42,819 nucleotides of DNA, taken from the IMG/VR virus record IMGVR_UViG_3300036713_000250, positions 1 to 42,819 of that record, one strand, 5' to 3'. Source of the DNA: a virus (Duplodnaviria > Caudoviricetes). The notes below the pieces were generated by a model that was not told the DNA's origin, searched no databases, and worked only from the letters and a program-made list of their open reading frames with translations. The translations under genes were made by a program, and so were the position numbers. Of the stretch, positions 1 to 42,819 are shown piece by piece. Each line of letters begins with the position of its first letter. Within the stretch, counting starts at the first letter, position 1.

Positions 1-349
1 AGGCTAGTATTGGTTATAACGTTAATCCAGATGATCCTAAGAATATAGATTTTATGAGAGAGAAATTAGGGTTACAAGGTTTAGCGGACGATCAGTTAAA
101 CACATATTTAAGAGGCCAGATAAGTGCGTTTGCAGATTTTGCAGATGAGCCTTTAGATTCACAAGAAGCAGTACAAGCTATTCAATCAGCTCCGAAAGGA
201 GATCAATATGGACAGTTTATCAAGTCAGGAGTACAACAAGCTGATTATACAGGTGAGGGGGATGTGGTTAAGCAGGGTGCAGCCGTTGACTGGGTGATGG
301 ATAAAGCGGGGCAACAAAAGCCAGAGGGAATGACAGCAGCAGAGTGGGC
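1..349 (+). repeat. Terminal direct repeat, left copy
   Basis: Identical to 42471-42819 except G128/A42598 and C321/G42791. Confidence 0.98.
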
Positions 350-1559
350 TATGCAAAAAGCTAAACAAGCACAGTCAGGACAGACAGGTGGAACAGTTCA
401 GCCAGGATCACCAGAGCAATGGGCGCAAACAGGACAGCCAGGTACAGCAGGCACAGGTGCGGATGCTTGGAGTACACAGACAGGAGGCTTGGGTAGTACA
501 CAATTACCTCAAGGGTCAGAGGATGCAATGGCCTTAGTTAGGAAAGCTTTTGAAATGGATGCTACTAATAATTTACAACAATATGATTGGTGGAATAATT
601 CACCAGTAAAGCAGGAAGCTTGGGAATTGATACAGCAAATTACAAGTACGCCAGAGTCTTTAGCAGAATATGTTAAACAACAAGGATTTGAGAATTTACA
701 AAATTATCAATGGTGGAATGATTCACCTTTTAAACAAGACGCTTGGAACTTGATTAAACCTACAGCTACAGATGCAGAGGCTTATAATATGGGTTACAAT
801 GAAGATACAGCAGAGAATCCGACAGGGGGGTATGATACACCTACAGGAGAGCCAGAGCCTACAGGTAGCCCTTATCAGGAGGCATTTGATTATATAGATA
901 GTTTACCCATACCAGACGAGCAGAAGATGTTTTATAAAAGTGTTGTGGAAGGCTGGGATCCAGATGCAGAGATTAATTATGAAAATGTTTTAAATGAGTT
1001 TCAAAGGATTAAGAACGATACAATAGATCCATATTATCAAACAATGGCTAACCAGATGATTGATGAAGTGGGACGAGCTAGAGATTTTGCGGTTAAAGAA
1101 AGGGAAATGCAAATGGAACAGGAAAGATTTGAAAAAGGTCAGGCTACTAGACAGATGAAAGAAGGATTAGAAAAGAGCGGAATGACGTTTACAGGTAAGG
1201 CTATAGAAGAGTTGGGTAAGGACGCAGCTTATGCGCAAACAGCAGGCAATACGGCTATACCTACACAGACAGATACAGAGGGAATGTTTTATGAGGGTAA
1301 TGTTAATCAGGCAGCTAGATTGATGAGTTCGAGTAATCAAGCTAGATATTTGAAAAATATGGCTTCATTAGCAGCAGAAGCGGAAAGCAGATTAGGATCA
1401 GGTCAAGCAGCGTTAATGGGAATACCAGGAGCACAATTAACAGGTGGAGTTACTGGTCAATTAGAAGAGAAGAAACAACAAGAATTAGCAGATACTCTAA
1501 GTGGCTTGGCTGGACAGGAGAGACAGAATGTCGCTTATAGAAATCCAATAACATTATAA
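54..1559 (+). CDS. C-terminal part of putative ejection/internal virion protein 1 (true start 42008 across the junction; 673 aa)
   Basis: The frame is open from ATG 42008 through the terminal repeat into ATG 54 (=42524). Q/G/A/T-rich and located after the tail genes, where podovirus ejection proteins sit. Confidence 0.7.
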   Translation: MREKLGLQGLADDQLNTYLRGQISAFADFADEPLDSQEAVQAIQSAPKGDQYGQFIKSGVQQADYTGEGDVVKQGAAVDWVMDKAGQQKPEGMTAAEWAMQKAKQAQSGQTGGTVQPGSPEQWAQTGQPGTAGTGADAWSTQTGGLGSTQLPQGSEDAMALVRKAFEMDATNNLQQYDWWNNSPVKQEAWELIQQITSTPESLAEYVKQQGFENLQNYQWWNDSPFKQDAWNLIKPTATDAEAYNMGYNEDTAENPTGGYDTPTGEPEPTGSPYQEAFDYIDSLPIPDEQKMFYKSVVEGWDPDAEINYENVLNEFQRIKNDTIDPYYQTMANQMIDEVGRARDFAVKEREMQMEQERFEKGQATRQMKEGLEKSGMTFTGKAIEELGKDAAYAQTAGNTAIPTQTDTEGMFYEGNVNQAARLMSSSNQARYLKNMASLAAEAESRLGSGQAALMGIPGAQLTGGVTGQLEEKKQQELADTLSGLAGQERQNVAYRNPITL

Positions 1560-1569
1560 TAATTGAAAT

Positions 1570-3129
1570 ATGCCTAACGTACCAGAACCAGAAAACAAAC
1601 CTCAATCAACTGTAAGCCAGCCTACAGCAGCACCAGTTGGAGCGGATGATATTACTAAAATTATGCAGACAGCTCAGAGTATGGGCTATAATCCTAAGAC
1701 TCAACAAGAGATGGATATGTTTGCACGTATGACCTTTAGTCCAGAGGAATTATCAACTAAGGGGTTGGATACAAAATATCAAACACAGCAACGGCAAGCA
1801 CAGGAAGCGAGTGCAGCGATGGACGCTTGGAAGCCTACTAATGCAGGATTGTTTGGATTGCAACAAGCTTTGAATATGAAAAAGAATGTGACTAACCAAG
1901 ATATTGGTGAGAGCAAGCTGTATGAAGCAGCGGGGATTAATGCTTATCCGACCTTGCGTCAGTCAATGGATGAAAGAAGTAGGGAGATGAAGAGTAAATA
2001 TGATTCTTTCCAGATGACGGTAGGACAGGCAGCAACAGGTATGGCGGATATGTATAGTGCAGCAGGTGAGACTTATGCTCGATTAATGGATGAGATAGAT
2101 AAACAGGATCAGAGAACTTATGAATTACTGGACGCAGCAGCACAACAGGAAAGACTATTGCAGCAAATGGAGATGGAACATAAATATAATATGGAGATGG
2201 AAGGGTATTTGGCTGATTTAGAGAAACAGGCAGTACAAAGAAATGGTAGCGGGGTTTATTCAGATACGATTGATACAAGCTCAGAGGGGTGGACTAAGGG
2301 AGAGCAAAGTTTAGATGATTTATTTAACTTGGGTACAGAGGTAGGATGGTGTGGTTATTATGCCTCAGATTTAAGTGATGCAGGAGCGGTAGGTGATAGT
2401 TGGTCTAGCAAGAAATCTAATATTACACACAGGAGTAATCCAACTGCAGGGGATAAATTATTAGTACCCCTTGGAGTGAGTGATGGAAAAGGATATGGAC
2501 ATGTAGCAGTTGTGTTGGGGTATAATCCTAATAGTGGTGATATATTAGTGGTTGAGTCTAATAGAGATGGTAGACAGAATAGAGGTGAAGGTCAGGGTGT
2601 TAATACTTTAGGGGTATATAATATGCAAGATTTACAGAGTACATATGGAAACAATTTTGGATTTAAGTCAGGAAACTTGAAAGGAAAATATGCAGATGCA
2701 CAACCTATAGCAGAGCAGATGGTAGGAAAAGGACAAATAGATACAGCCCTAGAATCTGCTATATTAAGTCCAGAAAGGTATCAGCCAGAAAGAGATAAGC
2801 AGGTACAAGCAGCTCAACAGCAAATAGGCGAGATGCCAGCTCCAACAGCTAAGTATGGAACAGAGTTTTTAGGAACTTTAGATATGAGTAATGTTGAAAG
2901 ACTTATCCAAATGGTTAATAATTATATGAGCCAGGGGAAGACTACAGAAGCTGATGCGGTAAAGTCTAAGATATATGAGGACTTAATGAACCAAGCAAAA
3001 GGAAAATTCGAGTCAGTTACAGATCAACGAGCATGGGTAGAAATGAAGATGGAAGAGATGGGAGTAGGAGGAGAAACATCTTCTACTGGTTCGACCTCTA
3101 GTGGTGGAGGTAGTAGAGTATATTTTTAA
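1570..3129 (+). CDS. Putative ejection protein 2 with CHAP (Cys-His amidase/peptidase) domain
   Basis: GWCGYYA (Cys codon 2350), GYGHVAVV (His 2500) and ILVVESN (Glu 2554) match CHAP catalytic motifs. Flanks are Q/M-rich and helical. Confidence 0.75.
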   Translation: MPNVPEPENKPQSTVSQPTAAPVGADDITKIMQTAQSMGYNPKTQQEMDMFARMTFSPEELSTKGLDTKYQTQQRQAQEASAAMDAWKPTNAGLFGLQQALNMKKNVTNQDIGESKLYEAAGINAYPTLRQSMDERSREMKSKYDSFQMTVGQAATGMADMYSAAGETYARLMDEIDKQDQRTYELLDAAAQQERLLQQMEMEHKYNMEMEGYLADLEKQAVQRNGSGVYSDTIDTSSEGWTKGEQSLDDLFNLGTEVGWCGYYASDLSDAGAVGDSWSSKKSNITHRSNPTAGDKLLVPLGVSDGKGYGHVAVVLGYNPNSGDILVVESNRDGRQNRGEGQGVNTLGVYNMQDLQSTYGNNFGFKSGNLKGKYADAQPIAEQMVGKGQIDTALESAILSPERYQPERDKQVQAAQQQIGEMPAPTAKYGTEFLGTLDMSNVERLIQMVNNYMSQGKTTEADAVKSKIYEDLMNQAKGKFESVTDQRAWVEMKMEEMGVGGETSSTGSTSSGGGSRVYF

Positions 3130-3133
3130 ATAA

Positions 3134-6100
3134 ATGACAATGGCACAATTACCATATCAGTTAGCTCTTGAAGGGTTACAGGAGCAAGAGAAAGAAAAAT
3201 TAGCACAACAACAAGCGGATGATTCTTTTAAGCTTCCTTATGAGCAGGCTATAGAACAGCGCAAAGAGGAAGAGATTAAACAGTATGAGCAGCCTACAGT
3301 AAGTCCTTTGATGAAACAGGCGGAAAAATATAGGCAGCAATTTGTGGATCTACAAACTGGATTTGTAGGGGATATAATGGAAGACGGCAGTAGGTCTTAT
3401 TATGAGAAGTTAAGAGCAATGGCAGGAACTTTAAGGGATGAAATGACTCAACGGCAAGCAGAAAGAAGACAGAAACTTGAGGAAGCAATGAGCAAGGTGA
3501 ATGAGTCTGTTAGCACCCTCGCTACTAAAACAGGATTGAAAGGTGTTGAGGATGGAGTGAGTAGACCTGCTGATACAACTATATCATCATTGAGTGAAAA
3601 GGATTATCAGGCAGGGCAAGACAGGATGGATTTGGTATATAACATTAGATCTAATATAGATCAAATGTGGGAAAAGAACGCTTGGATGAAAGAGAAGCTG
3701 GGTAGTCAGTTTCAAGGTACGCCTGTTGAAAAATTAAGGGAAGCGATACCCGAAAGAATGCAGGAACTTGAAGAGGAATATAATAAGGAAAAACAAACAG
3801 CAAGCTTTTTAGCCAGCGTAGCAGAACACTTTGATGCTGATTTAAGGAAGAGGTTGGGCGAGAATAGATTAATTGATTTAGAAGAAAGCGAGGCGGTTAG
3901 AAAGTCTTTTAACGACTTAGTAGAGGGGGCAAGTTTAGGGGTGTTAAGTCCTCAAGATTTAGCAGCTTTAGGCAAAGATGTTTATTTCAAAGATGGTCAA
4001 ATGTACTATAAAGACTTTCCTATCGCTAATGAATTTCTAACAGAGGAAGGGGCTAAGGCAAAGGCTCTTGTGGGAACTGGTACAAATATATTGTCTAGTT
4101 TTGGGACGTATGCGGGAGTAGCTGGTCTTATCTCAAAAGGAGTTACGGCAATGGCTACTGCTAAGAATTTAGGAAAAGTATCTAAGGTATTTCAAGCATT
4201 TAATAAATTTGAAAAAGCACATCCCATTTTGGCAGAGGTATTGGGGTACAATGTAGCAGAGGAATTGACAGAGGTAGCGGTAAGAAAAGGTACAGGGCAA
4301 GAGTATACATTTTCTAATTTTTTACAAGGTTTAGGTTTTGGGGCTGTATTGGGTGGAGCTATGAAAGGATTAGGAATTAGAAAAATTGAAGATTTAAAAA
4401 AGGTAGAAAATAAAGAATTGAAAAAGGTAGTTGAAGAAGCAGAGGTTGAAGCTAAGAAAATGATAGATCAAGGTATGAGTCCTCAACAAGTTGTTAAAGG
4501 TTTAAAAGATATAAGGTTGGGAGATACAACTTTAGGCAACGCCTTTAGTACGTTTAAAGAACAGAGATTAGCAGGATTAACAGGCATAGGAAAACCAGAG
4601 GGTAGACCAGGTATAGAGAAGGCAGCACCGTTGCCAGAAGTATCACCAGAACTAAAACCATTATACGATGAGGCTAAGAAGTATAAGAGTGCGGAGGAGT
4701 TTGTGAAATCTCAACAAATATTTTATCATGGAACCAATGAGCCTTTTGAAAAATTAAGTTTATCAAAAACTGGTTTAGCTTCTGGTAATAAGTATGGTGG
4801 TGAAAATTTATTATTTTTTACATCCGATAAAAAGATAGCAAAAACGTACGCAAAAGCAGATCCAGAATTAATAAAAGCATACGGATTAAATCCAAGAATA
4901 ATTGAAGCTAGTATAAAAATTGAAAATCCTCTAGTAATTGATGCAAAAGGTAGGGGGTATGGAGCGATACATGATGAAGCTATTAAAACGGCAAAGAAAA
5001 ACGGGAATGATGGGCTAATTATTAAAAACGTATTAGATACAAATGATGCAAAAGTGAATAGACCTCAAGAATTAAGGGTAGTATTTAAAGACTCACAAAT
5101 CAAAACAAAAGAGGAACTCACCGACATCTACAACCAAGCCACAGGCAAGATAGCTTTACCCAAAGAAACTTTAAAAACAGATAAGTTTGCATGGTTAAGA
5201 GGTGATAAAGAGGGGAAGGCTTTAAGTCAGGATTTAGAGCTGAGGAAAAAGGAGTTGATGAATAAAGGTGAGAAGATGATTAATGATTATATAGAAGAGA
5301 TGCTAAAACCTAATATGGTAAAGGGTGTTGAACAGGGAAAATTAATTAGAGATGAGGAGGGAAAAGTTGTTGGAAGGGAAGGGCGTAAGAGTAATAATGA
5401 TAAATGGTATTCAGATTTTTATAAGAAGAATAATAGAAAGCCTAATAAAAAAGAATTAAAAGAAATAGCCATTAGGCATTTAGCAGAAGGTCATACAGAT
5501 TATACTTTTGAAATACCTGCTAATAAAGAGTTCTTAAATGTTGTGGAACAGGTAGAGATTTTGAATAAAGGTATAGATATAGATAAGGTTATAAAAGAAC
5601 AAAGTAGGAAGGCACAGGAGGCCGTTACAGCCCCTCTAAAACAAGAAAGGTTAGACTACATAAAGGAACAACTACAAAAGAAATTGTCGCGTGAGAAGGC
5701 TGTAAAAGAGGGTACGTTTGAAGTAGCGAAAGATGATTTAAAAAAGATTAGGAAGAGTGGGGGAATGTCACAAGATTTATTAGGGCTAGTAGATAAGGCA
5801 GTAGGTGGTTTGACTTCCAATGCAGTAAAGGGAGTAGCAAAAGTTTTAGATATGGCTACTAATTTGCCTAAACTAAAAGAGTTTAAGCATTTTGCAAAAT
5901 CTAAATTAGCAAAACTTACCCCTCAAGCTGGATTGCCTGATGACGTATATAAAGCTTTAGAAGACTATAGGAAGATGCAGAATACAGAGTTTAAAGGTAT
6001 TCAAGAGTTTACAAAACAGTTATCTGAAATTACTAAAAAGAAAGTTAGTAAAGAGGATGCGTTTAAGTATTTAAGTGGTGAAGATGTTAAATTAGATAAA

Positions 6101-8431
6101 GAGGTTAGGAATGTGTTAGATCCTATACGAGATGAAATAGATATTGAAGGGCTTAGACAGGTGCAGATTGGGAATTTAAAGAAAGAAGTTTTTGAGGTAA
6201 ATGTAGGAAAGTATATGAGGCGACTATACGCAGCTCATAAGGTTGATGGTTTTTCGCCTACAGCAGAAAAGTACAATAATTTAATAAAAGCTTTTCAGGA
6301 AAAAGGGAAGATAATACAAAGTGAACAGATAAAAAGGAAGGGGGAACAAAGTATATCAGATGGAGAAAATCTTATTGCAAAAGGAAAGGAATTAAATAAA
6401 GAAGCTTTAAATTTAAAAGATGATAAAAAGAAAAAAACATTGATAAAATCAAGAAATTTTATAAAAAAAGGAAAGGGGAAAATAAGTAGTGGAAAAAGGC
6501 TTATTACTAAAGGTAAAAAAATAGCAAGCGAGAAGTTTAGTTTAGAGGACGCAGAGGATGCCATTATGGGGATAATGACTAAGAATATTAAAGACAAATT
6601 TAAAGGTTTAATGCCATCAGGGATTAAACAAGGCGGTGATTTTACAAAAAGAAGAAAGTTAGGTGACGATGAGTTGTCTTTAGCAATTAGGGATTTTCTT
6701 GAAGAAGTGCAAGATCCTGAATACGTTATAGGAAAAACATTATTTGATTTAAAACGATCAAGAATTAATGCAGAGTTTTTAAAAGATTTAGAGGGTACAA
6801 AATATGTAGTAGATGAAATCCCCGCAGGAGAATTTAAGAATTATAAAAAACTTGGTGATGGATATGGAGCTTTAGAAGGAAAGTTTTTGAAGAAAGATAT
6901 TTTTGACTATATGGAAGGGATGAAGGCGGATAGCGAAAAGCTTAGTAAGACATTGACTAAGCTTAATAATTTTATGAAAGCCAATTTGACTGTAAGAAAT
7001 CCAGGAGGGCAATTTAGAAACTTGACCTCTAACTTTGCTACATCTCAATCTATTTTAGGTCATAACTTTATTTCTCCTAGCGGGGCAAAGGATTTAGTAG
7101 ATTCAATTAAGTCAATAAAGAATAAAGATAATTTCTATAAAGAGTTGTTAGCTTATGGTCGATTAGGTGATACTGGAATTACAAGAGACTTAGGAAATAG
7201 ATTGGAGGAGGTTGTGGGAGAATTTGAAAAAGGTGGTAAGGTAAAACAGTTTATAAAAAAGATAGACGGATTCTTAGGGGAGAGTTATGAGTTTGGCGAT
7301 AACATGTTTTTAATGGCTAATTATAAAAAACTTAGAGCAAAAGGGTTAAAGCCTTTAGAAGCTTTACAGCAGGCTAATAGAGTCACCCCTGATTATGGAG
7401 AGATCCCGCCTTTAATAGCTCAAGCAAGACGCTCTGTTATTGGTCTCCCTTTTGTTACATGGAGGTATAAAGTTTATCCAGAGATTGTTAAGGCAGCCCT
7501 TAATACTCCTGTTAGGACAACAATGCCAGTATGGTTCCCTATAACAGTAGCTAATTTAGTAGCAAGTCAATTAGACTTAACAGATGAGGAAAAGGAAGTT
7601 TTTAAAACCTCAGTATATAGAGATGGGATGATCCCTATAGGAAGAGCGGAGAATGGAGATGTTACTTACATGAATTTTAGTCAATACACTCCCTTTGCAG
7701 ACTTGTTTAAGGGAAGGTATACAGGAGAAGATACGGCATTAGGATTTTTACCAGACCAATTAGAGGGGTATGTGTCAGGGACGGTGCCTGGAATTGGATC
7801 TTTTCCCGTGCAAGCTATGTTAAATATATCTCAAAATCACGATCCTTTTAGTGGTAGACAGATAAGTTATGAAGATGCTTGGACACCAAAATGGGGTTGG
7901 GATGTAGCTTCATATTTAGCCCCTCAATTATTGCCAGTAATAGGTACAGGGGTAAGGAACGTAGAAAGAACAGTACAAGGAGACATGGAGCCTTGGGAGG
8001 CTTTATTAAAAACAACAACAGGGTTAAAGGCCGAATCATTAGGTGTAGGAAGATTTGAGGAAACAGAGAAATATCAAGATCCAGGGTTTTCAATGGATAA
8101 GACTAAAATGAAAATATATGATGAGGCTGAAAGAATAGCTAAGTTAGCAGAAAAAGATCCAGAAGAAGCTAATAAGGAACTTGATAAACTGTATGACGAA
8201 AATCCTGAGCAAGAAAAATATATAAGTGAGAGAGTTAGATATGAGAGGGATAAAGTTACAGGGAAGTCGAAAGACCAAAAGAAAATTAGAACAGAAGTGT
8301 CTAACCTAGTAAATATTGCAAAGGTTGATAAAGAAAAGGCTAATGAACGGGTAGATCAGCTATATGAAGAATATCCAGAGTATGAGGAATATATATCTAA
8401 GAAAATGCAGGAGGCGGTTGAGGCTATGTAA
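3134..8431 (+). CDS. Large polyvalent/ejection protein (1765 aa) with an ADP-ribosyltransferase-like (ART-PolyVal-like) domain
   Basis: Last and largest gene of the virion arm. FYHGT...LFFTSDKKIAKTYA...IENPL...DGLIIKNV...QELRVVFKDSQIK at 4721-5104. Hydrophobic G/A-rich helices at about aa 310-415. Confidence 0.75.
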   Translation: MTMAQLPYQLALEGLQEQEKEKLAQQQADDSFKLPYEQAIEQRKEEEIKQYEQPTVSPLMKQAEKYRQQFVDLQTGFVGDIMEDGSRSYYEKLRAMAGTLRDEMTQRQAERRQKLEEAMSKVNESVSTLATKTGLKGVEDGVSRPADTTISSLSEKDYQAGQDRMDLVYNIRSNIDQMWEKNAWMKEKLGSQFQGTPVEKLREAIPERMQELEEEYNKEKQTASFLASVAEHFDADLRKRLGENRLIDLEESEAVRKSFNDLVEGASLGVLSPQDLAALGKDVYFKDGQMYYKDFPIANEFLTEEGAKAKALVGTGTNILSSFGTYAGVAGLISKGVTAMATAKNLGKVSKVFQAFNKFEKAHPILAEVLGYNVAEELTEVAVRKGTGQEYTFSNFLQGLGFGAVLGGAMKGLGIRKIEDLKKVENKELKKVVEEAEVEAKKMIDQGMSPQQVVKGLKDIRLGDTTLGNAFSTFKEQRLAGLTGIGKPEGRPGIEKAAPLPEVSPELKPLYDEAKKYKSAEEFVKSQQIFYHGTNEPFEKLSLSKTGLASGNKYGGENLLFFTSDKKIAKTYAKADPELIKAYGLNPRIIEASIKIENPLVIDAKGRGYGAIHDEAIKTAKKNGNDGLIIKNVLDTNDAKVNRPQELRVVFKDSQIKTKEELTDIYNQATGKIALPKETLKTDKFAWLRGDKEGKALSQDLELRKKELMNKGEKMINDYIEEMLKPNMVKGVEQGKLIRDEEGKVVGREGRKSNNDKWYSDFYKKNNRKPNKKELKEIAIRHLAEGHTDYTFEIPANKEFLNVVEQVEILNKGIDIDKVIKEQSRKAQEAVTAPLKQERLDYIKEQLQKKLSREKAVKEGTFEVAKDDLKKIRKSGGMSQDLLGLVDKAVGGLTSNAVKGVAKVLDMATNLPKLKEFKHFAKSKLAKLTPQAGLPDDVYKALEDYRKMQNTEFKGIQEFTKQLSEITKKKVSKEDAFKYLSGEDVKLDKEVRNVLDPIRDEIDIEGLRQVQIGNLKKEVFEVNVGKYMRRLYAAHKVDGFSPTAEKYNNLIKAFQEKGKIIQSEQIKRKGEQSISDGENLIAKGKELNKEALNLKDDKKKKTLIKSRNFIKKGKGKISSGKRLITKGKKIASEKFSLEDAEDAIMGIMTKNIKDKFKGLMPSGIKQGGDFTKRRKLGDDELSLAIRDFLEEVQDPEYVIGKTLFDLKRSRINAEFLKDLEGTKYVVDEIPAGEFKNYKKLGDGYGALEGKFLKKDIFDYMEGMKADSEKLSKTLTKLNNFMKANLTVRNPGGQFRNLTSNFATSQSILGHNFISPSGAKDLVDSIKSIKNKDNFYKELLAYGRLGDTGITRDLGNRLEEVVGEFEKGGKVKQFIKKIDGFLGESYEFGDNMFLMANYKKLRAKGLKPLEALQQANRVTPDYGEIPPLIAQARRSVIGLPFVTWRYKVYPEIVKAALNTPVRTTMPVWFPITVANLVASQLDLTDEEKEVFKTSVYRDGMIPIGRAENGDVTYMNFSQYTPFADLFKGRYTGEDTALGFLPDQLEGYVSGTVPGIGSFPVQAMLNISQNHDPFSGRQISYEDAWTPKWGWDVASYLAPQLLPVIGTGVRNVERTVQGDMEPWEALLKTTTGLKAESLGVGRFEETEKYQDPGFSMDKTKMKIYDEAERIAKLAEKDPEEANKELDKLYDENPEQEKYISERVRYERDKVTGKSKDQKKIRTEVSNLVNIAKVDKEKANERVDQLYEEYPEYEEYISKKMQEAVEAM

Positions 8432-8554
8432 TTATGGTAGATAATGAGGTGTTGCCCCTCCTTGAGGGATTAAATCAGGCGTAAAAATAACACCTAAAAC
8501 AATTATTGCAAACCATATTTCTAGCCAATACTTTTTTACAAAAGATGTAAGCAT
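8432..8554 (-). CDS. Unannotated 40-aa single-pass membrane peptide MLTSFVKKYWLEIWFAIIVLGVIFTPDLIPQGGATPHYLP
   Basis: Translated by hand. It has its own near-consensus promoter, and its stop abuts the stop of the giant gene. Confidence 0.7.
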   Translation of the reverse strand: MLTSFVKKYWLEIWFAIIVLGVIFTPDLIPQGGATPHYLP

Positions 8555-8577
8555 GTAATAAATTAAATTACACTCCA

Positions 8578-8606
8578 ACTATATCACAGATAAAACAATT
8601 TGTCAA
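8578..8606 (-). promoter_or_regulatory. Sigma70-type promoter TTGACA-17-TATAGT with extended -10 (TGn)
   Basis: -35 at 8606-8601 and -10 at 8583-8578 with an exact 17-nt spacer. Confidence 0.8.
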
Positions 8607-8669
8607 CACAACAAGGGGACACAGTTTGATTAAGTTGATGCCCCCTTGAAACGGGTTTCAAAATCAGCC

Positions 8670-8701
8670 AAAAAACGCCTTCGCAATTGAGGGCGCTTTT
8701 T
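8670..8701. terminator. Probable bidirectional intrinsic terminator
   Basis: AAAAAA-CGCCTTC-GCAATT-GAGGGCG-CTTTTT: GC-rich stem flanked by A and T tracts. Confidence 0.65.
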
Positions 8702-8747
8702 GGTATAGTGGTTTCAAAGTCACCCCTCTTTGGAGGGGGTCTTTTAA

Positions 8748-8783
8748 AATACCCATTGACTTTAATTCGCCAATGGGTATTAT
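8748..8783 (+). promoter_or_regulatory. KilA-N promoter (TTGACT-16-TATTAT) overlapped by an 11-bp inverted repeat
   Basis: AATACCCATTG at 8748-8758 and CAATGGGTATT at 8771-8781; -35 at 8756-8761, -10 at 8778-8783. Confidence 0.6.
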
Positions 8784-8816
8784 GTTAATATCTAGTAATA
8801 TTAACAACTTTATCTT

Positions 8817-9491
8817 ATGAAGACTGCGGTAATAATGCAACGTCAGTTTAATGGTAAAACTATTCGTCAAAATTCAAAGACGGAGTTTTTGAATTTAAAT
8901 GATCTCATGGATTGTTTTTTAGAAGATAATCCAAAAAGCACTAAGAAGGTAGAAAACTATATGCGTCTTAGCCAAACTCAAGAATTTGCTGAAACTATAA
9001 GGGAGGCTGAACTAGAAGCCAAAAAACAAAATACCCATAAAAATGGTGAATTAACTTTGCCCTTAATAGAGCCAGTAAAAGTAATTGAAACAAAAAGGGG
9101 AAAGAATGGGGGTACTTGGGTTCACCCATATTTATTTTTAGATTTTGCAATGTGGCTAAATCCTAAATTTAAATTGTGGGCAATGAGTATTATTGAAGAT
9201 AAATTAATTAAGTTAAGAAATGAAGCGGGGAATAAGTTTAAAGAGATGCAGCAAGCTTTAAAATTATCAGGAGCAGTAAGCCCTAGAGAATTTGCAAAAG
9301 AGGCAGCTATGATTAACATGATAATTTTCGGGACAAAGGCAGGAGCTAGAAATTCTGCGGACGAGGAAAAGCTTGATCTTTTAAATAAATTACAAAAATA
9401 TAATGCACATCTTATTTCTCAGGGGATGTCACACTCTTCAAGAAAAAAAGAATGTGAAAATTTTGTAAAGTTTTATAATTTTATTAAATAA
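8817..9491 (+). CDS. KilA-N domain DNA-binding protein
   Basis: IRQNSKTEFLNLNDL...YMRLSQTQEF...RGKNGGTWVHPYLFLDFAMWLNPKF is the KilA-N signature. Confidence 0.9.
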   Translation: MKTAVIMQRQFNGKTIRQNSKTEFLNLNDLMDCFLEDNPKSTKKVENYMRLSQTQEFAETIREAELEAKKQNTHKNGELTLPLIEPVKVIETKRGKNGGTWVHPYLFLDFAMWLNPKFKLWAMSIIEDKLIKLRNEAGNKFKEMQQALKLSGAVSPREFAKEAAMINMIIFGTKAGARNSADEEKLDLLNKLQKYNAHLISQGMSHSSRKKECENFVKFYNFIK

Positions 9492-9502
9492 CAAAAACAA
9501 TT

Positions 9503-9739
9503 ATGGAAAAGAAATATAAACCATTATATAAGATAGGTGATGTAATAGTGTTCACTTGCTTTGAAAGTGGAGGATTATTACAAACTGTTATTAAGTATGC
9601 TTATTTTGACGAAAAAGAAAAAGAATGGATGTATGTAGGTAAAACAGGAATAGAAGATTCTGATGGTTCAGTTTATGACTTTAAGCTTAATGAATGGATT
9701 AATACTATTTCTGAAAAAAATATCGCTTTCAAATTGTAA
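9503..9739 (+). CDS. Hypothetical protein
   Basis: 78-aa ORF with a TAAC motif 10 nt before the ATG. Confidence 0.7.
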   Translation: MEKKYKPLYKIGDVIVFTCFESGGLLQTVIKYAYFDEKEKEWMYVGKTGIEDSDGSVYDFKLNEWINTISEKNIAFKL

Positions 9740-9762
9740 TTCCCCACAACACCTGTTACAAT
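9734..9762 (+). promoter_or_regulatory. Putative lysis-cassette promoter TTGTAA-17-TACAAT (extended -10)
   Basis: -35 at 9734-9739, TG at 9754-9755, -10 at 9757-9762. Confidence 0.55.
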
Positions 9763-9787
9763 GTAAGTTGCTTATAACCATAACAAT

Positions 9788-10681
9788 ATGGCAAAAGAAG
9801 AATTATATGGTGGAGCGGTAGACAAGCCCGATCCAAGGGATTATAAAGCCGTCCATCTTCTTGGTGCAGAAATAGGAGGTTTACCAGATGAGGTGGATCT
9901 TTTTAATACTAATGCCAAGAACCAGGGCAACAGTATGAAATGTACGGCTTACGCTCTCACACACGTCTTTGAAATTCTTAATCGACTGGAACATCATTTA
10001 CAGATTGTATTGAGCGCAGACGAGCAATGGAGCAACCAGAAAGCAGATGGAGGAGCTAGTGAAGCTTATGGAGATTCGTTACAGCACGCTATGAAGATTT
10101 TAAAAGATAAGGGTTTAAAGAATAGGGAGAAAGGGATTGATTTAGACAAGTTCACAATTACTGGATATGCACGAGTTAATCATAGTGAAAACAGTTTTAA
10201 GGAGTGGTTGTCAAGGGGGTATCCAATATACACAGGAGGAACTTATACAGGCACTAATTTTAAGTTAGCAAGGAGAACAGGGTACTGGTCAGGGATAGAT
10301 GGAAAAAGGATTAGTGGTCATGCCTTTGCGATTGTTGGCTATGATAATAATGGTTTTAAAGCTCTGAATAGTTACGGTAAAGATTGGGGTAAATTCAAGA
10401 ACGGAACTTTTTATATTCCTTATAACAAAACACAAGATACTTATAATGGATATATTGTGTTTGATACAAAGGATATTAAGATGATTTATAGAGATGTATC
10501 AGAGAAGTCGCCGTATGCGGAAGCTATTAAAATTTGTTTAGATAACCAAGTTTTGAGAGGTCATAATTCTGATAATATTTATGATCCTAAAGATAGGTTT
10601 TTTAAACCAAATCAAGCAGTTACAAAGGCAGAACTAGCACAATTTGGAGCTAATTTAATTAAGAAATTTAACTTACAATAG
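9788..10681 (+). CDS. Papain-like (C1) cysteine peptidase with C-terminal SLH domain; putative lysin
   Basis: NQGNSMKCTAYA (Q, C), GHAFAIVGYD (H), LNSYGKDWG (N). SLH-like YRDVSEKSPYAEAI...FKPNQAVTKAE. Followed by a holin-like gene. Confidence 0.8.
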   Translation: MAKEELYGGAVDKPDPRDYKAVHLLGAEIGGLPDEVDLFNTNAKNQGNSMKCTAYALTHVFEILNRLEHHLQIVLSADEQWSNQKADGGASEAYGDSLQHAMKILKDKGLKNREKGIDLDKFTITGYARVNHSENSFKEWLSRGYPIYTGGTYTGTNFKLARRTGYWSGIDGKRISGHAFAIVGYDNNGFKALNSYGKDWGKFKNGTFYIPYNKTQDTYNGYIVFDTKDIKMIYRDVSEKSPYAEAIKICLDNQVLRGHNSDNIYDPKDRFFKPNQAVTKAELAQFGANLIKKFNLQ

Positions 10682-10682
10682 T

Positions 10683-10925
10683 ATGGAACAAACAATAACA
10701 CTTAGCGGATTAGCAGTATTATTAATTGGATTCGGTACACAGTTTTTGAAAAAGAAATATCCTAAGATTGATCCTCGTGTATTCTCTTTTGCAATATCAG
10801 CAGTATGCGGATTGATATATGCTTTAAGTAAAACCTTTATTCCAGAGGAAATATTAGCTAGATTGCTTACGTTTGGAATCCTAGCGTGGGGGGCGACTAC
10901 AAGCCTTTACCAGATACAAAAATAA
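10683..10925 (+). CDS. Putative holin
   Basis: 80 aa with 2-3 hydrophobic segments, 1 nt after the putative lysin. Confidence 0.7.
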   Translation: MEQTITLSGLAVLLIGFGTQFLKKKYPKIDPRVFSFAISAVCGLIYALSKTFIPEEILARLLTFGILAWGATTSLYQIQK

Positions 10926-10950
10926 TTATGATTGCGTTATTAGTACTTTT

Positions 10951-11017
10951 ACAAAAAACCAGCTCCTAGTTTATCAACCAATGGGTTACAGGAACTATCA
11001 GGAAGCTGGTTTTTTGT
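10951..11017. terminator. Long stem-loop / bidirectional terminator at the convergence of late and early arms
   Basis: ACAAAAAACCAGCT...AGCTGGTTTTTTGT outer stem with inner CCT/AGG, AGTT/AACT and AACC/GGTT pairing. Confidence 0.75.
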
Positions 11018-11426
11018 TTAGTAGTTCTGGGTTTTCATGGATGTTTCCTATTACTTTAATATTGTTGCGACATTGAGGAAACATGCTTATAGCTCTTAGC
11101 CCTACATCTTTTGGCAAAGACCAAATAGTAAATGAAGGGGCCATTAAACTTGAACTTTTACCGTTAAAGACATTTTCTTGTTCTTCATATATGTTATCCC
11201 ATTTCACTTCTCCTAACACTTTCGCCCCTTTATAGAACTCACACTCTAATATATCCCCTTCATAAATTTCTTTACTATTCTTGTCCTTGAGGCCCGTGTA
11301 TTGCATATAGATTTGATCTTCTTCAGAAACTGTTTCTCCAAAAAAGTCGCTCAATAAAGGATAGTCTCTAGAGTAATCCATTTCTTTTAATCTTTTATCC
11401 CATATCCTAAATTTTATTTCTCTCAT
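10998..11426 (-). CDS. YopX-family protein
   Basis: MREIKFRIWD...MQYTGLKDKNSKEIYEGDIL...VIGNIHENPELL. Confidence 0.92.
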   Translation of the reverse strand: MREIKFRIWDKRLKEMDYSRDYPLLSDFFGETVSEEDQIYMQYTGLKDKNSKEIYEGDILECEFYKGAKVLGEVKWDNIYEEQENVFNGKSSSLMAPSFTIWSLPKDVGLRAISMFPQCRNNIKVIGNIHENPELLNKKPAS

Positions 11427-11761
11427 TTTATAGGGGTTATTAATATTTCAATATATTCTTTCTTAGATTTAAACTTTTCTGCAGTTATACGTTTGACATA
11501 TTTATCATCTAGTAATATGCCAGATTCTTGCAGTGCGTCAAGCAATGGTTTCAGGAGATTATCTATATCAGTTGTAGCATAATGTTTGATATAGAATTTA
11601 AGATCAAGCGTACACCATTTAACTTCTTCATTATGTAGTTTGCAATCTTTAATTATCCAGCTAAATTCTTCCCTCCATTGTTTATATTTAGGAGTTTTAA
11701 ATTTACGTCCGCACCATGCTTGATTTACTGTCATTGGCTTAATATTGACTTGTAATTTCAT
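11423..11761 (-). CDS. rusA: RusA-like Holliday junction resolvase
   Basis: P-x-T-V-N N-terminal motif and DIDNLLKPLLDAL...GILLDDKYV catalytic motif. Confidence 0.85.
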   Translation of the reverse strand: MKLQVNIKPMTVNQAWCGRKFKTPKYKQWREEFSWIIKDCKLHNEEVKWCTLDLKFYIKHYATTDIDNLLKPLLDALQESGILLDDKYVKRITAEKFKSKKEYIEILITPIK

Positions 11762-12399
11762 AATAAAGATTGTTGTTTAAATGTTGTATCTTTTATATTA
11801 AAGGCTTCATTAAATATGTGTAAGCCAAGTTTAGGGTGTACACAATTTCTTAAAACTTGTGCGGGGCAATGATTGTTTTTGTAGTAAATATTTCCTTCAT
11901 ACTCTAGCCCTAGCCATTTTTTTAATTCTTCAGCTCCTTTTACATTATCTTTATCTATAAATCCAGAGGGGGTGGAAAAGTCTTTATAAGTAATATCAAA
12001 GTTGCACCAGATCCAATGTCTTCCTATTTCTTTTGGTTTTATAAGAGGATTATAATAAGCTTTTACGTTTTCAACTATCCACTTGCCCTTAAACAATTCT
12101 TTTAATAATATAATTTCCTGATACAAGCTCATATCAGGGTAAACTCTTATATCGTGCTTAGTGGCTTTTACCATCCTTGAATGGCTTTGACATGGTGGAC
12201 TACTCCAAATAAAATCAAACTCTTTAAAGTGTTCTAAAAGATATTCGTGTGCATCAGCTATTATAACTTTATCATTAGGGAAAAAGTCTTGATAAATTTT
12301 AGCAATATCTGGATTAATTTCTACCGCAGTTATATTATGATTGTTCCCCCATAACTTCCTATTACCTCCTATACCAGCATATAGATTTAATATTTTCAT
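11758..12399 (-). CDS. Compact DNA (cytosine-5) methyltransferase
   Basis: Motif I LYAGIGG, IV SPPCQSHS, VI VENV, X-like LRNCVHP. Confidence 0.85.
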   Translation of the reverse strand: MKILNLYAGIGGNRKLWGNNHNITAVEINPDIAKIYQDFFPNDKVIIADAHEYLLEHFKEFDFIWSSPPCQSHSRMVKATKHDIRVYPDMSLYQEIILLKELFKGKWIVENVKAYYNPLIKPKEIGRHWIWCNFDITYKDFSTPSGFIDKDNVKGAEELKKWLGLEYEGNIYYKNNHCPAQVLRNCVHPKLGLHIFNEAFNIKDTTFKQQSLL

Positions 12400-12548
12400 A
12401 TACCTATACCATTATGTTTTTTACCTGCTTTATTTTTCCGTTCAATAGTTTCATAGTCCTGTTTAATTTCTCCTTTTTCTATTTGTTCTTTGACATAATC
12501 AAGATAACACATTTTCTTTTTAGGTTTATCATTGACATGAGGATTCAT
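12396..12548 (-). CDS. Small hypothetical protein (ATG 12548 preferred over GTG 12632)
   Basis: ATGA overlap with the methyltransferase. The upstream extension runs through a hairpin. Confidence 0.55.
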   Translation of the reverse strand: MNPHVNDKPKKKMCYLDYVKEQIEKGEIKQDYETIERKNKAGKKHNGIGI

Positions 12549-12587
12549 GGTGATATTTTTATATTGTAAATTTTCATAGGATGAGGT

Positions 12588-12624
12588 TGCCAAGAGGAGA
12601 TAAAAATCTTCTTCCCTCTTGGCA
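12588..12624. repeat. Inverted repeat / stem-loop
   Basis: TGCCAAGAGG-17 nt-CCTCTTGGCA with perfect 10-bp arms. Confidence 0.85.
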
Positions 12625-12647
12625 TATCTCACAAAACAAGAAAGAAC

Positions 12648-12746
12648 TCAACAAAAGTTAACGGCTATATATAATAAACAAAAGGCTAAACCAGTAAAGA
12701 GTCCAATAATGGCTCCCTGTAAGAACTGAGTGATTTTATCGTCCAT
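12648..12746 (-). CDS. Unannotated 32-aa membrane peptide MDDKITQFLQGAIIGLFTGLAFCLLYIAVNFC
   Basis: Hand translation; TAAC 10 nt upstream; one hydrophobic helix. Confidence 0.65.
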   Translation of the reverse strand: MDDKITQFLQGAIIGLFTGLAFCLLYIAVNFC

Positions 12747-12819
12747 AGTTTTTGAGGTTACGAGATATACGTTTGTGTGAGCGTAAAAGGTTATATAGTT
12801 TTGTCCAAAGTTTTATCAT
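12736..12819 (-). CDS. Unannotated 27-aa cationic peptide MIKLWTKLYNLLRSHKRISRNLKNYGR
   Basis: Hand translation; TAAC 10 nt upstream; overlaps the next ORF. Confidence 0.5.
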   Translation of the reverse strand: MIKLWTKLYNLLRSHKRISRNLKNYGR

Positions 12820-12830
12820 TTATAAATTGG

Positions 12831-12983
12831 TTAAGAGTCACAAGCTTCAAAATATACTAACGTAGCGAAACAGTATAAAAATAATTTAAGCAACATGTAA
12901 TACCCTTCCGTTGGAAGTTTTGAGCCTAAAAGAATTGCGGCTGCAATTACCATAAAGATTATCCATTTTTTAAGCGTGTCCAT
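12831..12983 (-). CDS. Unannotated 50-aa two-TM protein (holin-like)
   Basis: MDTLKKWIIFMVIAAAILLGSKLPTEGYYMLLKLFLYCFATLVYFEACDS; TAAC 10 nt upstream. Confidence 0.7.
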   Translation of the reverse strand: MDTLKKWIIFMVIAAAILLGSKLPTEGYYMLLKLFLYCFATLVYFEACDS

Positions 12984-12994
12984 TTGTTTATTGG

Positions 12995-14287
12995 TTAGAT
13001 TCTAAAGTTAAAAGTTTCATCTACTGATTGTCCAGTAATTTCAGTTAAACAAGCTAATACATTTTTATTCCAATTGTAGTCAGAGCTTGCATATATTTTC
13101 CCAGTACCGCCCCCTCCTGGTGATAGTTGTCCTATATTAGTATGAGAACCTAAATACTGATTATTCAAAGTTGATCCCATTGCAAAGATAGCATCTTCTA
13201 AAGTGTCAAAAGATTTACTAGAGGTCGCCGTATTTCCAACATTTCCGATATTATTTTCTGTTCTAGTAGCTTTTCCTAATGTTGTGTCAGCCATAGCGAT
13301 ACATACTAAAACTTCTGGCTTAATTTTATGAGCCTCACCAGCCTTGTTAAATATATCTGCTAGAGGTTTAACGTCATCAGCAGCATATTGTTGTAAATAT
13401 GCAGCTAATTTGTCGTCATTACTTCTATGCTTCCTTAGAGCCTCTAAGTCTTCTCCATGAGGTGAGTTAGTATACTCAGGGTATGCAGTGGCGTTATGTT
13501 CTACTCGATACTCAAAGTGGATATGACATCCTGTACTCTTTTCACCCATTTGCAAATCTCCCACGCATCCCCCTGTACTTCCAATTTTCTCACCAGTCTT
13601 TACAATAGATCCATCATCTACCCAAATTTGTTTCATGTGTCCGATTGCAAAATTATAATGCACATTGTTCCAATCCCAATGAAGCTCTACAGTAAGCCCC
13701 ATAGTGTCATAATTCTCAACTATCTTAACAGTATATTCTTTAACATCGTCATGTATAACACCCTCATCATCCATCCATTCATAAGAGGGGGCATAAGCAA
13801 CAAGGTAACGACCATCAGTAGCTATATCAGTAGCCATATATCCGTTGTTGGCAAAGTGTTCTCTTTGTGATTGAGAAACATTTGCGGAGCTAATTCCATC
13901 TGCTCTATTGAATATATAATAAAGCTCATCAGGAGAGAGAGAGGCCGTAGCCTCTCCTTCCCCTGTACCCTCTCCGCTTCCTAACGAGTCAGTAATTGAC
14001 GCTGGAACCAAACAACCAGCATCAACGGTCGTACTTAAACTATGTACTTCTTCATACTCAATATCTAATTCATCATCATAAAAATCTGCTAATTGTTCTT
14101 TAGCTTGTTCAACATTGAACAAACAACTTTCATATTCTAGTTGATCTAATTCAGCTTGTTTTATCTTGATGGCTTCAATATAGTAATCAGCTGTTTTTGT
14201 GTGCATGGCATTCGATAATGCCATTGCGGGGATTGTAATAGCTAAGACAGCTATAATAGGAATAACATATTTTTTGACAGTTTCCAT
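12995..14287 (-). CDS. Secreted/membrane-anchored cell-wall hydrolase: M23 peptidase plus lysozyme-fold (glucosaminidase-like) domain
   Basis: N-terminal KKYVIPIIAVLAITIPAMA signal, then coiled coil. ATDIA, GHM, VKTGEKIGSTG and STGCHIHFEYR match M23. IKPEVLVCIAMADTTLG...NNIGNV...YAS..NW is lysozyme-like. Start 14287 chosen on the TAAC motif (ORF track: 14323). Confidence 0.8.
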   Translation of the reverse strand: METVKKYVIPIIAVLAITIPAMALSNAMHTKTADYYIEAIKIKQAELDQLEYESCLFNVEQAKEQLADFYDDELDIEYEEVHSLSTTVDAGCLVPASITDSLGSGEGTGEGEATASLSPDELYYIFNRADGISSANVSQSQREHFANNGYMATDIATDGRYLVAYAPSYEWMDDEGVIHDDVKEYTVKIVENYDTMGLTVELHWDWNNVHYNFAIGHMKQIWVDDGSIVKTGEKIGSTGGCVGDLQMGEKSTGCHIHFEYRVEHNATAYPEYTNSPHGEDLEALRKHRSNDDKLAAYLQQYAADDVKPLADIFNKAGEAHKIKPEVLVCIAMADTTLGKATRTENNIGNVGNTATSSKSFDTLEDAIFAMGSTLNNQYLGSHTNIGQLSPGGGGTGKIYASSDYNWNKNVLACLTEITGQSVDETFNFRI

Positions 14288-14398
14288 TTGTATGAGGTTA
14301 TGGATATTTTTGTTTTTTGACATTTATAGTATGTCGTACTTTTTATCTATTTTTATTTTTGTTTCATTTGGTGGGGTTAATTATTACTAACTATGTAT

Positions 14399-14427
14399 AT
14401 TCTAGCACACTACTTTTACAATGTCAA
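14399..14427 (-). promoter_or_regulatory. Sigma70 promoter TTGACA-17-TAGAAT with extended -10
   Basis: -35 at 14427-14422, -10 at 14404-14399, preceded by TGC. Confidence 0.85.
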
Positions 14428-14588
14428 GGGGCAAGTTTGTATATTTCTATAAATATTTTTTTAGTTACTTCCGTTATCTTACTGTTGTCTATTGGTTTGA
14501 TAATCTCTAACTCAACGGCTTTCTGGATTAAGCTTTTTATTTCTTCAATTAGTTCTTGTGATTTGTCGAGTGATCTTTGTTTTTCCAT
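14424..14588 (-). CDS. Unannotated 54-aa hypothetical protein (MEKQRSLDKSQELIEEIK...)
   Basis: Hand translation; fills a gap in the - strand operon. Confidence 0.65.
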   Translation of the reverse strand: MEKQRSLDKSQELIEEIKSLIQKAVELEIIKPIDNSKITEVTKKIFIEIYKLAP

Positions 14589-14603
14589 TTTGTGTTTTAA
14601 GCT

Positions 14604-14843
14604 TTAATCAGTTTTATTTTTTTTGTACAGCTTTATCATTTTTTCGACCTTAACTTGTTTTCCTTTTTCAAAATAAATGTGAAGGGCACAATTGCAATCT
14701 TCACAAAGATAGGGCTGTATTATGTCAAAATCTTTACCATCATACATTGTGATTATTCCTGCTCCACTTGGTCTTACGTTTCTGTGCTCACATTCATCTT
14801 CTGATAATTCATTACATTCTATGTCATTTTGCTTTTCTTCCAT
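14604..14843 (-). CDS. Small Cys-rich hypothetical protein
   Basis: CEH...CEDC zinc-ribbon-like spacing; ATG 14843 preferred. Confidence 0.65.
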   Translation of the reverse strand: MEEKQNDIECNELSEDECEHRNVRPSGAGIITMYDGKDFDIIQPYLCEDCNCALHIYFEKGKQVKVEKMIKLYKKNKTD

Positions 14844-14855
14844 ATATTTGTTCAA

Positions 14856-15035
14856 TTAGTTTTTAAGTTGCATCAATTCAATTATCCTTTGTCTTAAATC
14901 ATCATCAAGGAAACTTACAGCTTCAACTGATAGATCATCCCCTAGAATCTCTTTTACCTCTCTAGCTGTTTCATCAATTTCCTTGTATTTATCAAGCACG
15001 GTATAAGGTGCGTCAATTGTTTCTTTTTTGTTCAT
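14856..15035 (-). CDS. Unannotated 59-aa acidic hypothetical protein (MNKKETIDAPY...)
   Basis: Hand translation; TAATG overlap with the upstream gene. Confidence 0.7.
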   Translation of the reverse strand: MNKKETIDAPYTVLDKYKEIDETAREVKEILGDDLSVEAVSFLDDDLRQRIIELMQLKN

Positions 15036-15274
15036 TATGTTTTGATAATTTGATAAATTCTTATTTTGAATCCGTTAATTTCTGAATACACTCCATTGTT
15101 AATAGCTAATTTTATTTCTTTTATAGGAAGGTTAGCGGGTGAGCAATATTCTAATTGTTTATTTTTAAATCTAAGCGTAAAATCCTGAGCTGCTTCTCTT
15201 CCTTGTGTTCTATCGTGCATCATTCTGCTAGAATCGTCTGATCTAAACTGTCCAATAATGCTTAAATATTTCAT
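15035..15274 (-). CDS. Hypothetical protein
   Basis: ORF track; TAAC 10 nt upstream. Confidence 0.7.
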   Translation of the reverse strand: MKYLSIIGQFRSDDSSRMMHDRTQGREAAQDFTLRFKNKQLEYCSPANLPIKEIKLAINNGVYSEINGFKIRIYQIIKT

Positions 15275-15278
15275 ATTA

Positions 15279-15485
15279 TTAAGTGTTAGAATCTATTTCT
15301 TTCATTACTTTGTCAAAACAAGGTCTACAATATCCATGAGAGATACAGAGACTAATAGGCTTGTGAAAGAAAGCTTGCAGTTCTTGTATTTCTTTTATAA
15401 TTTCTTGCTCAGTAGTTGGAAGAGCCTCGTTGTTATCTCCCACTTCATGCTTACACTCACAGCATACTCTTTTAATATTGCTCAT
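15279..15485 (-). CDS. Small zinc-finger-like protein
   Basis: CCECK...SHGYCRPC. Confidence 0.7.
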   Translation of the reverse strand: MSNIKRVCCECKHEVGDNNEALPTTEQEIIKEIQELQAFFHKPISLCISHGYCRPCFDKVMKEIDSNT

Positions 15486-15736
15486 AGGTCTGGGTTAGGA
15501 ATAGCTTTTATATTATCATCAGCCACTTCTCCATAAGGATAATCACTAGCTGCTCCCGCCTCTCTAGCACATTCCTCAGAGCAATACATTTCACTTTCGA
15601 CCATAACGTCCCTACATCTTTTACACGTCTTAGCGAGCTTTTCAAAGCGTCCTATTTCATCTATTATCTTTTCAAGATGTAAGCCTTGACCCATAAATAT
15701 TTCCTCTCCCTGATTGTTTTCTATTGTAATTTTCAT
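15482..15736 (-). CDS. Small zinc-finger-like protein
   Basis: CKRC...YCSEEC. Confidence 0.7.
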   Translation of the reverse strand: MKITIENNQGEEIFMGQGLHLEKIIDEIGRFEKLAKTCKRCRDVMVESEMYCSEECAREAGAASDYPYGEVADDNIKAIPNPDL

Positions 15737-15748
15737 AGTGTGTTTGGT

Positions 15749-15943
15749 TTAAATAAATATAGTATCATAATCAGTTTTCTCAGCTCTTAATACGACATAC
15801 CCCTCTTTGCCAAGCTTTTTCTTAGTAAGCTTAATCGCCCCGATTATCCCTTTTGCCTTTACAAGGTGGGTTTTACGGCCTTTGATGCCATCATACTCAT
15901 CAAAGTGTTGTACTTCGACTTCATAATAATATGTGTTTTCCAT
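15749..15943 (-). CDS. Hypothetical protein
   Basis: ORF track; TAAC 9 nt upstream. Confidence 0.7.
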   Translation of the reverse strand: MENTYYYEVEVQHFDEYDGIKGRKTHLVKAKGIIGAIKLTKKKLGKEGYVVLRAEKTDYDTIFI

Positions 15944-15961
15944 AGTTTTGAGGTTAGGAAA

Positions 15962-16099
15962 TTATTTATTATAATACTGATTAACAATCTTAGTCATTAT
16001 AGCGTTGCGATGTTGCAACTCTTGCTTTGCTTGCCTCTCAATTCTATCTACTAACACTTCGGGCAAGGTTACTGTAATCTGTCTTCGTTTTATTTTCAT
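15962..16099 (-). CDS. Unannotated 45-aa ribbon-helix-helix (CopG/Arc-like) regulator
   Basis: MKIKRRQITVTLPEVLVDRIERQAKQELQHRNAIMTKIVNQYYNK: alternating beta-strand, LP, two helices. Confidence 0.75.
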   Translation of the reverse strand: MKIKRRQITVTLPEVLVDRIERQAKQELQHRNAIMTKIVNQYYNK

Positions 16100-16121
16100 A
16101 TTGTTATTATTAACTGTAATA

Positions 16122-16150
16122 AGGTTATATTAACTTGAACTAAATGTCAA
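16122..16150 (-). promoter_or_regulatory. Putative promoter TTGACA-17-TAACCT upstream of the RHH gene
   Basis: Perfect -35 at 16150-16145; the -10 keeps the T, A and final T. Confidence 0.55.
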
Positions 16151-16153
16151 GAG

Positions 16154-16234
16154 AATAAACTCATAGATGTTTCGACTAGCTTTGGTTCTAGTTAATCTCC
16201 GCCATTTATTTTTTTCAGCATCTATGAGTTTATT
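16154..16234. repeat. 16-bp perfect inverted repeat with 49-nt loop
   Basis: AATAAACTCATAGATG at 16154-16169 and CATCTATGAGTTTATT at 16219-16234. Confidence 0.9.
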
Positions 16235-16238
16235 TTTT

Positions 16239-16889
16239 TTAAAATGGCAGTTCGTTGTCAACGTCTTCTGGCATTATCTCATTATCTTTTAATGGCTCTG
16301 TTTGATCTGCCTCTGCCTCTACAGGTCGAACGATAAAACTTGTTTGAGCTAATTCTTTTAACTTCTCTGTTAAGAACTCTTGTACTTCGATAAAATAGAT
16401 CTTCCAGTAAGTCTTTTTCTCGCTTTTCTTTTTATCAACTTCTGGAAAGCCATGTAACTTTTCTTTCTTATCAAAGTCATAGAAATAATTACTTAACTTA
16501 TCACCGTTTTGTTGGAAGCTAATACCTGTCTTGCGTCCTGTATCTGTTTCAATGTCGTAAGGATGTAGAGTTACAGGTTGTGATAAGTCAGCGTTGAATA
16601 CTTTGCATGCGAAATCTTGGAAGTATCGACCAGTTACAGGCATGGAAAGCGTTGCATCTTCCATTTTGACATTACAAATTTCTCCGAAAGTTGTTTCTTT
16701 AAAACTGATATCTATAATCTTTCCTGTCCAGTTCATATAGACTAGCTCATACTTAACACCTTTCTTACCGTCAGATGTTTCATACTCACGTTTTCTAGCA
16801 TCAGGATTGTCTTTATCAACTTCCTGTACTATGTTTCCCCCGATGATTTTTAAATAGGTTTTACTCCTATCTACGGTTTGTCCTGGCAT
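16239..16889 (-). CDS. Putative single-stranded DNA-binding protein
   Basis: Beta-rich, acidic tail ending DNELPF, adjacent to the exonuclease. Confidence 0.6.
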   Translation of the reverse strand: MPGQTVDRSKTYLKIIGGNIVQEVDKDNPDARKREYETSDGKKGVKYELVYMNWTGKIIDISFKETTFGEICNVKMEDATLSMPVTGRYFQDFACKVFNADLSQPVTLHPYDIETDTGRKTGISFQQNGDKLSNYFYDFDKKEKLHGFPEVDKKKSEKKTYWKIYFIEVQEFLTEKLKELAQTSFIVRPVEAEADQTEPLKDNEIMPEDVDNELPF

Positions 16890-16922
16890 ATTTTTTTTGG
16901 TTAAATATTAATATAGTTGGAC

Positions 16923-17645
16923 TTATAATTTAAAATAATCTGGATAATCTATTTTATTTGATTTCTTATTAGGGTACATCATATCATAAGTAGCTTTAAA
17001 ATGCTTAAACTGATCCCAATATTCGTCTATTTCATATTCTAAGAATGAGTATTTTTTCTTGGTTTTATTACCTAAATGTAGGATAGCCACTTTTTGATTA
17101 TCCGGAATCGAGTTAGCATAGGCAGCAACCTGTACTTTGTGTTTTGGATAGATTGAGTTAGATGTTTTAAAGTCAATCACGTATTGCCCTTTATAATCCT
17201 TATAATCCAACTCGCAGAGATAATCAAGACTACCAGCGAATTTATGATTATGATTAATCACAATCTGCTCAGTGGCTATTGTCTTGGGGTTAAACTCATT
17301 ATGCCAGTCAATGAATGACTGAATACATTTCAACTCTTTTGGAGTCATTAGAGCCGTTTGTACAGCTTCTCCTTTTAGTAATTGTTCAATAGCTACATGT
17401 ACCGTTGTACCCTGTTCAGCAGACTTGATAAATTCCATCTGGCCAAACACACCGTTTTCTCTGATCCATTTAATTAAATATGAATCTTTTGGATATACCT
17501 GATCTAAGATTGAGGTGACAGATGGGTAGCTGAATACTTCCAGCTCTTCGATGATAGTTCCATTTTTATCTATAACTTGATTGATGCCAGTATACCATCT
17601 AAAGCCATCAGCTTCTTCGTGCTTAGTTATATAATCGTAGTTCAT
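16923..17645 (-). CDS. PD-(D/E)XK nuclease (phage exonuclease-like)
   Basis: YPSVTSIL, GTTVH, E...FAGSLD...VIDFKTS, QVAAY. Start 17645 inferred from the ATGA overlap and TAAC motif. Confidence 0.85.
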   Translation of the reverse strand: MNYDYITKHEEADGFRWYTGINQVIDKNGTIIEELEVFSYPSVTSILDQVYPKDSYLIKWIRENGVFGQMEFIKSAEQGTTVHVAIEQLLKGEAVQTALMTPKELKCIQSFIDWHNEFNPKTIATEQIVINHNHKFAGSLDYLCELDYKDYKGQYVIDFKTSNSIYPKHKVQVAAYANSIPDNQKVAILHLGNKTKKKYSFLEYEIDEYWDQFKHFKATYDMMYPNKKSNKIDYPDYFKL

Positions 17646-17827
17646 AAGGGTGAGGTTAGGTGAGTTAATAAGTTTTCTTGTAAACATTCTTTGCAAAAAT
17701 GAAATTCTTTTCTTCTCCCCACATGTTCTGTTATCTCACCTTTTGTTATCTCAATAGTATAGTAAGGATCTATATTTTTATCCATAACAAGCGTACATAT
17801 ATCGCATATAACATTAGTTTTAATCAT
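17642..17827 (-). CDS. Small zinc-finger-like protein
   Basis: CDIC...FCKEC. Confidence 0.7.
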   Translation of the reverse strand: MIKTNVICDICTLVMDKNIDPYYTIEITKGEITEHVGRRKEFHFCKECLQENLLTHLTSPL

Positions 17828-17831
17828 TGTT

Positions 17832-18023
17832 TTATTGGTTAGCTTGTTGTTTATCCCACTCTTCTTTTGAGGGAATTGAGATTTTCATATTATTTAACTC
17901 TAATTCTTTCACAATAAGCTCTCTAATCCATACGGATCTTTTTTTATAAATTTTCTTACAATGATTATCGGCCTTCTCCAGTAATTCTTTTGGCAAATAA
18001 AAATTTATTTGTTCACTATTCAT
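17832..18023 (-). CDS. Ribbon-helix-helix transcriptional regulator
   Basis: QINFYLPKELLEKAD...KRSVWIRELI; first gene of the leftward early operon. Confidence 0.8.
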   Translation of the reverse strand: MNSEQINFYLPKELLEKADNHCKKIYKKRSVWIRELIVKELELNNMKISIPSKEEWDKQQANQ

Positions 18024-18053
18024 AAGGTTTCTATTTAATTAATATCTATTTCC

Positions 18054-18082
18054 ATTATATTTCACATAAAACTTAATGTCAA
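18054..18082 (-). promoter_or_regulatory. Perfect consensus promoter TTGACA-17-TATAAT (leftward)
   Basis: -35 at 18082-18077, -10 at 18059-18054. Confidence 0.9.
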
Positions 18083-18105
18083 CTCTTATTTTACTTATTT
18101 TCTAC

Positions 18106-18134
18106 TTGACCTCTATTTGTTGTTTCTATAGAAT
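18106..18134 (+). promoter_or_regulatory. Rightward promoter TTGACC-17-TAGAAT
   Basis: -35 at 18106-18111, -10 at 18129-18134; overlapped by palindrome TTCTATAGAA at 18124-18133. Confidence 0.8.
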
Positions 18135-18162
18135 AGAAAGCACTTATTTCTATAAAAAAAAA

Positions 18163-18903
18163 ATGACTGAAAATAAATTTACAAAAATAGAAAATAATCT
18201 TTTAGAGGAAATAATAAAAACAAAACTAAATGGAACAGAGCTAAGAATTGTTTTACTGGTGCTAAGAAAGACAAATGGTTTTCAAAAAAAGGATGACTGG
18301 ATTAGCTATGGTAATTTTGAAAAAATTATACAAATAAAAAGGCCGAATATTTGGAAAGCTATAGTGTCACTAGTTACGAAAAAGTTACTAGTTACGAAAA
18401 AGTTACTAGGGAGGACGTTATACAGCATAAATAAGGAATATAATGCCCCACTAGTTACGAAAACGAAACTAGTTACGAAAACGAAACAAGGTAGTTACGA
18501 AAACGTAACACAGGTAGTTACGAAAAAGAAACCCACAAAAGAAAGTATTACAAAAGAAAATATACAAAAGAAAGTGCGCACTCAAAAAAAAATACAAAAA
18601 AATAGCTTTGGTGAATATGGTAAAATTAAACTAGGGGAAGCGGAGCTATTGAAGCTTTGCGCAGTATTTGGCCGCAAAAATGTTGAAAAATATATACAGA
18701 AAGTTGAGGATTGGGTCTTAGCTAAGGGAAAACCATATAAAAACGACGCAGCAGCTATTAGAATTTGGATGCGTAAAGATTTGGACGAGGGAAGGCTTGT
18801 AATAAACGAGTTCGATTTTTTGTTAAAGGATTTTAAAAATACTGAGGAAATGGATGAAGCTATAAACAAAGCATTAAAACTTAACAAAAAACAATATGCT
18901 TGA
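18163..18903 (+). CDS. Lambda O-like replication initiator
   Basis: FTKIENNLLEEI...LNGTELRIVLLVLRKTNGFQKKDDWIS resembles the Phage_rep_O N-terminus; internal iterons. ATG 18163 preferred because 18076 lies upstream of the promoter. Confidence 0.85.
   Translation: MTENKFTKIENNLLEEIIKTKLNGTELRIVLLVLRKTNGFQKKDDWISYGNFEKIIQIKRPNIWKAIVSLVTKKLLVTKKLLGRTLYSINKEYNAPLVTKTKLVTKTKQGSYENVTQVVTKKKPTKESITKENIQKKVRTQKKIQKNSFGEYGKIKLGEAELLKLCAVFGRKNVEKYIQKVEDWVLAKGKPYKNDAAAIRIWMRKDLDEGRLVINEFDFLLKDFKNTEEMDEAINKALKLNKKQYA
18371..18526 (+). repeat. Iteron cluster / replication origin: six copies of TAGTTACGAAAA
   Basis: Copies start at 18371, 18389, 18452, 18470, 18492 and 18515, followed by an A-rich tract. 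Confidence 0.9.
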
Positions 18904-20695
18904 AGATTTTTTACCTGAGTTTCCTAAAACAATATTTCAGGTGTTTAACGATAGAGATCCAGCTTGTAGTAAAGCTATGTATTATACAAGCTACAACGAG
19001 GAGGGCTTTAAAAAGCTTAATAGACAGGGTTTTGGCGTTTATTTTTCACCTAATGGATTTGATGGACGCAGATTGAAAGATAAGTTAAGCGTCATTAATG
19101 CGGTTTATGCGGACTTGGACGTGGCCAAGGATGGTGATGATAGCACAACAAAGCAGATTGTTGAGGGCAAGATTAGGATTGTAAAAGCTCTGTTAGAATA
19201 CTTTGCGCCAGCGTATATCATTGAAACTAAAAATGGAGTGCAGCCTATCTGGTTGCTAGAAAATTGTGATGTGACAAAAGAAAATATCAAATTACATAAG
19301 CGAGTTCTGAAAGGAATTATCGAATGGTCTAAGCAGTTCGGGGCTAAGGGGGATAACGTTTATGATATTACTAGGGTTTTGAGATTGCCGAATTATTATC
19401 ACATGAAATCTAAGCCTTACAGGTGTAGGGCAATGAGTTATAACTCTGACAGATATGAGCTTTGGTATTTAGCTGAGGCGTTTCCGTACGAGGAAGAGGA
19501 GGAAGTGCAGGAGTATCAGCCAAAATTAATACAAACATCTTACGCAGAAATTGACAGGATTCCGTTTCAAGATTTAGTTATTAGAGCTTTTGCAAGCGAA
19601 AATAGACAAGCCAGTTTTGATAAACAAAAGCGATTAATACTTGATGGCAGGCTTACAGGTACTCATCAGGGGAAGATTGGTGATGGCGACTTTTTGGCTA
19701 GTTCTAGCCACGAACCGTACAAGGGGAATAGAGTGACTGTTGTGGCAGATATTAAAAAAATATCAAACAAAGATGCTTTTAAGTGGATTAAAGAAGAGTA
19801 TAATTTGACTCTAACAAAACAAATAAAATCTAAATCTATTGAAGAAACAAACGAAAAAATAGAAGATCAAGAAATTGAGCCAGATATTTTTGATGAAGAC
19901 GTGCAGGTTTTTACTTGGGGAACAGAAAGATTAAACAACGTTTTAACTCCTATCCAGCCTAATCAGTTCAATGTTTTAGCTGGAACTACTGGAACAGGTA
20001 AGACGACCTTTGCCTTTGATGTAGCTATTAAAAATGCTGTTCAGGGTAAGAAGATTTTATTTTTAACTCTTGAGATGACCACAAAAGAAATTTATATCAG
20101 GACGGCTAGAGCCTACGCAGGGATAACTAAGCAGGAATGGAGAAACAGAAAAGACGTTGATCCAGTTAAAAAACTGGCTTTCAAAAAACGATATGAAGAA
20201 TTGAAAAAGATAGAGACGTTTTATTTAAAGGGTTTCCCTCAAGATGTACAGCCTACTTTGGAAAATATATTTAAAATTATAAAGGACGTTAAACCAGATT
20301 TGACGTTTATTGACAATTTTGACTTAATCAAAAAAGATGATTCCGCACCAGAATATTTAGAACAGACAAGGATTGCTAATGAGTTGATGAATTATTGTAA
20401 TTATAATAAAAATCCGATTATATTAATTCATCATGTTAATTCTAAAAATCCAGGGAAAGGTTTAGCCTCTTTGCGTGGAAGCGGTAAGACTGCGGATAAT
20501 AGCTGGTCTACAATTTTTGTTTCAAGGAATTGGGATGTGGATGCGGGTAAGGAGGAAAATGCTAAATTACTTGTCAGACACGAGAAAGACAGGGATTTTG
20601 GACAGCTTAGTAGTTGTACTGTATATTTCAACAAAGGAACTTTTGTAGATGAGTTTCCAAAAGAAGTGGATTATACTAATATGGGATTTGAATAA
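18896..20695 (+). CDS. Primase-helicase fusion (RepB'-like AEP primase plus DnaB-like SF4 helicase)
   Basis: YADLD, IETKNGVQPIW and DITRVLRLP (primase). GTTGTGKT, LTLEMT, FIDNFDLI, IHH and SLRGSG (SF4 helicase). Confidence 0.85.
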   Translation: MLEDFLPEFPKTIFQVFNDRDPACSKAMYYTSYNEEGFKKLNRQGFGVYFSPNGFDGRRLKDKLSVINAVYADLDVAKDGDDSTTKQIVEGKIRIVKALLEYFAPAYIIETKNGVQPIWLLENCDVTKENIKLHKRVLKGIIEWSKQFGAKGDNVYDITRVLRLPNYYHMKSKPYRCRAMSYNSDRYELWYLAEAFPYEEEEEVQEYQPKLIQTSYAEIDRIPFQDLVIRAFASENRQASFDKQKRLILDGRLTGTHQGKIGDGDFLASSSHEPYKGNRVTVVADIKKISNKDAFKWIKEEYNLTLTKQIKSKSIEETNEKIEDQEIEPDIFDEDVQVFTWGTERLNNVLTPIQPNQFNVLAGTTGTGKTTFAFDVAIKNAVQGKKILFLTLEMTTKEIYIRTARAYAGITKQEWRNRKDVDPVKKLAFKKRYEELKKIETFYLKGFPQDVQPTLENIFKIIKDVKPDLTFIDNFDLIKKDDSAPEYLEQTRIANELMNYCNYNKNPIILIHHVNSKNPGKGLASLRGSGKTADNSWSTIFVSRNWDVDAGKEENAKLLVRHEKDRDFGQLSSCTVYFNKGTFVDEFPKEVDYTNMGFE

Positions 20696-20704
20696 ATAAT
20701 TTAT

Positions 20705-20857
20705 ATGGACATTGAAAGGGAAATATTAAATTGCTTAGATCGCATTGATTATCATGAGGCTTGTATCCAAAAACATGCTCAGGAAGTTACTCGACTCTGG
20801 AATAAAATTGAATTACTGAACTCAAATACTAAAATTAAAATACCGTATGAAAGATAA
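20705..20857 (+). CDS. Unannotated 50-aa hypothetical protein (MDIEREILNCLDRID...)
   Basis: Hand translation; fills the gap and overlaps the next start. Confidence 0.6.
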   Translation: MDIEREILNCLDRIDYHEACIQKHAQEVTRLWNKIELLNSNTKIKIPYER

Positions 20858-21107
20858 AAAGAAACTCAAGCCAAACCAGTACACAAAACAGCTATGCAAC
20901 AATCATCCTTGGCTATCCAACGTTGAATACGAAAATGATTTAATTCGCAAAGTATGGGACAAGTTCCCTTACTACAAAGCGTCAACTATCATTAGACTAG
21001 CTTATAACATGCGTAAGAAAATAGAAAAGAAACGAAACACCAAGGAAGTGAAGGAGGCAAGACTAAAGTTTTCTAACTATAGACAAAAGGCTCAAAGTGT
21101 GATATAA
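20847..21107 (+). CDS. Basic hypothetical protein
   Basis: ORF track; K/R-rich; lies between replication and packaging genes. Confidence 0.65.
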   Translation: MKDKKKLKPNQYTKQLCNNHPWLSNVEYENDLIRKVWDKFPYYKASTIIRLAYNMRKKIEKKRNTKEVKEARLKFSNYRQKAQSVI

Positions 21108-21149
21108 GAGGGATGTTTTGTCAATATTATTATATTGTAAGATAACATT

Positions 21150-21449
21150 ATGAGGGGTTTTCAGAAAGGGCATAACATTTCAGGTGGTAGACCTAAAGGT
21201 GCAAAAAATAAGAAGACTGTGCAGTGGGAGCTTTTTTCAGAATGGATGATGTCAAAAGGTTTAGAGAGGTTTCAAGAAGAAATGAATAAGCTTGAGGGAA
21301 AGGATTTTGTTCTAACTGTAAAAGACATGATGGAGTATTTTCAGCCCAAACTTAGCCGTAGTGATAATCATAATACACACGATGTAGGCGCAACTTTAAC
21401 GGAAGTTTTAAATAAACTTGATGGAAAAATATCTTCAACTGGTAAGTAA
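21150..21449 (+). CDS. terS: Putative terminase small subunit
   Basis: FQKGHNISGGRPKGAKNK motif; overlaps terL. Confidence 0.65.
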   Translation: MRGFQKGHNISGGRPKGAKNKKTVQWELFSEWMMSKGLERFQEEMNKLEGKDFVLTVKDMMEYFQPKLSRSDNHNTHDVGATLTEVLNKLDGKISSTGK

Positions 21450-22860
21450 ATTTAAATTATCACCTATTCCGTTTGTAGAGGCGATGTTTAATCTAAACCC
21501 CCTCAAAGATGGGGAGTTTTTTGTGAAAGGAAAACACATATCACCGCAACAGTTAGAGATATTACAAGCGGTTGAAAAAGCTATGAAAGGCGAAGCTCCA
21601 CCTCGCATATCTGTTGCGTCAGGACATGGAATAGGCAAATCAAGCTGTTTGTCGTGGCTGATACTCTGGTATTTGTTTTCGTTTTATCAATCTCAAATAG
21701 CGTGTACCGCTCCAACTAGCGCACAAATGTCAGACGTGCTCTGGAAAGAAGTGTCGCTATGGATTAATAAAATGCCAAAAGAGATTGGTAATTTATACGA
21801 ACACACACACGGCCACGTTAGGATCAAAGAGAGTCCAGAAACGTGGTTTGCTAGAGCTAAGACAGCAGCGAAAGAGAATCCAGAAGCGTTAGCAGGTGTG
21901 CATGGCGAGCATGTTTTATATATCGCAGATGAGGCTTCCGCGGTACCACTTCCAATATTCCAAACGATGGAAGGAGCTTTAACTGGTGGGAATATTCTGG
22001 TTATACTCTGTTCGAACCCAACAAGATTGATAGGATATTTTTACGATACACATCACAAAGATAAGGATTTTTGGCAGACACTACAGTTCAGCTCAGAAAA
22101 CTCACCACTCGTTGAGGATGGCTATGTAGAGCGTATGAAGGCTAAATATCAAATAGACGAGGATGAGTACAGGGTTAGAGTATCAGGACTATTCCCTAAA
22201 GCGGATGCAGTTGACGACCTTGGTTATGTACCGCTCTTGACAGAAAGCGACTTGCATTACTTTGATAAAGGTGCCCCTTTTAAAGCCCTCACACGTCTTG
22301 GAGTTGACCCAGCGGGTGAAGGTTCCAATAAAACAGTTTGGTGCGTTAGAGATAAATTTAGAGCGGTTAGAGTGGCTTCTGAAAATGTATCTACACCCAA
22401 GGGAATTGCACAGAAGACTTTGACAATTATGGCTAAATATAATGTTGAGGCACATGATGTGTATGTAGATAATTTTGGGGTAGGGGCTAATGTTGTGCAG
22501 GAATTAGCTATTTCTGGTGCGTATGTGAAGGGTATTAACGTTGGGAATAAGCCAGAAGATGAAGAGCGTTTTATGAATTTGAGGGCGGAGGTTTATTTTA
22601 GAGTGAAGGAGTGGCTTAGGTCAGGTGGCGAGTTGAATAGGGACAGTTCGTGGCTTGAGCTATTATCAATTAGATTTAAGCGTGGTGGAAGTAAAGACCG
22701 TATTCAAATTATGTCAAAGGAAAAAATGAGAAAGGAAGGCATACAGAGTCCAGATGTTGCGGATGCTTTGTCTTTGACATTTTCAGAGCCAGACTTTATA
22801 GGGGCTGTAGTTGTACAGGAAACAGTCGAGGAAGTGTTTGATAGATATGATCCTATTTAA
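21421..22860 (+). CDS. terL: Terminase large subunit
   Basis: Walker A SGHGIGKS, Walker B YIADEA, SNPT coupling motif, nuclease GVDPAGEG...SPDVADAL. Confidence 0.95.
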   Translation: MEKYLQLVSKFKLSPIPFVEAMFNLNPLKDGEFFVKGKHISPQQLEILQAVEKAMKGEAPPRISVASGHGIGKSSCLSWLILWYLFSFYQSQIACTAPTSAQMSDVLWKEVSLWINKMPKEIGNLYEHTHGHVRIKESPETWFARAKTAAKENPEALAGVHGEHVLYIADEASAVPLPIFQTMEGALTGGNILVILCSNPTRLIGYFYDTHHKDKDFWQTLQFSSENSPLVEDGYVERMKAKYQIDEDEYRVRVSGLFPKADAVDDLGYVPLLTESDLHYFDKGAPFKALTRLGVDPAGEGSNKTVWCVRDKFRAVRVASENVSTPKGIAQKTLTIMAKYNVEAHDVYVDNFGVGANVVQELAISGAYVKGINVGNKPEDEERFMNLRAEVYFRVKEWLRSGGELNRDSSWLELLSIRFKRGGSKDRIQIMSKEKMRKEGIQSPDVADALSLTFSEPDFIGAVVVQETVEEVFDRYDPI

Positions 22861-22928
22861 ATTGACTTATTTCCTTTTTTATGCTAGCTATTAGTTAGTA
22901 CTCTTATTCCAAAAAACAACTTTTATAT

Positions 22929-24953
22929 ATGGCAAAAGGGCATACCGATGAGGAAAACTTTATTCCTAGAGTGGAATATTCTGAGGAAGAGATGAAGTAT
23001 AGAGATATGCTTATTAGGCGATGCGACCATGCAAACAACCAGCGTCAACAGAAATGGGTTGAGCTTGATGATATGGATTATGAAACATGGTGGTGGAAGT
23101 CAAAGAAGGCTATTGAGGCTTATATAGAGCCTAAAAAGAATAAGGAGGATGTTAAAGTTGTGACTGGTACTACAAGGGAAAAGAACAATACTTTAGTTGC
23201 GACTCTTTTGAACTATAATCTTGAGGCTGACTTAACGGCGTTTGATGATAAAGATCAAGCGAATGTTGAGCTGGGGCAAACGATGGAGGCGATGGTGCGT
23301 AAGTCAAGAAGGCTAGAGATGCCTGAGTATGAAGACAAGAGGCCGTTGATTTACAAAGAGTTAGCTGGAATGGGGAACGTGTTTATTGAAGAGCAGCTAG
23401 TGGAATATAAGATTCCTGAAAAGGATTTAGATGATTTAGATTGGAGTGAGGGGATTGACCCTAAGAAAATTAAATGGAAAGAGAAATTGAATAAGACATA
23501 TAGTTATTGTAATTCTTCTATGCTGTGTGGGCTTGATGTGTTTCCAGGGAATATGCGAGAGTTTCATATTGAACTACAGCCGTATATTGTTTTAAGACGT
23601 AGGCGAACACGCGCAGAGATGGAAGCGGTTTATGGTGAATGGACACGTTGGAAAAATGTCCCAAAAGAGTTGACTTATACAGCAGGTAATGAGGATTCAG
23701 GAGATTATGATGATTACCAGATGATTAAAACTGAGGTGGATTTTGTTGAAGAGATTAAATATTTCGATAAGTGGAAGAATGAGTTTATGATTATGCTTAA
23801 CGGTGTGATGATGTTGCCCGCTGGGTTTCCGTTGAGTGCTTTAACTGGTGTGTGTGAGTATCCTATTTCAAAAGGAGATGCTGAACCTATAAGTGCTAAT
23901 TTCTTTTATTCAAGGGGCATCGGGTCAAAAACTAGAATGGATCAGGCTATGATGGATGAGATGTTTAAAATGATGTTGGTTAAAACTAGAAAGAGTTTTA
24001 AGCCTCCTATTGTAAATAATACTGGGCAAAACATAAGTTCAAAGATATATTTGCCAGGGACTATTTGGAAGAATTTAGATCCAGATAAGATTAAACAGAT
24101 TGGAGAGGCTACAGGTGTTACCCCTGCTGAGTTCAATATGACTCAATTTATTAAGCAGGTTATAGATAGCAAAACTATGGCCTCAATTATGGAAGGGCAG
24201 CAAGCATCGAAAGGGACTACAGCTAGAGAGATTGTAGAAATGAAACAGCAATCAATGGTTAAGATTGGAATGGTGATGTTAGGGGTAGTTAATCTTGAGA
24301 AGAGGATGGCGTGGTTGCGTATATATAATATATTAAGGAACTGGACTAAGCCTGTTGACAAGCGGATGGAAGAGGTTGAGGGTAAGCTGGAAGAGGTTAA
24401 TGAGTATAGAACAGTTGATGTTGAGGATGAGTTTGAGAACGGACAGAAGGGGCGTAGAGTTATTGAGATGACAGACAAAGAGCCTTTGCCTCAACCTGAG
24501 CAAGTGATGGCTGAGGAGGAAGTTACAGAGTATTATACAGGTGAGAAGATCAGAAAGACTTATATTAATCCGAAAGTTTTACAGAGTTTAAAATACAAAT
24601 GGCAGGTTAATATTGAACCTACAGAGAAACAAACAGGGATGCTTAAGGCAGCTAAGTATGAGGAATTTTTACAGAAAGTTATGGCTATCTTTGCACCTCT
24701 TGGGAAAATGCCTAATGTGGATTATGCAGCAGATAGAATGGCTTTACTTAACGATGAGAATCCTGAACAGTTTTGGCAAGCACCTCAACCGCAGATGCCT
24801 CAAATGCCAGGGATGCCAGGACAAGAAGGGGGTGGAATGCCACCTGAAATGGGAGGGCAACCTATTCCTAATGAATTAGCAGCACAGTTGACAGGGGGAG
24901 GAGCCGGGGAGGCTCAACCAGATTTATCTCTTAATAGTTTAGTAAATGGCTAA
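22929..24953 (+). CDS. Portal protein
   Basis: 674 aa immediately after terL; TTAREI motif; Q/M/P/G-rich C-terminal tail typical of podoviral portals. Confidence 0.85.
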   Translation: MAKGHTDEENFIPRVEYSEEEMKYRDMLIRRCDHANNQRQQKWVELDDMDYETWWWKSKKAIEAYIEPKKNKEDVKVVTGTTREKNNTLVATLLNYNLEADLTAFDDKDQANVELGQTMEAMVRKSRRLEMPEYEDKRPLIYKELAGMGNVFIEEQLVEYKIPEKDLDDLDWSEGIDPKKIKWKEKLNKTYSYCNSSMLCGLDVFPGNMREFHIELQPYIVLRRRRTRAEMEAVYGEWTRWKNVPKELTYTAGNEDSGDYDDYQMIKTEVDFVEEIKYFDKWKNEFMIMLNGVMMLPAGFPLSALTGVCEYPISKGDAEPISANFFYSRGIGSKTRMDQAMMDEMFKMMLVKTRKSFKPPIVNNTGQNISSKIYLPGTIWKNLDPDKIKQIGEATGVTPAEFNMTQFIKQVIDSKTMASIMEGQQASKGTTAREIVEMKQQSMVKIGMVMLGVVNLEKRMAWLRIYNILRNWTKPVDKRMEEVEGKLEEVNEYRTVDVEDEFENGQKGRRVIEMTDKEPLPQPEQVMAEEEVTEYYTGEKIRKTYINPKVLQSLKYKWQVNIEPTEKQTGMLKAAKYEEFLQKVMAIFAPLGKMPNVDYAADRMALLNDENPEQFWQAPQPQMPQMPGMPGQEGGGMPPEMGGQPIPNELAAQLTGGGAGEAQPDLSLNSLVNG

Positions 24954-25161
24954 TGATAAAAAAATAAAAGATTTACAAGATGATTTAAAATTAAAATCTG
25001 AGGATTTACAGGCGGATATTATTGATGAGTTTGGAGAGATAAATTTTACACAAATACAAAGCCTACCTAAAAAGGATAGGAAAAAATATAATTCGTATAG
25101 AGAAGCTTCAAGGGGGTTGGCTTTAGCAGCTTCACACTTAGGAAAGTTGATAGAAAAATAA
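24946..25161 (+). CDS. Hypothetical protein
   Basis: Overlaps the portal stop. Confidence 0.65.
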   Translation: MANDKKIKDLQDDLKLKSEDLQADIIDEFGEINFTQIQSLPKKDRKKYNSYREASRGLALAASHLGKLIEK

Positions 25162-25194
25162 ATCGTATCGCACTGCGTGAATGTGCGTAACAAT

Positions 25195-25539
25195 ATGAGA
25201 AAACTAATAGCATACTTGTATAACAAGTATTGTAGACAGGATATAAAAACTTTATATATTGGAGGGATTCAAAGGAATTTTGATATAGAGATAGACGAAA
25301 ACCAGAAGAAAGAATTTTCAAACGTGGCTTATTCATTTGTGAATAGTGACGCTTTTTATTTTTTTATGGTTGATTTAATCAAGCCTTATGTTGATATTCT
25401 TGTGTGTAAGGGTGAGAGTGAGAAATTAAGAGATTCGGCGGTGTTTGGAATTAATGTGATATTAAAAGCAGAAGAGTATTTAAAGGCGTGGTCATCACGA
25501 CCTGAGCAGGAGAAGTTTGATAAATATGAACCAATTTAA
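25195..25539 (+). CDS. Hypothetical protein
   Basis: ORF track (ATG 25195 preferred). Ends EKFDKYEPI, similar to the terL end EVFDRYDPI. Confidence 0.7.
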   Translation: MRKLIAYLYNKYCRQDIKTLYIGGIQRNFDIEIDENQKKEFSNVAYSFVNSDAFYFFMVDLIKPYVDILVCKGESEKLRDSAVFGINVILKAEEYLKAWSSRPEQEKFDKYEPI

Positions 25540-25557
25540 TTTATAACCAATTAATTT

Positions 25558-26205
25558 ATGCCAGAAGATGAAGATGTCCAAAAAGATCCAGAAATGGATA
25601 ATGAGGGAGATAAAGAGGCGGAAAAAGATGAAGAGGTTTCAGATGAGGAAGCGGATAAAAAGCTTGCTGAGTTAGAAGAAAAGGCGAAGCGAGCTGAGGA
25701 ACTTGAGAAAGAGTTAGCTGAGAAGGAGGAACAGCTAGCGAAGTTATCAGGAAAAGAGTTGAACTTTAAGAAGTTCAGAGAATCAACTAAGGCGGAGAAA
25801 GATGAAATGTTGAAGAAATATAACGAGAAGGAAAAGATGTTAGTTGAGAAGATGAGTGAGATAGAGGGGAAGCTTACGGCTACAGAGCAGGCCAGAATGG
25901 ATGAAGCTAAAGATGCTTTTCTTGATGGAGTGGGAGCTGATGATGACTTGAAAAAGAGGCTAGAGTTAGGGGTGAAAGAGTCTATAGCTTTTTATGGTGA
26001 ACCTAAAACACCTCAAGAATTGCGAGAACGGTATCAGAAAGCGTATACACTTTTGAAGGGTGAGAGTGCAAAGGTTAATCCGTTAAATAAGTTTGTACCT
26101 ACTACTACACATATTGAGGGGTCTAGCAGGAAAAGATTTACAGACACTCAACAGGGTCGGAGTCTTTTAAAAGATAGCTTTGGTATAGATTTAGATAAAA
26201 AATAA
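25558..26205 (+). CDS. Putative scaffolding protein
   Basis: Acidic N-terminus and E/K coiled coil, between portal and capsid. Confidence 0.65.
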   Translation: MPEDEDVQKDPEMDNEGDKEAEKDEEVSDEEADKKLAELEEKAKRAEELEKELAEKEEQLAKLSGKELNFKKFRESTKAEKDEMLKKYNEKEKMLVEKMSEIEGKLTATEQARMDEAKDAFLDGVGADDDLKKRLELGVKESIAFYGEPKTPQELRERYQKAYTLLKGESAKVNPLNKFVPTTTHIEGSSRKRFTDTQQGRSLLKDSFGIDLDKK

Positions 26206-26221
26206 TTTAACAAAATAATAT

Positions 26222-26983
26222 ATGTCAAAAGAAAGATATAAAGAATTAAAGAATAAGGGGTGGCAAAATCTTAATAAAGATGAGCGGGTTGAATATTCTA
26301 ATTTTAAGAATAGTTATGATGGAGCTGATGCAAATATGCCTAAGCCTACAGTTAGTCAGCCAAAAGAGAATACTGAGGAAAAGATTAGTTTAAGTAAGTC
26401 AGAGTTGTCTAAACTTTTGGAAGACGTGGCAGAGAAAGCGGTGCGCGAGCAGTATATGTCAAAGGATAAGGACGGAAACAAAAAATTATATGGGAAGTTT
26501 GGTGAATGGTCAGAGGTTGACGAAGCGGATAATGCTTTACAGACAGCGACTTTTAAACTGTGGCAAGAGTCAGCAGATCAAGAAAAAGGGTTGATAATCA
26601 AGGCTGATTACTTAAAGGATGAGTGGAATGAAGAAGAGCATAAGTTTAATAAAATTGTTTATAGGATTGAATTGCTATATACAGATGGAAAAACAGAGAC
26701 TAAGGATGTTGATTTAAGGCAACTGGTAAAAATTTCTGATGTTGAGAAAGTTAAGATTGTTAAGAATGATAGAAAGAAGATGGTGAAGACAGATGGTACA
26801 GTTATTGTTACACCTAAGAATAAAGACAATTATCAGGTTAGAAGAGTTGATTTTAATCCAATGGGAGACTCATCAGGAGGATTTGAAGTGCCTTTAACTG
26901 TTGAGAGGTATGAGGAAGTGTTTACTTTAAAACGTGACAATGGTCAGGAGTTTCAAGCAGAAGCAAAATATCTTAACATGTAA
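26222..26983 (+). CDS. Hypothetical protein
   Basis: 253-aa ORF with TAAC leader. Confidence 0.8.
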   Translation: MSKERYKELKNKGWQNLNKDERVEYSNFKNSYDGADANMPKPTVSQPKENTEEKISLSKSELSKLLEDVAEKAVREQYMSKDKDGNKKLYGKFGEWSEVDEADNALQTATFKLWQESADQEKGLIIKADYLKDEWNEEEHKFNKIVYRIELLYTDGKTETKDVDLRQLVKISDVEKVKIVKNDRKKMVKTDGTVIVTPKNKDNYQVRRVDFNPMGDSSGGFEVPLTVERYEEVFTLKRDNGQEFQAEAKYLNM

Positions 26984-26987
26984 AATT

Positions 26988-27647
26988 ATGGATAAACAAA
27001 AATTAGAACAACAAACAAAAGAGCGGAGATTAAAGAGATTGGAGCCAGTAGTCTTAAAAGCGTTAGAGCTTTTACTAGAGGCTGATATAGAGTTGTTTAG
27101 TACGAATTATGTTAAAGCTAGAACGATTGAGATTGTGGAAAAGACTTTTAACAAGATAGATTTTAAGAGTCATGAGATAGAGAAAGTTAGAAAGGCTTTT
27201 GTTGATGTGGTAGCGGATGGGTTACTTAGACAAGTGCATAACTGGAAAGACGAGCGTAAGCAGTTGATGGAAGATGTGAAGATTAAGGATAAGAAACAGA
27301 AAGCTAAAGAAGCGTTGAGTAGATTAGATAGATTAGAGGGGAAAGTGCCAGAAGGTAAGACAGAAGAAAGGGATTTTAAGTGTGAGGAAATATGTCAAAG
27401 ATTAGCTAGAATGTTGTTTGATAAGAAAGTCTTGTTAGGTGATGAGGATTATTTAGATGGTTTTATAGAGTTAGACAATGAGTTGATCTTGGCCGTACCA
27501 GCTTATAATTCTGTGAATGAGTTGTTTGAGACAGTATATGATGCACTTGATGAGAGTTACAAGAGGGCTAATAAAAACTTGTGGGGAAAAGAAAGAGAAG
27601 AGATAACACTTAAACAAATTGATAAACATTTAAAGAATGAAAAATAG
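26988..27647 (+). CDS. Hypothetical helical protein
   Basis: ATG 26988 has TAAC 10 nt upstream (ORF track start 26934). Confidence 0.75.
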   Translation: MDKQKLEQQTKERRLKRLEPVVLKALELLLEADIELFSTNYVKARTIEIVEKTFNKIDFKSHEIEKVRKAFVDVVADGLLRQVHNWKDERKQLMEDVKIKDKKQKAKEALSRLDRLEGKVPEGKTEERDFKCEEICQRLARMLFDKKVLLGDEDYLDGFIELDNELILAVPAYNSVNELFETVYDALDESYKRANKNLWGKEREEITLKQIDKHLKNEK

Positions 27648-28302
27648 TTTTCCAAAAATAATAGGAGCTGGATGTCCTCGTAGTGGGACAATGTTTTTAG
27701 CAGATCTATTAACTCAAGGTGGTCTACCAATGGGGCATGAAACGTATTTTGGCAATCCTAATGGTGGTACTTGGATTGATGGAATGGTCGGGGATGTTTC
27801 TTGGTTATCTGCGCCTTTTTTGCATGAATACAAGGGGAAGGACAGGGTTATTATACAGATAGTTAGAGAGCCAATAGCACACATAAATTCTTTAATAATG
27901 TCAGATTTCTTTGAGGAACATTCTTTTAGAGGGAATACAGGTACAAGATTTGTAGAATTATATCTACCTCAAATAAGACTGTTTGGTCTTTTAGATAGAT
28001 ATATTTATTTCTGGACTAAGTGGAACCAGATGATTGAGCCTTATGCAGATTTTATTTATAGACTAGAAGATTTATCAAAGAATCCAAGTGAGATATTTGA
28101 AGATTTAAAACATGATATAGGGGATAAGGTCGTTAAGTTGAGGAAAGTTAATGCACATAAACACAAGAATACTGGATTAACACAGGAAGATTTTAAGAAG
28201 TGTGAGCTTTATGGGGATCTTATACAAGGGATGCACCATTATAAATATGAGTATGACAAGGGCATAAAAGGAGTTGTTAAGTCAGAGGTAATTATAAAAT
28301 AG
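27637..28302 (+). CDS. Sulfotransferase-family protein
   Basis: IGAGCPRSGT (5'-PSB loop), GHE, IIQIVREP...NS (3'-PB), YRLEDL. Confidence 0.7.
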   Translation: MKNSFPKIIGAGCPRSGTMFLADLLTQGGLPMGHETYFGNPNGGTWIDGMVGDVSWLSAPFLHEYKGKDRVIIQIVREPIAHINSLIMSDFFEEHSFRGNTGTRFVELYLPQIRLFGLLDRYIYFWTKWNQMIEPYADFIYRLEDLSKNPSEIFEDLKHDIGDKVVKLRKVNAHKHKNTGLTQEDFKKCELYGDLIQGMHHYKYEYDKGIKGVVKSEVIIK

Positions 28303-28466
28303 TCTTTACTTTTAGCTTAAAACGTGCTAGTGATATAGACAGACTTTCGACATAGCACCCTCGTTACGGGGCTACAGGTATATGTAGCCTTTTTGGTTGC
28401 ATATATAAGTGCGTAAGGGGTTTTCGCATACCTCAATTTTTATTAATTTATTTAACCAAAACTAAA

Positions 28467-28877
28467 ATGAGTTTTGAACCAGCTACAGGTAAATGGAACA
28501 TGAGAAAGATGCCATCAAAAGCGTCTACAGCTTATGCGCCTGGAATGATGATTTACAATGATGGTACTGATAATGTGCCAGTTGCTACAAGTACTCAAGT
28601 TAATACTAAGGGTATTTGTTTGACAACAAAAGCCTCTACAGACACTACAACATCTGCTATTTATGTACTTTGCCCTAGTGATTGGAGCGCTGAATTTTAT
28701 GGTGACGTTACAGGAACGCTTACAGCAGCAATGGTAGGGGATCAATTTGATTTTGCAGCAGGAGCCTTGACAGTTGCACAGGCAGCATCTACTTATGATG
28801 TGGTTGAGTGTACAGGGTTTGAGTCAGCATCAAAGGGGAAATTCCGATTAAATCCTACCTTAGGAGTAGAGAACTAA
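28467..28877 (+). CDS. Putative capsid decoration/cement protein
   Basis: 136 aa, T/A/G beta-rich, directly before the major capsid gene. Confidence 0.55.
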   Translation: MSFEPATGKWNMRKMPSKASTAYAPGMMIYNDGTDNVPVATSTQVNTKGICLTTKASTDTTTSAIYVLCPSDWSAEFYGDVTGTLTAAMVGDQFDFAAGALTVAQAASTYDVVECTGFESASKGKFRLNPTLGVEN

Positions 28878-28903
28878 AAATTATTATTTAACAATTTAGA
28901 TCT

Positions 28904-29917
28904 ATGAGTGGATATAGTTTAATTTCATCACTTTCATTCTCAGACTTTGTAGATACTACTGATAGAGTACATGCAAAAGGTGAGATGTTAGTGGAAGATC
29001 TTGAGCCAGCTAAAAGTTTGTTCAAGGTTGTAAATGTGCCAATGCACACAGGAGACAGAAGAATTTTCGATGAGTATGATGGAGAAACTTATGCTCGATA
29101 TAAAATTGAAGGTGGGGACGCTTCAAAAGTTAAGGCTATCAAAGGATGGTCAAAAACTTGTACAATGAGAAGGTTTGCAGCTGAAATTGATATTACTTGG
29201 GAAATGCGTAACGTGGGTAAAGACCAAGAGATTATCAACCGTCTTACAAATCTTTCAAAATATTGTCCTCAGAGAATGGCGTTAGATCTTACACACAGAT
29301 TTACATTCGCAACTTCTACATCTTATACAGATATGGATGGGGAAACTGTTGATGTATCTGGTGGATCAACAACAGCAACAGCACTTGTTGATTCAACACA
29401 GGATTTGACAGGATCATCTAGTACTTACTCAACTGTAATTACTGGAAGTCCAGCTTTCTCAAAAGGAGCGTTTGAAGTGGCTAGAGAAAGAGCTAATACT
29501 CAAATTGTTAGCAACTTCAATGAAAGACGTGTTATGAACTTCAACACAATTGTAACAGGTGATGATCCTAGTACAGTTGATGCGGTTCGTACTTTCCTAA
29601 GATCTACTACAGACCCAACACAAAACAACTCAGGTGTAGTTAATACTTATCAAGGAGTTGCACGTCACGTGATCTTGCCTCGATTGGCTACTACAGCTAC
29701 AGGAGCTTATGATTCAACAAAAGCTAAATGGTGGTTTTATGTGGCAGCAGGTGAATGGCAAGGGTATCTTGGAATGTGGGAAGCACCTAATCTAAAAACA
29801 CCAGCTACAGGAAACAACGGTGAAGACATCCATAACGACAACTGGACATTTGGAACTAGAGCATCATGGGGTATTTGTCATGTTGTAGCTAGAGGTGTAT
29901 TAGGAAGTTGTCCGTAA
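28904..29917 (+). CDS. Major capsid protein
   Basis: 337 aa; position; HK97-like pattern YKIEGG...RRFAAEIDITWEM...WFYV...FGTRASWG. Confidence 0.8.
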   Translation: MSGYSLISSLSFSDFVDTTDRVHAKGEMLVEDLEPAKSLFKVVNVPMHTGDRRIFDEYDGETYARYKIEGGDASKVKAIKGWSKTCTMRRFAAEIDITWEMRNVGKDQEIINRLTNLSKYCPQRMALDLTHRFTFATSTSYTDMDGETVDVSGGSTTATALVDSTQDLTGSSSTYSTVITGSPAFSKGAFEVARERANTQIVSNFNERRVMNFNTIVTGDDPSTVDAVRTFLRSTTDPTQNNSGVVNTYQGVARHVILPRLATTATGAYDSTKAKWWFYVAAGEWQGYLGMWEAPNLKTPATGNNGEDIHNDNWTFGTRASWGICHVVARGVLGSCP

Positions 29918-30000
29918 AATTTTATTTCCGTTTATTCCTTAGAGCAACATAAGAACCTCGGTGGGTGGTGGTAAGGAAATAGACAATAACAAAAGAAAAT

Positions 30001-30738
30001 ATGAGTTATAATATAAATTCTGGATATGGGCTATTACAAGCTCATTCTCTGTCAACCCCTGTAGGGGGAAAAACTTTTGTAGTAGCAGCGTCAAGTTCGG
30101 GGAATAACTATAATAGATTGTCAGATATTTTTCCTCCTGATTATGACGGTGTAAATAGATTACATGCTACTCCAACAGCAGCTTTAGCAGCTTGTACAGC
30201 AGGAAACGGTGATATAATTTATTTAGATCAGTCTTATGCAACTGCTTTAACTGAAACAGAGTTAGAGAGTGCAGCGACAAAAGGTGTAGGGATTTATCCT
30301 TTATTGCCGTCAAATGCAGCAGGGCATTATGTCACTCAAACTAATATCGCTACATTACCTCAAACTGCTGATGGATCTTTATTTACCATTACTGGAAAGG
30401 TAAAGGTGCATCAAATTGTTGGTGAAGTTACAACAGTAATCCAGACACAAGCTAATAATACTTTGTTAAAAATTAATCCTACAGTGGGTGCAGATGTAGA
30501 TATTTGTGCAGCATTGGATATTAGTGCTGATGCGGATGGAAGCTTGTATACCATCACTGGAACTTTCGCAGATGCTTTGATAAATACAGCGTCAGGCGCA
30601 GTGCCAGAACAGGCTTTAGCAGTAGTGTTGACAGCAGGGGTACTTGAGCTTGAGTGTGCAGCTTCTAACACAGGTGCGGTAAAATGGACGGCTGTATGGG
30701 AACCAGTAGATCCAGGGGCAATGATGCTTGCAGCTTAA
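30001..30738 (+). CDS. Virion structural protein
   Basis: A/T/G-rich; TPTAALAACTAGNGDIIYL; follows the capsid gene. Confidence 0.6.
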   Translation: MSYNINSGYGLLQAHSLSTPVGGKTFVVAASSSGNNYNRLSDIFPPDYDGVNRLHATPTAALAACTAGNGDIIYLDQSYATALTETELESAATKGVGIYPLLPSNAAGHYVTQTNIATLPQTADGSLFTITGKVKVHQIVGEVTTVIQTQANNTLLKINPTVGADVDICAALDISADADGSLYTITGTFADALINTASGAVPEQALAVVLTAGVLELECAASNTGAVKWTAVWEPVDPGAMMLAA

Positions 30739-30762
30739 TAGTTAGTATTTAACAGTTTGATT

Positions 30763-31005
30763 ATGCCTAAAAAAAAGGTTGAGAAAAAAACGGAGAAGGT
30801 CGTGAAGAAGCTAGTACCAAAAACTAAGGTGGTAAAAAAGGTTGAAGTAGTAAAGGAGGTTGAAGTTGATCCCCGCTTAAAAGTTGAAGAGAAAGGAGTT
30901 TGTTTTGACGAGGAAGGAGAACCTACAAAATTTGTAGAGGGAAAAGTTTCAGCTAATGGAAAGAGTATTACTACTTTAGATGGGGTTACTTATTCTTTAG
31001 AATAA
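30763..31005 (+). CDS. Small K/V/E-rich protein
   Basis: MPKKKVEKKTEKVVKK...; ATG 30763 with TAAC leader. Confidence 0.7.
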   Translation: MPKKKVEKKTEKVVKKLVPKTKVVKKVEVVKEVEVDPRLKVEEKGVCFDEEGEPTKFVEGKVSANGKSITTLDGVTYSLE

Positions 31006-31063
31006 TCTGTTTAAGTAGGGGAAGGGGTCGAGGTGATACTCGATTCTCCCCTTAAACAGATTA
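31003..31063. repeat. Long intergenic stem-loop
   Basis: TAATCTGTTTAAG/CTTAAACAGATTA 13-bp outer arms; inner TCGAG-GTGATA-CTCGA. Confidence 0.85.
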
Positions 31064-31092
31064 GAGAAATATATTCTTTAATAAAAATTAAC

Positions 31093-32112
31093 ATGGGACA
31101 ATTATTAGGTGACCAGGCGGATGTTACGTCAAGATCACCGTTAAAAGTAAAAAGGGTTGATGATGCGTCAGTTGTTGAAGATGTATCGGCTGAAACGGTT
31201 ACGTTTCAATATGATAACTCAGGGGCTTTAGCATCAGCAACAGGTCAGGCAGCAGGAACAATGATTTATGCGAAACTTGATTATGATGGACTCTTAAATA
31301 GTTTTAAAGATAAGGTTGGGGATATGAAGGACTCTAGTTTTGAATTTGTGACTGGGACTGTTCTTACAACCGCTTTAGCACTTGATATAGAGATTGAGGT
31401 TGATAAGTGGAGGAGGATGACGGTTACAGAGAAATTTGCAGAGATGGCAAAGTGGATGAAAACTAATGGTCAATATTGGGTAGATCATGCAGATGGTGCA
31501 GTATGGGGATTAGCAGCAGCAAATGTAGCTGATGACACAGCTAACTATTCTTACAAGTCTCCTATAAGTGGAGGTAGTGGAGGTGATAAGGTTGATCTTA
31601 TAAAGATTGGCGGGACTTCTGTTGATTTAGGCCAAGAGGCAGCAGCTAGTTCTTTTCCAGTAGTGAGTCCTAATTATGATGCAGCCACAGATTCCGATAA
31701 AGCTTCAGAGGTAAGCCCTTTAGATTCACATTATGAAAATAGTTTTGTGGATGTAGATACTACAAACGTGGGAGCGGGGCCAACTTATTATCCAGCAAGT
31801 ACAGGGGTTTCAATGGACACTTTAAAATCTATGAGCTTTTCAGGGAAGATAATTGAAGGGGATGCAGAGCTTAACACTCTTACGGTTGAGGTTACTAATG
31901 ATGAGGATACTACTAGCGGAGATTGGCAACAGATATATTTCTTTGACAACCTCTCTAATGCTTGGGTTAATTCTTACACATGTAACGGTACTACAACTCA
32001 AATGGCAGCCTCTTTAGATAACCTTGATTTTAGATATGTAAGGTTCAAATTTGTTGGAGGTGCGAGTGCAACAAACACATTGATTATTAAAGCAAGGGCA
32101 GTCCCTCTTTAA
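31093..32112 (+). CDS. Virion structural protein (hypothetical)
   Basis: ATG 31093 preferred because the GTG at 31033 lies in the hairpin; beta-rich and acidic. Confidence 0.65.
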   Translation: MGQLLGDQADVTSRSPLKVKRVDDASVVEDVSAETVTFQYDNSGALASATGQAAGTMIYAKLDYDGLLNSFKDKVGDMKDSSFEFVTGTVLTTALALDIEIEVDKWRRMTVTEKFAEMAKWMKTNGQYWVDHADGAVWGLAAANVADDTANYSYKSPISGGSGGDKVDLIKIGGTSVDLGQEAAASSFPVVSPNYDAATDSDKASEVSPLDSHYENSFVDVDTTNVGAGPTYYPASTGVSMDTLKSMSFSGKIIEGDAELNTLTVEVTNDEDTTSGDWQQIYFFDNLSNAWVNSYTCNGTTTQMAASLDNLDFRYVRFKFVGGASATNTLIIKARAVPL

Positions 32113-32144
32113 AAATTAGTGTTTTATATCTTAAATAAAATATC

Positions 32145-32525
32145 ATGCAAAATAGTGTAAATTCACAAACAGGTAGTATAGTAGGCGATGGTTCACCTAC
32201 AATAGATTCTATCCAGCAAGTATCTATTAATCTTACTACAGGAGCTGATCAAGTTTTAGTTTCGAGTGCAGCCCTTAAACAAATATGGGTGTATGGGGTT
32301 ACTTTCTCATGCGGAGCTGATGGAGTGACTGTAAGCTTTCAGGATGAAGATGATACTGCTATTACAGGAGTAATGCCTTTCGCTCAATATGGGGGATTAT
32401 CATCAAGCCCATCGGGGAATTTTTCAATGCCAATTTGGAAACTTGGGACAAATAAAGATTTAGAAATTGACATTACAGGCGGTGATGTTGATGGATGGCT
32501 TACTTACGCATTAGTATCAGTATAA
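32145..32525 (+). CDS. Small beta-rich virion protein (hypothetical)
   Basis: ORF track; structural module. Confidence 0.65.
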   Translation: MQNSVNSQTGSIVGDGSPTIDSIQQVSINLTTGADQVLVSSAALKQIWVYGVTFSCGADGVTVSFQDEDDTAITGVMPFAQYGGLSSSPSGNFSMPIWKLGTNKDLEIDITGGDVDGWLTYALVSV

Positions 32526-32534
32526 TAATTATAA

Positions 32535-33056
32535 ATGGTTTTAGATCAAAGTTTTACAACAAATGATGGTGATTGGCCTTGTGGGGCAAATTCAAATACT
32601 ACTTATGCAACACAAGGGGTTAAGTGTGGCCTTGCGGGAAAGATAGAAGCGGTAGACTTATATCTCAAAAAGTTAGGTACGCCTACAATGACGTTCTACG
32701 TGGGGATTTGGAGTGTGGACGGATCACAAAACCCTGATGCTTTAGTTTCTGATGAAACGGCTCTTGATCCTTCGAGTTTAGATACTTCTTATAGTTGGGA
32801 GCAAATCTTAATTACTGGGTCTCCTGAGTTTGCGGTGAATGATGATCTACAAATTGTAGTTAGGGCTGGGGCGGTAGACTCTGATAACAGGATGGCTTGG
32901 GGGTCCGATAGTAATCAAGGCTATGCTAATGGAGAAAGTTATAGGGCTTCTGATGGGGTGACGTGGACAGATACAGGAAGAGATTTAAACTTTAAAACTT
33001 ACGTTTCATCTGGGGTGGCAGGAGGTATAAAAGCCCTTATGATGGGAGTAGGATAA
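32535..33056 (+). CDS. Beta-sandwich virion protein (hypothetical)
   Basis: AVDLYLKKLG...SYSW...YANG...TW...DLNFKTY pattern. Confidence 0.65.
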   Translation: MVLDQSFTTNDGDWPCGANSNTTYATQGVKCGLAGKIEAVDLYLKKLGTPTMTFYVGIWSVDGSQNPDALVSDETALDPSSLDTSYSWEQILITGSPEFAVNDDLQIVVRAGAVDSDNRMAWGSDSNQGYANGESYRASDGVTWTDTGRDLNFKTYVSSGVAGGIKALMMGVG

Positions 33057-33071
33057 ATAATTAATAATAAT

Positions 33072-33626
33072 ATGCAAGCAAGCGAACGCAAAACACAGAT
33101 AGATACAACTACTCATGCAGGTATAATCATAGATTATGCTCATCATGAGGTGCATAGTGGAAGTCATTATTCTGTTAGAGGGTATCAAGATTTGGCTATA
33201 AATAACGTGCTTGATTTTACATGGCAAATGCCTAATACGACAAAATGGATTCATTGGACATGGAGGATTGAAACAGAAAGCGAAACGCAATGGAATGTAT
33301 ATGAAAAAGCGGTAGCCACTACTCCATTAGCCAATACTGTTACTCCTATTAATAATAATAGAAACTCATCTAATACATCAGGTACAACAATGAAATTTGA
33401 GAAGCAAACAAATCTAGCAGGGGCAAATGCTGATACAGATGTGACAGGTGCAACATTATTATGTTCTGGGATAAGTGGGGCAGGGAAAGATTCAGGCAGG
33501 GCGGATAGGAGCAACGAACTCATAATGAAACAAAACGCTTTATACTGTTTAAGGGCAATAGCAACAGCAGCAGGATATATAAACTTTGCGATGGAATGGT
33601 ATGAACATACAAATAAAACATTATAA
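33072..33626 (+). CDS. Hypothetical virion protein
   Basis: ORF track; IDYAHHEVHSG His cluster. Confidence 0.7.
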   Translation: MQASERKTQIDTTTHAGIIIDYAHHEVHSGSHYSVRGYQDLAINNVLDFTWQMPNTTKWIHWTWRIETESETQWNVYEKAVATTPLANTVTPINNNRNSSNTSGTTMKFEKQTNLAGANADTDVTGATLLCSGISGAGKDSGRADRSNELIMKQNALYCLRAIATAAGYINFAMEWYEHTNKTL

Positions 33627-33641
33627 TTAACAAACTTAAAC

Positions 33642-33932
33642 ATGGAAAAAATTAAACCAACAGATTATGTTGAGCCTGAAAAAGAGGGAGGGGTGTTAGA
33701 GATTAGTGAGAAGAAAGAGGCTGAATTAATTGCTAAGGCGATTGAATTATTGGGTGAGGATGCTTTGTCTTTAAAGGAGTTGATGGATAGAGTGGAAGCT
33801 TTTTATGTAGCTGATAACGTTCATTACACATCTGCACAATTGAAAGATGTTTGTGAGAAAGCAGGTTTACAACTTAATCCTCCAATAGAGCTAGAAGTTG
33901 AGGAAGTAATACCAGAAGTAATAACTAAATAA
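33642..33932 (+). CDS. Acidic hypothetical protein
   Basis: ORF track; TAAC leader. Confidence 0.7.
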   Translation: MEKIKPTDYVEPEKEGGVLEISEKKEAELIAKAIELLGEDALSLKELMDRVEAFYVADNVHYTSAQLKDVCEKAGLQLNPPIELEVEEVIPEVITK

Positions 33933-33934
33933 TT

Positions 33935-35149
33935 ATGTATAGGTATCCAAAAAATATGGGAGATAGGCAGGTATTTAGAGAAGATTTTACTAATACAAAT
34001 ACAACTACGCAGAATGGTGGAACTATAAACAATTCCCCAACTATAAATAAAGGTGTTACCTTAAATGGAACTACCCAGAATATTACATATTCAGACCCAT
34101 TTTTGGGGATTAAAACGGTAAAGATAACTCTTGAGGCTACTACAACTACAGAGGATATAATGAATTTAGATAGTGGTACTCATACTATTGAGGTGGGGGC
34201 AGGAACGGTTACAGCCACAGGTTTTTCTAGTCCAACTATTTATGTGGACGGTGTAGCCTCAAGCACCTTAACAACAGCAAAGAGTACTATTGTAATTACA
34301 ACGGATACAGCTTTTGACGCAACGGCTTTAGATATTGGAAAAGAAACAACCTATTTTGATGGAGTTATTTACAGGGTTGAACTTTATACTGAGGCGTGGA
34401 GTGCAGAAACTGTTTTGGACGACTTTGAAAACGATACTTATAACGAAGTTGATGCTAATAAGGCAGCAGTTTATTTACCTTTAAGAAGTAGATTTAATGA
34501 TGGTAGTAATGAGGTTACGGAAAATCTAGGTACTTCTTTAGCTAATGCAATTGTAGGGGATGGTTCGACTTCGACAACTTTTCCAACATTTTTAAATCCT
34601 CATGGTGCTAATCTTGATGGCGGAGATTATTTATATCTTACAAATAGTAACAAATTTGAATTTGATAATGATGAGCCTTTTAGTTTAGTTGTAGCGGTTA
34701 AGGATATGATTGATGATGGAAGTGGTGATTTGATAGTAGCAAAAACAAAGGCAGGATTTTTGACGGTAGGGAGTAATGGGTCAGAAGGATTTGATCTACT
34801 CTTTAACGGTGGAATAGCACAATTTAGGGTTAGAGATTCAAATGATGCAGCTTCTTTAGCTACTGGTACACAAAGTATAGTTGGCGGAACTCATGTAATA
34901 GTAGCGACTTTTGATTGGGTTAATTCAAAGATTTATATAGATGGGATATTAGATGACACAACAACAGCAGCCTCAATGAATGGTGATTTATCTCCTGAAA
35001 GTGGGAATTTAGTTTTAGGAGCTTATCAGACTCTTAACGGTGGATATTTGAAAGGGTCAATCTTAGATTTCTATTTATTCCCACAAGCTTTGACTTCACG
35101 ACAAGCAAGGTGGATGACAGCGTATCTGTTTAACAAATTAAATGTATGA
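33935..35149 (+). CDS. LamG/concanavalin-A-like domain tail protein
   Basis: FSLVVAVK...HVIVATFD...KIYIDG...LVLGA...LKGSILDFYLFPQALT. Confidence 0.75.
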   Translation: MYRYPKNMGDRQVFREDFTNTNTTTQNGGTINNSPTINKGVTLNGTTQNITYSDPFLGIKTVKITLEATTTTEDIMNLDSGTHTIEVGAGTVTATGFSSPTIYVDGVASSTLTTAKSTIVITTDTAFDATALDIGKETTYFDGVIYRVELYTEAWSAETVLDDFENDTYNEVDANKAAVYLPLRSRFNDGSNEVTENLGTSLANAIVGDGSTSTTFPTFLNPHGANLDGGDYLYLTNSNKFEFDNDEPFSLVVAVKDMIDDGSGDLIVAKTKAGFLTVGSNGSEGFDLLFNGGIAQFRVRDSNDAASLATGTQSIVGGTHVIVATFDWVNSKIYIDGILDDTTTAASMNGDLSPESGNLVLGAYQTLNGGYLKGSILDFYLFPQALTSRQARWMTAYLFNKLNV

Positions 35150-36726
35150 GTATAAAAGACAGTGCAAATTTAGTAAGAAATTGGAACTTCAGGAATGGAG
35201 GACTTTTGGATGAAACTGGAAATAGTACAACCGCAACCGTTACAAATAATATCCAATGGTTGAACTCAAGATATGGAAGATGTTTAAAATATGATGGTGA
35301 CTCTGGACGGTTGGATGTTGGAACTTCGGGTTTTGGGGCAGGCAACATTTCATTTATAGCTATAGTGAATTTAGAAAGTAGGGGAGAGTCTAATGTAGGT
35401 AGATTGTTTTTTAACGGAAAATTAGATGTAAGAACTTCTACTATTGGAGGTTTTAACGTGGCAAGGGATGGGTCTACTTTTGTGGACTCTGGGAATGTAA
35501 TAGATTATGGTACAGACTTTTATCACCTAGCCTTTACTAGCACAAGTGCAGGAGTTACAAATCTATATATAAACGGAATATTAAGTGGTGCAGCAGATCA
35601 AGACGCAGGAACGCCTGCAACAGCTACAACAAACGATTTTATAGGTAATAATAATACTGGAAGTAGAACTATCGACGGACGTATTTTAGAAATTCAAGGT
35701 TACGATACTATTCTAACTACTGAACAAATTGCTCAATCAGTAGCAGAGTGGAGGCAAGAGCCACATATAGGAACTTTAGCAAAGAAAAACTTTATTTATC
35801 CTTCTCCACTTAGAGATCAAGATGATGCTTTCTTTAATGGGGTTTTTGATTCTAACAAACTATTATCACAATTAGGTACTGGGAATCCAACTACGACAAC
35901 AAGTGGAATTATCCCCGCACGAGGAGTCTTTAGAAATGAGTTTGATATTTTAGGCGAAAAAGAGGGTAGCGCAGAATGGGATTTAAACCCTACAGATTTA
36001 ACTGATTATACTATTTGGGCTTTAGTTAAGTTGAATTCTAACCCTTCTAGTACATCTGCTGTAATTAGTACAGGAGTAGGGCGAGATGGTATTTTTATCG
36101 ATATTAATGGAATACCTTATGCACGATGTTTTACTACTTCTGAAAACAATGTAAAAGGATCTGCTTCGATTACTGGATCCGGATATTCCTGTTTAATCGC
36201 TACTTATAACAACACAAGTACAGAGAGCAAGTTTTACCTTGATGGTGTATTACAAGATACGCAAACAGAATACCCTATAAATCTTGATAGAGATGAGAGT
36301 TTTGTAGGGGATAATCCTAGAACTGGATTATCAGCAAATGGAGCTAGAATTAGGGTAGCAGCTTGTGGGATTTTCAATTCCATATTAAGTGATGCTGATA
36401 GAGCGGAATTGTGTGAATATGCAAAAAATATCCCTGTATATAAAAATACTTTTGAAGATGCACCAGTAAGTTTAGGGGCAACAAGCCAGGAATTAAACGG
36501 ATGGCGAATTGAAACTGGTACATGGAAAATTGGTGAAGATGCAACAGGTAAGCACTTATTATGTGTTACTGATGGTCAGGTTACTACACCGCTTGAGGGC
36601 GCGAGTTCATTTACTACTGATACTTTTCAGGAAACAGGAAGTGCTACTTTAACAAAGAATACTAATAACTTACAGATTGATGCGGTGGCAGGTGATAAAA
36701 TCTATTCAATAATCTTAACAGTCTAA
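35146..36726 (+). CDS. Tandem LamG-like domain tail protein
   Basis: YHLAFT...LYING...IG...DGRILEIQGYDTILT and a second unit TIWALVK...IATYN...FYLDG...IFNSILS. Confidence 0.75.
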   Translation: MSIKDSANLVRNWNFRNGGLLDETGNSTTATVTNNIQWLNSRYGRCLKYDGDSGRLDVGTSGFGAGNISFIAIVNLESRGESNVGRLFFNGKLDVRTSTIGGFNVARDGSTFVDSGNVIDYGTDFYHLAFTSTSAGVTNLYINGILSGAADQDAGTPATATTNDFIGNNNTGSRTIDGRILEIQGYDTILTTEQIAQSVAEWRQEPHIGTLAKKNFIYPSPLRDQDDAFFNGVFDSNKLLSQLGTGNPTTTTSGIIPARGVFRNEFDILGEKEGSAEWDLNPTDLTDYTIWALVKLNSNPSSTSAVISTGVGRDGIFIDINGIPYARCFTTSENNVKGSASITGSGYSCLIATYNNTSTESKFYLDGVLQDTQTEYPINLDRDESFVGDNPRTGLSANGARIRVAACGIFNSILSDADRAELCEYAKNIPVYKNTFEDAPVSLGATSQELNGWRIETGTWKIGEDATGKHLLCVTDGQVTTPLEGASSFTTDTFQETGSATLTKNTNNLQIDAVAGDKIYSIILTV

Positions 36727-36728
36727 TA

Positions 36729-37028
36729 ATGGGCGAAACAATAAAAAACAATGTAGTTAAAATAACAGTAGGAAGCATAATAGGAGTATTAATATTTTGT
36801 ATCTCGATGACTTGGTATGTGGCAGCGGAAAGAGGAAAAATGTGGGATAAATTACAAACATGTGAGATAGGGATGGAGCATATAACAACAGAATTAAATA
36901 AAATGCAGGTACAAATTGACGAAAACGAAACTACAGGGACAGAGGTTAAAGTTAAGTTAGCAAGCATTGAAGCTCAACTAGCAGGCATAACCATAACTTT
37001 ACAAGAAATTAAACAAGCAGTGAAATGA
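36729..37028 (+). CDS. Membrane protein with TM helix and coiled coil
   Basis: ITVGSIIGVLIFCISMTWYVAA followed by heptad repeats. Confidence 0.7.
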   Translation: MGETIKNNVVKITVGSIIGVLIFCISMTWYVAAERGKMWDKLQTCEIGMEHITTELNKMQVQIDENETTGTEVKVKLASIEAQLAGITITLQEIKQAVK

Positions 37029-37156
37029 AAGAATTAAAGGAATTAATAGAGATCTATCAAATGGAGAACAGGAGGCAGCATACTGTGATTAAGGAGTCGA
37101 TGAAAGAAATGATAAAAAAACTAGATAAAATTGAAAAATTATTAACAGATAAATAA
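37025..37156 (+). CDS. Unannotated 43-aa coiled-coil protein (MKELKELIEIYQMENRRQH...)
   Basis: ATGA overlap upstream and TAATG overlap downstream. Confidence 0.65.
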   Translation: MKELKELIEIYQMENRRQHTVIKESMKEMIKKLDKIEKLLTDK

Positions 37157-38664
37157 TGAGTACATCTAAAATAATGCAGAAACCAGTTATCTTAGGAATA
37201 GATGGGGCGACAATACAAGTAGCTCATCCTAATATATCTAAGTATCCTCGTACGCAATTAGCAGCACAAATAGCAGCAAGTGGGGTTACAATGACGGTAA
37301 GTGATAACAATGGCTTTGAAGATAATGATTGGTTTATTGTGGGAGAGATAGGAGATAATAGAACAGAGGAGGGAGATGTTAATGGAGCGGTGACAAGAGG
37401 TACATCCTTAACTGTTACAAATACCTTAAAGTTTGCACACGAATTAGATAGTCCAGTTACTAGAATACAAGAGAGAGGTATTAAGATTTATGGGGCAGCT
37501 ACAGATGGAGGAGCAGGTACTCTTATTGCTTCTGTAGATGCGATAACAACACCTATTGCTGATGCTGTAAGTATTCAATGGGATAGACCTGTTTATTCTG
37601 AATACACTTTAATATCTACTGATACAACTTATGCTTATTATTTTGTTAAATTTACAGATGGCACTACAGATAGTGCAGCGAGTGATTACATACCTGCGAC
37701 TGGATGGACAGAAAGTCATGTAATTAAAATGATTGAACATGCTTTAGATGAAACGGATTCAGTTTTAGATGATAAAAATATTACTTTAGACATGTGCGTA
37801 AAATGGGCTAATGAATGTCAACAACAGATAACACAGTATAAATATCAAGATCCTGTAAGTGGACATTTACAGCATGTAGATTGGGATTTTGAAGTGGTTG
37901 AAGACACAAGTTTAACAGTAAGTGAGAATGAGATTGAGTATGCTTTGTCAGGGATGACAACCTCGTTGAAATATACTGATTCAGATAGAGCTATAATAAG
38001 TGTGAAATTGGGGTCAAAGAAGCCGTTACAAAAGATTACTATAAAAGAGTTTGATGAGGAGATGGAGAATAAGCCAAGAACTGAGTTAGCAGCAGGGGTT
38101 ACAGCAGGAGATACGAGTATTACAGTTGATTCTAATGTAGAGTTTGAGGATAGTGGAACTTTGTATATTGGTAGTGAAGAGGTTACATATACAGGAAAGA
38201 CTAGCACAGATACTTTTACTGGTATTCCTGCTAGTGGAACTGGGTCTTTTTCTTCTAGTCATTCAATAGATGATCCTGTTTGGCAAAACGTAAGTCCAGA
38301 TTTGCCTACAAAATATACTATATTTAATGGAAAGCTTTTTACAAACAAGCCTATTAAAGCAGACTATGAAAATTATCCTATAAAGATAAGAGGGTATAAA
38401 GCTTTAGATGATTTAACAGAGGCAAGTGACCAGACAGAGGTTTCTTTTTCTAACGTATTTCATTTATTTATTCAGGCAAGGATAGAGCGGAGAAAAGGGA
38501 ATGAAGAGAAAGGAGCTTTTTATTTACAAGAGTTTGATAAACAGGTTTTGAATAACGCTTTAGCTAATGATGTGCCTATTATAGATAATCAAACATATTA
38601 TAATTTTATATCAGACGACAATTTAGGAAGTTGTGAAGATGCTTCTTGTGATTGTTGTAAATAA
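37156..38664 (+). CDS. Putative head-tail adaptor with inserted beta domains
   Basis: Helical KWANECQQQI and FHLFIQARIERRKG segments typical of adaptors; precedes the nozzle-like gene. Confidence 0.55.
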   Translation: MSTSKIMQKPVILGIDGATIQVAHPNISKYPRTQLAAQIAASGVTMTVSDNNGFEDNDWFIVGEIGDNRTEEGDVNGAVTRGTSLTVTNTLKFAHELDSPVTRIQERGIKIYGAATDGGAGTLIASVDAITTPIADAVSIQWDRPVYSEYTLISTDTTYAYYFVKFTDGTTDSAASDYIPATGWTESHVIKMIEHALDETDSVLDDKNITLDMCVKWANECQQQITQYKYQDPVSGHLQHVDWDFEVVEDTSLTVSENEIEYALSGMTTSLKYTDSDRAIISVKLGSKKPLQKITIKEFDEEMENKPRTELAAGVTAGDTSITVDSNVEFEDSGTLYIGSEEVTYTGKTSTDTFTGIPASGTGSFSSSHSIDDPVWQNVSPDLPTKYTIFNGKLFTNKPIKADYENYPIKIRGYKALDDLTEASDQTEVSFSNVFHLFIQARIERRKGNEEKGAFYLQEFDKQVLNNALANDVPIIDNQTYYNFISDDNLGSCEDASCDCCK

Positions 38665-38671
38665 TAAACAA

Positions 38672-40159
38672 ATGATAATACCGCAATTAAATTTTTTAGG
38701 GGGAGCAAATACAAATATTTCGCCATTTTTACAGGCTGAAAATCAGCCGTCAGTTTTGAATGGGGTTGTACCAACTTATAAATTAGGAGCTTTGATAAAG
38801 GACGTGGGTTATAAGCAGGTGGGGGATACTCTTGAAGCGGGGAAGGATATTACAGGATTGTTTGATTTTCACCAAAGTCCTACAGTTCAAAAGATATTAG
38901 CTACTGTAAATAATTCAGGAGATACAGCTTTGACTTTAAAATATAATAACGCAGGAACCTGGACAGATATAAACTTAGGTATACCAAGTACTTGGACAGG
39001 GTATGAGGACGCTTTAGTAGAAATGGAGTCTTTTATTGGATATTGTTTTTTCGTTGGTTACGATGCAACTGATAACGTGTTTTTGCCTGTAGGGTCTTTA
39101 ACTGGAACAACATTTAGCACGAGTACAAATGTTACGAGTATGCCTCAAGCTAAGTTTATTAAGAGGTATAGAGATAGGTTATATTTAGCACATTGTTATT
39201 ATAGCGGTACTAAATATGAGTTTAGAGTTTATTTTAGTAGTGTACCAAGTGCGGGAGCTATTACATGGACACCAGCCTCAGATTTTCTTGATGTAGATTT
39301 TGGTGAACAGATAACAGGATTAGGTAGTAATTGGGATAGATTAATTGTGTTTACGGAAAATAGTGGATATTTATATGATCAAAGCATTTGGAAAAAGGCT
39401 TGGCAAGTGGGATGCAGCAATCACAGAACAATTTGCAATTATAAAACATATACAGTTTGGAGTGATTACGATGGTGTTTGGCTAAGCTCAGGGGGGCAGC
39501 CAGAAAACATATCAGGGACAGTTATAGATTTTATAAGGAACGGCAATCCTAGAAACTTCTTCGCATGTGTAGTTGATGAGGAATATAGGTTACAAGTAGG
39601 ATCAGTTACGGTTAACTCTGTTACATATTCTAATTGTGAATTGATATTTAACTTTGCAACCTCAACTTGGAGATGGAGGGAATACAATGCGGATACACCT
39701 ACAATATATGCACCTTATAATGATTCGGGAAAGATTAAACAGTATATAGGGATGAGTGATGGGGAGGTTATGGAGAAAGGAAAACACACAGATTCTACTT
39801 TAATTAGTAGTGATGATGGTAATGATATATCAGTTAATTTTGAATTGCCTCCGATTCATCTAGGAGAATTAAATTCTTTTAAAGGGATTAAGAAGATAGT
39901 AGCTTACGCAGAAAGAGCGCAAGGGTTAGTTTTGAAATACAGGATTTTAGATAAGAACACTAGAGCTTTAACCCCTTATAAGAAATTAGGAGAACTTACT
40001 AAGTATATGAATGTATATGATGTGTCTAGTGATACAGGAGTAATGTTACAGATAGCGGGTAGTGAAAGCAGTCAGAAAGAATATTTTTCATTTTATGGTT
40101 ATATTTTAGATATTATTAAAGATTCAAAAGTCTATGCCAGTAGTCAGAAACACACTTAG
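38672..40159 (+). CDS. Putative tail nozzle/stabilisation protein (P22 gp10/T7 gp12-like position)
   Basis: NFLGGAN start; propeller-like YRDRLYLA, RVYFSS and ITGLGSNWDRLIVF; ATG 38672 preferred. Confidence 0.65.
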   Translation: MIIPQLNFLGGANTNISPFLQAENQPSVLNGVVPTYKLGALIKDVGYKQVGDTLEAGKDITGLFDFHQSPTVQKILATVNNSGDTALTLKYNNAGTWTDINLGIPSTWTGYEDALVEMESFIGYCFFVGYDATDNVFLPVGSLTGTTFSTSTNVTSMPQAKFIKRYRDRLYLAHCYYSGTKYEFRVYFSSVPSAGAITWTPASDFLDVDFGEQITGLGSNWDRLIVFTENSGYLYDQSIWKKAWQVGCSNHRTICNYKTYTVWSDYDGVWLSSGGQPENISGTVIDFIRNGNPRNFFACVVDEEYRLQVGSVTVNSVTYSNCELIFNFATSTWRWREYNADTPTIYAPYNDSGKIKQYIGMSDGEVMEKGKHTDSTLISSDDGNDISVNFELPPIHLGELNSFKGIKKIVAYAERAQGLVLKYRILDKNTRALTPYKKLGELTKYMNVYDVSSDTGVMLQIAGSESSQKEYFSFYGYILDIIKDSKVYASSQKHT

Positions 40160-42002
40160 GGAGATGGGTTATGTCTTAAACAGACGCCCTTTAGTAGCTG
40201 AAAACAGGGATGATATAATGCCTGCGGATTTAGGTGCGGATATTCCTTTGTCACAGATTAATCAGGTATTACCGCCTAATGGTGTTTCATTAGATAAATT
40301 GACAATTGATAAGTTATATATTAATCAAAACATAGCTTCCAGTAATTTTGAGAGTGGGAGTACAGGATGGATAATTAGAGGGAGTGGTGACGCTGAATTT
40401 AATGATGGTACTTTTAGGGGAACACTAGAAGCTGGTTCAATACATATCCCTGATGAAGATACTACAGACGATTCTTTTCATACGGATTCTACTGGGAATA
40501 GTTGGTGGGGAGCTACTCAAACAGATTGGTTAGCTGATAACGATAACGCTCCTGCTTGGATTAAGAAAGATGGAAGTGCAAAATTTCAGAACGTGACAAT
40601 TGCGGGATCTTTGAATAACACTATATCTTTACCTGCTAATGAAGCTCTAACAGCGGGAGACCCCGCTAAAGTGATCGATGATTTAGGAGTTTCAAAGTTA
40701 GAGATAGTGAAAGGGATTTATGATCAAACAAACGCATCTGGGGGGAATACTAATAATATAAGGATTATAAAACTAGCTGATGACAAGATAGTTGTAGCGT
40801 GGGCAACAAGTTCTTTTGCAGCAGCAATATGCGGGACTATTTCAAATGGGGTTGTGACTTATGGTAGTTCTAAAACTCTGTCAGAAGCAACAGGTATTGC
40901 AGCAGACGAGATTGATTTAGTTAGAGTTAATGATACGACCTTTGTTACGATAATGACTGGTGCAACTAATGGTGATGATGTTTTAGGGAATGTTTTAACA
41001 GTTTCAGGAACAACAATTACAGACGCTAATCAGTATGTAATAAGCAACTTGGGGACAACTTCACATAAGAATCCTATAGCAAAATTAATTAACACAAACA
41101 CGATAGCCTTTGCGTGGCACGATGGACAGGCTAATGCTTATAGAACAGAGGTTTGGGAAGTATCAGGGGATACAATGTCCAGTAGTGCGTCAGCAGTGAC
41201 CGCTTCGGTTTCTGGTGGTTTTGATTTGGGGATGAGTAAAATTGAGGATGATAAGTATATTCTGGTTTATGATGATGCGGGGTCTTCGGACGCAAGGTAT
41301 CGAGTGGCTACTTTTACAGGCTCAAGTATTACATGGGGTTCTGAGGCTGTATTTAACGCTTCATTAAGCAGTAGGGGGTATGTATGTGTATATATTGAGG
41401 ATAATGTTATTGCGGTGTTGTATGATGAGGGGTCAGCTACAGCAGGGAAGGTAGGTGTTTATTCTGAGTCGTCAGGAACGTTGACGGAGTTAGATGTGGC
41501 TAATATTACCACCATTAGTGCTAATGGAGATATATTATATAGTAGAGGTCACATTTATCATTTTACAGGTGATGGTACGGATACAGAGATAGACGTTACG
41601 ATATTAGATTGGGATAGTGTTAACAATAATTTATATACAAGAGATTCTTTTTCTTTTGGGACATCTACCTCCACTTGTGCATGGAACCATATAGCAGAGT
41701 ATAATGAGGGGACTCTTGCAGTTCTAGTAGGGGCTAATGTGATTTGCGGAGGGTTTGATTATTCTTTATATTCAGGAACGGTATCCGAAACAGTGGCGGT
41801 AGCTGAGACTGGCAGTATCTTCTTGCCTGGGTCAACTGATGAAAGCCAATCCAATTTACTACCTAATTTTAATGTTTACTTAGATGCAGAGGCTAATATC
41901 ACTTTAGAAGATTCTACAACTTTATTAAGTGCAACGTTTGATAGTTTTTTAATTGGTAGAGCTACAGATACAGATACATTTATATTAACTGATTTAATTT
42001 AA
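40134..42002 (+). CDS. Putative tail spike/receptor-binding protein
   Basis: IASSNFESGSTGWIIRGSGDAEFNDGTFRG motif of tail-tip proteins, followed by repeated propeller-like blades. Confidence 0.6.
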   Translation: MPVVRNTLREMGYVLNRRPLVAENRDDIMPADLGADIPLSQINQVLPPNGVSLDKLTIDKLYINQNIASSNFESGSTGWIIRGSGDAEFNDGTFRGTLEAGSIHIPDEDTTDDSFHTDSTGNSWWGATQTDWLADNDNAPAWIKKDGSAKFQNVTIAGSLNNTISLPANEALTAGDPAKVIDDLGVSKLEIVKGIYDQTNASGGNTNNIRIIKLADDKIVVAWATSSFAAAICGTISNGVVTYGSSKTLSEATGIAADEIDLVRVNDTTFVTIMTGATNGDDVLGNVLTVSGTTITDANQYVISNLGTTSHKNPIAKLINTNTIAFAWHDGQANAYRTEVWEVSGDTMSSSASAVTASVSGGFDLGMSKIEDDKYILVYDDAGSSDARYRVATFTGSSITWGSEAVFNASLSSRGYVCVYIEDNVIAVLYDEGSATAGKVGVYSESSGTLTELDVANITTISANGDILYSRGHIYHFTGDGTDTEIDVTILDWDSVNNNLYTRDSFSFGTSTSTCAWNHIAEYNEGTLAVLVGANVICGGFDYSLYSGTVSETVAVAETGSIFLPGSTDESQSNLLPNFNVYLDAEANITLEDSTTLLSATFDSFLIGRATDTDTFILTDLI

Positions 42003-42007
42003 AAAAT

Positions 42008-42819
42008 ATGGCAACACAAACATATACAAAAGGAGAAGTAGCAGGGGTGGGCAAGAGGACTCATAGTTTACAAATGCCTGATGAGGGTGAGATTTTTAGA
42101 CTGGTTAGCAGTAGTGATGATGTAGGGAAATCTGGGTATTCTTATGGGATTATGAAAGACGGTAAAATACACGAGTTGAGTTTAAAACAGATGTTGCTAG
42201 ATGATCAAGATAAATGGACAAAAGCAATGGATATGCAAGTGGGGGCAAGTCAACGTGGACAGCTTTTAAAGGATATTCAGAACGGAAAAGAGACAACTAT
42301 AAAAACACCAGATGGAGAAATGGTGGTTAGTTATAGGAAGGAGCCAGGTGAGAAGACTGGTAGTTATTATGTTACAAATCCGAAAACAGGTGAGGAGGTT
42401 AGAGCATGGACAGGTGGAGGAAGCAAGAACCAGATACTTGGTCAAATTGTGCGTAAGGGGTTAGGGATAGAGGCTAGTATTGGTTATAACGTTAATCCAG
42501 ATGATCCTAAGAATATAGATTTTATGAGAGAGAAATTAGGGTTACAAGGTTTAGCGGACGATCAGTTAAACACATATTTAAGAGGCCAGATAAGTGCATT
42601 TGCAGATTTTGCAGATGAGCCTTTAGATTCACAAGAAGCAGTACAAGCTATTCAATCAGCTCCGAAAGGAGATCAATATGGACAGTTTATCAAGTCAGGA
42701 GTACAACAAGCTGATTATACAGGTGAGGGGGATGTGGTTAAGCAGGGTGCAGCCGTTGACTGGGTGATGGATAAAGCGGGGCAACAAAAGGCAGAGGGAA
42801 TGACAGCAGCAGAGTGGGC
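42008..42819 (+). CDS. N-terminal part of putative ejection protein 1 (continues at 350-1559)
   Basis: MATQTYTKGEVAGVGKRTHSLQMPDEG... open to the window end and in frame with ORF 54..1559. Confidence 0.85.
   Translation, partial: MATQTYTKGEVAGVGKRTHSLQMPDEGEIFRLVSSSDDVGKSGYSYGIMKDGKIHELSLKQMLLDDQDKWTKAMDMQVGASQRGQLLKDIQNGKETTIKTPDGEMVVSYRKEPGEKTGSYYVTNPKTGEEVRAWTGGGSKNQILGQIVRKGLGIEASIGYNVNPDDPKNIDFMREKLGLQGLADDQLNTYLRGQISAFADFADEPLDSQEAVQAIQSAPKGDQYGQFIKSGVQQADYTGEGDVVKQGAAVDWVMDKAGQQKAEGMTAAEW
42471..42819 (+). repeat. Terminal direct repeat, right copy
   Basis: Matches 1-349 with 2 mismatches. Confidence 0.98.

Follow-up and report, generated by a model that had tools for sequence, protein, structure and literature searches.

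A putative TAAC initiation element upstream of start codons in a phage of a likely Gracilibacteria-class host

About half of the genes in the phage genome analysed here (the window, i.e. the whole stretch of 42,819 nt) carry the tetranucleotide TAAC at a narrowly constrained distance upstream of the start codon, and Shine-Dalgarno (SD) sequences are practically absent. The motif is very probably an element of non-SD translation initiation. We suggest that it acts as an initiation enhancer that is read by a protein of the small ribosomal subunit and not by pairing with 16S rRNA, the likely host being a member of the Gracilibacteria class; to this reading as a whole we assign a probability of roughly 0.6. 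The first-pass annotation had described a position-specific, non-SD initiation element. The position specificity and the non-SD character are supported by the analysis below, and the role in initiation is what we infer from them.

Position and sequence context of TAAC in the phage genome

Across the whole window, TAAC-N(n)-ATG occurs 10, 18 and 5 times on the plus strand and 6, 8 and 1 times on the minus strand at n = 9, 10 and 11, respectively, and 0-4 times at each of the remaining spacers from 4 to 17. The first-pass annotation had counted about 27 genes on both strands with TAAC 9-11 nt before the ATG, and all 27 were found again with the same spacers. Starts were also called blind to the motif (longest ORFs, first ATG with an overlap of ≤17 nt with the upstream gene; n = 54). 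TAAC is present at spacer 9-11 in 24 of these 54 starts (44%) compared with 4 of 275 internal in-frame ATGs (Fisher p = 1e-17), while shuffling the 30-mers upstream of the 54 starts 20,000 times yielded a mean of 1.5 and a maximum of 8 such starts. The enrichment over internal ATGs and shuffled sequence that the earlier reading implied is thus borne out.

At the main spacers, 9 and 10, the TAA and the ATG are in different reading frames, which means that the peak is no product of the start-calling rule. The earlier caveat of circularity, that some starts had been chosen using the motif, is confined to three of the listed starts (12746, 12819 and 14287), none of which is in the blind set. After correction by hand (six blind starts fixed, three motif-chosen starts added), TAAC was found at spacer 8-11 in 28/54 starts and TAAT in 9 further starts. 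The motif is real, and genome-wide here stands for about half of the genes. By gene class, the blind starts with TAAC comprise 8/23 of early or replication genes and 16/31 of late or structural genes.

In 10 of the 24 blind sites the motif lies within the upstream coding sequence, as had been observed at first pass for the tails of upstream genes. Sites of this kind on the plus strand (with spacer and ATG) are 10669..10672 (10, 10683), 18882..18885 (10, primase-helicase gene, 18896), 26974..26977 (10, 26988), 33922..33925 (9, 33935), 35131..35134 (11, 35146) and 36716..36719 (9, 36729), and on the minus strand 11436..11439 (9, YopX gene, 11426), 15285..15288 (10, 15274), 17655..17658 (9, exonuclease gene, 17645) and 17838..17841 (10, 17827). 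Other plus-strand sites are 8802..8805 (11, KilA-N gene, 8817), 9775..9778 (9, peptidase C1-SLH gene, 9788), 25544..25547 (10, 25558), 26208..26211 (10, 26222), 28453..28456 (10, 28467), 28889..28892 (11, major capsid gene, 28904), 29987..29990 (10, 30001), 30750..30753 (9, 30763), 33628..33631 (10, 33642) and 37143..37146 (9, SU10-adaptor-like gene, 37156). The minus strand also carries 15953..15956 (9, 15943), 16900..16903 (10, 16889) and 15494..15497 (8, 15485), the last of which was absent from the earlier list, together with two short ORFs whose starts were picked using the motif (12757..12760, spacer 10, 32 codons from ATG 12746; 12830..12833, spacer 10, 27 codons from ATG 12819) and the M23 peptidase gene (14297..14300, spacer 9, ATG 14287), for which an alternative in-frame ATG exists at 14323.

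The TAA might instead be a termination signal for coupled re-initiation some 10 nt downstream. It is the stop codon of the upstream gene in 2 of the 24 blind sites, and likewise in 11 of 77 TAAC sites in cellular operons of the class; the two in the window are 9489..9492 (plus strand, spacer 10, ATG 9503) and 12994..12997 (minus strand, spacer 10, ATG 12983). However, in 22 of 24 sites the TAA is not an upstream stop, the 10 sites mentioned above are within upstream genes that are translated, and several others follow intergenic gaps of 80-385 nt. Coupled re-initiation is thus very unlikely, and the earlier concern that upstream TAA stops could account for the signal does not hold. Bias in the calling of starts and base composition were tested as well, and neither of them, nor upstream stops, accounts for the peak.

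SD-like 4-mers (GGAG, GAGG, AGGA) precede 0/54 blind starts compared with 57/275 internal ATGs, confirming the earlier statement that starts almost never have a GGAGG-type signal, and a duplex of ≤ -7 kcal/mol with the canonical 16S tail can form at 1/54 starts. The frequency of A upstream of starts is 0.57 at -13 and 0.69 at -12. One alternative is that the motif has no specific reader and arises as a side effect of selection for unfolded leaders rich in A/U. Leaders are weakly folded (mean -1.7 kcal/mol with the motif and -2.0 without it, compared with -4.6 at internal ATGs), and the spacers between TAAC and ATG contain 4% G. Against this, composition-keeping shuffles produce only the 1.5/54 given above, the peak is three bases wide, and the fourth position favours C, which is the rarest base of the phage genome (14%): C follows 24 of 37 in-register TAA trinucleotides compared with 9 of 75 out of register in the window. 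The preference extends to synonymous sites. In-register T|AAY Asn codons within upstream genes are AAC in 5/6 cases versus a background of 66/273 in the window (p = 0.004), and in 15/27 cases when 30 related loci are included (p = 0.001). We therefore regard a composition by-product as unlikely.

A different reading would make TAAC part of a -10 promoter box before leaderless transcripts, given that in GeneMarkS-2 group C the box is some 10 nt away from the start (PMC6028130). This promoter reading was rejected as highly improbable. Of 62 sites taken together from this genome and the three relatives closest to it, 9 have TAACnT and 4 TATAAC, with a -35 box at 16-18 nt in only 1-3; moreover, the motif stands at the same short distance before first genes and before operon-internal, overlapping genes. 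The best candidate promoter, a perfect TTGACA-17-TATAAT site on the minus strand (18054..18082), ends 31 nt before ATG 18023 and predicts a leadered early transcript. The gap that precedes the M23 gene holds a similar promoter-like site, TTGACA-17-TAGAAT (14399..14427, minus strand). The earlier claim of sigma70 promoters stands to the extent that sites of the TTGACA/TATAAT type are present, but they are few: an overall sigma-70-type scan of the window gave 71 sites versus 58.9 +/- 7.6 in shuffles.

Related phages and the likely host

The major capsid gene (28904..29917, plus strand), close relatives of which are called 'capsid protein' in UniRef, served as the query for relatives and for the host link; its homologues number 991. 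In 30 capsid-related loci, some of them near-duplicates, TAAC precedes 101/476 called starts versus 22/2678 internal ATGs; the three closest relatives have it at 38/64 starts. Where starts in the relatives were defined by homology, 25/81 have TAAC, 51/81 have TAAC or TAAT at spacers 8-12, and 2/81 have an SD; in one of the relatives, L026, the capsid gene is preceded by an SD. The capsid had no match among INPHARED phages, and terminase matches of ≤36% gave no host by named relatives.

The capsid profile matches 3 of 401 Gracilibacteria-class genomes, and among 401 phylum-wide genomes only two class members, G001 and G042. In the class genome G435, terminase, portal and capsid genes are found on a contig that also carries dnaA and gltX, which identifies an integrated prophage. 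Its capsid is 45% identical over 293 aa to that of the phage, and the two have the capsid and an adjoining 136-aa gene in common; the prophage portal has no detectable similarity to the portal of this phage. TAAC at 8-12 nt precedes 6/15 prophage starts. G001 and G042 have their matches on contigs that carry phage sequence only and may be misbinned. The own genes of G001, a Peribacteria MAG that gave the first pointer to the class, lack the motif, and its phage contigs were therefore left out of the host evidence. One capsid match is in a Clostridia MAG; a control of 300 Clostridia genomes (one unscored) returned only this seed MAG and one weak match of 43 residues.

A positional TAAC peak is also present in cellular genes and, among the Patescibacteria sampled, is found only in the Gracilibacteria class without Peribacterales. 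In the class outside Peribacterales (582 starts, ribosomal-protein genes), non-stop TAAC occurs 66, 19 and 7 times at spacers 8-12, 14-18 and 19-23, respectively; the corresponding counts are 8, 22 and 8 in other SD-poor Patescibacteria (410 starts) and 18, 15 and 11 in SD-rich Patescibacteria (669 starts). Within the class, Peribacterales have TAAC at 0/61 starts. The cellular signal was strongest in the order of G040, a genome whose general genes have TAAC at 17/59 starts versus 0/323 internal ATGs; a broader look at general genes in this order covered four 15-kb stretches, and the capsid family is found in 0 of 205 of its genomes. Rates in other genomes are 5/15 in G304, 0/9 in G052, 1/11 in each of G019 and G212, and, at host genes, 2/61 in G435 and 2/37 in G042, so that no sampled cell matches the rate of the phage.

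It might be argued that the host belongs to Bacteroidota or another SD-blind phylum, and that TAAC is a local variant of the -12/-13 adenines used there. The SD-poor groups sampled were Patescibacteria and three Bacteroidota phages, and the latter do have TAAA in the same register (spacer 9-11 in 22/51, 19/51 and 9/56 starts). The 216-aa protein encoded at 16889 finds its matches mostly in phages of Cellulophaga, at 36% across half of the protein, and for one Bacteroidales genome a supplement of PMC6107228 ranks CATTAAC first among the motifs. However, TAAC itself precedes only 1/51, 1/51 and 1/56 starts of the three Bacteroidota phages (about 2%), and AAAA at spacers 7-11, which is dominant in them, is absent from the window. 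The upstream gaps of the window contain three TTGAC-N-TAnnAT sites and no TAnnTTTG, versus 9, 3 and 4 TAnnTTTG in the Bacteroidota phages, and a member of the capsid family sits in a prophage of a Gracilibacteria-class genome. A Bacteroidota host is accordingly improbable.

The host suggested at first pass, a member of Patescibacteria, is supported and narrowed to the Gracilibacteria class by the integrated capsid relative and the class-restricted cellular peak; judged from relatives and not from this genome, the host is probably a patescibacterium of that class. The accompanying argument that TGA stops speak against a code-25 host is weak. Read-through of TGA would add only 1-29 residues to the ten TGA-ended genes of the phage, phages of code-25 hosts with code-11-compatible genes have been described (PMC10746230), and the only integrated capsid relative sits in a code-25 genome, in which in-frame TGA is used in both the prophage and host parts of the contig. 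The window has no tRNA genes.

Ribosomes of the class and possible readers of the element

In the Gracilibacteria class, an SD precedes only 8/643 ribosomal-protein starts. A duplex of ≤ -7 kcal/mol is predicted at 21/38 rpsU loci versus 7/643 ribosomal-protein starts, while 17/38 rpsU loci have no SD. The CCUCC of the anti-SD has been lost in 20/41 16S tails; judged by the genome's own tail, rpsU has an SD in 10/13 cases where CCUCC is kept and in 0/6 where it is not. By analogy with Flavobacteriia, a strong SD at rpsU with hardly any elsewhere suggests that bS21 hides the anti-SD and that host ribosomes are SD-blind, and occlusion of this type is likely in at least part of the class. bS21 was found at E ≤ 0.001 in only 23/61 class genomes, and is reported to be often missing in these lineages (PMC9297842). 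Aromatic residues near its C-terminus are conserved (34/38 and 33/38), and its match to the F. johnsoniae chain is weak (E 0.13-0.41). A 16S hairpin over the anti-SD just downstream was dropped as a masking device, since it also occurs in 3/3 SD-rich Patescibacteria with a readable tail.

UAAC could in principle pair with rRNA, its partner being a shifted tail at the 3' end or a GUUA located internally, close to the mRNA channel. Its SD-like spacing and the loss of CCUCC from so many tails would fit, and internal GUUA columns do exist in 16S rRNA, one of which occurs within the G040 order (in the genes of 17 tails) and in none of the Peribacterales genes. On the other hand, GUUA is absent from the first 18 nt of all 41 class tails, and two further internal columns are common to Peribacterales, which lack the motif. 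A duplex of four mostly A-U pairs is, moreover, very weak. Pairing is therefore a rather improbable basis for the motif, and a ribosomal protein is, on balance, the favoured reader.

The mechanism that we propose would operate as follows. UAAC located 9-11 nt before the AUG would be recognised by bS1 or by a platform protein of the small subunit, on ribosomes made SD-blind by bS21. Within a weakly folded leader poor in G, U(-14)A(-13)A(-12)C(-11) would be the counterpart of A-13/A-12 in Bacteroidia, with C as the favoured form, and the phage would place the strongest form of the element on many of its genes. ORFs resembling bS1 with 3-4 S1 domains are present in 5/5 class genomes. Huge phages with S1-like genes have been reported to rarely have an SD (PMC7162821). 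More tentatively, and at somewhat less than even odds, the class might have evolved, independently of Bacteroidia, an SD-blind ribosome whose bS21 controls its own gene through the lone SD of rpsU, together with a UAAC code for start codons that a ribosomal protein reads, in which case the motif would mark its phages.

The initiation element of Bacteroidia is a diffuse run of A. A sharper one of four bases in which C is favoured, from another and distant lineage, would be simpler to mutate and to capture structurally, and the distribution of SD at rpsU predicts that masking of the anti-SD has a second instance here. The motif also improves start calling in these genomes and might help to assign phages to uncultured hosts of the Gracilibacteria class.

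Comparison with known systems

UAAC resembles the SD site in being short and in keeping a nearly constant distance from the AUG that follows, but it has no complement in the 16S tails of the class, and none of the 54 blind starts has an SD 4-mer. Variant or missing anti-SD sequences and scarce SD have been described in Peribacteria, Peregrinibacteria and some Parcubacteria (Tsurumaki 2022, PMC9297842; Amin 2018, PMC6107228; Estrada 2024, PMC10783764). The accessible parts of these reports name no replacing motif, and the top motifs given there for Peregrinibacteria are unrelated and weak. A UAAC signal was not found described in the literature, and might be listed in bioRxiv supplements or the supplementary motif tables of GeneMarkS-2.

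In Flavobacteriia, the anti-SD is sequestered by bS21, bS18 and bS6, and rpsU is autoregulated (Jha 2021, PMC7797042; McNutt 2023, PMC9976891). The class resembles them in having a strong, extended SD at rpsU (60% in Flavobacteriia) and hardly any at other ribosomal-protein genes, and in that this SD is commoner where CCUCC is kept. Unlike in Flavobacteriia, the SD of rpsU does not co-vary with the tail in the class but is lost where the tail is variant. Tyr54 of flavobacterial bS21 stacks on A1534, and the conserved aromatic residues of the class are candidate equivalents.

The closest parallel is non-SD initiation in Bacteroidia, which depends on upstream adenines at -12 and -13 (Baez 2019, PMC6847099; GeneMarkS-2 group B, PMC6028130). 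There, function has been shown by mutation in F. johnsoniae, whereas the phage element is known from its sequence. Cryo-EM has not revealed the reader of A-12/A-13, even in F. johnsoniae; it does not act by 16S pairing, and bS1 has been postulated (PMC13000457). The phage element likewise has no complement in the 16S tails of the likely host class. The contrast with Bacteroidota drawn at first pass holds for the fourth base (U-A-A-C/U instead of an A run of the TAAAA type) and for the promoters (TTGACA/TATAAT-like instead of TAnnTTTG), and the likely host is a patescibacterium; it does not hold for the register, which is identical. In both systems most genes lack an SD, AA is found at -13/-12, first and internal operon genes alike carry the element, and leaders are weakly folded. 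Since the register is the same, the phage element parallels the signal of Bacteroidia and is not unrelated to it.

TAAC as a probable start signal in the window

TAAC is a real, selected signal of non-Shine-Dalgarno (SD) type at the starts of this genome. All 27 TAAC sites listed in the first-pass annotation are present at their positions. Among starts called without regard to the motif (longest ORFs, with the first ATG overlapping the upstream gene by at most 17 nt; a few of these starts are wrong), TAAC lies 9-11 nt upstream of the ATG in 24 of 54, compared with 4 of 275 internal ATGs and a maximum of 8 in 20,000 shuffles of the leaders, confirming the positional enrichment. Spacers of 9, 10 and 11 nt account for 8, 13 and 3 of these starts. 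As the first-pass annotation had it, SD is nearly absent: no SD 4-mer is found at any of the 54 blind starts. Upstream stop codons do not explain the signal, since the TAA is such a stop in only 2 of the 24; the motif lies inside the upstream gene in 10. After correction by hand, the start set (three of its starts were picked with the motif, and one entry is a base off) has TAAC at 28 of 54 and TAAT at 9. The base after TAA is C in 24/37 cases in register versus 9/75 out of register. In tightly packed gene pairs, picked by gap alone, in-register Asn codons are AAC in 5/6 (background 66/273), and in 15/27 once 30 related loci are added (background 661/2545); the motif's C is therefore selected at synonymous sites.

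According to the available text of PMC6028130, non-SD sites at fixed spacing (GeneMarkS-2 group B) belong almost entirely to the FCB group. Three Bacteroidota phages served as controls: stinky9-1 of Flavobacterium and, each represented by part of its genome, phiST of Cellulophaga and LoVEphage of Bacteroides. These carry TAAA at the window's TAAC spacers (22/51, 19/51 and 9/56 starts, respectively) and TAAC once each; TAnnTTTG, the Bacteroidota promoter consensus, occurs 9, 3 and 4 times in their upstream gaps and not at all in those of the window. The register is thus shared, but the window has TAAC, and both this difference and the promoter type argue against a Bacteroidota form. The claim of sigma-70 promoters held in part: one 12/12 site lies ahead of the early leftward operon and there are three TTGAC-N-TAnnAT sites, but the whole scan (71 sites versus 58.9 +/- 7.6 expected by chance) gives no clear excess. 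TAAC as a -10 box was rejected.

Judged by its recognised genes (terminase, primase-helicase, replication protein O, RusA, methylase and tail adaptor; Pfam or PHROGs), the window is a tailed-phage genome. A near-identical terminal direct repeat (1-349 and 42471-42819; identical over 300 bases, with the copies offset by 42,470) indicates a complete circle, so that the ORF called at 54 begins at 42008, across the join. Within the replication protein O-like gene, short direct repeats at 18350-18534 (TAGTTACGAAAA-like units, 18-23 nt apart) resemble lambda-type origin iterons. A papain-like peptidase fused to an SLH domain (9788-10681; only 14 homologues found), beside an 80-aa hydrophobic ORF, is a candidate for an unusual lysis module, and the 1765-aa protein at 3134-8431, with an ART-PolyVal-like domain (E 3.5e-7), is probably injected.

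Related phages and the host

Phages of the capsid family bear UAAC strongly, an addition to what is known. The window's capsid has 991 homologues; in twenty-eight viral and two MAG loci pooled, some of them near-duplicates, TAAC stands at 101/476 starts versus 22/2678 internal ATGs (0 to 14/21 per locus), and in the closest relatives at 38/64. At homology-defined starts (dropped if the hit begins after residue 15, if the nearest ATG is more than 30 nt from where it should be, or if the leader is identical), TAAC at 9-11 occurs in 25/81, TAAC or TAAT at 8-12 in 51/81, and SD in 2/81. Across the family the signal reads UAA(C/U), and it is sharpest in the phages closest to the window. In two capsid relatives, L030 and L032, many genes end in TAG (13/24; 8/23), unlike the rest of the family. 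An SD-less spring phage (L160, MW202577), possibly another patescibacterial phage, has TAAT in 9/40 and no TAAC at spacer 9-11.

In a GTDB scan, capsid relatives turned up in two MAGs, one from Peribacteria (G001) and one from Clostridia. The capsid profile matches 3/401 genomes of G001's class, which we take to be Gracilibacteria in GTDB naming, and a phylum-wide scan (401 genomes) gave matches in class members only; there were none in 205 genomes of the order of genome G040, and among 300 Clostridia just the seed MAG and one weak fragment matched. In the class genome G435, a module of terminase, SU10-like portal, capsid, Gly-rich protein and amidase (L167:8881-19972; G435:C6) lies on one contig with dnaA, gltX and further host genes, and code 25 applies throughout. 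This prophage adjoins a LexA-like/Y-family polymerase pair and uses TGA in frame. TAAC at 8-12 precedes 6/15 of its starts and 2/61 host genes. Its capsid is 45% identical to the window's and portal similarity was not detectable; the proposed patescibacterial host gains support from this integrated capsid relative, a link at family level. The argument from TGA stops against a code-25 host is weak: in each of the window's ten genes that end in TGA, another stop follows 1-29 codons later, so the host may use code 25. Code-11-compatible phages of code-25 hosts are described in the available text of Liu et al. (PMC10746230). The host is likely a member of this class.

The motif in cellular genomes

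Also new is the restriction of UAAC, within the sampled Patescibacteria, to one class, which forms a single clade in the tree (support 1.00). Ribosomal-protein operons were surveyed in 40 class and 60 other genomes, taken from 60 and 81 matches, mostly for long contigs. Homology-supported starts have SD in 8/643 (class) versus 339/1079 (others). Non-stop TAAC at spacers 8-12, 14-18 and 19-23 numbers 66, 19 and 7 in 582 class starts outside Peribacterales; 0, 0 and 1 in 61 Peribacterales starts; 8, 22 and 8 in 410 starts of other SD-poor Patescibacteria; and 18, 15 and 11 in 669 starts of SD-rich ones. The cellular peak is wider and weaker than that of the phages. For general genes, TAAC at 8-12 precedes 17/59 starts in G040 (0/323 internal), 5/15 in G304, 0/9 in G052, and 1/11 each in G019 and G212. 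G040's order is probably Peregrinibacteria-like, because its 16S tail types resemble the 'Ca. Peregrinibacteria' entries in the S4 table of PMC6107228. In Peribacterales loci (L056, L061, L062, L064) the leaders are C/U-rich and lack both SD and TAA motif, which makes a third style of initiation within the class.

Reading of the motif and comparison with Flavobacteriia

Anti-SD loss in CPR is on record, but the examined parts of PMC9297842, PMC6107228 (including S3/S4 rows) and PMC10783764 name no motif that takes its place; neither a UAAC element nor an rpsU SD turned up for these bacteria in our literature search, which covered few subscription papers. Pairing of UAAC with the 16S tail of the likely host class was not borne out: in the class survey (two loci without anchor), GUUA is absent from the first 18 bases of all 41 tails and CCUCC is lost in 20, so UAAC is no alternative SD. 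In L085-L096, L182-L217 and L227-L235, a GGAG-like arm immediately downstream of the 16S anti-SD region can pair with it, and this arm changes as the anti-SD drifts (CUCU/AGAG, UUCCC/GGGGA); this is probably a precursor-processing hairpin, since it is also found in SD-rich Patescibacteria.

Spacer 10 puts the motif's two A's at -13 and -12, the positions at which mutation of adenines lowers translation in F. johnsoniae (PMC6847099, available text). bS1 is the postulated, unproven reader there (PMC13000457, likewise), and bS1-like proteins with 3-4 S1 domains are encoded in 5/5 class genomes; function and reader of UAAC are presumptive.

The class has the rpsU signature of SD-blind ribosomes, a further addition. 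An extended SD (mostly -13 to -20 kcal/mol) precedes rpsU in 21/38 class loci (L218-L222, L238-L270; best-scoring matches, with bS21 identity confirmed for two) versus 7/643 other ribosomal-protein starts; it is present in 10/13 where the genome's own 16S tail keeps CCUCC and in 0/6 with a variant tail. Against SD-blindness, bS21 was detected in just 23/61 class genomes (E <= 0.001) and is often absent in these lineages (PMC9297842, available text), and the search may have missed some divergent bS21 proteins. An rpsU SD without SD at other ribosomal-protein genes is like the pattern in Flavobacteriia, which, in the available text of PMC7797042 and PMC9976891, reflects autoregulation as well as occlusion of the anti-SD by bS21, bS18 and bS6. 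The likeness suggests similar masking and autoregulation in the class; by this analogy many class ribosomes would be SD-blind as in Flavobacteriia, and would rely on UAA(C/U/A), with C as the favoured form.
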